Below, in pieces: positions 1 through 64,000 of a stretch of DNA of 64,000 nt. The DNA comes from Sumerlaeia bacterium (GTDB lineage: Bacteria; Sumerlaeota; Sumerlaeia; SLMS01; JAHLLQ01), in the NCBI GenBank assembly GCA_040219255.1, contig JAVJSW010000060.1:192001-256000 (forward strand), in the 5' to 3' direction. The first letter of the stretch is position 1; the number at the start of each line of letters is the position of its first letter. The position numbers and the translations under genes were made by a program. Below the pieces are notes generated by a model. The model was not told where the DNA came from. It made no database searches and worked only from the letters and a program-made list of their open reading frames with translations.

Positions 1-900
1 GAAGGCCAGATTTTCGGTCTCCTCGGCCCCAACGGCGCCGGTAAGACGACCACCATCAAGATCCTGATGGGGCTTCATTACGCCACCTCGGGCAACGCCC
101 GCATCATGGGCAAGGCCCTGGGCGATCTGGATGTGAAGAAGCAGATCGGTTTCCTGCCGGAAAACGCCAACTTCTACGATTACCTGACGGGCGAGGAGTT
201 CCTCGATTTCTACGGTCAGCTCTACGGCATGGACCGCGCGTCGCGGCGCCGGCGCATTCCCGAACTGCTGGAGCTGGTGGGCCTCGGCCATGCGGGCGCT
301 ATTCCGTTGCGGGGCTACTCCAAGGGCATGCAGCAGCGCGCCGGTTTGGCGCAGGCGCTCCTCAACGATCCCAAGCTCGTCATCCTCGACGAGCCCCAGT
401 CGGGGCTCGATCCCTTCGGCCGCAAGGAAGTCCGCGACCTCATCCTCAAGCTCAAGGAGGAGGGCAAGACGGTGATGTTCAGCAGCCACATCCTGGGCGA
501 CGCGGAGATGATCTGCGACCGGGTGGCGATTCTCCACCAAGGCAAACTGATCGCCGAAGGCCATCTGGGCGAGCTGCTCTCGACGCGCATCAGCGACTAC
601 GAAGTGGCGATCAGCGATCCGTCGGAGGCGCTCCTGAAGGAACTGCGCGATTCCACGACACGCCTGGTCGAGCGGCGCACCGATTTCCTCGCCGTCTTCG
701 ACTCGGAGGACAAAGCGAAAGCGGTGATCGGCCGCGTGGTGGCGGGCGAGGGCAAACTGCTGGGTTACACACCGCGCCGCGAAACGTTGGAAGATTACTT
801 TATTCGCGAAATCGAACTGAAACGCTCGGCCGAGCGAGGCAACGCCCCCGTCCTTCCGGCGGCCAAGAACGAGACGCAAGAGGAGGCGAAGGAGGCATGA
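1..900 (+). CDS. ABC transporter ATP-binding protein (PilH-like), 5'-truncated by window edge
   Basis: Frame is open from base 1 (EGQIFGLLGPNGAGKTTT, Walker A); signature YSKGMQQR; Walker B VILDEP; H-loop SSH. Confidence 0.93.
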   Translation, partial: EGQIFGLLGPNGAGKTTTIKILMGLHYATSGNARIMGKALGDLDVKKQIGFLPENANFYDYLTGEEFLDFYGQLYGMDRASRRRRIPELLELVGLGHAGAIPLRGYSKGMQQRAGLAQALLNDPKLVILDEPQSGLDPFGRKEVRDLILKLKEEGKTVMFSSHILGDAEMICDRVAILHQGKLIAEGHLGELLSTRISDYEVAISDPSEALLKELRDSTTRLVERRTDFLAVFDSEDKAKAVIGRVVAGEGKLLGYTPRRETLEDYFIREIELKRSAERGNAPVLPAAKNETQEEAKEA

Positions 901-1841
901 AAGTCCTCGCGATTGCCGTAAACACATTCAAGGAAGCGGTGCGGAATCGGATTCTGTACGTGCTGCTATTCTTCGCCGTGCTGGTGCTGCTGGGGGCCTG
1001 GGTGGCCTCCACGCTGTCGATCTTCGGCAAAGAGAAAATCATCCGCGATCTGGGCGTGGCGGCCATCAATGTCATCGCCGTGCTGATCGCCGTCTTCGTC
1101 GGTGTGGGCCAGATCTACAACGATCTGGACAAGAAGACCATCTACACCATCGTGTCGAAACCGATCAGCCGCTGGCAGTTCCTCTTGGGTAAGTACCTCG
1201 GCCTGATGCTCACCATCGCGGTGAACGTCCTCATCATGACGTTTTTCTTCCTGGCGGTTCTTTACTTCCGCCATTTCATCTCCGACGAGGTGATTTCCCA
1301 GGCGATGGGTGTCGCCATGGGGGAAGCCGCGGGCGGGGGCTCCATCCTCCTGTATTACATCGTCTCGTTCCTCAAGTCCGTCTTCATGGCCATCGGCACG
1401 ATTCTCAGCCTGGGGCTCTACAACACCGATGCGACGGTGGGGATCATGGGCGCTTCCCTGCTGACGATTCTCGAACTCTGCGTCATCACCGCTTTCGCGA
1501 TCCTGTTCTCGTCGTTCTCCAGCCCGACGCTGTCGGCGTTCCTGACCCTGACGGCGTTCATCATCGGGCGGGCGAACCGCGACATCTACTACTTCGGTGA
1601 ACTGCTCGTCAGTCGCGCCCGGGGTTTCGAGAATCTGGAAGCGGGCCAGGTGATGGCTTTCTATCTGTCGCGGGCGGCGGCGTTCCTGACCCCCAACCTC
1701 GACCGCTTCAACAAGCGGGATCTGGTGGCGGAAATGCAGGCCATCCCCTTCGATCCACTGGCCGTTCTCTACGGCCTTGGATACGCGGCGGTGGTGCTGA
1801 TGGTGGCGATGGTGATCTTCAACCGGCGGAACTTCAAATAA
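897..1841 (+). CDS. ABC-2 type transporter permease (PilI-like)
   Basis: ATGA overlap with the ATPase; AVNTFKEAVRNR start; KPISRWQFLLGKYLG motif; multiple TM segments; ends FNRRNFK. Confidence 0.88.
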   Translation: MKVLAIAVNTFKEAVRNRILYVLLFFAVLVLLGAWVASTLSIFGKEKIIRDLGVAAINVIAVLIAVFVGVGQIYNDLDKKTIYTIVSKPISRWQFLLGKYLGLMLTIAVNVLIMTFFFLAVLYFRHFISDEVISQAMGVAMGEAAGGGSILLYYIVSFLKSVFMAIGTILSLGLYNTDATVGIMGASLLTILELCVITAFAILFSSFSSPTLSAFLTLTAFIIGRANRDIYYFGELLVSRARGFENLEAGQVMAFYLSRAAAFLTPNLDRFNKRDLVAEMQAIPFDPLAVLYGLGYAAVVLMVAMVIFNRRNFK

Positions 1842-1882
1842 CGAGGGCAAGTCAGCCCGGCGACCGATGGAAGGACCTGGGA

Positions 1883-3367
1883 ATGCGTTTCCTGAACGTG
1901 AAAGAAATCATCCTGCTGGCCGCGGCGTCCGCCATTCTGGCCCTCTGCGCCCTCTACCAGGATAAAGTCGTCTATCACGACAAGTGGTGGCGCGGCAGCG
2001 GCGCCTACGTGCAGAAGGTCCGCCTGCCCAAACCCGAAGTCGTCAAGGTGGCGGCGCTCGGCTACGACAACCTTTATGCCGATTATCTGACGCTGAAGGC
2101 GATCCAGCAGTTCGGCGCCGGCTGGCGAACGACCGATGGCTCCACCGAACCGATTTACGAGTTCTTCGACCTTATCACCGAACTCGACCCCCATTTCACC
2201 GGAGCCTATGAATTCGGCAATATGATCCTCTCCGACGACCGGGGCGATCACGAGGCCGGCATGCGGCTCGTCGAGAAGGGTATCAAGAACAACCCCGATC
2301 ACTGGAAACTGGCTTACCTGGGCATCTACACGTCGATCTGGGGGGCGGAAGATCCGGAGCGCGCCCTCGAGTTTCTCGAGTACGCCAAGCGGGCGGAAGA
2401 CACCCCCGGCTATGTGCTCCGCATGGGCGAATTCGCCAAGCGCCTCATGGGCAATTATCCCGCGGCCTTCGAGTTCCTGATGGAACAAATGATCGACTAT
2501 CTGGAAAAGGGCCAGACCTTCGAAGCGGAAGTGGCTCTTCTGCGCTTTCAGGGAAGCCTCGACTCCTGGTACAAACAGGAGCTTCGCAAAGCGGCGGAGC
2601 GTTACCACGACGCCTTCGACGCCCATCCGGCGCAAATCGAGGAACTTTTCGACCCGGAAATCATGCCGCCCTACCAGGCGCCGACGATGGAAAACATCCG
2701 CGAGATTTTCGAGCTGGCGAGAAAATCCCCCGCCGACGCCCGCGACAGGATGGGCGCCCTCGTGCAAGCCGCCTACGAGCCGATCGTCGGCCTGCCGCCC
2801 GATCCCTTCGGCACCTGGTACTACATCGACACCGAAATGCGCGACGAATTCATCTCGAACTACGCGCTCGACATTTCTTCCACGGCCCCGCTCCAACAGC
2901 GATTTCCCTACTTCGCCGCCGCCCGCGAAGAACTGGAGGATGTGAATCAGCGCTCCATGGACGCTCAGCGTTTCATTCTGGATTTCAAGCAGAAGAACGA
3001 CGACTTCCCCTCCGCGGAAGACATGGCCGCCTACACGACCGCCGATCCGATGGGCGGACATTATGTGTACAATCCCGAGTTGAGCGACGAGGGATTCCCC
3101 ACCTTTTTCTCGACCACCACCATGCGCGTGAACGAAGGCCGGGAACCCCGCATGGGTTTGCGCGGTCTAGAGATGCCAGAGCGTCCAGTCTCGATCGAAG
3201 GGATGCCGGACTACCTGCAACCCGAGCCCAGCATCTGGGATTATCCAGTGGATATCGAGTGGGCGCGCGGACGCGGTTTGCTCGAGGGTGTGCGGATTCC
3301 TCGCCAGCCCGCCTACATCACCGGTGGTGGAGGCGCCACCGCCGAAGCGCCATTGCCCTCGAGCTGA
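1883..3367 (+). CDS. Membrane-anchored TPR-like protein (PilG/Xap-like ABC accessory)
   Basis: N-terminal TM; LGYDNLYADYLTLKAIQ and LDPHFTGAYEFG motifs, TPR-like helices; third gene of the ABC cluster. Confidence 0.6.
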   Translation: MRFLNVKEIILLAAASAILALCALYQDKVVYHDKWWRGSGAYVQKVRLPKPEVVKVAALGYDNLYADYLTLKAIQQFGAGWRTTDGSTEPIYEFFDLITELDPHFTGAYEFGNMILSDDRGDHEAGMRLVEKGIKNNPDHWKLAYLGIYTSIWGAEDPERALEFLEYAKRAEDTPGYVLRMGEFAKRLMGNYPAAFEFLMEQMIDYLEKGQTFEAEVALLRFQGSLDSWYKQELRKAAERYHDAFDAHPAQIEELFDPEIMPPYQAPTMENIREIFELARKSPADARDRMGALVQAAYEPIVGLPPDPFGTWYYIDTEMRDEFISNYALDISSTAPLQQRFPYFAAAREELEDVNQRSMDAQRFILDFKQKNDDFPSAEDMAAYTTADPMGGHYVYNPELSDEGFPTFFSTTTMRVNEGREPRMGLRGLEMPERPVSIEGMPDYLQPEPSIWDYPVDIEWARGRGLLEGVRIPRQPAYITGGGGATAEAPLPSS

Positions 3368-3464
3368 TCCCGCTCGGTCCAAGGGCGCCAAACCTCCGGC
3401 CCCCGGCCTTGGTCATGATACGTGGCTGGTGGCCGGGGGGCCGAACCTTTACGGAGCGACCCGA

Positions 3465-4073
3465 GTGGCCCTGAAAGACATCCCGGAGTCCCTGATCGAG
3501 CGCTGTCAAAACGGCGAGGCGAAAGCCTTCGACGAACTGTTCAACGCGATCCGGGACGACCTCTTTCGCTGGATCTACTCCATGGTCCGCGACGAGGAGG
3601 ATGCTCAGGAGATCATGCAGGATTGCTGCGTGCGGATCTTCCGTCACATCGGCCGCCTGAAGGATCCGGCCCGGTTCTCTTCCTGGGCGTCGCGCATGGT
3701 CGTCAATCAGACCAACACGTGGCGTGTCAAGGCGCGGCGCACGCGCCTCGAACACCTGGAAGAAGGCTGGGAAGTTCCCAACGAGCGCCTGCCGTTGCAG
3801 GGGCTCGCGGACACGAATCCCCGGGCGGCGGCTTCGCGACGGGAAATCCTGCGCGATGTCAACGAGGCGATCAAATCCCTCCCACCCCGCCAGCGCACCG
3901 CCGTCATGCTCTTCGACGTGCAGAACTGGACCATCCGCCAGATCGCGGAGGACCTCGGCTGCACCGAAGGCGCGGTCAAATTCAATATCTTCCAGGGCCG
4001 GCGCAAACTCCGCCAACTCCTGGAAGGCTACCTGGACGAATCGGGACAACCGATTCTGAAGGAAGCGGAGTAA
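3465..4073 (+). CDS. ECF RNA polymerase sigma factor
   Basis: Region 2 (DAQEIMQD...FSSWASRMVVN) and region 4 (LPPRQRTAVML...IAEDLGCTEGAVK); GTG start chosen downstream of GGAG, within ORF 3288..4073. Confidence 0.9.
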   Translation: MALKDIPESLIERCQNGEAKAFDELFNAIRDDLFRWIYSMVRDEEDAQEIMQDCCVRIFRHIGRLKDPARFSSWASRMVVNQTNTWRVKARRTRLEHLEEGWEVPNERLPLQGLADTNPRAAASRREILRDVNEAIKSLPPRQRTAVMLFDVQNWTIRQIAEDLGCTEGAVKFNIFQGRRKLRQLLEGYLDESGQPILKEAE

Positions 4074-4091
4074 GGGAGGCTGGGCTCAGCC

Positions 4092-5219
4092 ATGAAAGAA
4101 TCGGATTTCGACAGGGATTGGGAAGCGGACGACGTGACCATACCGGCCCACTGGGACCCCACGGAGGACGCCGACGAGCGTTGGCAATCGATCGTTTCCA
4201 TGATGCGTGAAGCGGACGAGGCGCCCATGCCGTTGCCGGCTCAATTCGACGCCATCAAGCTGGCCGCCCTGAAGGGCGCCGGCGTTACCGGAGCGCCCGA
4301 CCGAACGGCGGACGAATCGTTCTTCGGATGGTTGCGCCATACGGTCTTTGGCGGGGGAGCGGGCGCCCAGGCGTTTCGCATGGCCTGCGGAGCCGCCGTG
4401 GCCTTCCTTGTCGGTTGGCAATTCAGCCCCCGCTCCGCTCCCTCGCCGACCCCTGGCACCGGCGCCGCCCCCGCTGCCGAGGTCCGCGGCGCCGCGCCCG
4501 CCGGTGACGACCTCGCCGCCGCGAACTCCGGCAGCCAAACCGCCCCTCGCCCCGCCAACGAACCCGCGCCCCTGAACATTCCCACGGAGTCGATGCTGGT
4601 TCGCTCAGGGCTGACCGAGGACGGCAGACTGCGCAGCGTGCAGCAGGTCAACGACAACTGGGGTTTCGATCACAACGCCCTGGGTTCGAACGCGGGCTGG
4701 ATCGTTGAGCCCCAACCGGCTTTCACCACAGTGGGCAACACGCCCGGTGCCGGGTCCGCCGCCATGGCGCGCCAGGAAGCGGTCGAAGCCCTGCAGCAAC
4801 TGCGATTCCTCAGCCTCGTTCGCCGCGATCAGGACGGCCTGAATCAAGTGCGGCGCCTGGAATGGGCGCTCAAGCCGATGCTGATGCAGGATGAAGCCGC
4901 AGGCGCCATTCCCCGGGCGGAAAACGCCGCCCTCGAATCCTATCGCCGCGGTGAAGAACTCGCCGCCGCGAACCGCCACGCCGAAGCGCTCGAAAGCTTC
5001 GGCCAGGCGCGTCGGCTCGTCCCGGGCAGCTTCCTGGCCTTTCTCTCCCAATACCAGATCGCCCGAATCCAGTACGAGGTTCTGAAGGACTACCCCGCGG
5101 CCCGCGAATCCTATCGCATCGCCCTCGAGGAATACCCGGCCCACTTCCTGACCGACGAACACAAGGCCACGATCCTCGACCGCATGGAAGAACTGACCCG
5201 CGCCGGACGGCCGGAGTAG
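4092..5219 (+). CDS. Putative anti-sigma factor with TM segment and C-terminal TPR-like region
   Basis: Directly after the ECF gene; hydrophobic GAAVAFLVGWQF; TPR-like helices at the C-terminus. Confidence 0.55.
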   Translation: MKESDFDRDWEADDVTIPAHWDPTEDADERWQSIVSMMREADEAPMPLPAQFDAIKLAALKGAGVTGAPDRTADESFFGWLRHTVFGGGAGAQAFRMACGAAVAFLVGWQFSPRSAPSPTPGTGAAPAAEVRGAAPAGDDLAAANSGSQTAPRPANEPAPLNIPTESMLVRSGLTEDGRLRSVQQVNDNWGFDHNALGSNAGWIVEPQPAFTTVGNTPGAGSAAMARQEAVEALQQLRFLSLVRRDQDGLNQVRRLEWALKPMLMQDEAAGAIPRAENAALESYRRGEELAAANRHAEALESFGQARRLVPGSFLAFLSQYQIARIQYEVLKDYPAARESYRIALEEYPAHFLTDEHKATILDRMEELTRAGRPE

Positions 5220-5388
5220 CCAGCAAAGCGAGGAGGAGTTTGGAACCGCGCGCGACGGCCGAGTCCCCGAACACCCAGCCGTCGGCGCCGGATCCTTTTT
5301 TCTTGATTCGGTAGGACCGCGCCGGGCAGTCTTTCGCCTGATCTCCGCCCCGGGCGGACCGACTCCGATCCAGGATTGCACCGCTCTC

Positions 5389-6864
5389 GTGTCCAGGCCG
5401 CCCCGGAAACCGACCTCTACCGCTCGCTTCATCCGATTCCGGGTGCGCATGCTCTTCCTCGTGCTGCCCCTCATTTGGCTCATGATGGCCTTGGCCATCG
5501 GGGCCCCACTCGACGGGCGCGTCGAAGCGGAAATCCGCGGCAGCGGCGCCGCATCGCGGGCGCTCTGGGGCGTCTACGCCAAGGACCTCGCCTCCGGTCA
5601 GGTGCTCGCCGACGTCAACGGTCAGAAGCTATTCATCCCCGCAAGCAACCGCAAACTCGTCTCGACCGCCATGGCGGCGCGCTACTTGAAGGACGAGGCT
5701 CTGGTCACCGTCATCCATGTTCCCACGATTCAAAGCGGCGGCGTCGTACCGGGCGATCTGGTCGTCGAAGCGGTTGGCGATCCGACCTGGAACGCCAGTT
5801 TTCTTCGCGCCCCTGGCCGCAGCCAGTTGACCTCGCTGGCCCGCCAGGTGGCGCAAAGTGGTGTTCGCCGTGTCACTGGCAATCTCGTCATCGACGCCTC
5901 CCGCTTTACCGACCCGGCCCCGGAACCGGAAACGTGGACGCTGTCGGATTTCCAAGCCAATTACGGCGCCATCGCCTCGGTGTTCGGCATCGATCGCAAC
6001 CTGGGCCGAGTCACCCTGACCCCCACCACGCCGGGCAATCCCATCGACGTCGGCTTCGTTGGGGCTTCCGCTCCCTTCAAGATTTACAATCTGGCGCAAA
6101 CCGGCGAGGTCGATTCGGCTCCCACGATTCAGCTATTCCGAGGCCTCGACGGTGAGGAACTGGAAGTGACCGGCCGCCTGCCCAAAGGTTCGCGCGACGG
6201 TTCGCGCGCCTTGCCCCTGGGCCGCCCGGTGGAATTCGCCGCCAAGGAACTCTACGCCGCACTCGCCGAAGAAGGCGTCACCGTCGATGGCTCCATCGTC
6301 ATCGCCGAGTCCGACCGCGCCGAAGGCCAGGTCATCGCCGAAGTACGGGGTGCGGCGCTGGGCGAAATCCTGGAGGAAACCAACCTCGAAAGCGACAATT
6401 ACCTGGCGGAAAGTCTCTATCTGCTGGCCGGGCGCGAACTCTTCGCGAAGGGCTCCTACGAGGCGTCCCACGCGGCGGAAAAGACGTTCTGGCGCAGCTT
6501 TCCCGTGGAGAGCGACGAATGGGTCGGCGAAGACGGCAGCGGCCTTTCGCGCCGCAACCTCATCACGCCCCACGCCCTGGTGGAACTTCTCGGTGGCATG
6601 AACGAGAACACTCTTTTCGTCAACAGCCTGCCCGTTTCGGGCCACAATGGCACGCTGCGCTATCGCCTCTCGAAGGACGGGATGGCGGGCAAGGTGATGG
6701 CCAAGACGGGCACGCTGACCGGCGTGACGGCCTTGTCCGGCTATATCACTCCCGGTGACGGACGAGTCGTCGCTTTCAGCGTCCTCGTCAACAATCACGC
6801 CAGCAGCTCGACCCCGATCCGCCGGGTGGTGGATGAAATCGTGATGGTGCTGGCCGGGAAGTAA
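5389..6864 (+). CDS. dacB: D-alanyl-D-alanine carboxypeptidase/endopeptidase (PBP4, peptidase S13)
   Basis: SxxK (PASNRK), SxN (SDN), DGSGLSRRN and KTG (AKTGTL) motifs; start uncertain. Confidence 0.92.
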   Translation: MSRPPRKPTSTARFIRFRVRMLFLVLPLIWLMMALAIGAPLDGRVEAEIRGSGAASRALWGVYAKDLASGQVLADVNGQKLFIPASNRKLVSTAMAARYLKDEALVTVIHVPTIQSGGVVPGDLVVEAVGDPTWNASFLRAPGRSQLTSLARQVAQSGVRRVTGNLVIDASRFTDPAPEPETWTLSDFQANYGAIASVFGIDRNLGRVTLTPTTPGNPIDVGFVGASAPFKIYNLAQTGEVDSAPTIQLFRGLDGEELEVTGRLPKGSRDGSRALPLGRPVEFAAKELYAALAEEGVTVDGSIVIAESDRAEGQVIAEVRGAALGEILEETNLESDNYLAESLYLLAGRELFAKGSYEASHAAEKTFWRSFPVESDEWVGEDGSGLSRRNLITPHALVELLGGMNENTLFVNSLPVSGHNGTLRYRLSKDGMAGKVMAKTGTLTGVTALSGYITPGDGRVVAFSVLVNNHASSSTPIRRVVDEIVMVLAGK

Positions 6865-6878
6865 CCGGCCGCCCGACC

Positions 6879-8444
6879 CTAGAAATAATCCTCCCAGCCA
6901 TTTGCCCCCGCCAATTGCGCGGGCGCGTTGAGCGCTCCCGGGCTCGGCGCGAAGGCGGGACTCGCCGCCCCCGGCTGAAACTCCTCGAAAGCACCGAGGC
7001 CGTCCGGAACCCGTCCGATCGAGCCCCCGTCACTGCTGGCGCCCGCGTTGGCCTTGCGCGTCTCCGCGTCGCCATAGGACAGCGTGTCGCTGACCGTCGC
7101 TCCATCGCCCACGGTGATCGTCGCGCCCTCGTCGCTCAGGGCCAGACCCGGTACCTCGAATGCCACACCCTCGCTCAGGAATGACAGGTTCCCGCCCTCG
7201 GGAAAGAACACCACCACGCCCCGGGGCGTCAGCACGGTTCCCGCCCCGAGGACAAAGGTCTCGGTATCGCCGCCGCGTTCCACGCTCAGTTCCCAGCCCT
7301 TCAGGTCGATTTCGCGGTTCGTCAGGTTGTGCAACTCGACAAAGTCCTCCGCCGACGGATTCGGCACGCCGTCCTGGTTGAAATCTGTCGTATCGGCAAG
7401 CGCCCCACCCATCGGCGAGGGATCGTAGCCCACTTCGTTGACGACCACTTGTCCGGGCACCGCAGGGTCTACCACGATGACGAAGGAGGCTGTGATCGGC
7501 AGCGACTCGAGCGCCTTCGTCGCCGCCGTTTGGATGTCCAGCGACCCGGTGAACTGCCGGTCGGCGCTTGTGTCGCCGTTCGAGAAGCCAATGGTGAACG
7601 TGATGCTCTGGCCCGGGTTCAAGGTCTGCGGCAGGCTCAGCGCCGGATCGGTCGCGTCGAAGAACTCCGGGTCCGTGCCGGGGCCGAAGCCGACGCCGGT
7701 GATTTCCAGCGGGGCGTTGCCCGCGTTGCGGATTTCCACGTCCTGGGTGGCGGGCGATCCGTCCGTCGACTGGTTGAAATTGCCGAAGTCGACCGCGGTC
7801 ACGCCCGTCGAGAGAAGGGGCGTGCTGGTCGGCAGATCGTTGCCCGTGCCGGGCGTCGGGCCGCTGGGGACGAGGCGGCCGGTGCCTTCCGGCACGCGCG
7901 CGGCTGAGAGAATCTGGCGTGTGTCTTCGCCGCCCTCCAGCACAATCGGCGGGTCATCCACCCCAAAGGCGAGCCAGTCGGTGTTGGCCTCGCCGGTGCC
8001 AGGGCCATCGGTGGCATACACCACCACGTCGAGCAGCCCGAAGGGCGTCGCGGCGGTGCCGTTGGGGAAAGCCTGCTCGGTGCCCCAATAGAGCGCCACC
8101 GCGTCCTCGCCGTTCTGCATAGTGCGTGGCGGCCAAGTCACCACGGAGCCGGGGGCGGCCACGCTGGTCCCGATCACATAGCGCCCGCCCGCGTCGGTCA
8201 CGGCGCCGCTCAGCCCCATGGACCGATACGACAACCCGGTGCCGCCGTCGAAGAACACCACCACCAGCCCGTCGAGCGGGATGAAGGGCTCGTCGGTCCA
8301 AATCTCCACGAACTCCTCCACGTCGTCGCTGGGCGAGTCCGCGGTGTCCGAGTCCACTTCGTTGATGCGGAAGGTCAGCGCCGCCGCCGGCAGCGCCAGA
8401 GCGCAGGCTCCGGCTGTCAGAATTGTGATCAAATCGGTCCGCAT
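6879..8444 (-). CDS. Secreted protein with two lamin-tail-like domains and an ASH/Ig-like domain
   Basis: Signal peptide; INEVDSD...EFVEI and VNEVGYDP...DFVELHN; IRNAGNAPLEI...LNPGQS Ig-like segment; ends AGANGWEDYF. Confidence 0.75.
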   Translation of the reverse strand: MRTDLITILTAGACALALPAAALTFRINEVDSDTADSPSDDVEEFVEIWTDEPFIPLDGLVVVFFDGGTGLSYRSMGLSGAVTDAGGRYVIGTSVAAPGSVVTWPPRTMQNGEDAVALYWGTEQAFPNGTAATPFGLLDVVVYATDGPGTGEANTDWLAFGVDDPPIVLEGGEDTRQILSAARVPEGTGRLVPSGPTPGTGNDLPTSTPLLSTGVTAVDFGNFNQSTDGSPATQDVEIRNAGNAPLEITGVGFGPGTDPEFFDATDPALSLPQTLNPGQSITFTIGFSNGDTSADRQFTGSLDIQTAATKALESLPITASFVIVVDPAVPGQVVVNEVGYDPSPMGGALADTTDFNQDGVPNPSAEDFVELHNLTNREIDLKGWELSVERGGDTETFVLGAGTVLTPRGVVVFFPEGGNLSFLSEGVAFEVPGLALSDEGATITVGDGATVSDTLSYGDAETRKANAGASSDGGSIGRVPDGLGAFEEFQPGAASPAFAPSPGALNAPAQLAGANGWEDYF

Positions 8445-8630
8445 TGTGGCACCAACTTTCTTTGCTTCTGGAATTTGGTCCTATGGTCCGCCCTTGCCCT
8501 GCCGAGTCAAGGGCCGCTGGGACCTGGGGGAAAACTACTGGTCATCGCATCGATAATGGATCAAAATTGAACGCGAAGGTTAGGCCGGGATCGTCGAATC
8601 GTCACAGGAATCGACCGCGCGATTTTTTTT

Positions 8631-8658
8631 TGCAGGGTTGGCAAGCCCCCGTCGTCTG
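8631..8658 (+). promoter_or_regulatory. Possible ECF-type promoter of the adjacent sigma gene
   Basis: T-tract, then TGCAGG...CGTCTG about 60 bp upstream of the start; CGTC is a common ECF -10 core; speculative. Confidence 0.25.
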
Positions 8659-8717
8659 GTCACAGTGAAGGCCGGTGACACTCCGGCCTCTCAGAAATTC
8701 CCGAGACGAGCCCCGCC

Positions 8718-10262
8718 ATGACCACCGTCGCCGAGCCCGCCATGACTTCTTCGTCCGCCGCCGCCAACCCCGCCCCCGATCCCCGCGTGGCCCGCGCCCA
8801 AGCAGGCGATACGGCCGCCTTCGAGTCCCTCCTCAGCGAGCATTTCGGCTTGGTGTACACCATCGCCTACGCCCGCCTGCGCCATCGCGAAGCGGCCGAG
8901 GACCTGGCCCAGGAGGTCTTTCTCCGCGCCTGGCTCAACATCCGCACCTTGCGCGACGGCGCCGGGTTCGGGCCGTGGGTCGGGCGCATGACCCGGAATC
9001 TGGCGATCGACTGGCAACGGCGGGGCGAGCGGCATTCGAAACTCCTGACGTTGGTTCCAATGGACGACCTCCACTCCCGCACCGTGCCCGATACCGCCCA
9101 ATCGACCCCTCGCGAGACTGCATCCCGCGATCAGGAAGAAGCGCTCCTGCGCCAGGCCCTCGACCGCCTGCCCGCCCGCGACCGCGAACTGATCCTGATG
9201 CACTACTCGCGCGAACTGTCGAAAACCGAAATCGGCCGGCACTTCGGCGTCCACGCCACCACCATCGGGCGCCATCTCGAACGCGCCGTGGAACGCCTCC
9301 AGCGCCTCGCCGGAGGACACGCCGTCCGCCCGGAGAACCTGCGCCAGACCATCGGCCCCATGGCCCCGCCGCGTCCCGCCGCCTCGGCCCACGCCTTCGC
9401 CGTCGTGGCCGCCGCGTCGTCCCTCTCGCCCCAGGGTCAGGCCATGCTCGCCGCTGCCGCCAAAGCCACCGGCGCCGCCTCCTCGGCCAACGAATCGGCC
9501 GGTCTGGCGGGGCTTGTCTTCGGATTTCTGAAAACTCTCCCGGCCGCTTGCGCCACAGGAATTCAAACTATGGGAACCACCAAATTCATCACCGGAACCG
9601 TCGTTGCCGCCGCCCTGGGAGGCGGCGCCATCTACCTCGCCTCCGACGATCAGCCCAAGGCCCAGGCCAGCACCGCGGACGTTCAGATGACCACCGCCAC
9701 CGCCACTGAACTCAAGGCCCTGATCGCCGACCCCACCGCCGCCGATGTCTATCGCACTCTGCCCACCAACGGCCTCGTCACCATCGACATTCCCTTTGGC
9801 CAGACCGTCGTCCTCGACACCAACGCCCAGGAGTACCAGCTCGGCCAATGGCGCACCGCCATGACGGCGGAGGACGATTACACCCTCGCCGCCGTCACCC
9901 ACCACGACTTCACCGGAGCCCAGCCCTGGACCATCCATCCCGACCGCCCAGGCGACAACCCGCCGAGTCCTCCCGGCACCTCTTTCGGCCTGAACATGAA
10001 CCCGGACAGCGGGTCCTTCGTCGTCAGCTCCGCCGTCCTCGAAAAACAGCCCAGCGGCCTCCGCGTCCACATCCACACCGCCATGCGCCAGAACGCCGGT
10101 TATCGGTGGCAAGACATCCAGAATCAGTACAACAGCGGACAGCTCGACAAAATCGAGGCCCGCAAAGCGATCCTGCGCCTGCTCATGGGAGAAAACATGC
10201 TCCCCGAGCAGGAACTCAGCGCCCAGGCTTGGCGCGATCATGTGGCGGCCATGGACTGGTAA
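8718..10262 (+). CDS. ECF sigma factor fused to a TM segment and C-terminal extension
   Basis: AAEDLAQEVFLRAW...FGPWVGRMTRNLAID; region 4 LPARDRELILMHY...EIGRHFGV; TM GTVVAAALGGGAIYLA, then about 200 aa. Confidence 0.85.
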   Translation: MTTVAEPAMTSSSAAANPAPDPRVARAQAGDTAAFESLLSEHFGLVYTIAYARLRHREAAEDLAQEVFLRAWLNIRTLRDGAGFGPWVGRMTRNLAIDWQRRGERHSKLLTLVPMDDLHSRTVPDTAQSTPRETASRDQEEALLRQALDRLPARDRELILMHYSRELSKTEIGRHFGVHATTIGRHLERAVERLQRLAGGHAVRPENLRQTIGPMAPPRPAASAHAFAVVAAASSLSPQGQAMLAAAAKATGAASSANESAGLAGLVFGFLKTLPAACATGIQTMGTTKFITGTVVAAALGGGAIYLASDDQPKAQASTADVQMTTATATELKALIADPTAADVYRTLPTNGLVTIDIPFGQTVVLDTNAQEYQLGQWRTAMTAEDDYTLAAVTHHDFTGAQPWTIHPDRPGDNPPSPPGTSFGLNMNPDSGSFVVSSAVLEKQPSGLRVHIHTAMRQNAGYRWQDIQNQYNSGQLDKIEARKAILRLLMGENMLPEQELSAQAWRDHVAAMDW

Positions 10263-10286
10263 GGTACCACGGCCGTCCCGGCCGTG
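10263..10286 (+). repeat. REP-like palindrome (GTAG-type variant)
   Basis: ggtaccacggccgtcccggccgtg contains the hairpin cacggcc/ggccgtg; first 21 nt match the reverse complement of 38354-38374 at 19/21. Confidence 0.55.
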
Positions 10287-10325
10287 ACCCGCCACGCCTT
10301 CCCGCGAATGAAGAGGCCGTTGCCT

Positions 10326-11450
10326 TTACATCGCCGGAGGCAGCGGCGGCGGAACGCTCGCGAAGAGCACCTTGAGTTCCTCCACGTCGCCAGCCTTCGT
10401 CCAGTTCGCCATGCCTTCCTTCCACACCAGCGTTTCGCGGGTGATGGCGCCGCCCTGGGTCTTGGCCTTCAGCTCCTCCATGTTGAAGGGCCCGGCTTGG
10501 GCTCCGTCGATGGCGGCGAAGTACGCCACCTTCACCGCACCCGGCAGCGGCGGCGGCACGGCGCCTCCGCCCTGCTGGGGCTGCTGCTGATCGGGAGAAA
10601 AGGCTTTGGAGAACTGCTGACCCATGCCAAAGCCAGCGGCCATCTGGGCGCCCATGGCTCCCATGCCGCCGGGATTCTTCATCGCTTCGGGCATGGATTC
10701 GGCGGCCTGGAACTTCATGTAGTTGTCCAGGTTGCCCAGGATTCCCATGCTGGCGCGCTTGTCCAGCACCTCCTCCAGGTTCGGCGGCAGCGACACGTTT
10801 TCGACGAAGAACATCGGTACCGAGAGGCCCATCTCGGCCATGTCGGGCGTGATGCGCTCGATGATGTACTTGGAAAGCTCATCCTGGTTCGCCGCCATGT
10901 CGAGCACCGGCAGGCCGCTCGACGCCAGCGCGTCGGTCACGCGGGTCACGATCAGGCTGCGCAGTTGGCCGCTGATTTCGTACACCTCGAAACTCGGGTC
11001 CGTGCCGATCAGCTCGCGCAGGAACTTGCCCGCCTCGCTGACCCTCGTGGCGTAGGTGCCGAAGGCGCGGATGCGCACCGGGCCGAATTCCTTGTCGCGG
11101 ATCATGATGGGGTTTTTGGTGCCCCACTTCTGATCGGTGAAGCGGCGCGTCGAAACGAAGTACACTTCCGCCTTGAAAGGCGATTCGAAGCCGTACTTCC
11201 AGCCCTTGAGCGTCGAGAGGATCGGCAGGTTCTTCGTTTCCAGCGTGTAGGTGCCGGGTTCGAAGAGGTCCGCGAGTTGGCCCTCGTTCACAAAGACGGC
11301 GACTTGGCCTTCGCGGACGATGAGCTTGGCGCCGTTCTTGATTTCGTTGTCGTGGCGGGGGAAACGCCAAGCCAGGCGTTCGTCGTTGCTCGCCTGATTC
11401 CACTCGATGATATCAATTAACTGACCACGCAGCTTGTCGAAAATGCTCAT
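10326..11450 (-). CDS. SPFH (band 7-like, YdjI type) protein with C-terminal GYF_2-like domain
   Basis: IKNGAKLIVREGQVAVFVNEG, KWGTKNPI, GPVRIRAFG; C-terminal QAGPF...TLVWKEGMANW. Confidence 0.88.
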   Translation of the reverse strand: MSIFDKLRGQLIDIIEWNQASNDERLAWRFPRHDNEIKNGAKLIVREGQVAVFVNEGQLADLFEPGTYTLETKNLPILSTLKGWKYGFESPFKAEVYFVSTRRFTDQKWGTKNPIMIRDKEFGPVRIRAFGTYATRVSEAGKFLRELIGTDPSFEVYEISGQLRSLIVTRVTDALASSGLPVLDMAANQDELSKYIIERITPDMAEMGLSVPMFFVENVSLPPNLEEVLDKRASMGILGNLDNYMKFQAAESMPEAMKNPGGMGAMGAQMAAGFGMGQQFSKAFSPDQQQPQQGGGAVPPPLPGAVKVAYFAAIDGAQAGPFNMEELKAKTQGGAITRETLVWKEGMANWTKAGDVEELKVLFASVPPPLPPAM

Positions 11451-11714
11451 GAGCAACTCCTTGGGGTCCGGCGCCTTTGTCTGGGGCGGCGCCCGCGCCT
11501 TCGCGCGCGGCCCGCCCGGACGCGGGACTATCGTCTTCTCGCCAGCCCTACGGCCTGGAGGCGCCCCTATTCAAGAAAATCGTATGCCAGGACGCAAGGA
11601 AATGCCCCCGCCCTCCTCGATCGATGGAGGCCCAGGGGCGCATCACCCTGGATTTTCTGACGGTGGGCAACGGCGGTGGCCGCCCCTCTCCCACCTTCGC
11701 CGGACCCTCTGCTA

Positions 11715-14700
11715 TCAATAGACCAGCCAGACATGACCTTTGGGTGGCGCTTCGACAGTGATCGCCATGGTGCCTTCGCTGGCGGCGTTTTTGTCGTCGA
11801 CGATCAGAACCCGCACGGCGGTCTCGCCGAGGCTGCTGAACTGATGGGCAACGGTCGGAGCGGAGGTGAGGCGATCCAGCGTGCCATCGGCATCGAAATC
11901 CCAGCCGTAGATCTTCACTTCCCCGTCCGGATCAAGAGAACCAGAGGCCGTCAGGAGAGTGGGGCGATTGATGATGACGGGTAACGAATGAGCCATCTGG
12001 ATCGTGGGGGAGATGTTCTCAGGATCGGGCTCGGGAGCGGTGACCGTCAGTTCGAGGAGTTCGGCACCCAGGATCACACCATTTGCGTTCCGCGTCGTCA
12101 CCGTGATCGTTCGGGTTGCCTCTCCCTCCGCGACATAGGCCGGTTGGATAAGGTCAGGGGTTAGGGCCGTGGTGCCATCGCCGAAATGCCATTCGAAGGC
12201 GAACGGCGCACCGGGGCCTTCGGCGCCCGCATAGAACTGGATGAAACCGGGGCTGGTGACGCTCTGTGCGCTGGCGAAGGCGCTCACGGCGATGCGGTCA
12301 TGGGGCGCGCCGGCGGCAATCCAGTTCGCGATGGTGGCCCGATCGGCTTCGGAGAGCTGCGCCGTCAAAGGCATTGGCCCTCCGGCGGTGGGAATCGCGC
12401 AGGTGAGCTTTTCGAGAAGGAAACTTTCCGCGACGGACGACTGCGGGCCGCCGTCCTGGGGAACGAGGCGCCGGGTTGGGACCTCCCGGCTGTAGCGGCC
12501 GACAAGCCCCGAGTAGGCAAAGCCGTCGTCGAGCATCAGCCGCTCATAGGGTTCGGCGTTGCCGTGGCAACCGATGCAGTTGGCAGTGAGGATGTTCTGC
12601 ACCGAGGCGAAGCCGAGATCCACGCCCGGGGCCACCTCCGGCAGGGTCGAGCAGCCGCTGGCGTTGTCCTGGGGGATGAACTCCAGTGGGGCGGTATTCG
12701 GGCCGTCCTGGGCACGCGATACGATGGCCGGGCGGACGGCTTGGCTGGGGAAGGGCTCGGCGACGGCGCGGAAGGCGGCGCCCGGAGCGAGGGGAGGCAG
12801 GGGGATGGTGAATTCTCCCGCGGCGCCGGTGCGGACGGCGCTCGGGTAGCTCACCCCCGCGAGCCGGTGTGCGCCGGATACCGGCATCGGCAGCCAGTTA
12901 TCCCGCTCCATTTCGACCTCCAGGGCGACTTCCAGATTCGCGACCGGTGTGCCTGCCATCCGCACTGATCCCACAATGGCGTTCTGGGCCAGAAGTTGCC
13001 TGGCCTGGAACGAGGCCACATCGATGGGCACATAGACATCATGCGCAACGGCACCCGGAGCTGAGGCCCGCAAGATGAAGTGCGATCCATAGACTCGCAG
13101 GTCCATCAACTCAGCCCCATAGGAACCATTCTCCAGCGTGGCGAGCGATTCAAGGGGGACGGCGCCCGAGAGGAGGGCGCTTTTCCCGTCGGCATCAAGC
13201 AGCGTGACCGTGGCGGAGGTGGGCTCGGCTGGGTTGACATTCGCGTTGAAAACCCGCCCGGAGACTGAAATGGCGGGTACCCTGGCATAGGCTCCAATTT
13301 CAAGGGTCAGGTCCGCGCTGATGCCCATGTCGTTGGTCGCGGTGACCTTGACGGGATAGCGCCCGGGGTCTGTGAAGGTATGGGTCACGGCGCCCCCGTC
13401 GCTTGTGGTGCCGTCGCCAAAATCCCAGAGCAGGGTGGGGTTTCCGTCGCCACTGGCGGTGGCGCTGAACTGAACGGTCAGGGGCGCTTCGCCATCGGTG
13501 GCGCTGGCGGAGGCGGACAGGGAAGGAGGTTCGTTGGGGTCGCGATAGGAGATGCGGTCGATTTGGCCGAAGACATAGGCGGTCATGGCAATCAGCAGAG
13601 AGCCATCGGGCAGCACCGTCATATCGCCACCGCCGGGCTGATCGTTGGGATACTGATAGATGCTCTGGAGACCGATCGCCTCGCCGGTGGCATCGTCGAT
13701 TTCCAGCCGGAGGTATTCCCCGGCGGTGCCTTCGCCGGCGGGCAGAAAGCCCCAATCGCTGAGGATGATGTCTCCGGTCCAGTCCTCGGGAAACATGCCG
13801 CCGCGATACGCCAGGAGCGAGACAATGGCGTTGCCGTGCAGGGGCTCGGGGCCGTGGGGATAGGCGAGGAAAGGATCCCGGTGGTTTGGCGGCGGGGTGC
13901 CGATGGGGTCCTGGGCGGCGGGGCCTTCGATTTCCGGCCACCCATAGTTGGCGCCCGGTTCGATCACGTTGACTTCTTCCCAGACACCGCCGCCGGTGTC
14001 GGTGGAATACATGACATCGGAAACCGCGTCGTAATAGAGGCGGAAGGGGTTCCGCAGACCCAGCGCCCAGATGTAGTTCTCGGGCCGCAGCGTGCTGTCG
14101 ATGGCGAAGGGATTGCCCGGGGCTGGCGTGCCGTCGGGGTTCATGCGCAGGATCTTGCCGCGGAAGCTGGTGAGATCCTGGGAATTGCCGCCGAGGCCGT
14201 CCTCGCCGAGGGACAGGAAGAGTTTGCCATCGCCGCCGAATTCCAGCCCACCGGCGAAATGGATCACGCTGGCGAGGTTCGCGTCTGGGATGTCGAAGAT
14301 GATCGTGCCACTGCCTGGAACGATGGCGTTCTTGTCGCTTGGGTCGGCGGTGAATCGCTCGATGCGGATGCGGCGGTCCTGGGGAAAACCCGTCTCGGGG
14401 TCGTAGGGGGGAATGTCACGGGTGTAGGAGACGAAGAAATGGCCGGTCTGGGCGAAGTCTGGCGAGGCGACACAGCCAAGCATTCCCATCTCGCCCTGCA
14501 CCAAACCCCGGTAATCGAGAAAAAGCTGGGGAAGAATGCCGGTGCCATCGGCGTTCACGTCAGCCTCTGGGTCCCACAGATAGGCCCGATTGTCCATCAT
14601 GCCGATGAAGACCCGGCCATCGGGCAGGGCCTCCAGGGTGTTCGGGTGGCCCTGAAAAGACGTGGGATCCACGGGGTCGGGATTCCGCAAATCGGCGTGA

Positions 14701-14798
14701 ACGAAGATGCTGTTCACGGAAAACCCTGGCGGCAGGGCGAGCACGGCGGGAGCCGCAGTCAAAGCGGCCAGCAGGGACATCAGGGGGAGCAATCGCAC
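11715..14798 (-). CDS. Secreted glucose/sorbosone (PQQ-type) dehydrogenase with PKD domains and a cytochrome c domain
   Basis: HFAGGLEFGGDGKL, GKILRMNPDG, ALGLRNPFR, GANYGWP; PKD-like WDFGDG, WHFGDG, WDFDADG; CIGCH heme motif; GTG start precedes the signal peptide; ends KGHVWLVY. Confidence 0.85.
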   Translation of the reverse strand: MRLLPLMSLLAALTAAPAVLALPPGFSVNSIFVHADLRNPDPVDPTSFQGHPNTLEALPDGRVFIGMMDNRAYLWDPEADVNADGTGILPQLFLDYRGLVQGEMGMLGCVASPDFAQTGHFFVSYTRDIPPYDPETGFPQDRRIRIERFTADPSDKNAIVPGSGTIIFDIPDANLASVIHFAGGLEFGGDGKLFLSLGEDGLGGNSQDLTSFRGKILRMNPDGTPAPGNPFAIDSTLRPENYIWALGLRNPFRLYYDAVSDVMYSTDTGGGVWEEVNVIEPGANYGWPEIEGPAAQDPIGTPPPNHRDPFLAYPHGPEPLHGNAIVSLLAYRGGMFPEDWTGDIILSDWGFLPAGEGTAGEYLRLEIDDATGEAIGLQSIYQYPNDQPGGGDMTVLPDGSLLIAMTAYVFGQIDRISYRDPNEPPSLSASASATDGEAPLTVQFSATASGDGNPTLLWDFGDGTTSDGGAVTHTFTDPGRYPVKVTATNDMGISADLTLEIGAYARVPAISVSGRVFNANVNPAEPTSATVTLLDADGKSALLSGAVPLESLATLENGSYGAELMDLRVYGSHFILRASAPGAVAHDVYVPIDVASFQARQLLAQNAIVGSVRMAGTPVANLEVALEVEMERDNWLPMPVSGAHRLAGVSYPSAVRTGAAGEFTIPLPPLAPGAAFRAVAEPFPSQAVRPAIVSRAQDGPNTAPLEFIPQDNASGCSTLPEVAPGVDLGFASVQNILTANCIGCHGNAEPYERLMLDDGFAYSGLVGRYSREVPTRRLVPQDGGPQSSVAESFLLEKLTCAIPTAGGPMPLTAQLSEADRATIANWIAAGAPHDRIAVSAFASAQSVTSPGFIQFYAGAEGPGAPFAFEWHFGDGTTALTPDLIQPAYVAEGEATRTITVTTRNANGVILGAELLELTVTAPEPDPENISPTIQMAHSLPVIINRPTLLTASGSLDPDGEVKIYGWDFDADGTLDRLTSAPTVAHQFSSLGETAVRVLIVDDKNAASEGTMAITVEAPPKGHVWLVY

Positions 14799-14975
14799 GG
14801 CAATTTCTTCCAGTTCTGACTCTTGTGCCGAAACGCTTGCCATTCCAATGGGTCGAATCAAGCCGATTTTCCGGTGGCCGTCCGACCGCGCGCGCCCCCC
14901 CACTCCGCCCTTGCCATCCCCGCTCCAAATCCTCCAGTGTCATCATCCTGAATCTGCACGGAGTTTGCCTACCCT

Positions 14976-16802
14976 TTGGACCATCGTTTCCAGGTCGATC
15001 TCGGCGGCGTCATCGACCTGCTCTCCAATCATCTCTACAGCGGGCCGGAAGTCTTCGTCCGTGAACTGCTCCAAAACGGGCTCGACGCGATTCGGGCGCG
15101 GCGGGGGCAGGCGCCGGGGTTCGAAGGCCACATCCGCGTCGAGTGCCTCAGTGGCACCGAGGGCACGTCGCTCGTTTTCGAGGACGATGGCATCGGTCTG
15201 ACGGAGCAGGAAATCCATGGGTTCCTGGCGACCATCGGTCAATCGTCCAAGCGCGCCGATTTGCTGACGCAGCGCAGCGATTTCCTGGGCCAGTTCGGCA
15301 TCGGGCTGCTGTCGTGTTTTCTCGTGTGCGACGAAATCACTGTCCTGACGCGCTCGGCCAAGGACCCGGCCGCTCCCACCCTGCAATGGCGCGGCCGCAG
15401 CGACGGCACCTACGACGTCGAGAAGAAGAGTTTCGAGATGGAGCCTGGGACGCAGGTGTTCCTGCGGGCGCGGCCTGATTCCCTTGAGCTGTTCGAGCCG
15501 CGCGCCGTGCGCGAATTGCTGCTGCATTTCGGCGGCCTTCTGCCGGTGCCGATCACGCTCGAGTGGCATGGGGCGCGGGAGCACCTGAACGCCACGAAGG
15601 CCCCCTGGAAGCGCCTCTTTCGCAGCCGCGAGGAGCAGCGCCGCGCCTTCCTGGAATTTGGCCAGGAACTCTTCGGCCAGCCCTTCCTGGACGCCATTCC
15701 GCTGGAAACGCAGGCCGGCGAAATCGAAGGCGTGGCCTTCGTCCTGCCCCATCCCGCCAAGCCTAGCGTCCGCGCCGGAGCCCGGGTTTATCTCAAGGAC
15801 ATGCTTCTCGGCGAAGCCATCGACAACGTCCTGCCAGACTGGGCGTTTTTCGTCCGCGCCGTGGTGAACAGCCACACCCTGCGCCCCACTGCCTCGCGCG
15901 AGTCGCTGGTCGAGGACCGCGAGTTGGAGCTGACCCGTGAGGAGTTGGGCGATTCGCTCAAGACCTACATCGCCGAACTGCGCGAGAACGACCCGGCGAT
16001 GCTCGAACGCCTGCTGGCGATTCACAGCTTGTCGATCAAGGCGCTGGCGATCCACGACGACGAGTTCTGCCGCATTTTCGCCGACCTGCTGACCTTCGAG
16101 ACTTCCCTGGGCGAGATGCGTCTGGGCGAGTACCGCCGGCAGATTCCCGGCCCCATTCGCTACGTGCCCACCCGCGATCAATTCCGCCAGATCGCCCGCG
16201 TGGCCAGCGCCCAGTCCCAAGCCATCATCAACGGCGGCTATGTGTACGATGCGGAACTGCTGGAGAAGCTTGTCCACGTCCTCGAAGGCGTCCGCGTCGA
16301 ACGCGTCGAGCCCTCCGAGCTGACGCAGGACTTCGAGGATCTGAGCGAAGCGGAAGAGCGCGAGGTGCGGGCGTTCCTGATCGCGGCGGACGCGGCGTTG
16401 CGGCCCTTCGAGGCGCGCGCCGATGTGCGCAATTTCGACCCGGTGGATTTACCGGCGCTGCTGACCATCGATGAAGCGGCCCGCTTCCGGCGTTCGCTCG
16501 AGCAGTCGCAGAGCAAGGCCGACCCGATGTGGAATTCGATCCTGGGCAGCATCGGCACGGGGCGCGGCACCGACGCCCGCTCGCAACTGACGCTGAACCA
16601 TCGCAATCCGCTGGTGCGGAAACTGGCGCGGCTAGCCGACGGGCCGGCGCTGCGCATCGCCGTCGAGATGCTCTATGTGCAGGCGCTTCTGCTGGGCCAT
16701 CATCCCCTCTCGGCCCGCGAGATGGTGGCGCTCAACCATGGCCTCATCGACCTCCTCGACATGGCCGTGACGCCCGAAGACGAAGGCGTGCCGGAGCCAT
16801 GA
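14976..16802 (+). CDS. HSP90-family (HtpG-like, GHKL) ATPase
   Basis: FQVDL, RELLQNGLDA, DDGIG, GQFGIG; middle-domain LPDWAFFVRAVV...PTASRE; C-terminal LNHRNPLV. Confidence 0.9.
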   Translation: MDHRFQVDLGGVIDLLSNHLYSGPEVFVRELLQNGLDAIRARRGQAPGFEGHIRVECLSGTEGTSLVFEDDGIGLTEQEIHGFLATIGQSSKRADLLTQRSDFLGQFGIGLLSCFLVCDEITVLTRSAKDPAAPTLQWRGRSDGTYDVEKKSFEMEPGTQVFLRARPDSLELFEPRAVRELLLHFGGLLPVPITLEWHGAREHLNATKAPWKRLFRSREEQRRAFLEFGQELFGQPFLDAIPLETQAGEIEGVAFVLPHPAKPSVRAGARVYLKDMLLGEAIDNVLPDWAFFVRAVVNSHTLRPTASRESLVEDRELELTREELGDSLKTYIAELRENDPAMLERLLAIHSLSIKALAIHDDEFCRIFADLLTFETSLGEMRLGEYRRQIPGPIRYVPTRDQFRQIARVASAQSQAIINGGYVYDAELLEKLVHVLEGVRVERVEPSELTQDFEDLSEAEEREVRAFLIAADAALRPFEARADVRNFDPVDLPALLTIDEAARFRRSLEQSQSKADPMWNSILGSIGTGRGTDARSQLTLNHRNPLVRKLARLADGPALRIAVEMLYVQALLLGHHPLSAREMVALNHGLIDLLDMAVTPEDEGVPEP

Positions 16803-17941
16803 GCGACCATCGCGACCGCATTCAGGATTTGCTCGATCAGGCGGCGGACCTGGAACCGGGCCCCGCCAAGGTGGCGCTGCTCGAGGAAGCGGTCGCCCTC
16901 GCCGACGCCAGCCACGACGACGAAATGGGCTTCCGGTCGCGCGACGCGCTGGTGGACGCGACGAGCTGGGGCGGGCTCTTTCCGGAGAAAATGCTGACCG
17001 CCTTTTCCTGGATGCTGGCGCTCTTCGATGAGAAGCCGGACGCCAGGTACATTCAGCCCTGGAACCTGCTCTGGATTTACAAATGGATCGGCGGCCGAAT
17101 CACCGACTTCCCCGAAGTCTCGCGCGAGCAGGTCGAGGGGCTCTTCGCCGACATGGACCGCCGCTACCGCGAGCACGGGTTCAACCTGCGGCCCGTGTGG
17201 AAACTGCGATGCCAGGCGGCCCTGGACATGGAATCGGTCGAGGACGCCCGGCGCCTCCGCCAGCAGTGGGTCTCCGCGCCCCAGGACTACATGAACGATT
17301 GCCGCGCCTGTGAACTCAACAGCCACGTCAGCTATTTCCTCGACACCGGGGAATGGGACGAAGCGCTTCGTGTGGCGGAGCCCCTCCTCAACCGCAAGGA
17401 AAGCTGCCGGTCCGTGCCCCATTCGACCTATGGGAATGTGCTCATTCCGCTGTTGAGGCAGGGCGACGCCCAGCGAGCCATGGACTGCCACCGCCGCGGC
17501 TATCCGATGATCCAGCGCAACAGCAGCTTCGTCGCCACGGCGTCGAAGCACATGACCTTCTGCGCCCTGACCGACAACCGGGCGCGAGCGTTGCGCCTGT
17601 TCGAACGCCATCTGCCCCTGGCTCTCACTTCCACAAACCAGGACGTGAAGTTTACATTCTACCGCAACGCGGCCTACACTTTCGACCGCCTGGCGCGCGT
17701 GCGGAAGAAAAGCGCGGTGAAGTTGCGCGTCGCCGAGGACGCCCTCCCCGTGCCCCGCAACGATCAGGGCGAGGCCGAGCTGGAAGCGGTGCGCGATTTT
17801 TTCCTCGCCGAAGCCCGCCGGATCGCCAAGCGTTTCGACGCCCGCAACGGCAATACGGGCTACAGCGCCAAGCTGGATCACCTGCGCGAATGGGACGAAT
17901 ACGCGGTTGAGATTCCTTACGCCACCAAAGCGGACGATTGA
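16799..17941 (+). CDS. Helical/TPR-like protein coupled to the HSP90-family gene
   Basis: ATGA overlap with the upstream stop; DCRACE and SCRSVPH motifs; helical character. Confidence 0.75.
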   Translation: MSDHRDRIQDLLDQAADLEPGPAKVALLEEAVALADASHDDEMGFRSRDALVDATSWGGLFPEKMLTAFSWMLALFDEKPDARYIQPWNLLWIYKWIGGRITDFPEVSREQVEGLFADMDRRYREHGFNLRPVWKLRCQAALDMESVEDARRLRQQWVSAPQDYMNDCRACELNSHVSYFLDTGEWDEALRVAEPLLNRKESCRSVPHSTYGNVLIPLLRQGDAQRAMDCHRRGYPMIQRNSSFVATASKHMTFCALTDNRARALRLFERHLPLALTSTNQDVKFTFYRNAAYTFDRLARVRKKSAVKLRVAEDALPVPRNDQGEAELEAVRDFFLAEARRIAKRFDARNGNTGYSAKLDHLREWDEYAVEIPYATKADD

Positions 17942-20882
17942 ACGGGCGGGGCTAGCGTTCGCTCTGGCCCTAGCCCTCGCGTACTCCTCCTTCGCGACGT
18001 CCGATCGCTGGTTCGATTATGAAACGCTCTGGACCGATGTGCCGGCGGAGCGCCTGGCGGAAATCGGCGACTCCGGCGCGGACGCATGGATGCCCGCTTC
18101 CCTGGGCCGCGTCACCCGCCAGCGCTGGCCATGGTTCGAGTTTCATTTCTCCAAGACCGGCTGGTACGACGCGCCGCTGCCCGATGGCTCGACGATGCGC
18201 TTCGTGAGCATGCGCCGCACCGACGTCATGGCTCCGGAACTGCGTCAGGCCATGCTGGACGGGGGCTTCGACATCGCCACCTATTCGGGTGTCAGCGAGG
18301 ACGGCCGGCACACCATCGCCCTCGACCTGGGCGGGCCGCTGGGATTTCACGCAGCCATCCGCGGGCCAGAAACGGGGACCGTCTTCATTGACCCGGTGAC
18401 CCGCGACAAGACCGCCTTCACGTTCGTCAGCTACGCCAAAGCCAACGCCCCCAACGCCGGTCGGCTCCTGCCCTGCCTCGTCCAGGACGAACTCCCGCTC
18501 AAGCCCAGCGCCGAGAAGGGTTTTCCTTCCACCGGCAGCATTCTGCGCACGTATCGCCTCGCCGTCTCCGCCACCGGCGAGTACACCGCCTACCACGGCG
18601 GCGCTTCCCAGGCGATGGCATCCATCGTGACCGCCGTGAACCGTGTGAACCAGATTTTCGAGCGCGATCTGTCCGTTCGGTTCATTCTGGTTTCGGACAA
18701 TATGGACCTGATTTTCACCGATGCGGCGACGGACCCCTTCACGAATGGCGATCCGGACGCGATGCTGCTGGAGAACCAAACGGCGGTCGATGCCGCGATC
18801 GGACCGAACGGGTACGACGTGGGCCATGTCTTTGGCACGAACAGCGGCGGCGTCGCCTGGCTCGGCAGCGTCTGCGAACCCTCCTTCAAAGCCCGGGGCG
18901 TATCGGCGGCCTTCGAGCCCAACGGCGACCCTTTCTGGGTGGATTACGTGGCGCACGAAATCGGCCATCAGTTCGGCGCCAACCACACCTTCAACTCGCC
19001 GCTCGGATCCTGCATGGCGAACCGCAATGGGTCGGCGGCCTACGAACCCGGAAGCGGTTCCACGATCATGAGCTACTCTGGCCTCTGCAGCTCCGATAAC
19101 CTCCAATTTAACAGCGACTCGTACTTCCACACGCATAGCCTTCAGGAAATGCTGGCGTTCCTGACCAATCCGCAGGGCGCCGGCGAGTGCTTCGGCACGG
19201 TCCTTTCCGGCAACGGCAGCGCCCCCGTGGTGGATGCCGGACCGGACGTGACCATTCCGGCGAACACGCCTTTCTGGCTGACGGCGCCGCCAGCCATCGA
19301 CGGCGAGGACACGGCCTTGACCTATTGCTGGGAGCAATACGACCGCAGCGTGGCCGCGACGCTGAACGACGTGCGCACGGATCGCGGGCCTCTCTTCCGG
19401 TCCTTTCCGCCGGAGATCTCGCCGGATCGCTTCATTCCCCGCATGGACGACTTGCTGGAGGGTATGACCTCGCCCGGCGAGCGCTTGCCAGTCACGACGC
19501 GTACGCTGACGTTTCACCTGACGGTGCGCGACAATCACCCGGGGGGCGGCCGCGTGGGCGTGGACGAGCGCATCCTCTCCGTCGTCGAAAGCCCCGGCTT
19601 CCGCCTCCTCGCCCCCAACGGCGGCGAGGCCCTCGCCGGGGCCGCCGAGGTGCTCTGGGACCCGGCGGGAACGGACCGTTCGCCCGTTACGGCGGCTACC
19701 GTGGACCTGCTGCTTTCCACCAACGGCGGCGTCAGCTACGAGACGCTGGTGTCCTCCGGCCTGCCGAATACAGGCCGGGCGGTGGTGCGTCTGCCGGATG
19801 TGGAGGCCGCGCAAGCGCGCCTGATGATCCGCGGCGGCGGAAACATCTTCTTCGATATCAGCGACGGCGCCTTCTCCGTGGCGCCCGCCACGAATGGCGC
19901 CGCGTTTTTCCGGACGCGTAAGGACGCTCTCGACGATTCGGCCTACAACGGCAACGGCCACGCCGAACCGGGCGAGGTCGTGGCGCTCAGGCTTGGCATC
20001 GAAAACCAGGGCAATTTGGCGGCGGTGGCGGTCACGGGGCGGCTGGAGACGCTGACGGCGGGAACCGAAATCCTATCGGCCGAAGCCACTTTCCCGCCGC
20101 TGGAAATCGGCGCGGCGGGCACGAACGACGAGCCCTTCCTGCTGCGCATCGCCTCGGATTTCGTCTGCGGCGATACGGTCGAGATGCAACTCGTGGTCGA
20201 GTCCGACGCAGGAACCAGCACCCTGCCACTGTCTCTCTCAACCGGCGTTTCCACAAACACCGCGCTTCTGGAGGAAGGCTTCGAACCGCCTTCCGCCGTC
20301 GATGGCTTCACCACCATGGTGATGGCGGGGGAGGACCGTTGGGCCGTGCGAACGGCCTCCGCGAGCCCCGCCGCACCCCACAGCGGCACGGCGCTACTGC
20401 GCTACGAACCGCGCCTTGCGGAAATCGCCGACGTGCGCCTTGTCACGCCGGCGGTGACGGGCGCCGAACGCATCCGTTTCTATCACACCTACGACATCGA
20501 GGCGGGCTGGGACGGCGCGGTGCTCGAATTGTCCGTCGATGGCGGATCCACCTGGTTCGACGCCGAGCCCTACTTTGTGTCCGGAGGATACAATTTCCGT
20601 CTGAACGCCCCGCCGAGTCCCACACTCCCCGGCGGCAGTTCGAACCCGCTGGCGGGCCGGCGCGCCTGGACCGCCGGAGACATTGGGCCGATGGAAGAGG
20701 TTCTTCTCGATGTGTCCGAATGGGCAAGCGAGTCGCTTCAGGTCGGATTCCGGTGGGGCTCCGACGACTCCGGCGTCTCGCTCGGCGGCTGGTTTATCGA
20801 CGACCTGCGCATCGAGCGAACGGCTTCGCGCTGCGAGGCGCCCCTGCGCCCGGCCGGGGTGACGGGGGTTCAGCTTCACTGA
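17907..20882 (+). CDS. Secreted reprolysin-like (M12B) zinc metallopeptidase with accessory domains
   Basis: HEIGHQFGANH zinc motif, Met-turn STIMSY, YRLAVSATGEY; NGNGHAEPGE Ig-like and C-terminal jelly-roll-like domains; start uncertain. Confidence 0.88.
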   Translation: MRFLTPPKRTIERAGLAFALALALAYSSFATSDRWFDYETLWTDVPAERLAEIGDSGADAWMPASLGRVTRQRWPWFEFHFSKTGWYDAPLPDGSTMRFVSMRRTDVMAPELRQAMLDGGFDIATYSGVSEDGRHTIALDLGGPLGFHAAIRGPETGTVFIDPVTRDKTAFTFVSYAKANAPNAGRLLPCLVQDELPLKPSAEKGFPSTGSILRTYRLAVSATGEYTAYHGGASQAMASIVTAVNRVNQIFERDLSVRFILVSDNMDLIFTDAATDPFTNGDPDAMLLENQTAVDAAIGPNGYDVGHVFGTNSGGVAWLGSVCEPSFKARGVSAAFEPNGDPFWVDYVAHEIGHQFGANHTFNSPLGSCMANRNGSAAYEPGSGSTIMSYSGLCSSDNLQFNSDSYFHTHSLQEMLAFLTNPQGAGECFGTVLSGNGSAPVVDAGPDVTIPANTPFWLTAPPAIDGEDTALTYCWEQYDRSVAATLNDVRTDRGPLFRSFPPEISPDRFIPRMDDLLEGMTSPGERLPVTTRTLTFHLTVRDNHPGGGRVGVDERILSVVESPGFRLLAPNGGEALAGAAEVLWDPAGTDRSPVTAATVDLLLSTNGGVSYETLVSSGLPNTGRAVVRLPDVEAAQARLMIRGGGNIFFDISDGAFSVAPATNGAAFFRTRKDALDDSAYNGNGHAEPGEVVALRLGIENQGNLAAVAVTGRLETLTAGTEILSAEATFPPLEIGAAGTNDEPFLLRIASDFVCGDTVEMQLVVESDAGTSTLPLSLSTGVSTNTALLEEGFEPPSAVDGFTTMVMAGEDRWAVRTASASPAAPHSGTALLRYEPRLAEIADVRLVTPAVTGAERIRFYHTYDIEAGWDGAVLELSVDGGSTWFDAEPYFVSGGYNFRLNAPPSPTLPGGSSNPLAGRRAWTAGDIGPMEEVLLDVSEWASESLQVGFRWGSDDSGVSLGGWFIDDLRIERTASRCEAPLRPAGVTGVQLH

Positions 20883-21020
20883 TCGGCTTCACGAGCGGAC
20901 CGTTAATCCACGAGCACTTTTTTCTGAAAGTTCTACTCGCATCGCGGGCACCCTATCCATAGACTGCCGTCCGTCTTAGCGCTTGACCGTCTTATTGCTT
21001 CACCGAAACCGTCCCTGATT

Positions 21021-21461
21021 ATGCCTGCTCGAATTCTCATCGCCGACGATGACCCCGATATCCGACTGCTGCTGCGGGCGGAACTCGAACCGCTCTATCG
21101 CGTCATCGAGGCCCGCGACGGCCGCGAAGCCTGGAAGCTGATCCAGGAAAAGCGCCCCGTCCTCATCGTCACTGACCTCGGCATGCCGGGCATCGACGGT
21201 CTCGAGCTGACCAAACTGGTCAAGACCAGCGAAGACGAAGAACTGGCCGGCACCCCGGTCGTGATCCTGACCGGCGCCACGGTCAGCGACGCCCTGCCCT
21301 CGGGCTTCTGGCTCAAGGGGACAAACGCCGACATGTTTTTCGAGAAACCCTTCGACCCGGCCACGTTGCGGGCGGGGCTGGACCGGCTCATCAAGCGCCG
21401 CATGAATTGGAAAGAACTGCCCCCGGGCCAGGGGTTCTACGAGGGCGAGCAGCCAGTTTAG
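21021..21461 (+). CDS. Single-domain response regulator
   Basis: ILIADDD, phospho-acceptor TDLGMPGIDG, ILTG, FFEKPF. Confidence 0.9.
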   Translation: MPARILIADDDPDIRLLLRAELEPLYRVIEARDGREAWKLIQEKRPVLIVTDLGMPGIDGLELTKLVKTSEDEELAGTPVVILTGATVSDALPSGFWLKGTNADMFFEKPFDPATLRAGLDRLIKRRMNWKELPPGQGFYEGEQPV

Positions 21462-21572
21462 AGTTTTTCCGCGGGTCCCGCCTTGAATATATCGAGTCCT
21501 GGGGCGTAGGTTGAGATACAGCATCGCGCCATCTTCGGTCTGGCGCCATCTTCCGGCCAGGAGAGCATCCCC

Positions 21573-21941
21573 ATGTATTACGCCGCCGCGGCCGCCGCCG
21601 CCCATACCCGCGTCCAGGCGATGGTGGGTTCCACCGTCGACACCCAGGCGCGCTCCAGCGCCCAGGAGATGGAGCTCAAGCTCGAGCGACAGAACCTCGT
21701 CATCCAGACGTTGCTGATGCTGTTGCTCGAAAAGGGTGTCATTCACGATCAGGAATTCCGCGAGTGGCTGGCTTACGTGGATGGGCTGGACGGCAAGGTG
21801 GACGGCCGCGTGCGCGAGGACAAATCGCCCGTGGCCTGTCCGAAGTGCGGCCGCAACAGCCCGCGCCAGTCGCCCTCCTGTCAGTACTGCGGCGAAGCGC
21901 TGCCGGCGGATTATCTGGCGCGGCGCCCCCAGAATCCGTAG
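21573..21941 (+). CDS. Hypothetical protein with C-terminal zinc ribbon
   Basis: AGGAG RBS; CPKC...CQYC. Confidence 0.75.
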   Translation: MYYAAAAAAAHTRVQAMVGSTVDTQARSSAQEMELKLERQNLVIQTLLMLLLEKGVIHDQEFREWLAYVDGLDGKVDGRVREDKSPVACPKCGRNSPRQSPSCQYCGEALPADYLARRPQNP

Positions 21942-22151
21942 CCTTCCCAGCCGCGGCCAGGCGCGGGGCGGGAATTCATTTCCGGCTTGCCAACTCGCGG
22001 TTTCTTCGGTTGCAATCCCCCGGGTCCACGCGCCCCGGATTTCCGGGAACGCGCCGGGCTCCTTCGATCCTCACGGCGTCAGGCCGCGCAGGCGCCTTTT
22101 ACCGGGGGCCTGGCACGCTCTGTCACGCAACTCCACGGCTGGTGCCGCCCA

Positions 22152-22481
22152 ATGCCCGTCACCCTTCCGGAAGCCGAGACCCAAGAACAGACCTCGACCG
22201 AGAAGAAGAACGCTCCTCTCTACAATGTCATCATCTTTGACGACGACGAGCACTCCTACGCCTACGTCGTCGAAATGATGATGAACCTCTTCGCCATGAC
22301 GCCCGAGGAGGGCTTCGACGTGGCCTACACCGTCGATCACATCGGCGAAGCCACCGTGATGACGGTTCCCCACGAGGAAGCCCTCGAAGCGTACCATAAG
22401 ATCATCGGCTATGGTCCGGACCACCGGATGCAGAATTCGAAGGGCTCGATGTCCTGCACGATCAAACCGGCGGACGAGTGA
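22152..22481 (+). CDS. clpS: ATP-dependent Clp protease adaptor ClpS
   Basis: PLYNVIIFDDDEHSYAYVVEMM...VDHIGEA. Confidence 0.88.
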   Translation: MPVTLPEAETQEQTSTEKKNAPLYNVIIFDDDEHSYAYVVEMMMNLFAMTPEEGFDVAYTVDHIGEATVMTVPHEEALEAYHKIIGYGPDHRMQNSKGSMSCTIKPADE

Positions 22482-23227
22482 GCGCCCCCCGTCCCGTCTC
22501 CCCTCCCCAGCAAGCCTACATCCCCCGGGACGAACCCCGCCGGTCCGTCTCGGGAAAGAAAACCCTGATCGCGGTCGCCATCGCTGCCTGCCTTTTCGTA
22601 CCCCTGCTCGTGGCTGGGCCGACGTTCCAGCGCGACATCGACCTGACCACCCTGCGCCAACGCACGCAAAGCGGCTTCACCATCATGAACGCTCCGGTCG
22701 GCGAACCGGCGCGCGAGGTGGAGGACGCCTGGCCCGAGCCCTCTGGCGATTTCCATATTCCCCCGCCCTTTGACTCCCCCCACGCGTCCACTCCGATGGC
22801 TTATTGGCAGGCGCTCGGCCGCGTGGATGATCCGCCGGAGAGCGAGCGCTGGGTCACGCGGCGCTACACCTCGCCGGTACTGTTCGTCATTCCCCTGACA
22901 AACCCGAACGCGCTCCATCCCTTCGACCGCGCCCGCCTCGACACGCGGCTGATCGCGGCGGCGGTGCTGGACCCCGGCGACCCGGCGGACCGGGCGCTCT
23001 ACGAGGAGGTCGAGGCCGCCCTGGCCGACGTCACCCCCGCGCCCAAACCGGACACTGGCGCCCCGGAAAAACGCCGCGCCCGCAAACCCACCCTCGGCGA
23101 TCTCCGCGCCCAAGCCTTCGTCGAAGACTTCCTGACAATCCTGTCGCAAGACGCCCCCGAGGCCGAGCGGCTCTCCGCCGTGCGAGAGGCTTTGCGGTTG
23201 CTCCCGGACAATCCCGCCGTTCGATAG
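22478..23227 (+). CDS. Hypothetical membrane-anchored protein
   Basis: GTGA overlap with clpS; TM TLIAVAIAACLFVPLLVAG. Confidence 0.6.
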   Translation: MSAPRPVSPPQQAYIPRDEPRRSVSGKKTLIAVAIAACLFVPLLVAGPTFQRDIDLTTLRQRTQSGFTIMNAPVGEPAREVEDAWPEPSGDFHIPPPFDSPHASTPMAYWQALGRVDDPPESERWVTRRYTSPVLFVIPLTNPNALHPFDRARLDTRLIAAAVLDPGDPADRALYEEVEAALADVTPAPKPDTGAPEKRRARKPTLGDLRAQAFVEDFLTILSQDAPEAERLSAVREALRLLPDNPAVR

Positions 23228-23249
23228 GGATTGCCTGGAGGACGCAAGG

Positions 23250-23774
23250 ATGCTTCAGTCGATACACGAAATCGTCCAGACTTACGGGGACTGGGCGAGC
23301 CTTGGCGGTCTGTGGATCGGATTGATCGCCCTCTGGGCGACCTACCGGCAGGCCTATCAGGCGAGAAAGGCTTCGGAGGCAGCGAGCATGGCGGTGGCGG
23401 AGGCCCTGACGGGCGCCAGACTGCACTACAAATCGGAAAAGGTCAGGAGCTGCGTCGTCCATTACACGCTGGTCAAGGAAAGCCTGCGCAATGGTTCTCA
23501 CGTTCTCGCCCTGGAACGACTCGAACGGCTTCGGGAGCATCTGGGAGTATTGGTTGCCAGCCACTATCTGGATGGCAGGCAGATCAAGAGGGCGGAGGGG
23601 CTCTTGAGGGATATCACGCTCTCTATCAGTGCACTAAGCACACTAAGTCAACGAGGTGGGGAGAGGCGCTCGCCTTATGAATTCGACAACGACTTGCGAA
23701 ACATCGAGCCACTCGGCGCATTAATTACCGAAATCCAAGTAGAACTGGAGGGCACCGTCTATGAAAACAAATGA
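23250..23774 (+). CDS. Hypothetical protein with N-terminal TM (AT-richer islet)
   Basis: GGAGG upstream; TM WASLGGLWIGLIALWA; overlaps the next gene. Confidence 0.65.
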   Translation: MLQSIHEIVQTYGDWASLGGLWIGLIALWATYRQAYQARKASEAASMAVAEALTGARLHYKSEKVRSCVVHYTLVKESLRNGSHVLALERLERLREHLGVLVASHYLDGRQIKRAEGLLRDITLSISALSTLSQRGGERRSPYEFDNDLRNIEPLGALITEIQVELEGTVYENK

Positions 23775-24186
23775 TGTGGACAAAGAATTTGAATCTCTCA
23801 TTTCAGACGTGATCGAGTTGACGAACGCGCAGCAGATAAACTGGGAGTATGCTCCCAACTCGTCTGCCTATCAGGCAGAGCTTGGGGACTCTTACCTCTA
23901 CGTGAAAATGAAGTCAGATGTCACAGTATGGGAAGAAAACCAATTCGGCGAAAACGAGCCTGATCTGATCGATATAATCGACGTGAACTTGGTTTCTCGT
24001 TTAGGTGATGAAATTCACAACTATCAGCATTGGTGGAGGAGTGTCAAAGACGACTCCATTTACAAAAAGCTCTACGACTGTGCGTCAGAAGCCGTGGCCG
24101 CCAAGAAAGTCGGAGCTTTTCGCAAAATCCGGGAATCTCTCACGAGCAGAAAAGGTGCCCTCAAGCATGCCCAAAACCCGCGCTGA
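23761..24186 (+). CDS. Hypothetical protein (AT-rich islet)
   Basis: GGAGG RBS; 141-aa ORF in low-GC DNA (23761-23820 is 21/60 G+C). Confidence 0.7.
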   Translation: MKTNDVDKEFESLISDVIELTNAQQINWEYAPNSSAYQAELGDSYLYVKMKSDVTVWEENQFGENEPDLIDIIDVNLVSRLGDEIHNYQHWWRSVKDDSIYKKLYDCASEAVAAKKVGAFRKIRESLTSRKGALKHAQNPR

Positions 24187-24571
24187 AAAATTCTTTGTCG
24201 TCCTCAGTGTGCTCCACGAGCGCAGCGAGGAAATCGAGGTCCCCTGGGAAGCCTCCAACTCCTGCCGTACCGCCTTTCGCGTCGGCATGGGCCAGGGCAT
24301 GATCCGCCTCGAGCGCATCCCCGCCAACGGCCCCGAACGCTCGGCTAAATACGTCGCCTATCTGCAAGACGTGGAAGGCCGCGTGGCGCTCGAACTCGAG
24401 CAGGACGACGACGAGCTGCCCGGCTCCTCCGAGGTCCTGCGCGAACTCTACGAAGTCGCCCGCTACAGCGCCCTGCGCGGCGACGAACTGCTCCAAAGCG
24501 TCTCCAACGCCCTCAAGAAAAACGAATACCAACCCGTCACCCCGGGAACGGAGACGGCGATCGAGGAGTGA
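24167..24571 (+). CDS. Hypothetical protein, apparent paralogue of the preceding gene
   Basis: Host-like codon usage from ATG 24167; shares a WE...A[YF]...G...LY..A pattern with 23761..24186. Confidence 0.65.
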   Translation: MPKTRAEKFFVVLSVLHERSEEIEVPWEASNSCRTAFRVGMGQGMIRLERIPANGPERSAKYVAYLQDVEGRVALELEQDDDELPGSSEVLRELYEVARYSALRGDELLQSVSNALKKNEYQPVTPGTETAIEE

Positions 24572-24589
24572 TTTTTCTCGATTTAGAAA

Positions 24590-24749
24590 TCACCACCGAG
24601 CCACAGAGGGCACAAAGAAGATTGGAAATATGGAGGTTGGTGGCTGAAAAGCCCTCCCATTGAGTTGACCCGACATCGTATTGTCGAGATTCTTCACGTG
24701 TGCTTGAGGACCTCTGTGAAACCTCCGTCATCTGTGACCCTCTGTGGTT
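24590..24749. repeat. Non-coding element bounded by inverted repeats (CACAGAG family)
   Basis: Left arm ccacagagggcaca (from 24601); right arm tgtgaccctctgtgg (24733-24747); right arm aligns with the reverse complement of 60508-60546. Confidence 0.7.
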
Positions 24750-24849
24750 TTTATCGCCCCCACCACCCCCCGCCATCACGCCTTGATTTCCCTTCCGTTC
24801 CTCGCGCACGATGCCTTCGCATTTTTTCGGAGGAGTCACCCGAACCGTC

Positions 24850-26157
24850 ATGTCTCAATTGGAAACCGCTGCCACCACACCCGCCGCTCAAGGCGCGGAG
24901 CTGTCGATCCCGCAACTGATCGCCGACATGGGGCGCCGGGCCCGGGCGGCGGCGGCGCTGCTGACGGCGGCGGCTCCGGCGGCGAAGAACGAGGCCCTGG
25001 AGCGCGCGGCTACGCTCTTTGAGGCCCGCCGCGAGGACATTCGGCGCGAAAACGCCAAGGACCTCGCCAGCGGCCGCCAGCGCGGGCTGTCCGATGCCAT
25101 GCTCGATCGCCTCGAACTGACCGACGCCCGCATCCAGGCCATGGCCACGGCCCTGCGCGAAGTCGCCGCCCTGCCCGATCCGGTGGGCGAATTGAGCCAC
25201 GTCCGCGTCCGCCCCAACGGCCTGCGCCTCGGCAAGATGCGCGCGCCCATCGGTGTCGTCGGGATCATCTACGAATCACGCCCGAACGTGACGGCCGACG
25301 CCGGCGCGCTTTGCCTCAAGAGCGGCAACGCGGTGATTCTGCGCGGCGGCAGCGAAGCCCTCCACAGCAACAAAGTCCTTGCCGCGCTGATGGCCGAAGC
25401 CACCGGCGCCGCCGGCCTGCCGCAGGACGCCATCCAGCTTGTCCCCACCACGGACCGCGCGGCGGTGGGCGAGTTGCTGCGCGCCGACAAGTTCGTGGAC
25501 ATCATCATCCCCCGCGGCGGCAAGAGCCTGATCCAGCGCATCATGGACGAATCGCGCATTCCGGTCATCAAGCACCTCGATGGCAATTGCTCGGTTTACG
25601 TCGATGAGTTCGCGGACCTCGCCATGGCCGAGACGATCCTGGTCAACAGCAAGACCCATCGCTACGGCGTGTGCAACGCGGCGGAAACGCTGCTGGTGCA
25701 CGAGGCGGTGGCGGGCGATTTCCTGCCCCGGGCCGTGGCGGCGCTGGCGGCCAAGGGCGTGGAAATCCGAGGCTGCGCCCGCACCCGCGCCATCGTGCCC
25801 CAGGGCGTTGTGGAAGCCACCGAGGAGGATTGGGGCGAGGAATATCTGGCGCCCATCATCGCCGCGCGGATCGTCGACTCTTTCGATGACGCGGTGGCGT
25901 TCATCAATCACTACGGCAGCCATCACACCGATGTCATCGTCAGCAAGGACTACGGCCGCATCACGGCCTTCACCCGCCGGATCGACAGCGCCTGCGTCCA
26001 CGTGAACTGCTCGTCGCGGTTCAGCGACGGCGGCGAGTACGGTCTCGGCGCGGAAATCGGCATTTCCACCGATAAGCTCCACGCTCGCGGCCCCATGGGG
26101 CTCGAGGAGTTGACGACATCGAAGTGGGTGGCGCTGGGCGAGGGGCAGATTCGCTAA
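24850..26157 (+). CDS. proA: Glutamate-5-semialdehyde dehydrogenase
   Basis: GIIYESRPNVT, LKSGNAVILRGGSEA, VCNAAETLL, EIGISTDKLHARGPMGL; GGAGGAG upstream. Confidence 0.97.
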   Translation: MSQLETAATTPAAQGAELSIPQLIADMGRRARAAAALLTAAAPAAKNEALERAATLFEARREDIRRENAKDLASGRQRGLSDAMLDRLELTDARIQAMATALREVAALPDPVGELSHVRVRPNGLRLGKMRAPIGVVGIIYESRPNVTADAGALCLKSGNAVILRGGSEALHSNKVLAALMAEATGAAGLPQDAIQLVPTTDRAAVGELLRADKFVDIIIPRGGKSLIQRIMDESRIPVIKHLDGNCSVYVDEFADLAMAETILVNSKTHRYGVCNAAETLLVHEAVAGDFLPRAVAALAAKGVEIRGCARTRAIVPQGVVEATEEDWGEEYLAPIIAARIVDSFDDAVAFINHYGSHHTDVIVSKDYGRITAFTRRIDSACVHVNCSSRFSDGGEYGLGAEIGISTDKLHARGPMGLEELTTSKWVALGEGQIR

Positions 26158-26178
26158 GCCCAGCTTTCCCAGCCCCGC

Positions 26179-28728
26179 TCACTCTTCTTCATCTTGCAGT
26201 GGAGGCATCCAGCCGGTCTCCAGCGCCCGCTGAAAAAGCCGGTCGTTGTCGTATCCCAGGGCGCTGATCCGGTCCAGGACCGGCATCGCCTCCTCCGCTC
26301 GTCCCAGTTCAATCAAGGCTTCGGCGTAGTATTCGAGCATAAGACTGTCGTAAACGTCTTCGAGTTCCACGAGTTCGAGGGTTTCGCCGACGGACTCGGC
26401 GACGTTGCGCCACGCTTCCCGCTCCGCTTTGGTGTCGCCCTTCGCGGCGGAGCGCCGGGCATGCAAGGCCATCAGCTCGGCCATGTCGGAAGAAATCCGC
26501 AGCCGGCTGAGCAGTTCCGGCGAGAGCGAAGGGGACGCTTCCCGGTCCTCGTCGTCGCCGGAAACGACCGCCATGTCGTCTGCGGGGGCGGAATCGGTAT
26601 CTTGGCTCATGTCCCGCGCTATGGCGATATTCTCGCGAATGGCTTTCACTTCAGGGGATTCTTCGCCATAGGCCGATTCGGTCACCAATAGGGCCATGCG
26701 CAGGTGCGACAAAGCCCGGCGCGGATCCTCCGCCTTCAGGCAAATCTCGCCGATGCGGGCGGAGAGCGCGGCCAGCTCACGCGAGTCGTCCTTCAGCGCC
26801 CGCCGCGTTTTCAGCGAACGCTCCAGAAGCACCGCCGCGTCGTCGTACTGCCGCATGCGGACGAGAGTTTCGGCGGCGTCTTGCAGCTCCCGCGCAATGG
26901 AGCGAGCGCGTTCCGGCGGATTCAGCGGAATGTCCTGGCGCGCGAAGAGCAGCGAGGTCTCCTCCGCCACCTGATCCATCAACTCGCGGTCCGATGGCTC
27001 ATCCGGGTCCAGGCGCCCGCCCAGGTTCCTGATGGCGTAGAGGAGGAGCGACTGCGAGGAGGCGGCCCGGGCACGGGTCACTTCCCGCTCCGCCTCGGTC
27101 TGCTCCAGCAGTTCCTGGATTCGTTCCTTGGCGCTCTCCTCGTCCCGGCGCGCTTCGTCGTACGCGTTGCGTTCCGCCGCGAGGCGGAAGTTGAAGATCA
27201 CCGTCGTGATTGCGATGGCCACCAGGCCGATCAGAGCGATGGCGGTGGTCAGACGCCGCGTGCGCATCTGGACTTTCAGCTTCACCTCCGCTTTCTCCAG
27301 TTCCTCCTGAACGGCGTCGCGGGTCTTGGAGTCTTCCATGCGCTCGAATTGCGCGCGGGCCAGCACCAGGTCGTCGTTCGCCAGCGCCAGCCGCACATAA
27401 TCCGCCAGCGTCTGCGCCCGCAGCGGCCTGATGTCTGGATTGTCGGCGTGGAGCGCGTGGGCCTGCGCCAAGCGCGACAGGCATTCCGCGTAGGCCTGAT
27501 AGTCGCCCACGCCGAGCGCCAGCCGGTTACGCACCTTGCGCACGATTTCACCGGCCTCGCGCTGCTGGGTCGCTCCGGAAGTCCAATCCCTCAACTGAGT
27601 CAGGAAATCCTTCGCCGACGCCGTTCGCTCCTCCTGCTTCTCGGCCAAGGCTTGCAGGGCGATTTTCATCAGCCCCTCGGGCATTTCCCGCTCGCCCGCC
27701 GAATCCTTGATGTCGCGGAACTGGCCGACTTGCGCCATGCGGAAACACAACTCGGCCCCGAAGCCGGACCGTGGAAATCGCCCCGTCAGGAGTTGGTACA
27801 GGGTCCCCCCCAGCAGATAGACGTCCGTGGCGGGGGAAATCTTCTCCGAGTGATCCAGAGTTTGCTCCGGTGCCATCAGAACTGGCGTGCCGGCCGGCGC
27901 CACGGCGGTCTCGCGCGTGGGCAGAACATCGAAGGAGGTCGCCGCGCCCGAGTCGCGAAAACGCTTCTCGTCGTAAATCAGCGCGATCCCCCAGTCCATC
28001 AGCAGAACCTCGCCGAATTCCCCCAGCATCACCTGGCTCGGTTTCAGATCCCGGTGCACGATGCCCCGGCTGTGCGCGAAAGCCACAGCCTGCGTCACGC
28101 TCATCAGGATGGGCAGGTGTTTCGAGATGAACTGATTGACCGAAATCTCTTGGTTGTCGTGGTCTTCCTTGATTTCCTCCGACCACGGTCGGCCCCGCAC
28201 CAGCTTCATCGCCAGCAGCGGCCGTCCTTCCTCGTCCAGCCCCAGGTCGTGTACCGGCACGATGTTGGGGTGATCGAGGACCGCGGTGGCGAAGGCTTCC
28301 TGGCGGAAAGACACGTCGAGCGAGTCCGCCTCGCCGGTCATCAGCCGCGCCTGATAAAGGTCGTCGCGCAGACGCTTGACGGCCACCATGCGCCCGAGGC
28401 TGACCTGCGTCGCCTCCCAGACTTCGCCCATGCCGCCCTGGCCCACGACGTGGTGGAGGACGAAGGAGTTAGGCGACGATCCAGGCTCCGCCGGGCGCCG
28501 CGGATCGTCGCCCAGGGCCTTGAAGCTGGTCGTCCATTTCGCCAGCCGGTCGGCGTTCGCCAGCAACGACTCGCGAGCGAAAGTCCGCCGGCTCACCTGG
28601 GTCTCCGCCTCATCGCCGAGCTGGCGAATGCGGGTCGGATTGTAGGTGATCGTGGCGTCGTCCCCGGTCATCCCGGGCAGGACCGGCTGGTCCCCGCCGG
28701 GATTGGTGGGCGTATCGTATTCCTCCAT
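26179..28728 (-). CDS. Ser/Thr protein kinase with TM and TPR-like region
   Basis: GQGGMGEV, VAVK, HPNIVPVHD, HRDLKPSQ, DWG, APEQ, DVYLLG; TM AIALIGLVAIAITTVIF; start uncertain. Confidence 0.88.
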   Translation of the reverse strand: MEEYDTPTNPGGDQPVLPGMTGDDATITYNPTRIRQLGDEAETQVSRRTFARESLLANADRLAKWTTSFKALGDDPRRPAEPGSSPNSFVLHHVVGQGGMGEVWEATQVSLGRMVAVKRLRDDLYQARLMTGEADSLDVSFRQEAFATAVLDHPNIVPVHDLGLDEEGRPLLAMKLVRGRPWSEEIKEDHDNQEISVNQFISKHLPILMSVTQAVAFAHSRGIVHRDLKPSQVMLGEFGEVLLMDWGIALIYDEKRFRDSGAATSFDVLPTRETAVAPAGTPVLMAPEQTLDHSEKISPATDVYLLGGTLYQLLTGRFPRSGFGAELCFRMAQVGQFRDIKDSAGEREMPEGLMKIALQALAEKQEERTASAKDFLTQLRDWTSGATQQREAGEIVRKVRNRLALGVGDYQAYAECLSRLAQAHALHADNPDIRPLRAQTLADYVRLALANDDLVLARAQFERMEDSKTRDAVQEELEKAEVKLKVQMRTRRLTTAIALIGLVAIAITTVIFNFRLAAERNAYDEARRDEESAKERIQELLEQTEAEREVTRARAASSQSLLLYAIRNLGGRLDPDEPSDRELMDQVAEETSLLFARQDIPLNPPERARSIARELQDAAETLVRMRQYDDAAVLLERSLKTRRALKDDSRELAALSARIGEICLKAEDPRRALSHLRMALLVTESAYGEESPEVKAIRENIAIARDMSQDTDSAPADDMAVVSGDDEDREASPSLSPELLSRLRISSDMAELMALHARRSAAKGDTKAEREAWRNVAESVGETLELVELEDVYDSLMLEYYAEALIELGRAEEAMPVLDRISALGYDNDRLFQRALETGWMPPLQDEEE

Positions 28729-29025
28729 GGTGTCGTGCACGTTCTCCCAAGGACGAAAAATGAGGCTTAGGAGGCCATCAGGCGGTTCGGTTCTCAACGA
28801 GAAAAGCGCAAAATCCCCGCCTCTGGAATGCCATGGTCAGAATTCGGCGGGGGAGGGCGCTGGGTGAATTTTTGTCAATTTAGAGCGCTAACGCAATTTT
28901 GACAGTAATTTTCACTTGCATGGACCATCGCCGTATGCACGGTGAAACGTTCCTCTCGAGGAAGCCCGACTTAGCCCCAACTCCTAACAAATAACACTCC
29001 ACTTGTTAGTCCCACGAGGTTGCTC

Positions 29026-31827
29026 ATGTTTGAGAGTCTACGTCACCGTACCCTGATGCCTGCCATCTTCTCGGCCGTCTTCGCCGCCCTGCTGGGCGGC
29101 CTGGCCTGGTCCGGGCCCTATGATCCCCCGGCGGGATATTATAACAGCGCCGACGGCCTTACCGGCACCGCGCTCGAATCCGCCCTCAACGACATCGTCG
29201 ATGGCCACACCCGCTACTCCTACAGCCAGGTCTGGACCATCCTCCAGGAACTCGACGAAGACCCCGCCAACACCAGCAACATTCGCTGCATCTATTCCAA
29301 TCGCTCCATGCCCAAAAGCGACCGCGACGGCTCCTCCAGCGCCACCTACGTCTGGAACCGCGAGCACTCCTGGCCCAAGAGCCTCGGCTTCCCCAGCGAA
29401 GGCCAGTACGGCTACACCGACGTCCACCACCTCTTCGCCAGCGAACGCAACATCAACAGCGCCCGCGGCAACAAGCACTTCGATTTCTCCAATCCCGCCA
29501 CCTTGACCTATGATGTCATCGGCTTTACCCAGAACAACACCGCCGACACCGACTCTTTCGAACCCCACGACGATGTGAAGGGCGATGTGGCCCGGGCGAT
29601 GTTCTACATGGCCGTCCGCTACGATGGCACCGACGGCAGCATGCCCGACCTTTACCTCTCCAACCAATACACCGGCACCGACATTCCCCGCATGGGCATG
29701 CTCGACACGCTCATCCAGTGGCACACCCTCGATCCCGTCGATGATCGCGAACGCCGCCGCAACCACCTGATCTACATCAACTGGCAGGGCAACCGGAACC
29801 CCTTCGTGGACCGGCCCGAGCTGGTTTGCGAAATCTGGGGCGGCGATTGCTCCATCTATAACGGCGGCGGCAATCCCGGCGGAGATCTGCTCGCTTCTTC
29901 CGACTTCGAAGGCGGCCTCGGTGACTTCGTGAACGTCTCCGGCGACAGCCACGACTGGACCCGCGACAGCGGCGGCACCCCCAGTTCCGGCACCGGCCCC
30001 AGCTCCGGCGCCAACGGCTCGACTTGGTACGCCTTCGTCGAAACCTCCAGCGGCGGCGCCTACTCCAGCGGCAACACCGCCTTCCTCCAGGCCTCAGGCA
30101 TCGGTGGCAGTAACCGCGTCATCAGCTTCAACTACCACATGCTCGGCAGCAACTCCGGCACGCTCAGCCTCCAGGTCTCCACCGGCGGCAGCTTCAGCAC
30201 CGTCTGGAGCCAGAGTGGCCAGCAGTCCGCCAGCCAGACCGACTGGAAGTCCGCCACCGTGGACCTCGGCGCTTACTCGGGCACCATGAGCCTGCGTTTC
30301 GCCTACACCGCAGCCGGTGGTTGGTCCGCCGACCCGGCGCTCGACGACATCTTCGTCACAGGCACCACGAGCGGCGGCACCCCCACGCCGACCCCGACCC
30401 CGACCCCAACCCCGACACCCACTCCGACGCCCACACCCACCCCGACACCGATTCCCGGCGGCGGCACGCTGACCAGCGGCCAAACGGTGAGTGGCACCGT
30501 CGTCCAGAACGCCTGGACCCACTATACCATCTCCGTCCCCAGCGGCTCCTCCGCCCTCGACATCGTCATGACCGGCGACAATGACGCCGATCTCTACGTC
30601 AAGTTCGGCAGCCAGCCCACCGCTTCCTCCTGGGACTACCGTCCCTACGTCGGCGGCTCGAACGAAACGGTGAACGTCAGCAGCCCCGCCGCTGGCACCT
30701 GGCACATCTCGGTGAACGGCTACGCCGCCAGCAGCAATTACAGCCTGACCGCCACCATCACGGCGGGCGGCACGCCGACACCGACGCCGACCCCCACTCC
30801 GACGCCCACGCCGACTCCTACCCCGACGCCGACGCCGACTCCTGGCGGCACCAACGTCTGGATCAACGAAATTCACTACGACAACGACGGCACCGACACG
30901 AACGAGGGCGTGGAAATCGCCGGCACCGCGGGCACGAGCCTGAGCGGCTGGAAAATCGAAGCCTACAACGGCAACGGCGGCGGCCTCTACATCACCACCA
31001 ATCTGAGCGGCACCATCCCGAATCAGAGCAACGGCTACGGCACCGCCTTCTTCGCCATCTCCGGCCTCCAGAACGGCGCCCCCGATGGTGTCGCAATCAT
31101 CGACGGCACAGGCGCCGTCGTCCAGTTCCTCAGCTATGAAGGCACCATGACGGCCACCTCCGGCAGCGCCAGCGGCCAGACCTCGCAGGCCATCACCACC
31201 AGCGAAACCTCCACCTCGACCGTCGGCCACAGCCTCCAGCTCACCGGCACCGGCACCAGCTACGCCGACTTCACCTGGGCCAATTCGGCCGCCAGCACCT
31301 ACAATGCCCTGAACAATGGCCAGAGCTTCGGCGGATCGACCGGTGGAGGCACCACGACCCTCGCCAGCGCCGATTTCGAGAGCAGCCTTGGCTGGACGAG
31401 CAGCGGCAGCGAAGGCTGGACCCGCGACGCCAGCGGCACCCCCAGCAGCGGCACCGGCCCCAGCGCCGCTTCCCAGGGCAGCTACTACGCCTACATGGAA
31501 ACCTCAAGCGGCGCCGCCTACAGCGCCGGTAACGACGCCATCCTGACCAGCCCGGCCATCGGCGGCACCAACCGTTCCGTCAGCTTCGACTACCACATGT
31601 ATGGCGGCAACACGGGCTCGCTGCATCTGGAAGTCAGCACCGGCGGGTCCTGGAGCACTGTCTGGAGCCGCACCGGCCAGCAGACCAGCAGCCAATCCAC
31701 CTGGAGCAGCGCCACCGTTGACCTCAGCGGCTACTCCGGCACCATCCAGGTCCGCCTCCGCGCCGTCGCCGCCGGAGGCTGGCAGGGCGACACCGCCATC
31801 GACAATGTTGTGGTGACGGGCAGCTAA
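29026..31827 (+). CDS. Secreted endonuclease I-family nuclease with MAM-like, PPC and lamin-tail domains
   Basis: WNREHSWPKS, DVHHL...NSARGN, KGDVARAMFYMAVRY, QGNRNPFVD; two WTRD.GGTPSSGTGP-type MAM-like domains; DADLYVKFG PPC; WINEIHYDN LTD. Confidence 0.92.
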   Translation: MFESLRHRTLMPAIFSAVFAALLGGLAWSGPYDPPAGYYNSADGLTGTALESALNDIVDGHTRYSYSQVWTILQELDEDPANTSNIRCIYSNRSMPKSDRDGSSSATYVWNREHSWPKSLGFPSEGQYGYTDVHHLFASERNINSARGNKHFDFSNPATLTYDVIGFTQNNTADTDSFEPHDDVKGDVARAMFYMAVRYDGTDGSMPDLYLSNQYTGTDIPRMGMLDTLIQWHTLDPVDDRERRRNHLIYINWQGNRNPFVDRPELVCEIWGGDCSIYNGGGNPGGDLLASSDFEGGLGDFVNVSGDSHDWTRDSGGTPSSGTGPSSGANGSTWYAFVETSSGGAYSSGNTAFLQASGIGGSNRVISFNYHMLGSNSGTLSLQVSTGGSFSTVWSQSGQQSASQTDWKSATVDLGAYSGTMSLRFAYTAAGGWSADPALDDIFVTGTTSGGTPTPTPTPTPTPTPTPTPTPTPTPIPGGGTLTSGQTVSGTVVQNAWTHYTISVPSGSSALDIVMTGDNDADLYVKFGSQPTASSWDYRPYVGGSNETVNVSSPAAGTWHISVNGYAASSNYSLTATITAGGTPTPTPTPTPTPTPTPTPTPTPTPGGTNVWINEIHYDNDGTDTNEGVEIAGTAGTSLSGWKIEAYNGNGGGLYITTNLSGTIPNQSNGYGTAFFAISGLQNGAPDGVAIIDGTGAVVQFLSYEGTMTATSGSASGQTSQAITTSETSTSTVGHSLQLTGTGTSYADFTWANSAASTYNALNNGQSFGGSTGGGTTTLASADFESSLGWTSSGSEGWTRDASGTPSSGTGPSAASQGSYYAYMETSSGAAYSAGNDAILTSPAIGGTNRSVSFDYHMYGGNTGSLHLEVSTGGSWSTVWSRTGQQTSSQSTWSSATVDLSGYSGTIQVRLRAVAAGGWQGDTAIDNVVVTGS
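30379..30450 (+). repeat. (Thr-Pro)12 linker repeat
   Basis: 72 nt of ACN-CCN codons. Confidence 0.9.
30772..30843 (+). repeat. (Thr-Pro)12 linker repeat, second copy
   Basis: 72 nt of ACN-CCN codons. Confidence 0.9.
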
Positions 31828-31863
31828 ACCAAACCGAATCAAGGCAGAACCACCGAACTAGAG

Positions 31864-31900
31864 GTCCCGCCTGAGAGCTTCTCAGGGTGGGACTTTTTTT
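31864..31900 (+). terminator. Rho-independent terminator
   Basis: gtcccgcctgaga / tctcagggtgggac hairpin followed by T7, after the nuclease gene. Confidence 0.8.
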
Positions 31901-31996
31901 GAGGTTTCGCTTTGCTTTCCCCTTGCGTTCCCCGGGCTTCTTCGCTAATGTTTCGGGTATTGAGACATTGCTACTCTTTCTTCTGGGGGCCGCGCC

Positions 31997-33082
31997 ATGC
32001 CGCCTGTGACGCTTACCATCGGGACCGTCAAGGGTCTCTTCCTCGCCACCTCCGACGACTCCCGCAGCCGCTGGAGCATCGAAGGCCCGCTCATGAAGGG
32101 CTGGGACATCAAGGACGTCGCGATTGACCGGCGGGGCCCCGAGCCTCGCCTGCTTGCCGCCGTCAACAGCTACGTCTATGGCGCCACGGTGCTGGCGAGT
32201 TCGGACCTCGGCCGGACCTGGGAATCGGCCGGCGAACCGCCCCGCTTCGCCCCCGATGCCCAGCGCAAGGTCAACGCGATCTGGAAAGTCACCCCCGCCC
32301 ACGCCGTCCATCCCGGCGTCCTCTACGCCGGAGTGGACGAAGGCGGCCTCTTTCGTTCCGGCGACAACGGCGCTTCCTGGCAGGAAGTCACCTCCCTCAA
32401 CGACCACCCCACCCGCTCTGGCTGGTGCCCCGGCGCGGGCGGCCTTTGCCTCCACACCATCATCCAGAGCCCCAGCGATCCCGCCCGCCTCTGGATCGGA
32501 ATCTCCGCCGTCGGCGTTTTCCGCACCGACGACGCGGGCGAGACCTGGAAGATCTGCAACGAGGGCATCCGCAAGATGATCGACTCGCAAGACCACGCCG
32601 GCATCGGCTTCTGTCCCCACGGCCTTTGCCTTCATCCGGAAAACTCCGACATCCTCTACCGCCAGGATCACGCGGGGCTTTACCGCAGCCTCGACGCCGC
32701 CGACTCCTGGGAGCACATCGCGGGCGACATTCCCACCGAGTTCGGTTTCCCCATCGTGGCCGACCGAGCCACCGGCGCGGTCTTCATCGTCCCCTTGGAG
32801 AAAGACGAGTACCGCTTCACCCTCGACGGCAAACTGCGCGTCTATCGATCCGCCAAAGGCGACGCCCAATGGGAACCTCTCACCAACGGTCTGCCGCAGG
32901 AGAACGCTTGGGAAACGATCCTGCGCAACGCCATGGACGGCGACGGTCTCGACCGGGGCGGGATTTACTTCGGCACCACATCGGGCCGCGTCTACGCCAG
33001 CGCCGACGCCGGTGAATCCTGGTCCTGCCTGCCCGCCATCTTCCCCCGCGTGCAGAGCGTCACCGCGTTCGCGCACCTCTGA
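31997..33082 (+). CDS. BNR/Asp-box beta-propeller (sialidase-like) protein, no signal peptide
   Basis: IGTVKGLF; Asp boxes SSDLGRTW, SGDNGASW, TDDAGETW, SLDAADSW, SADAGESW; WCPGAGGLCLHTI. Confidence 0.85.
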   Translation: MPPVTLTIGTVKGLFLATSDDSRSRWSIEGPLMKGWDIKDVAIDRRGPEPRLLAAVNSYVYGATVLASSDLGRTWESAGEPPRFAPDAQRKVNAIWKVTPAHAVHPGVLYAGVDEGGLFRSGDNGASWQEVTSLNDHPTRSGWCPGAGGLCLHTIIQSPSDPARLWIGISAVGVFRTDDAGETWKICNEGIRKMIDSQDHAGIGFCPHGLCLHPENSDILYRQDHAGLYRSLDAADSWEHIAGDIPTEFGFPIVADRATGAVFIVPLEKDEYRFTLDGKLRVYRSAKGDAQWEPLTNGLPQENAWETILRNAMDGDGLDRGGIYFGTTSGRVYASADAGESWSCLPAIFPRVQSVTAFAHL

Positions 33083-33088
33083 ACCGCC

Positions 33089-33367
33089 ATGACTTGCGTG
33101 ACCGTTCGTTTGCCCTCGATGCTGGTTCCAATGGCCGCGCCGGTTTCCGAGCTGGAAATCGAGGGCCGCACCCTCCACCAACTCTTCGACGCCCTTTACG
33201 TCCGGTGCCCACGGCTGCGCCATCATCTGATGGACGAATCCGGGGCGCTCCGCCCCCATGTTCTTTGCTTGCTGGACGAGACGAACGTAACCTGGATCGA
33301 AGACTGGGACCGGACTTTGGAGAACCCTCGAGAACTCGTCATCCTCCAGGCCGTCAGCGGCGGTTGA
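33089..33367 (+). CDS. MoaD/ThiS-family ubiquitin-like protein
   Basis: 92 aa; VTVRLPSML, DESGALRPHV; ends ILQAVSGG. Confidence 0.88.
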   Translation: MTCVTVRLPSMLVPMAAPVSELEIEGRTLHQLFDALYVRCPRLRHHLMDESGALRPHVLCLLDETNVTWIEDWDRTLENPRELVILQAVSGG

Positions 33368-33493
33368 TTCCGCCCGCCGGTGCGCTTTTCCCGAGGCTCT
33401 CCGCTTGCGGTTGGAGCGCCCGAAACCTAACCTGCCAGCGTTTGTCGTTTTGAGACGGCAGCCCTCAGAATCCACCGGACTTCCATCGTTTCC

Positions 33494-35659
33494 ATGCGCC
33501 GTCTTGCCCTTCCCCTTTGCTTCACAACGACCCTGGCCGCCACCGCCTTCGGGCAATCCTTCCTCAACGGGATCGAACTCGAGGCCCAGCCCGCCGTCGT
33601 CTGGACCTCCGCGTTGGCCCAGACTCCCCTCGCAGAGGACGTCGTCCTCGCGGTGATTTCCCAGTCCGGCCGCTCCGCCAAAGCCCGCGCCGCCCTCGAA
33701 CGCCAGGGATTCCGGGTGCTGGCGGCTCTGCCCCGCGACGGATATCTGGTGGCGGTCGACCGGCCGGATGCCGCCAGCGCGGCGCTGGTGGCAGCGGCCG
33801 ACCCGGCCTTTCGCGCGATGACAGTCGCGCCGGAATGGAAGATCGCCCCGGACTTCGCCTCCGTCCTCGCTTCGGCGCCCCCCGGCGAGGACATCGGTGT
33901 GGCTGTGTTCACCTCCCGCCCCGGTCTGGAAGCCGAACTCGCGGCCGTGGCCGCGGGGCACGGCGCGTCGCTGACCTCGCGCTCCGAGTCGGGCAAAGGC
34001 CGCGCCGGAATCCGCGTCCCGGCCCAGAACCTGCCCGCGCTCCTCACCGCTCTCGCGGACCTGCCGGCCGTCTATAACATCCAGCCAGCCGGCGGAGCCC
34101 GCCTGCTCAACGACAGCGCTTCGGAAATCCTCCAGAGCGGAAGCCCCACCGGCGGCCGCTCCATCGCCGCCCAGGGTCTTCAAGGCACGGATCAAGTCAT
34201 CGCGATCCTCGATTCCGGACTCGACTGGGATAGCTGCTTCTTCCGCGAGAGCGACGACTCCGCCCCGCCCACCGTCTCCGGCACCGGCATCGGTTCGCCC
34301 GATTCATCGCGCCGCAAAGTCATCGTCTACGATTTCCTCTTCAGCGGCGATTTCGCCGGCGGCAACGGCGACTTCGACAACAACGGCCATGGCACCTACG
34401 TCGCCGGCAACGCCGCCGGGTCCCAGATCACCAGCCCCACCGGCGACGCCTCCCTCAATGGCATCGCGCCCCTCGCCCAACTCGTCATCCAGGATGGCGG
34501 CTATACCACGGATAACAACTGCTCGGACATGGCGGGGCTCGGCTGTCCCCTGATCGACATCACGCCCATCCTGGATCAGGCCGTGGCCCAGGGCGCCCAC
34601 CTGCACAACGACTCCTGGGGCGATCGGGAAAACTTCCTGCCCAACAACACCTACACCGCCACCTGCGTCGATATGGACGATGCCACATGGCGCAATCCGG
34701 GGTTTCTGATTTTCTGCGCGGCGGGCAACAGCGGCCCCGCCGACAACACCGTCGGCAGCCCCAGCACCGCCAAGAACGTCCTCTCCATCGCCGCCGGCCA
34801 GAACCAAAACTCTGTCTTCAATAACGACCCGGAAAGCATCACCAGTTTCTCCAGCCGGGGATACGCCGCCGACGGGCGCTTCAAACCCGACCTGGTAGCG
34901 CCGGGCCAGACCGTGTCCGCCTTCAGCGATGGCAATGTCACGTCGAATAACTGCAATATCCTCAACCCGCAAGGCACCAGCATGGCCAGCCCGCTGGCCG
35001 CGGGGGCGGGGGCTCTCGTCCGCGAGTACTTCACCGATGGTTTCTATCCCACCGGGGCCGCCCTCCCCGGCGATGCCTTCGTGCCATCGGCGGCGCTGAT
35101 GAAGGCCGTTCTGATCAATGGCGCCGTGGATATGACCGGCGTCACCGGCCCCGTGCCCAACCGGGCCGAAGGCTGGGGCCGCATTCATCTGGACAACAGC
35201 CTCCACTTCACCGGAGACGACCGCACCATGCTCGTGGTGGATGAGGCGGACATCTTCGATTCGTCCTCCAACGCGCCGCGCCAATACACCTTCTCCGCGG
35301 GCGGCAACGCCGCCGCCGGGCAACTCAAGGTGACGCTGGTCTATACCGACGCGCCCGCCGATCCGCTGGCGTCCGTGTCGCTCGTCAACGATTTGAACCT
35401 CACCGTTACCGATGGCACCGACACCTGGCTCGGCAACAACTTCGATTCGGTGTCCGGCGAGAGCGTCACCGGAGGCGCCGCCGACGCCCTCAACAACGTC
35501 GAGCAGGTCACCCTGCCCGCCAGCACCACCGGCACCTTCACCGTCAGCGTCACCCCCGCCGTCATCGATGTCGTCGATCAGGGCTTCGCCCTGGTCATTG
35601 CCGGCGACGTGTCGAACTTGCAGGTGACCTCTGTGGGGGATTGGCGCCGGGCGGAGTAA
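33494..35659 (+). CDS. Secreted S8 subtilase (KP-43-like)
   Basis: Catalytic ILDSG, HGTYVAG, AAGN, GTSMASP; PSAALMKAVLINGA, LVNDLNL, LNNVEQV; ends TSVGDWRRAE. Confidence 0.93.
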   Translation: MRRLALPLCFTTTLAATAFGQSFLNGIELEAQPAVVWTSALAQTPLAEDVVLAVISQSGRSAKARAALERQGFRVLAALPRDGYLVAVDRPDAASAALVAAADPAFRAMTVAPEWKIAPDFASVLASAPPGEDIGVAVFTSRPGLEAELAAVAAGHGASLTSRSESGKGRAGIRVPAQNLPALLTALADLPAVYNIQPAGGARLLNDSASEILQSGSPTGGRSIAAQGLQGTDQVIAILDSGLDWDSCFFRESDDSAPPTVSGTGIGSPDSSRRKVIVYDFLFSGDFAGGNGDFDNNGHGTYVAGNAAGSQITSPTGDASLNGIAPLAQLVIQDGGYTTDNNCSDMAGLGCPLIDITPILDQAVAQGAHLHNDSWGDRENFLPNNTYTATCVDMDDATWRNPGFLIFCAAGNSGPADNTVGSPSTAKNVLSIAAGQNQNSVFNNDPESITSFSSRGYAADGRFKPDLVAPGQTVSAFSDGNVTSNNCNILNPQGTSMASPLAAGAGALVREYFTDGFYPTGAALPGDAFVPSAALMKAVLINGAVDMTGVTGPVPNRAEGWGRIHLDNSLHFTGDDRTMLVVDEADIFDSSSNAPRQYTFSAGGNAAAGQLKVTLVYTDAPADPLASVSLVNDLNLTVTDGTDTWLGNNFDSVSGESVTGGAADALNNVEQVTLPASTTGTFTVSVTPAVIDVVDQGFALVIAGDVSNLQVTSVGDWRRAE

Positions 35660-35674
35660 GCTCGCCGGAACTTC

Positions 35675-37903
35675 TTACGGCTCAGTCATCCACGCGTCGC
35701 GCATGTCGGCCACGGTGGTCTTGAGACAGCCCTGGATTTCGAAGGTCTCTTTCGCCGTCACGCCGATCTGAAGCGCCCGTACGCCCTTCTGCTCGCAAGC
35801 CGCGAGGAGTGACGGAACGCTCTGTTCGCTGCACGTGATCACAACGCGGCTCGGCTCTTCGCTGAGCAGCGACACATGGGCGCTGGGTTCGTCGAAGGGC
35901 AATTGCACCCGGCAACCTATTTCGTGCCCGCGCCCGCGCAGGGCGGCGTCCTTGGTGCAGAGCGCCATTTCCGCCAGCGCCATCAGGAGTCCGCCTTCGC
36001 TGATGTCGAGCGCCGCGTCGGCGAGGCCTTCGCCGATCAGATCGAGCAGCAAGGCCTGCAATTTCAGTTCGAAATCCATGTCGATTTTCAGTCCCGGACC
36101 GGGCAGTTCACCGGTGCGATCCCGCAGAATGCGGCTACCCCCACAATGCGTCGCCGCCGGGCCGAGCAGCAGGATCACATCGCCGGGGCGCGTGAAATGG
36201 CTGAATTTGAGGTGCTTGCCGCCACCCTCCACCACGCCCACCATACCGATCACCGGGGTGGGGAAGACGGCGGTGCGGGGCGATTCGTTGTAGAGCGACA
36301 CGTTGCCGCCGGTCACTGGAGTCCCAAAGGCCCGGCAGGCTTCGCCGAGACCCTTCACCGACTCGGCCAGCTGCCACGCGCCGGCGCCCTTGCGGGGGCT
36401 GCCGAAGTTCAAGTTGTTCGTCACCGCCAGGGGCCGCGCGCCGCAGCACACCAGGTTCCGCGCCGCCTCGGCCACCACGCACTTGGTGCCTTCGTAGGGA
36501 TCGAGGTGGCACCACAGGCCATTGCCATCCACCGTCGCCGCCAGGAGGCCTTCGTCCCAGCCCCGCACCCGCATCACCGCCGCCGTCAGGCCCGGGCCCA
36601 CGATGGTGCTGGTGCCGACGTGGTGGTCGTACTGCTCCCAGATCCAGGACTTGCGCGCGAAGTTCGGGTGGGCCAGGGTGGTCTTCAAAACCTCGTTGTA
36701 GTCGCCGCAGGAGGCCTCCGCCAGCGCCACGCCGTCCTTCGTGGCGGGATAGGCGGGCCTTGGCTCGACCGGTTCTGGCGGCGGAACGTCGGAGCAAATC
36801 GACGCCAGCGGCACATCGCAAACCACGTTGGTTTCGCGCTCCACGACAAAGCGCCCGGTGTCGGTCGTCTGGCCACAGACGATGGCTTCCAGGTCCCACT
36901 TCTTAAGGATGTCCGTGACCTGGGGCAGGTCCTCTTCCTTCACCACCGCCAGCATGCGCTCCTGGCTTTCGGAGAGCAGCATCTCGTAGGCGCTCAGGTT
37001 GGCGGCGCGCTGGGGGATGAAATCCAGGTCCATGCGCAGGCCAAGGCCCGCCTTGTCGGCCATTTCCGTGCTGCTGCACGTCAGCCCCGCGGCGCCCATA
37101 TCCTGCAGCGCCACGATGGCTCCTGAGGCGATCAGTTCGAGAGTCGCCTCCAGAATTTTTTTCTCCATGTAGGGGTCGCCGACCTGCACGCTGCTGCGCT
37201 GCTCGGCGGTTTCCTCGGTCAGTTCCGTGCTGGCGAAGGTGGCGCCGTGGACGCCGTCGCGGCCGGTGGCGTTGCCGTAATAGACCAGCATGTCGCCCGC
37301 GCCCTTGGCTTTGGCGGTCATGATTTCTTCATGCCGCGCCACGCCCACGCACATCACGTTCACCAGGCAATTGTCCGTGTAAGCGGGATCGACGCTGAAT
37401 TCGCCGCCAACGGTCGGCACGCCGACGCAGTTGCCGTAATCGGCGATGCCGTTGACGACGCCTTTGGCCAGGTGCCGGTTGCGGCCTTCGGTCATGGGGC
37501 CGAAGCGCAATGCGTCAAACAGCGCGATGGGACGGGCGCCCATGGCGAAGATGTCGCGCAGGATGCCGCCCACGCCGGTCGCGGCGCCCTGATAGGGTTC
37601 CACGGCGCTCGGGTGGTTGTGGCTTTCGATCTTGAAGATACAGGCCCATCCGCCGCCAATGTCGATGGCACCCGCGTTCTCGCCGGGCCCGTGGAGCACC
37701 CGTTCGCCCCTCGTCGGCAGCGTCATCAGCAGCGGCCGCGAATGCTTGTAGGAGCAGTGCTCGCTCCACATCACGCTGAAGACGCCCAATTCCGTCAGGT
37801 TCGGTTCGCGGCCGAGACGCTGTTTGAGCGTCTCGTACTCGGACGGGGTGAAACCGTGCTGGGCGATCAGCTCGGGAGTCATGGGGGGAGACGGCTCGGA
37901 CAT
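35675..37903 (-). CDS. purL: Phosphoribosylformylglycinamidine synthase subunit PurL
   Basis: [51 protein letters not shown]. Confidence 0.97.
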
Positions 37904-38054
37904 GCGAGGAGGCCTTTCCGGGGGCAAACTTTCGCGCGCACCTCAGCATGGACGATGCGGCGGGACAAGCGCGGAAGGCAGGGGCGCCGGAGGGACTTTT
38001 CGTTCACCACGGAGAGGGGGGCGCCGGGAAGGGTGGCTGGCGGATCTCGCCGGG

Positions 38055-38234
38055 TCAGACCCAGTCTTTGCGCCGCTCCGGCTTCTTCTTTAGAAGTGCC
38101 GTCGCCGCGCAATCGCCACAGCCACAGTTGCTCTTGCCCGTGGCCTTGAGCGTCTTCCATGCGCGCCACACCAGGAAGGCGGCGGCGGCGGAAACGATCA
38201 GGATGACGAGAATCGTTTGGATCATGGTGGCCAT
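38055..38234 (-). CDS. FeoB-associated Cys-rich small membrane protein
   Basis: 59 aa; TM followed by CGCGDC; downstream of feoB. Confidence 0.8.
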   Translation of the reverse strand: MATMIQTILVILIVSAAAAFLVWRAWKTLKATGKSNCGCGDCAATALLKKKPERRKDWV

Positions 38235-38240
38235 TTCTGT

Positions 38241-38374
38241 GTAGCAGGGGCGTCCCGCTCGTGTCCGGCGGCGATTCTGGAGGAGAAGCAACTCTTGTAC
38301 TCGGCCGCCCAGGGCCGCCCGATTTCCTCGAGTGTCAGGCGAAGGCGAGGGCTGGCCGGGACGGCCGCGTTACC
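38241..38374. repeat. Inverted REP doublet (REPIN-like)
   Basis: gtagcaggggcgtcccgctcgtg (38241-38263, +) and ggtaacgcggccgtcccggcc (38354-38374, -); both resemble 10263-10286. Confidence 0.55.
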
Positions 38375-40612
38375 CTACATGAACAGCATGCCCACCTGAT
38401 ACGTCACCAGGGCGGCAAAGTAGGCCAGCACCGTCATATACGTAAACGTGAAGATGGGCCAGCGCCAGGAATTGGTCTCGCGGCGGATGATGGCCAGGGT
38501 CGCCGCGCATTGGGCACAGAGGGCGAAGAAGACCATCAGCGACAACGCCACCGGCAGATTGAAGATCAAGTTGCCCTGAGGATCTTTGGCGGTCCGCAGC
38601 TTCTCGCGCAGATCCGGGTTGTCCTCGGCCGCGTCGCCGCCGACGTCGTAGATGATGCCGAGGGTTGCGACGACGACTTCGCGGGCGGGGAAGCTGGCGA
38701 CGACCGCCATGGCGATGCGCCAGTCCCAGCCGATGGGCTTCACGATGGGTTCGATGGCGTGGCCCATGCGGCCCAGGAACGACTGACGAAGGAGCGCGCC
38801 CTCCACCGCGCTGTCGCGGCGGGCAAGGGTTTCCTCCAGGGTCGCTTGCGCCTCCGCATCGCCGGATTGCGCGGCGGCTTCGGCCTGGGCGATTTCGGTG
38901 GCATAGGCTGCTTCCGTCTCCGTCGCGACGCTCTCGGGCCGAGGGTAATAGGTCAGCGCCCAGACCACCACCGACACCGCGAAGATGACCGTGCCGGCGC
39001 GCCAGAGGAACGCCTGGCCGCGCTCTAAGACGCGGTGGATCACGGTGCGCCATTGAGGCATTTTGTAGGACGGAAGCTCCAGAATGAAGGAGGGCGTCTT
39101 GCCCTTAAGGAGCGTGCGCTTGAGCAGCATCGCCACCGGCACGGCAAAGGCGAATCCGACCAGATACATGCAGAAGAGGACCGTGCCTTGCAGCCCCAGC
39201 ACGCCGGGAACCAGCGTGCGCTCCGGGATGAACGCGCCGATCAGGAGCACGTACACTGGCAGGCGGGCGGAGCAGCTCATCAGCGGCGCCACCAGGATAG
39301 TCGTCAGCCGGTCGCGCCGGTCCTCGATCGTGCGGGTCGCCATGATACCGGGGATGGCGCAGGCGAAGGACGAGAGCATCGGGATGAAGCTGCGTCCCGA
39401 GAGGCCGCAACGGCTCAGGAGACGATCCATCAGGAACGCCGCCCGCGACATGTAACCGCAGTCCTCGAGCAGCGCGATGAACGCGAAGAGGATCAAAATC
39501 TGAGGCAGGAAAATCACCACGCCGCCGACGCCGGCGATTACGCCGTCCACGATCAGACTGCGCAGCGGGCCCTCTCCCATGGCGGCCGTCACCACGTCGC
39601 CGAGCGCTCCGAAGACCGCGTCGATGGCGTCCATCAAGGGCGCCGACCAGGAGTAAATCGCCTGGAACACGATCAGCATCAGGACCGCGAACACCAGCGT
39701 GCCCCAGACCCGGTGGATCAGGATGCGGTCGATTTTATCGGAAAGCGAATCTTTGGACTCCTCTGGCCGGGAAACCACATCGGTCAGCAGGCCGCGGATG
39801 TGGCCGTAGCGCATGCGGGCTTCCACGGTGCGGATGCGGATGCCCTGGTCCGAGAGGCGTTGCCGTGCTTCCTTCAGATGGGTACGGACGGGCTCGCCCG
39901 CGGCGTCGGCGAGGCGTTCCTCGGCGGCACCGTCCTGGTCCAGCAGGGCGCGCTGCAAGAGCACCGGCTCGGCCGCGAGGGCGTTCTGGTCCGCATCGCG
40001 GAGAACCGCCGCCAGAGCATCGATTTCGCGCTCGAATTCCGGAGGAAAGAGATGGTCCGTGGCGGGTGGAGCGGGCGGCGACTGGCCCCGCAGCAGCGTC
40101 GCCACCGCGTCCACGCCTTTGCCCTTCGACGCCGATGTCGGCAGCACCGGTACACCGAGACGCTCGGCGAGCTTCTCCCCGTCCACGGTGATGCCGGCCT
40201 CCGCCGCCGCGTCCACCATGTTCAGCACAATCACCGTCGGCAGGCCGATTTCCATAACCTGGGTGGCGAGGAAGAGGTTCCGTTCGAGATTCGCGGCATC
40301 CACCACCACGGCCAGCAGGTCCGGTTTGGCTTCGACGCTGTGGATGCCGGTGAGGACCTCGACGGCGATGAGTTCGTCCGGCGAGTGGGCGGAAAGGCTG
40401 TAGGTGCCGGGGAGGTCGAGGATTTGGACGGCGCCGTTCGAGCCTTTGAGCGCGCCGGTGCGCGTTTCCACGGTGACGCCGGGGTAGTTGCCGACGCGGG
40501 CGCGAAAGCCGGTGAGGGCGTTGAAGAGTGTCGTCTTGCCGGTGTTCGGGTTGCCGATCAGGGCGACGCGGAAGGTTTTCTTTTCGGAAGGCGTGGGCGT
40601 GAGGGCAGTCAT
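38375..40612 (-). CDS. feoB: Ferrous iron transport protein B
   Basis: GNPNTGKT, VGNYPGVTVE, DLPGTYSL, NMVD (in place of the G4 motif), PLMSCSARLPVY. Confidence 0.97.
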   Translation of the reverse strand: MTALTPTPSEKKTFRVALIGNPNTGKTTLFNALTGFRARVGNYPGVTVETRTGALKGSNGAVQILDLPGTYSLSAHSPDELIAVEVLTGIHSVEAKPDLLAVVVDAANLERNLFLATQVMEIGLPTVIVLNMVDAAAEAGITVDGEKLAERLGVPVLPTSASKGKGVDAVATLLRGQSPPAPPATDHLFPPEFEREIDALAAVLRDADQNALAAEPVLLQRALLDQDGAAEERLADAAGEPVRTHLKEARQRLSDQGIRIRTVEARMRYGHIRGLLTDVVSRPEESKDSLSDKIDRILIHRVWGTLVFAVLMLIVFQAIYSWSAPLMDAIDAVFGALGDVVTAAMGEGPLRSLIVDGVIAGVGGVVIFLPQILILFAFIALLEDCGYMSRAAFLMDRLLSRCGLSGRSFIPMLSSFACAIPGIMATRTIEDRRDRLTTILVAPLMSCSARLPVYVLLIGAFIPERTLVPGVLGLQGTVLFCMYLVGFAFAVPVAMLLKRTLLKGKTPSFILELPSYKMPQWRTVIHRVLERGQAFLWRAGTVIFAVSVVVWALTYYPRPESVATETEAAYATEIAQAEAAAQSGDAEAQATLEETLARRDSAVEGALLRQSFLGRMGHAIEPIVKPIGWDWRIAMAVVASFPAREVVVATLGIIYDVGGDAAEDNPDLREKLRTAKDPQGNLIFNLPVALSLMVFFALCAQCAATLAIIRRETNSWRWPIFTFTYMTVLAYFAALVTYQVGMLFM

Positions 40613-40684
40613 AGTGGGGCGGAGAGTCCGGAGCAGCCAGCGTCCGAGCCTCGGAGCCCAAGGCCTGGACTGGCGAAAGGGGGT

Positions 40685-40924
40685 TTAGACTTGGGGGGTG
40701 ATGCGGATCAGGCGGGCGTGGGCGCGGCGGACGGAAAGGAAGTAACCGCGCACCTCGACCTCCATCGGGTCGCCAATGGGCGCCAGACGTACGACGCGTA
40801 TCGGTTCGTCTTCCAGCAGACCCATCTCGGCGAGGCGCTGCACCGTCGGGTCGTCTTCATTGGTAAAGCCAGCGATCGTGCCGCTTTGGCCCGGTTGCAA
40901 ATCGGCCAGGGTTGTCTCGGGCAT
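40685..40924 (-). CDS. feoA: Ferrous iron transport protein A
   Basis: RLAEMGL...VVRLAPIGDPMEVEVRGYFLSVRR. Confidence 0.92.
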   Translation of the reverse strand: MPETTLADLQPGQSGTIAGFTNEDDPTVQRLAEMGLLEDEPIRVVRLAPIGDPMEVEVRGYFLSVRRAHARLIRITPQV

Positions 40925-41175
40925 CAGGCGGCGCTTCCCGCCAATCGAGAGACGCGGATTCCGGTGGCGTCTTTGGACCGCAGCATCAGGCGGCATTGGC
41001 CGACCTGCACGGCGCAGGTGCGGCCCGGCATCAGCATGCGGATCATCGCCCCGGGCGCCAAGCCCATGGCCGCCAGACGGCAGCCATCCACGCACTCGGA
41101 GCAGATGTCTTCGACGATGGCGGTTTCGCCGCCAGTGAGCCGGTCTAGAGAAGTGATCTCGTCCAAGTGGAACAT
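40924..41175 (-). CDS. feoA: FeoA-family protein (second copy)
   Basis: RLAAMGLAPGAMIRM; TGATG overlap with the downstream feoA. Confidence 0.8.
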   Translation of the reverse strand: MFHLDEITSLDRLTGGETAIVEDICSECVDGCRLAAMGLAPGAMIRMLMPGRTCAVQVGQCRLMLRSKDATGIRVSRLAGSAA

Positions 41176-41253
41176 CCTGCCATCAGCGCGAAGAGAATGG
41201 GGATAAATGGGGTATGATTTCCCCGGATTTCATCCTTGGCTTTGGTGTATGGC

Positions 41254-41276
41254 TGACATGTTTGGCATGTCAAACA
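41254..41276 (-). promoter_or_regulatory. Candidate metalloregulator operator overlapping the -35 box of the feo operon
   Basis: Near-perfect palindrome tgtttggcatgtcaaaca (41259-41276) overlapping tgacatg-N5-catgtca (41254-41272); minus-strand TTGACA at 41268-41273. Confidence 0.6.
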
Positions 41277-41328
41277 AAAAGACGGGGGCCCCCAGCGCCG
41301 GACAAATCCGCCAATGCGGATAGGCTTT

Positions 41329-42129
41329 TCAATCGCGCACTGGGACGCCGCGCTCGCGCAGGCGGGCCCGGGCCTGGCCAATGGTGTAGGTACCAAAGTG
41401 GAAGATGCTGGCCGCCAACGCCGCGTCCGCTTTGCCTTCCGTCAGGGCGTCGGCCAAGTGATCCAGGTTTCCGGCGCCGCCGCTGGCGATGACGGGTACC
41501 TCGACGGCTTCGCTGATGGCGCGGGTCAGGGCGATGTCATAGCCCGTCTTCGTGCCGTCGGCGTCCATGCTGGTCAGCAGGATTTCCCCCGCCCCCAGAC
41601 TCACCGCCTTCTTCGCCCACTCGATGGCGTCCAGGCCAGTTGGCGTGCGGCCGCCGTGGATGAAAACTTCCCAGCCCGCCGGATCGGGGATGCGCAGGTC
41701 CACCTCGGCGCCTTCCGGGGCCTTGGTCTTGCGGCGCGCGTCGATGGCGCAGACGATGCATTGGGCGCCAAAGCGTTTGGAGGACTCGCGGAGGAACTCG
41801 GGGTTATCGACCGCCGGGGTGTTCAGCGAGACCTTGTCGGCTCCGGCGTTGAGCATGGCGCGGATGTCTTCGATGGTGCGCAGCCCACCGCCGACGGTGA
41901 CGGGCATGAAGCAGTGGGAGGCCGTCTCGCGCACCACATCGCGCATGATGCCGCGGCGCTCGTGGCTGGCGGTGATGTCCAGGAAAACCAGTTCATCAGC
42001 GCCGGCCTGGTCATAGGCCTTGGCGCATTCGACCGGGTCGCCGGCGTCGATCAGGTCGACGAAGTTGACACCTTTGACGACGCGGCCGCCCTTGACATCG
42101 AGGCAGGGAATGATTCGTTTCGCGAGCAT
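41329..42129 (-). CDS. hisF: Imidazole glycerol phosphate synthase cyclase subunit
   Basis: [49 protein letters not shown]. Confidence 0.98.
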
Positions 42130-42388
42130 GGAGCAATGCATCCGGTCGGTGTGGCACGCCGGGGCGCGCGAGGTCTAGTTGCCCCGTGGCGCGGCGCCGG
42201 GCAAGGGGTCTTTCCAGATGCGGCTCACTTTGCTCGTCTTAACTTCGCCGGAAATAGCAATTTCCATTGACGTTCTTCCGACCGGCGTAGCGCCGTAGGG
42301 ATATGCTGCGATATTCCCAAGTTCTCGCTCCCGATACAGCATTTCCCACTCCGAGAGAAAACCCGGCCCCCTGGAAGGATCCCCGCTG

Positions 42389-43363
42389 ATGCTCGACATG
42401 ATCGAACTCGTTGAACGGCTCGAAGACCGAGTCAACCGCCTTGTCGGCGAAATCAATACCCTTCGCGACGCGAAGTCCCACCTGGAATCGGAAAACGACG
42501 GCCTCAAGATCACCCTGGCCGACTACGAACGGCTCAAGTCCGAACTGGCCGCCTCCGAATCCCGCAACACCGATCTGCGCGCCGAAAACGAAGGCCTCCG
42601 CGGCCAGCTCCAGGACGCCAACAACAGCCGCGACCGCCTGCGCCACGATCTCGAAGCGGCCCGCGTGAAAATCGGCGAGATGGAAACCGCCAACCGCAAC
42701 GTCACCGCCCACCGCGATGACCTTCAGGGCAGCCTTGAGCATGCCAACGGCCGCGCCGCCGAACTGGAAAACGCCCTAGCCTCCACCACCCAGGAACGCG
42801 ACACCGCCCGCCACGAGGCCCATCACCTCCACGGCGAACGCAACAGCCTCGCCGCCGAGCGCGACGCTCTCCAGGCCGAGCGCAACCAGCTGGAAAACGA
42901 AAAGAACGATCTCAACGCCCGCGTCGTGGAACTCGATGGCTGGCACCAGGGCGCTTGCCAGCATCGCGACGACCTGCAGGGTCAGCTCGACGGTGCCAAC
43001 CATCGCCTCCAAGAACTGGACCAGCAAATGGCCGCCGCTCTTGGCGAGCGTGACGCCGCCCGCGGCGAGGCCGAACAGCTTCGCAGCGACCGCGAGCATC
43101 TGAGCGCCGAAGTCCAGAAATCCCACCAGCGCATCGGCGAACTGGAGCACGATGTCGCTGAACTCGCCGAAATCAACGAGCGCATCGTCGGCATCGAGCA
43201 GGAGGCCGAGCGCCTCGTGCAGGAAAACGAGGAACTGCGGGCCCAACTGGGCGATTCCGACGACCGTTACAACGCGCTGCGAGAACGCCTCGGTTCCCTG
43301 ATCACCCGCATCGAAGCGGCCGAGTCCACCATCCGCCACGCCGAAATGGCCGCGGTGGAATGA
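42389..43363 (+). CDS. Long coiled-coil protein, elongated ZapB-like
   Basis: Continuous heptads; ZapB-like termini (LEDRVNRLV...; RERLGSLITRIE); directly upstream of zapA. Confidence 0.65.
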   Translation: MLDMIELVERLEDRVNRLVGEINTLRDAKSHLESENDGLKITLADYERLKSELAASESRNTDLRAENEGLRGQLQDANNSRDRLRHDLEAARVKIGEMETANRNVTAHRDDLQGSLEHANGRAAELENALASTTQERDTARHEAHHLHGERNSLAAERDALQAERNQLENEKNDLNARVVELDGWHQGACQHRDDLQGQLDGANHRLQELDQQMAAALGERDAARGEAEQLRSDREHLSAEVQKSHQRIGELEHDVAELAEINERIVGIEQEAERLVQENEELRAQLGDSDDRYNALRERLGSLITRIEAAESTIRHAEMAAVE

Positions 43364-43397
43364 CGCCAACCCCCTCGACCCAAAGGACGACGAACCG

Positions 43398-43721
43398 ATG
43401 AGCGAATCTTTGCGCCTGGTTGTGGCGGGCCATGAAATCCGCCTGAATGTGGAAGACGAAGAAGAAAAGCGCCACGTGGAATCGGCGGCCAAAGCGGTGG
43501 GTGATCTGATCAAACGCCTCTCCGCCCGCTCCGGCGTCATGTCCCCGGCCAAAGCCGCGGCCATGGCGGCCCTCCAGTTCGCCGTGGAAGCCTCCGTCGC
43601 CAACGAAATGGCCGACGATGCCCGCCAGTACTGCGAGAGCGTCGAGCGCCATAAGGAACTCACCGCCCGTATGCAGGGCATGCTGCACCGCGTCGAGGAA
43701 GTGCTGGAAGAAACCGGCTGA
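43398..43721 (+). CDS. zapA: Cell division protein ZapA
   Basis: LVVAGHEIRL...HVESAAKAV...KAAAMAALQFA plus C-terminal coiled coil. Confidence 0.78.
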   Translation: MSESLRLVVAGHEIRLNVEDEEEKRHVESAAKAVGDLIKRLSARSGVMSPAKAAAMAALQFAVEASVANEMADDARQYCESVERHKELTARMQGMLHRVEEVLEETG

Positions 43722-43765
43722 ACGAACAGCCTTTCTTCCTGGCCGCCTCCTCGAAAACCCCAGTG

Positions 43766-43793
43766 CCCCCGGTTCGACGCCGGGGGTTTTCTT
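43766..43793 (+). terminator. Rho-independent terminator after zapA
   Basis: cccccgg / ccggggg stem followed by ttttctt, between convergent genes. Confidence 0.7.
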
Positions 43794-43825
43794 GTCGGTG
43801 GCACGGGCTCTTCCGGAGCGGGCGC

Positions 43826-44551
43826 TCAGCTCGCCGCGGCCGTCCCCGCCTCTTCCCGCTCCGGCTCTAGGGCTTTCTTCGATTCCAGTTCGTCGAGCCG
43901 CTCGCACAGCGTGCGTATTTGTTCTTCCAGACTCAGGATGCGGTCGCGCACCGGGTCGGGCAGGTGGATGTGATCGAGAGCATCGCAGGGCCTCAGGCGC
44001 TTGCCCGCCGCCTTGACGATCTTGCCCGGGATGCCGACCACGGTGCAGTCCTCTGGCACGTCGGTCAGAACGACGCTGTTGGCCCCAACATAGACGTAGT
44101 CGCCGAGCGTGATGTTGCCGAGGACCTTGGCGCCGCCGCCGACCACGACGTGGTTGCCCAAGGTGGGGTGGCGCTTGCCACGCTGCTTGCCGGTGCCGCC
44201 GAGGGTAACCTGATGGAAGAGGGTGCAGTACTCGCCCACGATGGCGGTCTCGCCAATGACGACGCCCATGCCGTGGTCGATGAAGAACCCGGCGCCGATG
44301 CGGGCGGCCTGATGGATCTCCACGCCGGTCAGGAATCGATTCAGAATCGACAGCACCCTCGGCAGAAACGGAATCCCAAGACGGTAAAGCGTATGGGTGA
44401 TGCGATGGAAGAAGATGGCGTGGAAGCCGGGGTAGGTGAGGATGACTTCCAGCGGCGCGAGCGGCCCGCGAGCCGCCGGATCGTTCGCCAGCGCCTGCTG
44501 GAAATCCATCCGGATCGTTTCGAGAAGTGAGCGTTTGCGGGTGCCTGACAT
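43826..44551 (-). CDS. cysE: Serine O-acetyltransferase
   Basis: DPAAR...YPGFHA, FIDHGMGVVIGET, VTLGGTGKQRGKRHPT. Confidence 0.95.
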   Translation of the reverse strand: MSGTRKRSLLETIRMDFQQALANDPAARGPLAPLEVILTYPGFHAIFFHRITHTLYRLGIPFLPRVLSILNRFLTGVEIHQAARIGAGFFIDHGMGVVIGETAIVGEYCTLFHQVTLGGTGKQRGKRHPTLGNHVVVGGGAKVLGNITLGDYVYVGANSVVLTDVPEDCTVVGIPGKIVKAAGKRLRPCDALDHIHLPDPVRDRILSLEEQIRTLCERLDELESKKALEPEREEAGTAAAS

Positions 44552-44652
44552 GGGGCGCGGGGTTCCTCTGGCGTGGGAAAGGGCGCTTTCCCGGCGGTTG
44601 GTGAGCAAATCATGAGCCGCCGCCGCCGCTTCGCGCAACCCCGCTCTGCGCC

Positions 44653-45441
44653 CTAATTCGACGGCGCCGGCAGGACCTTGGCGTCTCCGGGCTTGGCGAA
44701 GAGCGACTCGTCCATCGGCATCGTCTTCACATTCGAGAGTTCGGCCGAGCCGAGTGCTTCGCCAAACACGCCTTTCTCAGCGCTCCAGTCGTGGAAACTC
44801 CACTCCATCGGAACCACAAAGCCGGCGTCCGTTTTCTGGAAGTCATCGTAAACGATGGCGTGCGGCTCGGATTCGGCCGACTCCACGTCGGTCTTGCCGT
44901 AGGTCACGATGTAGGACATGGCTTTGAGAGCGTGCGTTTCGGGGTCGCGATAGAGCACGTACCAGTCATCCGGCGCGTCGCCGACGCCCTCGCCAAAGGT
45001 CAGCTTGGCGGTGGCCATGGACTCGGACTCGGTCAGGGGCATTTCGCCCTTCGGCTCCACGTGGGTGCCGGGGTCGGAGAGCTTGAAGGGGGCGGCGAAG
45101 AAGTACGGCCAGGTGAAAATCGCGAAACGTGCCCGGGGCATGTCGGCGTCGGCGGGCGTCATCCAGACCGTCTCGCCATCGTAGCCGAGGACCGTGCCGT
45201 CGGCGTACTCGACGCGGACGCGGTTCATGCTGGGCGAGACGATCATTGTGCCATCGAGTCGCACCGACCCGCCGAAGGACAGGACGGCGTCCGCCGAAAT
45301 CAGCTCGGCGGCGGACCAGGCCTCCATATCGTGGGCGGCTTCGATCGATTCGACAAATTCGTCGCCGGAGGATTCGGCGGAGGCAAGGCTGGCGGTGGCA
45401 GCCAAAGCCAATACCGTCAGGGATCGGGAAAACACATTCAT
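44653..45441 (-). CDS. Exported hypothetical protein (DUF6503-like)
   Basis: Signal peptide; IEAAH, YFFAAPFKLSDPG, VGDAPDDWY. Confidence 0.65.
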   Translation of the reverse strand: MNVFSRSLTVLALAATASLASAESSGDEFVESIEAAHDMEAWSAAELISADAVLSFGGSVRLDGTMIVSPSMNRVRVEYADGTVLGYDGETVWMTPADADMPRARFAIFTWPYFFAAPFKLSDPGTHVEPKGEMPLTESESMATAKLTFGEGVGDAPDDWYVLYRDPETHALKAMSYIVTYGKTDVESAESEPHAIVYDDFQKTDAGFVVPMEWSFHDWSAEKGVFGEALGSAELSNVKTMPMDESLFAKPGDAKVLPAPSN

Positions 45442-45543
45442 GGGAATGAGCCTTTAGGGGGTGGAGTTTGCGTTGAAACACCGTGCAAAGGAAAGGCCAA
45501 GCCGGAGCGGGCCCATCCCAATTCCGGAACTGATCGTGACTTA

Positions 45544-46353
45544 TTACCCGAGGGCCACTTCCGCACCGGGCCCGAGGTAGGCCTCGACCACGCGCGGGTC
45601 GTTCTGCACCGATTCGGGGGGGCCGCTGGCGATGATTTCGCCGTGGTCGAGAACGTAGATGGCGTCGCTGATTTCCATAACCAGCTTCATGTCGTGCTCG
45701 ATCAGGAATACCGTCACGCCGGCCTGGCGAATGCGGCGGATCAGTTCGACCAGCTTGGCCGTCTCGGCCGGATTCATGCCCGCCGCCGGTTCGTCGAGCA
45801 GCAGCAGGCGCGGGTTGTTCGCCAGGCCGCGGGCGATTTCCAGGCGCCGCTGGTGGCCGTAGCTCAGGGAGGCGGCCTGCTCCTGGGCCTCGTGCTCCAG
45901 GCCGACGAACATCAGCCGGTTGAGCGCCCAGGTCTTAAGCGCCAGCTCCTCGCGGTTGGTCTTCGGCAACCGCAGCATCGCGCCCATCAAGCCGGCGCGG
46001 CCTTGCAGGTGGGCCCCCAGCATCACATTCTCGATCACCGACAGGCGGGGAAAAAGGCGGATGTTCTGGAATGTGCGCGAGACGCGGCGGGCGGTGATCT
46101 GATCGGGGCGCTTGCCTTGCAGAGGAACCTCGCGGCCGTTGGCTTCGCGCAGGAGGATTTGGCCGTTGGAGGGTGGAATGAGGCCGGTGCAGGTGTTGAA
46201 CAGCGTCGTCTTGCCCGCGCCGTTGGGGCCGATCAGGGCGACAATCTCGCCCTCGCGGACCTCCAGGCTGGCGTCCTTGATGGCCTGCACACCGCCGAAA
46301 TTCTTCGACACGTTGCGGATCGAGAGAATGGGCGGGGCGTCAGTGCGAGTCAT
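45544..46353 (-). CDS. livG: Branched-chain amino acid-type ABC ATP-binding protein (LivG-like)
   Basis: GPNGAGKTT, RTFQNIRLF, LSYGHQRRLEIAR, LDEPAAGMN, EHDM, VVEAYLG. Confidence 0.85.
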   Translation of the reverse strand: MTRTDAPPILSIRNVSKNFGGVQAIKDASLEVREGEIVALIGPNGAGKTTLFNTCTGLIPPSNGQILLREANGREVPLQGKRPDQITARRVSRTFQNIRLFPRLSVIENVMLGAHLQGRAGLMGAMLRLPKTNREELALKTWALNRLMFVGLEHEAQEQAASLSYGHQRRLEIARGLANNPRLLLLDEPAAGMNPAETAKLVELIRRIRQAGVTVFLIEHDMKLVMEISDAIYVLDHGEIIASGPPESVQNDPRVVEAYLGPGAEVALG

Positions 46354-46487
46354 GGGGGCGGGCTCAGCGGGTGATCTAAGTCCCTATGCAGCCCGAAGCC
46401 AGCAGTGTGTAAAGGCGAAATGGGACCGTGGCTCGGGGGATTGTGAGGAACGAATAAGGACCCTTGGTCACAACCCCCCGCCGCCCC

Positions 46488-47879
46488 TCAGCCCCCGCCC
46501 TCGATCACGCCGAGGGCCTCGTCCACCACGTCGGCAATGAAGTCGGCGTCGGCTTTGGTCAGACACATGGGCGGTTTGATGCGCAGGACGTTGCCCCAGA
46601 GGCCGCCCTTGCCGAGCAGCAGGCCGCGTTCGCGGGCGAGTTCGAGGAGGCGGGCGGTTTCCGCTTTGGCCGGTTCTTTGGTCGTGCGGTCTTTGACCAG
46701 TTCGACGCCGAACATCAGGCCGAGCCCGCGCACGTCGCCGATCAGGGCGCGGCGCTGCTGGATTTCCAGGAAGCGCTCCTTCAGGTGGGCGCCGATGGCC
46801 TTGGCGTTGGCCTGGATGCCTTCTTCGTCGATGACTTCCAGGGTGGCCTTGGCGGCGGCCATGCTGACCGGATTGCCGCCGTAAGTGTTGAAGTGGATGC
46901 GGCGTTTCATTTGCTCGGCGATTTCCATGCGGGTGGTCACGGCGCCGAGAGGGGCGCCGTTGGCGATGCCCTTGGCCATGGAAACGAGATCGGGCTGAAC
47001 ATCCCAGTGCTCGAAGGCCCAGAAGTTCTCGCCGGTGCGGCCGAATCCGCCCTGCACTTCGTCGGCGATGCAGACACCACCGTACTTGCGCACGGTGTCG
47101 TAGACGATGCCGAAGTATTCCTTGGGCGGAATGACGACGCCGCCGACGCCCTGGATGCACTCGCCGATGAAGGCGGCGATTTCGCCGGAGGTCTCGTACT
47201 GGATTTTGTCGTCCAGGTCGCGGGCGCACTTGACGTTGCAACTCGGGTATTCGAGGCCGAAGGGGCACCGGTAGCAGTAGCCTGGGGTGGCGTGGATCGC
47301 GTTCTGGGGCGGCCCGGCGGGGAATTTCCAGGTGCCGTGGGCCGTCAGGCCCATCGTCGTCCCGGTGCCGCCATGATAGCCATTGCGAAGCCCGATCACG
47401 GTTTCACTGCCGGTGAAGAGGCGCGCCATCAGGATCGCCGTTTCGTTGGCCTCGGAGCCGGAGTTCGTGAAGTAGCTCACATCCAGATCACCGGGGAATT
47501 TGTCGGCGAGGGCCTTGGCGTAGAGGCCGACGTTGGGGTGCAGGTAGATCGTCGTCGTGTGCTGGAGCTTTTGGAGCTGCTCGACCTGGGCGCCGATGAC
47601 TTTGGGGTGCGAGTGGCCGACGCTGACGGTGACGATGCCGCCGAAGGCGTCGAGGTACTGGCGCCCATCTTTGTCATACAGGTACTGCCCTTTGCCTTCC
47701 ACGATCATGAGCGGCTGGGAATAGAGATGGAAGATGCCCGGATTGAGGTGCTCGCGGCGCAGGGCGAGCGCTTCGTCGAAGGACGGCCCCTCGTAAGGGA
47801 CGGGGGTGTAGCCGCTGGCGGGCGGGGCGAGCGGTTGCGCTGGGGCGGATTGGCTGGGGGAAGAAGTGGGGGGAGTCAC
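46488..47879 (-). CDS. Class III PLP aminotransferase (AGXT2/Pyd4-like)
   Basis: NSGSEANE, YHGGT, ECIQGVGG, DEVQGGFGRTG, MAKGIANG, NTYGGNP. Confidence 0.9.
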   Translation of the reverse strand: MTPPTSSPSQSAPAQPLAPPASGYTPVPYEGPSFDEALALRREHLNPGIFHLYSQPLMIVEGKGQYLYDKDGRQYLDAFGGIVTVSVGHSHPKVIGAQVEQLQKLQHTTTIYLHPNVGLYAKALADKFPGDLDVSYFTNSGSEANETAILMARLFTGSETVIGLRNGYHGGTGTTMGLTAHGTWKFPAGPPQNAIHATPGYCYRCPFGLEYPSCNVKCARDLDDKIQYETSGEIAAFIGECIQGVGGVVIPPKEYFGIVYDTVRKYGGVCIADEVQGGFGRTGENFWAFEHWDVQPDLVSMAKGIANGAPLGAVTTRMEIAEQMKRRIHFNTYGGNPVSMAAAKATLEVIDEEGIQANAKAIGAHLKERFLEIQQRRALIGDVRGLGLMFGVELVKDRTTKEPAKAETARLLELARERGLLLGKGGLWGNVLRIKPPMCLTKADADFIADVVDEALGVIEGGG

Positions 47880-48180
47880 GACAGAGTCCGTTCCTTACAC
47901 GATGACTAGCGGCACGGTCCAAGAGGCCAGGGCCGGGAAACCATTGATTCGGTCAACAGTGAGGAGTGCCGGAGAGGAAGGGTTTCGTCAAGTGGGATGA
48001 AATTTTTCGTTCTTTCAATGCTGAATAATGAAAGAATGTGGTAAGATCGGGGCACTTCGCTTGTATCTGCAAAAATTTCGGCGCAATTTCCTCTTGATTG
48101 CGTCCTGAGAAAAGCCATTCTCAGGATGGTAATGGCGAAGAGTGCCATGCTCCCCTCAACGAAACTAAGGAGAGAGAGGA

Positions 48181-49794
48181 ATGAAATTTCCCCCAATAAC
48201 TCAATTTGCAATGAAGACGTCGATTTTAGGCGTGGTCTTCGCCGCACTCCCGTTCCTGGCCATCCACACCCCCGCCCAGGACACACTTTTCCTGGATTTC
48301 GACGACTATCTGGGCGGCCGAATCATCGATGATGAATATGTGCTCAGCCACGGCGTCACCTTCAGCGTGATCAACCCGAACAACGGCGGGGATCCAGACC
48401 TCGGTGTCCTTTATCCCTCCAACGTGGAACCGCCCGCTGGTCTCAGCACCGGCCTCTTCGACCCCGATTTGCAGGGACCGCCGACGAGTTATGGCAACTG
48501 GGCCACGGGCAACGCGGCGACGGAGAGCGCCGGCAACGTCCTGATTTCCCAGGAAACGAACCCCGAGGCGGCGGAGATCGCCGCGGGACAGCTCGGCAAC
48601 AAGAGCAATCCCCCGGACATCCCGGGTTTGACCGATGACCAGGAAACATACCCCGACGATCAAGGCAGCGGCTCCACCATCGTCGCCGTCCTCGACACAC
48701 CGGCCCGCGCCGTGCGGTTCAACTGGGTGGACCTGGACAACGGCGCCAGTGCTCCCGCCAAGCTGACGATCCGCTTCGTCGATACGCTGACCGGCGGCAG
48801 CCCTTCCATCGACATCCCGGTGCTGGCCTTTGTGACGAACAACGGAAACCCGTTTTACGATTCGACGGTGGCGTGGGCGGATGGATCGTTCGACCGGCTC
48901 GAGGAGATGGATCTCGACGAGATCAATTTCTACGAGGCCAACTACGGGCCGAACGCCACGACCCTGACCCGCTTCAACCGGGTCGAATGGATTGTCATTA
49001 CCTCCGGTGGCCTCGGCGATTTCATCGAGTTCGAGCCCATCGCCCAGGGTTGCTTCGGCGACATCGTCTTTAATGACACGGACAGCGACGGCGTCTTCGA
49101 GCCCAACAAGCCCAACGGCACCGACGAGACCGGCATCCCCGGCGTCGTCATGAACCTGTACCAGGATAACAACAACGACGGTGTCTTCGACGGAGGCGAT
49201 ACCCTTTATCGCCAGACGGAGACCGACGCGAATGGCTTCTACGAATTCATCGGACTGCCCGCCGGCAATTACGTCGTGGTGGTGGACGAAACCGGCGTCC
49301 TCTCCGGAATGACCAGCACGGGCCCCAACATTGACGAGGATGGCGAAACGCTCTCGACGGACGAGTGCTACGCCGCCGGCGACTTCGGTTACACGTCCAG
49401 CATCCTGGCGGTCGACCTCGTGTCCTTCGAGGCCCACCCCGGCGGCGCGGGCGAACCGATCGTCATCGCTTGGGAGACGGAGGCGGAAATCGACAACCTG
49501 GGCTTCAACCTCTACCGGGCGATTCCGTCGCCGATGCGCCGCGGGCCCGGAAGCGGCGGTGGCTGGAGCGTTGGGCCGAAGCTCAACGACGACCTGATTC
49601 CGGCCGATCCGACGGCTCTGCTTGGCGGCGCCGAGTATGCCTTCACGGACTTGGCCGGCTACGATCCCGCGGCGGCGCGCGGCTATTTCCTGGAAGACGT
49701 GGACGCTTCGGGCCGGACGACCCTCCATGGCCCGGCGATGATTCTGCCGTCGAAGCGCGATTCCGGGGTGGAGAGCTGGCGCATGGCCGAGTAA
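48181..49794 (+). CDS. Secreted protein with SdrD-B-like domain and C-terminal Ig/FN3-like domain
   Basis: Signal peptide (alternative start 48211); GDIVFNDTDSDG...TDANGFYEF; AVDLVSF...WETEAEIDNLGFNLYR; ends SGVESWRMAE. Confidence 0.78.
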   Translation: MKFPPITQFAMKTSILGVVFAALPFLAIHTPAQDTLFLDFDDYLGGRIIDDEYVLSHGVTFSVINPNNGGDPDLGVLYPSNVEPPAGLSTGLFDPDLQGPPTSYGNWATGNAATESAGNVLISQETNPEAAEIAAGQLGNKSNPPDIPGLTDDQETYPDDQGSGSTIVAVLDTPARAVRFNWVDLDNGASAPAKLTIRFVDTLTGGSPSIDIPVLAFVTNNGNPFYDSTVAWADGSFDRLEEMDLDEINFYEANYGPNATTLTRFNRVEWIVITSGGLGDFIEFEPIAQGCFGDIVFNDTDSDGVFEPNKPNGTDETGIPGVVMNLYQDNNNDGVFDGGDTLYRQTETDANGFYEFIGLPAGNYVVVVDETGVLSGMTSTGPNIDEDGETLSTDECYAAGDFGYTSSILAVDLVSFEAHPGGAGEPIVIAWETEAEIDNLGFNLYRAIPSPMRRGPGSGGGWSVGPKLNDDLIPADPTALLGGAEYAFTDLAGYDPAAARGYFLEDVDASGRTTLHGPAMILPSKRDSGVESWRMAE

Positions 49795-49840
49795 GGTCTG
49801 ACCGTTTCGCCAAATACGACTCGGCTTCCCTCCCGAATGG

Positions 49841-49878
49841 AAAGAAGCCCCCGCCGGTTCGCGGGGGCTTCTTTCTTT
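49841..49878. terminator. Bidirectional Rho-independent terminator
   Basis: aaagaagcccccgc / gcgggggcttcttt, a 14-bp perfect inverted repeat between convergent genes. Confidence 0.85.
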
Positions 49879-49921
49879 GGGGCAGGGGCCACTGGCGGAG
49901 GGTTCAGCGGCGGGGATTGGA

Positions 49922-51124
49922 TCAGGCGAGAAAGCGAATCCGGGTAAACAGATAGTCGAGGTTTTCCTGGCGGATGATCACGCGGCGGTAACCGCTCGAG
50001 GTGCGAACCGTGTTCCAGCCTTCTTCCTCGCACATGAACGGCGCCTCGCCGTTCTTGTCGTCGTACCAGTAGGCCAGCGAAATCTTGCCGTCACGGATTT
50101 CCAGCGACGTGATGTAGTTCTTCGAAATGACCGAGCCGCTATTGAACAGGCAGGGTACGCCGGTTTCCCGGTCGTAGAGGCTGCCGCGGACGCTGGAGCG
50201 ATGGCCCTTTTGGCGGATGCGGCGCAGTTCCGCATTGCACCGGGCGATTTCGCGCGTCAGGTCCTCGAGCCGTCCCGCGTCGCTGCATTGGCTGTGCTCT
50301 CGGCACAGGGCTTCGATGCGGTAGCGGAGCGAGTCGACTTTCGACAGGGCCTCGAACAACGGCCGGTGCGTGTGGCCGATCATGGTCATGACGCCGTGGC
50401 GGCGGGCGAAGTCGTAGCAGCGCTTCTCGAGCCGGTAGATGCTGTTGCTCTCGTAGGACTTCGAATAGTTCCGAAAGCCCAGGGGCGAGAGCAGGTACTT
50501 CATGAAGAGACCGAGTTGCTGGCCCGCGAAGGTCTGGTAGTGGGAGGCCTGGTGGCCGTGGAGGAGGAAGATTTCCCCGCCGCCGGCGCGAACGCGCAGG
50601 CCTTCGATATGCTCCACGTCGATGGGCAGATTCTTGCCGTGATCCTGGAGGAGACTCAGGTCATGGTTGCCGACGATTTTGTAGAGGTTCGTTTCGTTCT
50701 GGAACGCGCGGAACAGTTCGTAGAGATCGCCCCACTTCGATGTGATGGCGCTCAGGGGGAAGTTTTGCAGCTCTTCGACGTCGCCGTTGAGGGCGAGCTG
50801 GTAGCCGCTGTCGAGGTAGTGCTGGGCGCACACCTCCATGAAGAGCTTCGAGTTGGGCAGAAAGTCGTCGCGCCAGCCGCGATGGCCGACGTGCAGGTCG
50901 CTGAAGATCACGAGGCGGCCTTCGCGGCCGAGTTCGACGACGGGGGCGGATTGATAAACTCCGGCGATGCGGTCGTATGCGAGCCGGTCGACGGGGGAAT
51001 AGAGCCGCTGGCGCAGAGATTTCGGTTCGAGGGCTGAGGTGTCGGGGAGCGGGAAGGTGAGGTCCGCCGTGGCGGCTTGATAGACGGAGGACGTCTTGGG
51101 ATTGGAGAGAAGTTCGGTCGACAT
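49922..51124 (-). CDS. Calcineurin-like metallophosphoesterase
   Basis: SDLH, NGDVEE, GNHD, LHGH, GHTH, NSGS. Confidence 0.88.
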   Translation of the reverse strand: MSTELLSNPKTSSVYQAATADLTFPLPDTSALEPKSLRQRLYSPVDRLAYDRIAGVYQSAPVVELGREGRLVIFSDLHVGHRGWRDDFLPNSKLFMEVCAQHYLDSGYQLALNGDVEELQNFPLSAITSKWGDLYELFRAFQNETNLYKIVGNHDLSLLQDHGKNLPIDVEHIEGLRVRAGGGEIFLLHGHQASHYQTFAGQQLGLFMKYLLSPLGFRNYSKSYESNSIYRLEKRCYDFARRHGVMTMIGHTHRPLFEALSKVDSLRYRIEALCREHSQCSDAGRLEDLTREIARCNAELRRIRQKGHRSSVRGSLYDRETGVPCLFNSGSVISKNYITSLEIRDGKISLAYWYDDKNGEAPFMCEEEGWNTVRTSSGYRRVIIRQENLDYLFTRIRFLA

Positions 51125-51283
51125 CGCGGGGGATTGGACCTCGTCTCGGGAGTTTCTTCGTCGCCTGAAGTTTTCGGTGACGATTCACCCGAGCGCGGTT
51201 TTCCACAGCCCCGCAAACCGAAAGACGGGTGCGAGCGAACTTCTCTTCCTTTCGAAACGGTTTCTTAGCACAAAGCTTTGAAA

Positions 51284-52753
51284 TTATGACGCTTCCGGTG
51301 CCCGCCCGTGCATCGCTTTCATCGCCACGACGTAAAGTCCGGCCGCCAGGAAGAAACCGATGAACCAGGCGAAGAGATAAATTGTGTCGAAGAAACCGGG
51401 AAAGATGGCCTTGCCCGTGGCCGCGTTGATGAACCCCGGCACATTGGGAAGCGCTGCCAGGAAGAAGACCGCCAGAGCCAGGAGATTGAACCCGCCTCGG
51501 TAGGAGTAGATGCCCGCGGGGTCGTAGAGCGCCTGGACATCCAGGACTTGCCGCCGGCGAACGAAAAAGTCGGCGATCATGATTCCCGCGATGGGGCCGA
51601 GGAGCGCGCTGTAGCCGATCATCCAGGTGAAGATGTAGCCCTGGGTGCTTTCGATCAGCTTCCAGGGCAGAATGAAGGCCCCGATGACCGCGGCGATCAC
51701 ACCTCCCATTTTGAAACTGATCTTGCGAGGCAGCAGGTTGGCGATGTCGTTGGCCGGGCTGACCACGTTGGCCGCGATGTTGGTGGAGAGCGTAGCGATG
51801 GTCAGGCCCACCAGCGCGATGACCACGGCGACGCCCCGGTCGAATCGGGCGAACAGCGCCACCGGGTCCCAGATGGCCTCGCCATAGAGTGTCACCGTCG
51901 CCGCCGTCACCAGGATTCCGATGAGCGCGAACAGCGTCATGGTGGAGGGAAGACCGATGGTCTGGCCCAGAATCTGGGACTTCTGGCTTTTCGCATAACG
52001 CGAGAAGTCCGGAATGTTCAGCGATAGCGTGGCCCAGTATCCCACCACGGCGGTCAGGTTGGGGATGAAGACCTTCCAGAACTGCCAGCCTTGGAGCGTG
52101 CCCTTGTTGGCGAAGATGGCTTGCGTGCCGGCCTTCGACCACGCCCACCAGAGCAGCACCAGTCCGCCGACGATCAGGAACGGCGCGGAGAGTTTTTCGA
52201 GCCATTTGATCCAGCCCATGCCCTTGACGATGATCGCCACGTTCATGACCCAGAAGAGGAAAAAGCAGAAGAGTTGGCCAAAGCTGATCCCGATCACCGG
52301 TAGAGCGACCGGTTCGGGCGTCTTCCCGATCAGGGAGAAAAACAGTGTGTAGATCGCCGAACCGCCCACCCAGGTCTGAATGCCGAACCAACCGCAGGCG
52401 ACGATCCCGCGCATGATGGCCGGAATGTTGGCGCCCTTGGTCCCGAAGGACGACCGCAGCAGCACCGGAAAGGGGATGCCGTATTTGGTGCCCGGCACCG
52501 CGTTCAGGACCATCGGAACCAGCACGATCACGTTGCCGAGCAGCACCGTAATCCCCGCCTGCCACCAGGACATCCCCTGCTCGATCATGCCGGACGCGAG
52601 GAAATAGGTCGTGATGCAGACCGACATGCCGACCCAGAGCGCCGCGATATCCCAAGTCCCCCACGTGCGCTGGCTTTCCGCCGTGGGCGCGAGGTCCTCG
52701 TTGTAGAGGGAGCTGGTGGTGTCGATGGGGGTGGAGGACTCGTTCGCAGACAT
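51284..52753 (-). CDS. NCS1 nucleobase:cation symporter
   Basis: LYNEDLAP, KYGIPFPVLLRSSFG, ACGWFGIQTW, WATLSLNIPDFSRY, NIAANVVSP. Confidence 0.93.
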   Translation of the reverse strand: MSANESSTPIDTTSSLYNEDLAPTAESQRTWGTWDIAALWVGMSVCITTYFLASGMIEQGMSWWQAGITVLLGNVIVLVPMVLNAVPGTKYGIPFPVLLRSSFGTKGANIPAIMRGIVACGWFGIQTWVGGSAIYTLFFSLIGKTPEPVALPVIGISFGQLFCFFLFWVMNVAIIVKGMGWIKWLEKLSAPFLIVGGLVLLWWAWSKAGTQAIFANKGTLQGWQFWKVFIPNLTAVVGYWATLSLNIPDFSRYAKSQKSQILGQTIGLPSTMTLFALIGILVTAATVTLYGEAIWDPVALFARFDRGVAVVIALVGLTIATLSTNIAANVVSPANDIANLLPRKISFKMGGVIAAVIGAFILPWKLIESTQGYIFTWMIGYSALLGPIAGIMIADFFVRRRQVLDVQALYDPAGIYSYRGGFNLLALAVFFLAALPNVPGFINAATGKAIFPGFFDTIYLFAWFIGFFLAAGLYVVAMKAMHGRAPEAS

Positions 52754-52875
52754 CTCGAGGAGAACCGTTCTAATAGCTGGGTCTGAGTGTTTATCCAGAG
52801 GATGAACGGGGAGTTAGGCCGCCCCAACTGTTTTTCGTCAAGACAAGAGAGCGCCCGAGTCTGAATTGCCCCGTG

Positions 52876-53727
52876 TCATGCTTTGCGCGCACATAGGCAA
52901 ATCGAGTCCATGCAGAGCGCTCCGAAGAGAAAGCCGCTGTGGCTGAGGCGGGAATTCTCCAGCCAGGCGCTGATCCCGATGGAGCGCTGAAGCGCCGGAT
53001 AGAGCGGCAAGATTCCCCACCGAGCCATCCGGTCCGGTTTGATCCAAGGTTGGCTGCACCGGCTGAAGCCGCATCCCTTCATCAACGCCACGGCCTCAAG
53101 AAGGTCGTACTCCTTCAGGTGGAGGCCTTCGGGCAGGTGGCCCTTCGGCAGGAAGAACTTGCTGATATCGTGCGGACCGGTCCGCCGGGGTGGAGTGATG
53201 CAGACGAATCGCCCGCCGGGGCTCAGCACACGGAAAACCTCACGTGTCTGTGCCTCCGCGTCGTCCGGGTGCAGATGCTCCAGCACGTTGTTTGAATAGG
53301 CCAAATCGATGGACGCATCGGGCAGGGGAATGGTGGTTCCGTCGAAGGCTAGAGCACGGGCGTTCGGCCGGCCGGCCTTATCAAACCGGGCCTGGCAGCG
53401 GGCCACGACGTTCTGGTCCACTTCAAGGCCGATGGCCTCGCAGGCGTACTGGGCGAATTGCAGGGTGGCGGTGCCCAGGCCGCAGCCGATGTCGAGAACG
53501 GCGCGCCCCTCGCCCCAACCCCGCAGCATCCGCACGAAGTAATCCATCGTGCCGAATTCGGTGACGCCCGAAGACTCGCTGAAGAACTGCGCGTACAGTT
53601 GCCCGTAAGCCTCGTTGTAGAGCGCCTTGCGCTTCTCGGGATCGTCCTCTTCCAGGAGCAGAAAGTGGTACTTGCGCTCGTGCTCGAATTGAGCCCGTCG
53701 CTTGTCGTCCGGGGGAAGTGAGGTCAT
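52876..53727 (-). CDS. Class I SAM-dependent methyltransferase
   Basis: VLDIGCGLG, PLPDASID, VLEHL, RVLSPGG. Confidence 0.88.
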   Translation of the reverse strand: MTSLPPDDKRRAQFEHERKYHFLLLEEDDPEKRKALYNEAYGQLYAQFFSESSGVTEFGTMDYFVRMLRGWGEGRAVLDIGCGLGTATLQFAQYACEAIGLEVDQNVVARCQARFDKAGRPNARALAFDGTTIPLPDASIDLAYSNNVLEHLHPDDAEAQTREVFRVLSPGGRFVCITPPRRTGPHDISKFFLPKGHLPEGLHLKEYDLLEAVALMKGCGFSRCSQPWIKPDRMARWGILPLYPALQRSIGISAWLENSRLSHSGFLFGALCMDSICLCARKA

Positions 53728-54071
53728 TGGGTAAGCCTCTGCGCGATCGCCGCCACCCGCCCGCGAGCCACGGCTTTGTTTTCTTCGGTTTGCTTCGGAT
53801 CGGCATTGGCGGCCTTCAGGTACCGCCGCCATGCCTTCAGCGAGGCCCGGCCTTCGCCCTCCATCTTCTCCACCGTTACCGCATAGTTGAAGTGATTCCC
53901 CGCCAACGTCCGGTCCAGCAGCGATCCGAACAGAAACATCGACCGGGCGTCCGCAAGGTTCCCCGCTTCATACTCGGCGGAGCCTTCCAGGAACAGGCCT
54001 TCCGCCGCCGCGCGGTCGCGGCGGCGCAGAAGGATGGTCAGGAGGTGGGCGGGTTTGGGGGCGAAGGGCAT
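53724..54071 (-). CDS. Small TPR-like hypothetical protein
   Basis: NHFNYA...AWRRYL; ATGA overlap with the methyltransferase. Confidence 0.6.
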   Translation of the reverse strand: MPFAPKPAHLLTILLRRRDRAAAEGLFLEGSAEYEAGNLADARSMFLFGSLLDRTLAGNHFNYAVTVEKMEGEGRASLKAWRRYLKAANADPKQTEENKAVARGRVAAIAQRLTQ

Positions 54072-54075
54072 TGGA

Positions 54076-54387
54076 TCAGGAAATCACCGCGTCGATATCC
54101 AAATTGCGCCGGACGTGACAAATGCGCAACACGCGGAGGTGGTCTTCGAAGACGCAATAGAAGATGAGATAGTGCGGCAGAGTGTCCACGCGCCAAATGC
54201 GGATCGGAGGCTCGGCGTCGCCGCTTTCTTCCCAGACGCGGCCCGCTCGCGGAGATTGCGCGAGATCCTCAAACGTTCTCTCGGCGGCCGCGAGGAACGC
54301 GAATCCATGGCCAGACGTGCGGCGTTCCAGTTCGAGAGAAATCTCCGCCAGGTCGAACTCGGCGGCGGCCGACGTGATCGATTTCAT
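54076..54387 (-). CDS. parE: Type II toxin, RelE/ParE family
   Basis: AAEFDLAEI, LAQSPRAGR, YLIFY...VLRICHVRRN. Confidence 0.85.
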   Translation of the reverse strand: MKSITSAAAEFDLAEISLELERRTSGHGFAFLAAAERTFEDLAQSPRAGRVWEESGDAEPPIRIWRVDTLPHYLIFYCVFEDHLRVLRICHVRRNLDIDAVIS

Positions 54388-54662
54388 CAGGCCAACTTCC
54401 GCTCCTCATCCGCGCCAACCTCGCGGGCGAGATTCTCGCGCAGCTTCTCCCAGAATTCCGGCGTCACCTCGCGCGGTGGCTCCTCGCTCTCCAACGCCTC
54501 CTTCAGCAGCCGGTTGATGCGATCACGCTCGCGGCTGATGCGGTCGCGGCGGATCAGGTCGCGCACGTATTCGCTGTGGCTGCCGTAGTTGCCGCTGGCG
54601 ACTTGCGCGTCCACATACTCGCGCAGTTCTTTCGTGAGGGAAACGTTGAGGGTGTTCGCCAT
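54387..54662 (-). CDS. parD: Type II antitoxin, ParD (RHH) family
   Basis: TLNVSLT...VASGNYGSHSEYVRDLIR; TGATG coupling to the toxin. Confidence 0.88.
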   Translation of the reverse strand: MANTLNVSLTKELREYVDAQVASGNYGSHSEYVRDLIRRDRISRERDRINRLLKEALESEEPPREVTPEFWEKLRENLAREVGADEERKLA

Positions 54663-54702
54663 GGGATGGGCCGCCTTTCGCGCCGAAAAATCACGGCCGA
54701 CA

Positions 54703-54729
54703 TTGGCAAAGATTGCCAAAGTTTGTCAA
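54703..54729 (-). promoter_or_regulatory. parDE promoter/operator
   Basis: Minus strand ttgacaaactttggcaatctttgccaa: TTGACA followed by the palindrome ttggcaa-N3-ttgccaa. Confidence 0.65.
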
Positions 54730-55013
54730 GACCCGCCGGCTCGGCTCCCCTCGTCCAGGCCCTCCGTCAAGTCCTCCAGGTACAAATCCTTCTCGATCCA
54801 GTAGCGGATCTGGCGCTTTTCGCAGCCCGCGTATTTCAGATCGTCCATGGCCTGATCGACGCGTTGCATTGAGCCGGTGGCCAGGAACAGGTCGCGCATC
54901 GGCTCGTATTTGTCCTCGGGCACATAGCAGCGGTTGGTGCTGTACCAGGAGCAGCCGCCGAGCAGAGTGGCCGCCGCCACGGTGACAATCAGGGTGGGAA
55001 GGGCTCGCCGCAT
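54726..55013 (-). CDS. Small lipoprotein
   Basis: Signal peptide with lipobox LGGC. Confidence 0.7.
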   Translation of the reverse strand: MRRALPTLIVTVAAATLLGGCSWYSTNRCYVPEDKYEPMRDLFLATGSMQRVDQAMDDLKYAGCEKRQIRYWIEKDLYLEDLTEGLDEGSRAGGS

Positions 55014-55157
55014 GAGTCGCTGACCTCGGAGAGAAAAGGTTGAGACCGTGAGGAAAGGACTCCCGCCGCGCGGGGGCAAGGGACTTCCCGCTTGTCATCG
55101 GGGCGCCACCGCGCGGAACGTCTTTGGCTCAAGCGCAGGAAGAGGTCCCCCCCGTTC

Positions 55158-56015
55158 ATGTCCCCCACGCCCCCACCCACCCACGTCGTCCGCGCGGACA
55201 ATCTGATCAAGGAATACGGCAAGAACCGCGTCGTGAAAGGCGTGTCGCTGCAAGTCGGCACCGGCGAAGTCGTCGGCCTGCTCGGTCCCAACGGCGCCGG
55301 CAAGACCACCACCTTCAAGATGCTGGTGGGCTTCGAGCCCCCCACCGGCGGCAGTGTGACTTTCGACGGCGAGGACATCACGCGCCTGCCGATTCACATG
55401 CGGGCCCGTCGAGGCATCAGCTATCTGGCCCAGGAAACCAGCGTCTTCCGCAAGATGTCGGTGCGCGACAATCTGAAGGCCATCCTGGAAGCGCGCGGCG
55501 TGCCCCGAAACGAGATCCGCACCCGCATCGATCAACTCGAGGAAGAGTTGGGCATCGGGCACCTGCGCCGCCGCATCGCCGAGCGCCTCTCCGGCGGCGA
55601 AAAGCGCCGCGTCGAAATCGCCCGCGCCCTCACCACCAACCCCCGCTTCATCTTCCTCGACGAACCCTTCGCCGGCATCGACCCGCCCACCGTCGAAGAC
55701 CTCCAGCTTATCATCGGCCAGCTCCGCGAACGGGGCCTTGGCGTCCTCATCACCGACCACAACGTCCGCGAAACCCTCGCCATCACCGACCGCTCCTACA
55801 TCATTTTCGAAGGCCAGGTGCGCGTCAGCGGCACCGTCGACGAAGTCGCCAACCATCCCGACGTCAGCGGCTACATCACCGACCGCATTCGCCGGGACAT
55901 CGAGATGGAGCAGCGGGAGAAGGAAGCGCGGCTCGCCGTGGCGAAAGCGGCCACTGGCCCAAAAGCCGACGCGGGAGCGGGCTCGGCGGGCGAGAAGCGC
56001 GACGCCCCGAAATAA
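55158..56015 (+). CDS. lptB: LPS export ABC transporter ATP-binding protein
   Basis: GPNGAGKTT, LPIHMRARRGISYLAQETSVFRKMSV, LSGGEKRRVEIAR, DEPFAGIDP, TDHNVRETL. Confidence 0.93.
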   Translation: MSPTPPPTHVVRADNLIKEYGKNRVVKGVSLQVGTGEVVGLLGPNGAGKTTTFKMLVGFEPPTGGSVTFDGEDITRLPIHMRARRGISYLAQETSVFRKMSVRDNLKAILEARGVPRNEIRTRIDQLEEELGIGHLRRRIAERLSGGEKRRVEIARALTTNPRFIFLDEPFAGIDPPTVEDLQLIIGQLRERGLGVLITDHNVRETLAITDRSYIIFEGQVRVSGTVDEVANHPDVSGYITDRIRRDIEMEQREKEARLAVAKAATGPKADAGAGSAGEKRDAPK

Positions 56016-56099
56016 TTCTCTAGCTTCAAAACTGGCTTGACGAAGAAGGCTCTTTAATTCACTGGTGTACTATCCTGCTGGATTCGGAGGCTCCTTCCC

Positions 56100-58226
56100 A
56101 TGGCCGCAACCCGGTTCGTTCTCCCCCCATTCTCCCGGCTCCTACTGCCCGGCCTTCTGCTCTTGCCTGCCGGCCTTGAGGCCAGTGCCCCGCCGTCCAC
56201 CTGCGCCGACCCGCTCGAACGCATCGAACTGCTCAGCCTGATGCCGGACATGACCCAGATGTTCCCGGTCATCCTCGCCGAGGTCACCGTCAAGACCTTC
56301 CACGGCGCCACCTGCCAACTGGGCCTCAATGATTTCGCCCTCGTCGAAGACGGGGTCGAACAACAGGTCGACTCCGTGATCTGCCATTCCGAAGGCAGCC
56401 CCTTCGCCGACGTGGTGTTCCTGTTCGACGACAGCGCCAGCATGCTGGACGAACTGGCTCAGTTGCAGGCCGCAATGATGTCCATCACCGCGACGATCTC
56501 AGGCTTCTATCCTCAGACTCGGTACGGCCTGATGACCTATGCCGACGGATTTCTCGTCGTGTCCGAAATGACCGACGATCAGCAGGCTTTCACTGACGCG
56601 GTCAGCACCATCGTGCCCGAGGGCGCTGACGAACCGGCGTTCGACGGCCTGATTTCCGCCCGCAACTCGTTCCGCTTTCGCGAGGCTTCGGCGCGCCTCT
56701 TCGTTCTCATCACGGACGAATTATCCAACGGCGACGAGGCCGGCCGCGACGTGGCGGCGGAAACGATCCGCGCCTTCGGGGGCAAGGTCATCGCCGTCTC
56801 GCCCGCCTTCGACGGCCTTTTTCCCAGTCAGGCTGCGCGAGATGTGCGGCCCCTGGCAACAGCTACCGGAGGCGTTTGGACCAATATCGAGCAGACGGAC
56901 CTGAGGGCTTTGGCGGACGTTATTCTTTCCGAGATCAACGCGCGCTACGAAATCCGCTACACCACCACCAACCGGATGGCGATGGGCGAACTGCGCCATG
57001 TCTGCATCACGGCCTTGGACCCGCAGGCGGGGCCCCTGCCGGTCTTCGGGAACTATCACGCTCCCGGCATGGGCGGCACGGACTTCTCCATAGCCGAGCC
57101 CGCCCTCACATGGGAAGCAAAGCAAACCACACCAGCGCTGAAGGTCGACGGAAGCCCGGCCCGCTTCGACTTCACCAACCACGCCGAGGGCTGGACCTTC
57201 GCCGCGCCGGAGGCCTTTACCGCACCAGAACCCCAAAGCCGCCCCGGAGCCATCGGCATGAAGGCCAGGGACAACACCAAGACCTTCGGATTCTGGGAAT
57301 CCCCCATGCTCCACGTTCTCACCTATTTGGGCGACCTGCGCCGCGGCGAAGTTCCTCTGAGCGGTTCTCTCGCCAAAGAGAACCTCTACCGGGCGCGGTT
57401 CAAGGTCATGAACCCGGGCGGGAATTTCTCGACCGCGCCCACGATTCGCCTGCGGACTTCGACTGCCGATTTCCAGCGCAGCGATATGCTGATTTCCACC
57501 TCGGTGCATAACGCCGGATTCTCTCCCACCCGCAGCGGAATGCTCTACGATCACTTCTTCACCCAGCCCGAAGGCAGCCCGCGTATCCGTCTCGATTTCG
57601 ACATGTTGAACGCCGATCCCTCGGACGATCCCAACGCCACGCTGGAACTCGACTCCGTCGAGGTCGTGGGCGTGCCGCTGGAGTCGCTGAGCGGTGCGCG
57701 GCTCGAAGGCGAATGGGACTTCACCGAGGGTCAACTCCATCGATGGAGCCTCGCCGGAACTCAGGCCTTTGCCCAACCAGCCGGCACACGAGGAATCGAG
57801 GGCCTGACGCTTCGGGGCCGAGATGTTTCCGGCGAAGGCGGCGTGCTCTTCGGCTGGTGGGGATCGACCCTCGGCGGCGACGCCGTGACGCTCGAAGCGA
57901 ACCGCCTCTACCGCGTGCGCTTCACCGTCGGCAGCACCGCCCGCCCCGGCGAAGTCTGGACCGTTCCCACCTTCCGCCTGCGACTCAACGACAGCTCCTA
58001 CATGTCGTCGCTCTGCGTGAATATCGAGAGCGTGGACTTCGACTCGAATATCCCGACCGCCGGAAATCCCGTCATTTACGATGCCTGGTTCCACGCGCCA
58101 TGGGAACTGACGGGTCAGAAGCTGATCTTCTCGCTGGATGTGCTGCACGCCACGGGCGATGGCAACGACCCCAACCATGTGCTGGCCCTGCGCGGGCTCC
58201 AGGTCGTTTCCTACGACAAGCCGTGA
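56100..58226 (+). CDS. Secreted VWA-domain protein with duplicated C-terminal beta-rich module
   Basis: Signal peptide; MIDAS DDSASM, LITDE, LATATGG; two similar C-terminal repeats. Confidence 0.8.
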   Translation: MAATRFVLPPFSRLLLPGLLLLPAGLEASAPPSTCADPLERIELLSLMPDMTQMFPVILAEVTVKTFHGATCQLGLNDFALVEDGVEQQVDSVICHSEGSPFADVVFLFDDSASMLDELAQLQAAMMSITATISGFYPQTRYGLMTYADGFLVVSEMTDDQQAFTDAVSTIVPEGADEPAFDGLISARNSFRFREASARLFVLITDELSNGDEAGRDVAAETIRAFGGKVIAVSPAFDGLFPSQAARDVRPLATATGGVWTNIEQTDLRALADVILSEINARYEIRYTTTNRMAMGELRHVCITALDPQAGPLPVFGNYHAPGMGGTDFSIAEPALTWEAKQTTPALKVDGSPARFDFTNHAEGWTFAAPEAFTAPEPQSRPGAIGMKARDNTKTFGFWESPMLHVLTYLGDLRRGEVPLSGSLAKENLYRARFKVMNPGGNFSTAPTIRLRTSTADFQRSDMLISTSVHNAGFSPTRSGMLYDHFFTQPEGSPRIRLDFDMLNADPSDDPNATLELDSVEVVGVPLESLSGARLEGEWDFTEGQLHRWSLAGTQAFAQPAGTRGIEGLTLRGRDVSGEGGVLFGWWGSTLGGDAVTLEANRLYRVRFTVGSTARPGEVWTVPTFRLRLNDSSYMSSLCVNIESVDFDSNIPTAGNPVIYDAWFHAPWELTGQKLIFSLDVLHATGDGNDPNHVLALRGLQVVSYDKP

Positions 58227-58237
58227 CGCCGGCCTGC

Positions 58238-58669
58238 TCAGCCGTTCGACAGGCTCGCCTTCAACTCGATGTCCACCGCCGACAGCGCCTTCGACACCGG
58301 ACAACCGGTCTTGGTGCCGTCGGCGATTTCCTGGAACTTTTCGGCCGAAATTTCCGGCACCACAGCGCGGCATTCGAGGACGATCTTCGTGATGGCGAAG
58401 CCGCCCTCGACCTGCTCCAGATGAACGTTGGCGCTGGTCTCGACGCTTTTGGGGGTGAAGCCGTTCTTGCCGAGCCCGGCCGACAGGGCCATCGAGAAAC
58501 AACCCGCGTGGGCGGCGGCGATCAATTCCTCGGGGTTAGTGCCCTCGCCGTTTTCAAAGCGGGACTTGAAGGTGAACGGGCCTTCGTAGGCGCCGCTCTC
58601 CATCTTCATCGTGCCGTTGCCTTCTTTCAGGGTGCCGTTCCATAGGGCGTTGGCGGTGCGAATAGCCAT
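58238..58669 (-). CDS. osmC: OsmC peroxiredoxin
   Basis: WNGTLKEGNG, GTNPEELIAAAHAGCFSMAL, CPVSKAL. Confidence 0.95.
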   Translation of the reverse strand: MAIRTANALWNGTLKEGNGTMKMESGAYEGPFTFKSRFENGEGTNPEELIAAAHAGCFSMALSAGLGKNGFTPKSVETSANVHLEQVEGGFAITKIVLECRAVVPEISAEKFQEIADGTKTGCPVSKALSAVDIELKASLSNG

Positions 58670-58747
58670 GATTTCTTGCCTTTCCAAGAGTTGGAAAAGC
58701 GGAAAGCCAAAGCCAAGCCAACCGCGCTGCCTCGTGTCGCCCGGCTG

Positions 58748-59983
58748 CTACAAAATCACCAGCGCGAAGGCCGCGAAGAGCAGCAGCAGCATAACCGCCG
58801 AAATCGCGATAATCAGAGCCGGGGTGTAGGAAATGTCCGAACCATCACCGGGGCCGAGACCGAGCGCCACCGGCGTGGGGGTGGCCTGGGGATGAGGAGC
58901 CAGCGGCGCCATCGTGTCGGGGCGCGTCGCGTTCGTCTCGCGCGACTCCCGGCTTCTGGCTTTCGGGGGTTGGAGGAATGCGGGGCTGAGGGAAGCGGCC
59001 CGGATGATTTCCTCCGGCGTGATGCCCACCGATTCCTTGCGAGCTTCGCGCTTGAGCGCCCGCGCGAAGGCCCGGATGCTGGTGTAGCGGTCCTCCGGCC
59101 GCCACGCGAGCGCCCGCGCCAGAATCGCCTGCACGTCCTCTGTCATGCCCGGATGGCGCATCCGGCCGCCCAGCCCGGAACCGCCGCGCGGCAGCGATCC
59201 CGTCAGCATTTCGTACACGATCACCCCCAGGCTGTATTGATCCGCTGCCGTGGTCACGCAACTGCCGTCGCGATGCTGTTCCGGCGCCACATAATCCGGC
59301 GTGCCGATCAGCGCGCCGAAATCCGTCATGTCGCCAAGTTGCGTCACCAGGTTCGCCACGCCAAAATCGGTGACCATGACGCGGCCGTCGGGGCTCAGGA
59401 GGATGTTCGCCGGCTTCAGGTCGCGATGCACCAGGCCGATGTCATGGCAAGTCTGGACCGCCTCGGCCACCGGCCGGACCACCGCGGCGGCCTCGCCCAG
59501 CGTCACCATCCGCGCCGTCGACAGGCGATCTTTCAAGGTGCAGCCCGGGATGTACTCCGTCACCAGATACTCCAGACCCCCGGAGCGCCCCCGATCCAGC
59601 ACCGGCACAATCCCCGGGTGCGAGAGCGACGCCATCAGGTTCGCTTCGTGATCGAAGCGCTCGACCAGTTCCGGGTGCTCGGCGCACTCGGGAGGCAGGA
59701 CCTTGATGGCCACGACCCGCCCGTCGAAGGAGCGCACCGCGCTGTACACGATCCCCATACCGCCTTTGCCAAGGACGCCCAGGAGTTCGTAATTCGCCGG
59801 CCGGAACGTCTGCGCCAGCTTCATCGCCGAATCGTTGGCGGTCAGAATCTCATCCTTGCGATGAAGCAGAAAGGGCGTCTTGCAGTGCTCGCAGGTCATG
59901 ACCGGGAGGGGGGTCTTGGACTCGCGCAAGGTCGAAGCGGTAAGTGGCTCGGAGCAAAGGGGGCACTTGAGCGGTTGAGGCAT
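58748..59983 (-). CDS. Ser/Thr protein kinase with N-terminal zinc ribbon and C-terminal TM
   Basis: CPLC...CEHC; GKGGMG, VAIK, HRDLKPAN, DFG, GTPDYVAPEQ; hydrophobic C-terminus. Confidence 0.9.
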   Translation of the reverse strand: MPQPLKCPLCSEPLTASTLRESKTPLPVMTCEHCKTPFLLHRKDEILTANDSAMKLAQTFRPANYELLGVLGKGGMGIVYSAVRSFDGRVVAIKVLPPECAEHPELVERFDHEANLMASLSHPGIVPVLDRGRSGGLEYLVTEYIPGCTLKDRLSTARMVTLGEAAAVVRPVAEAVQTCHDIGLVHRDLKPANILLSPDGRVMVTDFGVANLVTQLGDMTDFGALIGTPDYVAPEQHRDGSCVTTAADQYSLGVIVYEMLTGSLPRGGSGLGGRMRHPGMTEDVQAILARALAWRPEDRYTSIRAFARALKREARKESVGITPEEIIRAASLSPAFLQPPKARSRESRETNATRPDTMAPLAPHPQATPTPVALGLGPGDGSDISYTPALIIAISAVMLLLLFAAFALVIL

Positions 59984-60295
59984 GGCGGCGCGGAATCGAA
60001 CCCGGCGAGATGAGCGGGGGAAAGAGTCAGGAGGCCATTTGGATCATCTCGTGTAAAGGGAGAATCACTGAGCGGAGAGGGCTTGATGGCATTCGATCCT
60101 TCGATGAGTCCCGGCAACTCAGCCGGCCGCACAGAAAAGTTTGATGCTATTGAAGTTAACCAGCCGCCTCGGGAGAGCCGATCCCTGACCGGCGAGGCGG
60201 AACCGGCAGACCATTCTCGCTCCCGAAGTCCGGTCCCTGATCCTTCAGGAAAATCCGCCTGGGAGGGAAGGTGGTAGGCGCGGAGAGTTTTCGGA

Positions 60296-60444
60296 CACAG
60301 ATGACGCGGATCGGCACAGATGAAATGGACCGAGGGAGCAGACCCATCTGATAAGCCATGCTCGAGAGACTCCTGCTCAAGACGACCATCGTCCCGCGAA
60401 ACCGCCCGCACCTCATCATCAGCGCTATCCGCGTTGATCCGTGG
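60296..60444. repeat. Non-coding element bounded by inverted repeats (CACAGAT family)
   Basis: Left cacagatgacgcggatcggcacagatga; reverse complement of right arm ccacggatcaacgcggatagcgctgatga. Confidence 0.7.
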
Positions 60445-60505
60445 AAAAAAATTTGAGAATGACCAAGAATGACCCCGCTCTTCCTTTCTGCGAAATTTCA
60501 GTTCT

Positions 60506-60809
60506 TCACCACAGGGGGCACAGAGGAGTGAGGTTTCACGGAGAGGAATCAAAGCGGGTAGTGGGAATGGATGGCCCGTGGAACCAAGTCCATAGAAACA
60601 AACGATCTGTCAATCCGCTCTCAAAATCTTTTTCCTGCAATCGCTAAAAAGTAGCGGCGATTTTGGAGTCATGTCTCATTGTTCAACTCTGTTTCAAGAG
60701 AACAGGCTGCAATATACCAGTCATCCGGCCAGGACTCGGGGCATGCTGATCGTTCCGGCCAACTACAAAGGCACCAATCATCTCTGCGTTCTCCGCGCCT
60801 CTTCGGTGA
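60506..60809. repeat. Non-coding element bounded by imperfect inverted repeats (CACAGAG family)
   Basis: Left tcaccacagggggcacagagg; reverse complement of right arm tcaccgaagaggcgcggagaacgcagaga; AT-richer interior. Confidence 0.55.
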
Positions 60810-60926
60810 TTTCATGAAGAATCAGGGCGCCGCCGCCTTCGTGATCGATGGCAGCCAGCCCGAAATCCAGAGTCAGGAAGCTCCGGATTTCATCGTGCGA
60901 TTCATGTCGTCCTGGCGGGAGGCGCC

Positions 60927-61601
60927 TTATCCTGGCTGGCCCATGCGGCTGATGAAGTCGTTGGCTTCCGCGATGCTCTGATTCATCTCTTCGATCAGAG
61001 TCGCGATGTCTTGCTCGAGGATGTTGACCTCGCCCTGGAGCGACGCGATGGCCTGGGCGTTGAGGTTGTGCTTGAGGTAGAGCACCTGATCGCGGAAGGC
61101 GTCGAGGATCGGGTACATCTTCTGCTCCGCTTGGCGCATGGTGCGGATCAGTTGGTCGGCCTGGACGCGGGTTTCGCGAAGCTTGCGCTCGCTGTCGGCG
61201 CGCAGCCGGGGGCTCGTGTACTGCTCCAACTCCTGCTCCCACTCGCGGAAAAGGTCTTCCGAGACTTCTTCGATGGAATCGATGCGCTCGCGCACTTCCT
61301 GGGCGCGGGCTTCGCTCCGCTCGAAGTCGGTGTTCAGCTTCTCATACTTGCCGGCGAGGTTCGAGTCCTCCATGGCGACGATGCTGCGGAATCGATCCAG
61401 GGCGCTTTGGAACTGCTCCTTGGCGTCTTCCTGGCTGTCGCGGGCCTTTTCGACCCGGTTGACCAGGATATCGCGTTTCTCCTGACCCCAGGTTTCCATC
61501 CAGTTGTAATACATTCGTGAGCAGCCGCCGAGCGCCACCGGCGCCCCCGCCAGAGCGAGCACCACGGCCGCCATCTTGATCCAGCGCATGAAATCGTTCA
61601 T
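60927..61601 (-). CDS. DUF2959-like lipoprotein
   Basis: Lipobox LGGC; EKRDILVNRVEKARDSQEDAKEQFQSAL; DQVLYLKHNLNAQAIASL. Confidence 0.85.
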   Translation of the reverse strand: MNDFMRWIKMAAVVLALAGAPVALGGCSRMYYNWMETWGQEKRDILVNRVEKARDSQEDAKEQFQSALDRFRSIVAMEDSNLAGKYEKLNTDFERSEARAQEVRERIDSIEEVSEDLFREWEQELEQYTSPRLRADSERKLRETRVQADQLIRTMRQAEQKMYPILDAFRDQVLYLKHNLNAQAIASLQGEVNILEQDIATLIEEMNQSIAEANDFISRMGQPG

Positions 61602-61862
61602 CGGGTCGTAAGCCTTCCTCAGGTCATTCGGTATGGCGCGCTTCCCATGGCAAGAGCCGCGCCTGTTGTCTCTTGCGACAGATAAGGGCCCGGAGAAGTT
61701 CCCACCGGCGGTCTGGCGTTGTGCCTTTTTTCCCGCCCCGGCCAATCTCGCTGGCTTTCTGGACTTGTGCCAAGGGCGGCGCAAGGCCTACCCCAAGGAA
61801 GATCGTTCGCACAACGCGAAAGCCCTCCCGCTCCATCTCTCTCCCGCGAGGACCTCTGGCCC

Positions 61863-62435
61863 ATGCGCATCGGCATTTTTGGCGGCACCTTCGATCCGCC
61901 GCACAATTCGCACCTGATGGCGTGCCTGTGGGCGCTGAACACCGGCGAGGTGGACCGCGTCCTGATGATTCCGACGGCGCGCCACGCCTTCGGCAAGGAG
62001 CCCGCCGCTCCCTTTGCCCACCGGTTGGCGATGTGCGCCGCCGCGGCCCAGGTCTTCGCCCCCGGCCGCATCGAAATCAGCGACATCGAAGGGCGCCGCG
62101 AAGGCACCTCCTACATGGTCGATACGGTCGAGCAGCTTCTCGGCGAGCGCCCGGGCGAACAGTTCCGCCTGATCGTGGGCAGCGACATCATCGATTCGCT
62201 GCCGAAATGGCGGGCCGCGGACCGGCTGACGGATATGGCCCCGGTGTTGGAAGTGCCCCGCATCTCTGCCACCGATCCGAACCAGAGCAAATACAAGGAG
62301 TTTCTCGGCGCGGTGCCCATGCTGTCCTCCACGGAAGTGCGCCAGCGCCTCGCCCAGGGCGGCGACGTGCGCGGCCTGATCCCGGCGCCGGTGGTCGAGT
62401 ATATCCGGGCCCACGGATTGTACTCGGCTGCGTGA
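61863..62435 (+). CDS. nadD: Nicotinate-nucleotide adenylyltransferase
   Basis: IGIFGGTFDPPHNSH, SYMVDT, LIVGSD, LSSTEVR. Confidence 0.92.
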   Translation: MRIGIFGGTFDPPHNSHLMACLWALNTGEVDRVLMIPTARHAFGKEPAAPFAHRLAMCAAAAQVFAPGRIEISDIEGRREGTSYMVDTVEQLLGERPGEQFRLIVGSDIIDSLPKWRAADRLTDMAPVLEVPRISATDPNQSKYKEFLGAVPMLSSTEVRQRLAQGGDVRGLIPAPVVEYIRAHGLYSAA

Positions 62436-62456
62436 CAGAGGCGTGCCCCCGCCCCC

Positions 62457-63560
62457 TTATGCCACCGTCACGTCCTTGCAGAGGTACACGTCCTGGATGG
62501 CGTGCAGGAGTTTGACGCCTTCGCCGAAGGGGCGCTGGAAGGCTTTTCGCCCGCTGATGAGGCCCATGCCGCCGGCGCGCTTGTTGATGACGGCGGTGCG
62601 GACGGCCTGGGCGAAGTCGTTGTCGCCGCTGGCGCCGCCGCTGTTGATCAGGCCCGCCTTGCCCATGTAACAGTTCGCCACCTGATACCGGCACAGGTCG
62701 ATGGGGTGGTCGCTGGCCAGTTCGCTGTAGATGCGCTTGTCGAACTTGCCATAGCTACTGTCGCCCATGTTGAGCGCCTGATAGCCGCCGTTGTTCTCCG
62801 GCAGCTTCTGCTTGATGATATCCGCCTGGATGGTCACGCCCAGGTGGTTGGCCTGGCCCGTCAGGTCGGCGGACACATGGTAGTCGGTGCCGTTCTGCTT
62901 GAAGGCGCCGTTGCGCAAATAACACCACAGGATAGTCGCCAGGCCCAGCTCGTGGGCGCGGTGAAAGGCCTCGCTGACTTCGATGATCTGGCGGCTGGCG
63001 GTTTCGCTGCCGAAGTAGATCGTCGCGCCCACCGCCACGGCGCCCATGTCGAAGGCTTGCTCGACATTGCCGAACATGATCTGATCGTATTGGTTCGGAT
63101 AGGTCAGCAGTTCGTTGTGGTTGAGCTTCACGATGAACGGAATGCGGTGGGCGTACTTGCGCGCCACCGAGCCGAGAACACCGAGCGTGGAGGCCACGCC
63201 GTTGCAGCCGCCCTCGATGGCGAGCTTCACGATGTTCTCGCCGTCGAAATACATCGGATTTTTGGCGAAGCTGGCGCCGGCGCTGTGCTCGATGCCCTGG
63301 TCCACTGGCAGGATCGACACGAAGCCGGTGTTGGCCAGCCGGCCGTGGCCGAGGAGTTGCTGCAGGCTGCGAAGCACCGGCGTCGGGCGGTCGCTCAGGG
63401 CGTAGGATTGATCCACGTAGTCGGGCCCGGGGAGGGTCAGGTGCTCTTTGGAAATCGTCTCGCACTTGTGGTTGAGCAGCGAGTCGGCCTCGCGGCCGAG
63501 CACGTCGGAAATGCGCCCGATATCGAGCACGTCCATCGGTTGGTCTGCCAAAGCGGTCAT
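62457..63560 (-). CDS. fbaB: Class I fructose-bisphosphate aldolase
   Basis: [52 protein letters not shown]. Confidence 0.96.
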
Positions 63561-63699
63561 GGGGGGACTCCTTCGCGGGAATGGATGCGGGGCGAACCCG
63601 CGTTCCGGAACGCGGCGCAAGGGCCGCGCCACATCACGGAAGGAAGAGTAGCAAAGGGGACGGAGAAAGGCAACCCGAGGTGGAACATCCAGGAAATTG

Positions 63700-63886
63700 G
63701 CCACAGATGAACACGGATAGGCTCAGATAATTCTCGAGGAAGTGTGGCTCGGGAGAGACTGATTTCGCATGAAAGAAGAGATTTGGGGCAGGGTCCTCAA
63801 AGCCAACCATGCACCAAAGGAGGGGATCGAGAGATTACTCCCACGCCCACTCCCCCATCATCTGCGCCATCGGCGTCATCTGTGGC
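63700..63886. repeat. Non-coding element bounded by inverted repeats (CACAGAT family)
   Basis: Left gccacagatgaacacggataggctcagat; reverse complement of right arm gccacagatgacgccgatggcgcagat. Confidence 0.75.
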
Positions 63887-63901
63887 TAAAACCAAACAGC
63901 A

Positions 63902-64000
63902 TCAGTCCCGGTAGCGCTTCAGCAAATCGCCATACAGATCGATGCGGCGGTCGCGGAAGAAGGGCCAGGCGCGGCGGACGCGGTCCACGTTGGCGGTGTC
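63902..64000 (-). CDS. 3' end of a carbon-nitrogen hydrolase (N-carbamoylputrescine amidase/beta-ureidopropionase-like), truncated by window edge
   Basis: Translates DTANVDRVRRAWPFFRDRRIDLYGDLLKRYRD*; WPFFRDRR is typical of this family's C-terminus. Confidence 0.75.
   Translation of the reverse strand, partial: DTANVDRVRRAWPFFRDRRIDLYGDLLKRYRD

Follow-up and report, generated by a model that had tools for sequence, protein, structure and literature searches.

About ninety exported enzymes and adhesins of a Sumerlaeia bacterium share a ten-residue tryptophan tail that is probably an undescribed address tag

Why should exported proteins of unrelated folds end in the same few residues? The question arises from a 64,000-nucleotide stretch of the genome of a Sumerlaeia bacterium (here called the window; positions 192,001 to 256,000 of contig JAVJSW010000060.1), in which a preliminary description counted five proteins with a similar short C-terminal tail and proposed that this tail is a sorting signal. 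Translation reproduced all five ends, letters and coordinates, exactly as first given (Table 1), and the carriers are indeed unrelated in fold, with Pfam matches to Peptidase_S8, SdrD_B, LTD, GSDH plus PKD, and Reprolysin. The tail itself was upheld in the S8, SdrD-like, lamin-tail and PQQ/PKD proteins, which with scores of 5.0-5.6 fall within the set of 88 tails that a Trp-anchored profile finds in the genome. It was not upheld in the M12B protease, previously counted as a degenerate example, whose end lacks Trp and so cannot be scored by such a profile. Many clearly exported proteins have no tail, among them the endonuclease/MAM protein of the window and the M12B protease.

Table 1. C-terminal tails and associated features in the window
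Feature	Coordinates	Strand	Gene	Profile score	Remarks
S8 protease tail TSVGDWRRAE	35627..35656	+	33494-35659	5.6	from translation
SdrD-like protein tail SGVESWRMAE	49762..49791	+	48181/48211-49794	5.1	from translation
HGP pre-tail domain of SdrD-like protein	49393..49740	+			seven-strand beta sandwich without a Pfam name
Lamin-tail-domain protein tail AGANGWEDYF	6882..6911	-	6879-8444	5.5	from translation
PQQ-dehydrogenase/PKD protein tail PKGHVWLVY	11718..11747	-	11715-14792/14903	5.0	from translation
M12B protease end AGVTGVQLH	20853..20879	+			non-member; no Trp; directly behind a MAM-like domain

The comparison of proteins with and without signal peptides that had been proposed as a check bore the idea out across the genome. 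We called 3910 genes and assigned signal peptides by a crude heuristic that marks 35% of them and that missed the S8 protease, whose signal peptide is plain by eye. Trp at position -4 or -5 was about 4.4-fold commoner in signal-peptide proteins. At -4 it was found in 61 of 1075 such proteins and in 26 of the 1958 that have neither signal peptide nor membrane helix (odds ratio 4.5, p=3e-11); at -5 the counts were 51 of 1075 and 22 of 1958 (p=2.5e-9). At positions -1 to -3 and -7 to -12 the frequency of Trp was 1.0-2.0% in the signal-peptide set and 0.7-1.5% in the other. The end-anchored expression W.[LMIVFA][YFLVIMA][EDQN]{0,2}$ matched 62 proteins, against 3-19 after removal of the last 3-60 residues, and when Val was also demanded at -3 from the Trp it matched 26, against 0-1 in the truncation controls. 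With the Trp-anchored profile, 88 of 244 candidate ends scored at least 3, where the rate at 20670 internal Trp residues gives an expectation of 2.9; when half of the contigs served for training and the remaining half for testing, the profile recovered 28 and 22 ends, where 1.9 and 1.2 were expected.

These 88 proteins make up 83 full-length similarity families; their genes are about 2% of all genes and encode mostly hydrolases and adhesins, and 75 of the 88 have an N-terminus that the heuristic reads as signal-peptide-like. Twenty were drawn at random from the 72 that lie outside the window and passed the heuristic: 12 carried GH31, alpha-amylase, GHL10, S13, FAD-oxidoreductase, FG-GAP, SdrD_B, laminin-G or PD40 domains and 8 had no Pfam domain at all. 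The tail is thus a module attached to unrelated proteins.

Its consensus is [AST]-[SA]-[SN]-V-x-[DNG]-W-x-[LMV]-[YF], followed by the stop or by one acidic residue. The small residues and the Val stand at fixed distances upstream of the Trp, and the hydrophobic positions do not alternate. One or two residues lie beyond the aromatic position in 42 of the 88 tails, and in 29 these are acidic (E in 18, D in 8, ED in 2, ND in 1). The same tail residues are encoded by different codons, both in two tails of the window and in tails of other genomes, and selection appears from this to act on the tail at the level of the protein. In an AlphaFold model of the SdrD-like protein the HGP domain has a pLDDT above 90 while the tail, within the last 16 residues, has a pLDDT of 51-57 and no secondary structure; the tail is accordingly predicted to be flexible and to lie outside the fold. 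It is not the last strand of each carrier's final domain, a possibility that the preliminary description had itself raised: the linkers before it vary in length among carriers, some being purely Pro/Thr, the model leaves it disordered, and it is missing from homologues in other phyla.

The tail is found, in variant forms, across Sumerlaeota, the phylum to which the DNA had been assigned by guesswork and to which homologues labelled BRC1 or Sumerlaeia also point. Homologues of the S8 protease at 14 loci in other Sumerlaeota genomes carry variant Trp tails behind the same last domain and after different linkers, so that, judged from the S8 sequences, the tail is kept within the phylum while the linker before it changes. 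Among the matches listed, Trp tails end between 11 (by profile) and about 18 (by eye) of 120 database homologues of this protease, most of them among the closest; those that bear a name are BRC1 or Sumerlaeia. In most of the genomes from nine families of the phylum, a narrow DNA pattern for the tail has 6-53 matches each, and a few genomes have 1-4, where a reversed control gives 0-5; in five genomes from other phyla the pattern does not rise above background. As the pattern is blind to variants such as RWRLYDE and SVWTIYE, these counts cannot separate presence from absence. Two families (f7 and f8) that appeared negative by the pattern proved on inspection to have variant tails. Broader DNA patterns were too noisy (11 matches against 4-11 in controls, compared with 8 against 1-3 for a narrower one). 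Upstream of the Trp, the sequence drifts from one family of the phylum to another.

What relatives in other phyla carry at the same place is informative. The HGP domain occurs in eight copies in this genome, and in seven the Trp tail follows. Foldseek searches of its model against the PDB returned only generic fibronectin and Ig folds (best E=1.5e-3). A homologue search built on a three-sequence alignment, the alignment of all eight having no conserved stretch, found the domain in many phyla ahead of other C-terminal signals. In the one Sumerlaeota locus among these, the Trp tail follows HGP. At four loci (L135, L163, L166 and L167) the domain is followed by a T9SS (type IX secretion system) type A domain (TIGR04183 26-49 bits, cut-off 23), and SprA is present in all three of the genomes with this arrangement that were tested. 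At the remaining loci, in Thermodesulfobacteriota, Chloroflexota and others, there are other short tails that differ among themselves, which suggests that such small tags are widespread and have been overlooked by domain libraries. An S8 homologue (P0085) ends in MYXO-CTERM at the tail position (TIGR03901 25.2 bits, cut-off 20), a model that matched neither the window proteins nor the close homologues P0008 and P0023. The tail position in homologues from other phyla is occupied by a T9SS C-terminal domain, by MYXO-CTERM, by other short tails or by nothing. Because the Trp tail sits where these relatives have known surface-sorting signals, we regard the ending shared by about ninety exported enzymes and adhesins as probably an undescribed address tag.

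We consider it reasonably probable that these ten or so C-terminal residues form a modular recognition tag that is used throughout the phylum Sumerlaeota and has a putative sorting role. The carriers, which include glycoside hydrolases, proteases and repeat adhesins, would leave the cytoplasm by the Sec route and work at the cell surface or beyond it. Following Sec export, a periplasmic or outer-membrane component may recognise the Trp together with the two hydrophobic residues and the negative charge, and might then hand the protein to an outer-membrane exit or fix it on the surface. As candidates for this reader we rank a type II or pilus-like apparatus first, C25 peptidases second and direct anchoring third; that non-covalent anchoring takes the place of a reader altogether seems improbable to us.

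The genome encodes eight secretins, about 40 GspG-like pseudopilins and T2SSE ATPases, and an expanded type II secretion or type IV pilus-like apparatus is a tentative candidate for the reader. A pilin-like gene adjoins 6 of 87 tail genes and, among the other signal-peptide genes, 17 of 741 (p=0.026). Taken family by family, the adjacency of the GspG-like family to tail genes has p=9e-4 before any correction for about 150 families, and in 90% of cases a tail gene lacks a pilin neighbour. The GspG-like family is equally expanded in all 61 genomes searched. The pairing of a pilin gene with a tail gene at g0766/g0765 was not kept in 10 orthologous loci, and a tail gene lies within seven genes of only two of the eight secretins, whose neighbourhoods contained nothing else telling. 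The more specific proposal, that a Sumerlaeota secretin/pseudopilin apparatus with pseudopilin paralogues as cargo adaptors reads the Trp tail as a linear export signal, we judge unlikely. We know of no substrate signal for type II secretion that has been defined as a linear motif; were this proposal true, type II-like secretion would have its first short linear signal in the tail, which would also be an instance of a wider, unrecognised class of phylum-specific ten-residue C-terminal tags.

A different explanation, which we find doubtful, is that a PorU-like C25 'sortase' operates here without the rest of the T9SS, cutting at the small residues before Val-x-x-Trp and moving the protein onto a glycolipid that the products of neighbouring O-antigen-ligase-like and epimerase genes would make. 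Four Peptidase_C25 proteins are encoded in the genome, and for the longest (g1441) PorU (6za2) is the best solved match (E=4e-19), with gingipain R at 3.5e-8; in all four only the peptidase part of NF033707 was matched, at no more than 175 bits against a cut-off of 420. The motifs GHGGP and SCD, which we take to hold the catalytic His and Cys of C25 peptidases, are invariant in 10 of 10 aligned sequences. The operon of g1441 also encodes a TPR protein, a membrane protein with 10 helices, an epimerase and a Wzy_C (O-antigen-ligase-like) protein; the C25-TPR pair is kept in five genomes of five families and the whole operon in two. C25 occurs in 59 of 61 genomes of the phylum, and the HGP domain, which elsewhere carries a T9SS domain, here bears the Trp tail. 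PorU is described as the sortase of the T9SS in two papers (PMC4560394, PMC8545088), and by analogy C25 peptidases might be the reader, removing the tail and linking the protein to a surface glycan, although we hold this to be rather doubtful as well. Against any such role, one genome (G004) has no C25 match and yet encodes four giant proteins ending in ALWLMR, ASWMIR, AVWMVR or ASWWVY, and in the only genus from which C25 is absent (g19) tails with Trp at -4 persist. Of the five genomes from other phyla in which the pattern stays at background, four have PorU-like C25 genes (Poribacteria, Chloroflexota, Coatesbacteria and, weakly, Acidobacteriota), tail genes do not cluster around C25 genes, and neither SprA nor PorV was found in the genome. 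A predicted complex of the g1441 C25 domain and an HGP domain with its tail scored 0.00, which gives no verdict either way.

It is also unlikely, in our estimation, that the tail acts passively, as a surface anchor or a protective cap, with no dedicated sorting machine: the end would lodge in the outer leaflet, attach to a polymer of the surface, or shield the C-terminus from trimming by tail-specific proteases of the periplasm. A short, flexible end with Trp-x-hydrophobic-aromatic would suit such a purpose, as would the failure of searches for sortase, exosortase, SprA and PorV to find a dedicated enzyme, and the drift before the Trp is what a loosely constrained motif might display. Four hydrophobic residues are, however, little with which to anchor a protein in a membrane; the acidic residues after the aromatic fit recognition by a protein better; and a greasy end would not need small residues and a Val at fixed distances before the Trp. 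That the shared tails arise by chance, from composition or from a DNA-level element that overlaps the gene ends is hardly credible. Single cytoplasmic proteins do have a Trp close to their C-terminus, as in the FGAM synthase encoded in the window (DAWMTEP), but this reading is already refuted by counts 15-30 times those expected, held-out contigs included, by the low truncation controls, by the differing codons and by the background level of the pattern in the five genomes of other phyla.

To our knowledge, the choice of periplasmic proteins for passage across the outer membrane in diderms outside Bacteroidota and Proteobacteria is largely unknown territory. A ten-residue recognition tag used throughout Sumerlaeota would offer a concrete handle on secretion there, in the form of a peptide for pull-downs, as well as a marker for exoproteome prediction in an uncultured phylum and possibly a portable export tag.

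How, finally, does the tail compare with known sorting signals? Its novelty had been made to depend on the NCBIfam sorting-signal models, and none of these matched the tail in the five window proteins or in 15 C-terminal pieces. We found no description of it in those models or in the full-text literature searched; in the part of PMC8092238 that was available the terms 'C-terminal' and 'sorting' each occur 0 times. Sortase (PF04203) and exosortase (PF09721) had no match in the genome, and inspection by eye of its 65 hydrophobic C-termini revealed no LPXTG-type or other shared family of membrane-helix tails. Like the tail, the signals of the LPXTG/sortase, PEP-CTERM/exosortase, MYXO-CTERM/myxosortase and GlyGly-CTERM/rhombosortase systems are lineage-specific tags on many unrelated exported proteins, but they have a membrane helix and a basic end and the Trp tail has neither. 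A type I secretion signal, which goes with no N-terminal signal peptide, does not fit the signal-peptide-like N-termini that the heuristic reads in 75 of the 88 tail proteins. Outer-membrane barrel proteins have an aromatic and hydrophobic C-terminal beta-signal, with PDZ readers. The tail resembles this signal in being such an end on proteins that reach the periplasm; in the beta-signal, however, the aromatic is the very last residue of a barrel, whereas 42 of the 88 tails continue beyond it and the carriers are soluble multidomain enzymes and adhesins. The T9SS signal differs in being a folded domain of about 70-80 residues (75 positions in the Pfam model) where the Trp tail has about ten disordered ones. 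Its models (TIGR04183/PF18962) matched neither the five window proteins nor the 15 C-terminal pieces, and the single PF18962 match in the genome (29.2 bits) lies elsewhere. T9SS control genomes have SprA (TIGR04189 above cut-off in 3 of 3), whereas SprA/Sov and PorV gave no match to PF14349, TIGR04189 or NF033710 in this genome, which is 92% complete. With the T9SS type A domain the Trp tail nonetheless shares its position at the very end of hydrolases and adhesins that are exported by Sec, the lack of a membrane helix and the same place after the HGP domain; PorU-like C25 peptidases are encoded in the genome.

Trp-containing tails at the C-termini of exported proteins are a real and strong feature of this Sumerlaeia genome (5.35 Mb in 83 contigs, 92% complete; the window is C60:192001-256000), in which a purpose-written codon log-odds caller predicted 3910 genes that span 85% of the sequence and signal peptides were assigned by a crude heuristic. 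The preliminary description had looked to Trp at -4 or -5 as a mark of secreted as opposed to cytoplasmic proteins, and the enrichment holds genome-wide: Trp occupies -4 in 61/1075 signal-peptide proteins and in 26/1958 that lack both a signal peptide and a membrane helix (p=3e-11), and -5 in 51/1075 and 22/1958 (p=2.5e-9). At -1 to -3 and -7 to -12 the values are 1.0-2.0% and 0.7-1.5%, respectively. An end-anchored regular expression matched 62 proteins, against 3-19 once 3-60 residues had been removed from the ends, and with Val required three residues ahead of the Trp there were 26 matches against 0-1 in the truncation controls. A Trp-anchored profile found 88 tails where the rate at 20670 internal Trp residues predicts 2.9, and the heuristic assigns a signal peptide to 75 of these 88 proteins. 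Because this profile had been trained on the same ends that it scored, the contigs were halved and the profile trained on one half and scored on the other; the held-out halves gave 28 matches (1.9 expected) and 22 (1.2 expected).

The five window proteins first said to share the tail have the C-terminal sequences claimed for them, exact on translation, and are as unrelated as proposed, with different Pfam domains in each: S8 protease (Peptidase_S8), SdrD-like protein (SdrD_B), lamin-tail protein (LTD), PQQ/PKD dehydrogenase (GSDH, three PKD) and M12B protease (Reprolysin). Four of them belong to the profile set, but the Trp-less M12B end falls outside it. The most alike pair, TSVGDWRRAE and SGVESWRMAE, differ in codon usage and the DNA downstream of each is unrelated, so the likeness lies at the protein level. 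No NCBIfam sorting-signal model matched any of the five; the lamin-tail protein reached 39.5 bits with a 'choice-of-anchor D' model, below its cut-off of 45. An exported endonuclease I in the window (see table) ends right after its last MAM domain and is tail-less, so the tag is not on every secreted enzyme here.

The tail consensus is [AST]-[SA]-[SN]-V-x-[DNG]-W-x-[LMV]-[YF]. Its aromatic position is the last residue in 46 of the 88 tails, the others continuing with E (18), D (8), Q (5), ED (2) or other residues (9). A subclass among the listed protein ends finishes G-W-h-h-[RK].

The tail is a module and not the terminus of a domain. Its 88 carriers fall into 83 full-length similarity families, and a random draw of 20 from the 72 carriers that pass the signal-peptide heuristic and lie outside the window includes glycoside hydrolases (GH31, alpha-amylase, two GHL10), an S13 peptidase and an FAD oxidoreductase each with Golvesin_C, three FG-GAP proteins, and SdrD_B, laminin-G and PD40 proteins; eight are without a Pfam domain. 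Pure Pro/Thr linkers precede some tails. In the SdrD-like protein the tail comes just after an unnamed domain, here HGP, which matched nothing in Pfam or NCBIfam. AlphaFold models HGP as a seven-strand sandwich (pLDDT >90) for which Foldseek returned generic fibronectin/Ig folds only, and gives the last 16 residues of the protein no secondary structure (pLDDT 51-57). The tail lies 10-17 residues past the last strand in seven of the eight HGP copies in the genome. The fibronectin-like domain carries the motif W.T..E.DN.GF.[LV]YR ... Y[FY]LED[VI]D..G..T.HGP.

Locations of the domain, protein and loci discussed
Feature	Location	Strand	Content
HGP domain of SdrD-like protein	window 49393-49740	+	
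Endonuclease I, exported	window 29056-31827		PPC and two MAM domains
C25 operon (locus L190)	C39:168085-179506, source genome (G000)		1822-residue PorU-like C25 peptidase with CARDB; TPR protein; unknown 10-helix membrane protein; NAD epimerase; O-antigen-ligase-like (Wzy_C) TPR protein
Giant proteins of Sumerlaeota genome G004 (loci L206-L219)	G004:C1, 3.0-3.28 Mb		

Within the phylum, S8 protease homologues occur in 43 of the 61 genomes searched. In 14 fetched loci the complete homologue shares its last domain with the window protein and, beyond a linker of variable length, finishes in a Trp tail (for example GWSLY, MWILY, DWSILK, AWRLY, VWTIYE, YDWEWY); three other complete ones (L008, L009, L016) end without one. 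The DNA pattern V-x-[DNGS]-W-x-h-[YF]-stop, for which the reversed control gives 0-5 per genome, was counted in all 61 genomes and occurs 10-53 times per genome in family f5, 5-19 in f3, 17 in f4, 10-16 in f12, 7-14 in f11, 6-11 in f9, 3-9 in f1, 1 and 8 in f2, and 18 times in G003, a genome of another class; families f6, f7, f8, f10 and f13-f15 are near background. Samples of 400 kb from low-count families hold variant tails (RWRLYDE and RWRLYR in G009; SWMLYD and DWMLLR in G041), and in 680 kb of G004 giant proteins of 1700-2700 residues end ALWLMR, ASWMIR, AVWMVR or ASWWVY, so the tag is phylum-wide yet drifting. Five genomes from Thermodesulfobacteriota, Chloroflexota, Coatesbacteria, Poribacteria and Acidobacteriota are at background (1-5, control 0-4).

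Searches of the 92%-complete genome for a sortase, an exosortase, PorV and, with two models, SprA found none of them, Por_Secre_tail gave one weak match only, and no helix-plus-basic tail family was seen by eye. NCBIfam models matched no tail among 15 C-terminal pieces, 12 having no match at all and three having unrelated low matches upstream of the tail. No published description of the tail emerged from the text open to full-text literature searching, and 'C-terminal' and 'sorting' are absent from the available part of PMC8092238, a paper on Sumerlaeota genomes.

Given where the tail sits, its modular attachment and its conservation throughout the lineage, a C-terminal recognition tag for exported proteins is the best-supported reading of these sequences; what the tail does, and through which machinery, we only infer. 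There are two leads to a reader, neither proven. The genome has four Peptidase_C25 proteins, and for the longest, g1441, the best match among solved structures is the T9SS sortase PorU (6za2, E=4e-19); all 10 aligned sequences keep the GHGGP and SCD motifs unchanged. The C25 operon is conserved in part, its C25-TPR pair being kept in five other Sumerlaeota genomes, and C25 matches occur in 59/61 genomes of the phylum. That these peptidases read the tail is hard to reconcile with G004, which has variant tails and no C25 match, and with the presence of C25 in four of the five other-phylum genomes lacking the tail pattern. The other lead is an expanded pseudopilin/secretin apparatus, which might be the reader: 39 GspG-like pseudopilins form the largest paralogous family, there are eight secretin-domain genes, and a pilin-like gene adjoins 6/87 tail genes against 17/741 other signal-peptide genes (p=0.026) and 23/1832 others, but each of the 61 phylum genomes shows the same degree of pseudopilin expansion and the single pilin/tail gene pair examined is not conserved. 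The pseudopilins share the end motif Y-D-P-T-N-G-T-V-S-x-G-D.

The recognition-tag reading is consistent with what homologues carry in the tail's place. Among 120 listed database homologues of the S8 protease, whose names include BRC1 and Sumerlaeia and place the genome in Sumerlaeota, the profile picks out 11 with Trp tails and reading by eye about 18, mostly the closest ones. More distant sequences, with names such as Acidobacteriota, Myxococcales and Kofleriaceae, either have nothing beyond the last domain, gain PPC or PKD domains, or end FADGFESGDTSAW..P; three of them terminate in Cys, a helix and Arg, of which P0085 passes the MYXO-CTERM model (25.2 bits, cut-off 20). Eight homologues, some named Acidobacteriota (P0031, P0034, P0044, P0055, P0057, P0069, P0104, P0109), end F-[AST]-D-G-F-E-S-G-D-x-x-x-W-x-x-x-x-P.

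For HGP, one genome per species gave 59 loci (L111-L169) in many phyla, a sample skewed by the two peptide words that defined the search, and the sequence past the domain was classified by eye. The sole Sumerlaeota locus has TSVQDWHLF-stop. The short end ...TPRLI[FY]G..K is found at some 15 loci of Thermodesulfobacteriota and 'delta' bacteria, and Chloroflexota copies end ..[YF][LI]P..; both may be further undescribed tags. The former approximates [AV]-[TM]-P-R-[LWFM]-[IL]-[FY]-G-x-x-K-stop (L111, L113-L117, L120, L121, L123-L125, L127, L129, L130, L143). Coatesbacteria-like loci have 20-30 residues with Arg at the end. At four loci, one of them Dyadobacter, a T9SS type A sorting domain follows (TIGR04183, cut-off 23: L135, 36.8 bits; L163, 49.1; L166, 45.8; L167, 26.4), and SprA is present in each of the three of their genomes that were searched for it. 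By sequence comparison the Trp tail occupies the position that sorting signals take in homologues elsewhere, and HGP resembles the pre-anchor domains in standing just ahead of a C-terminal signal in many phyla.
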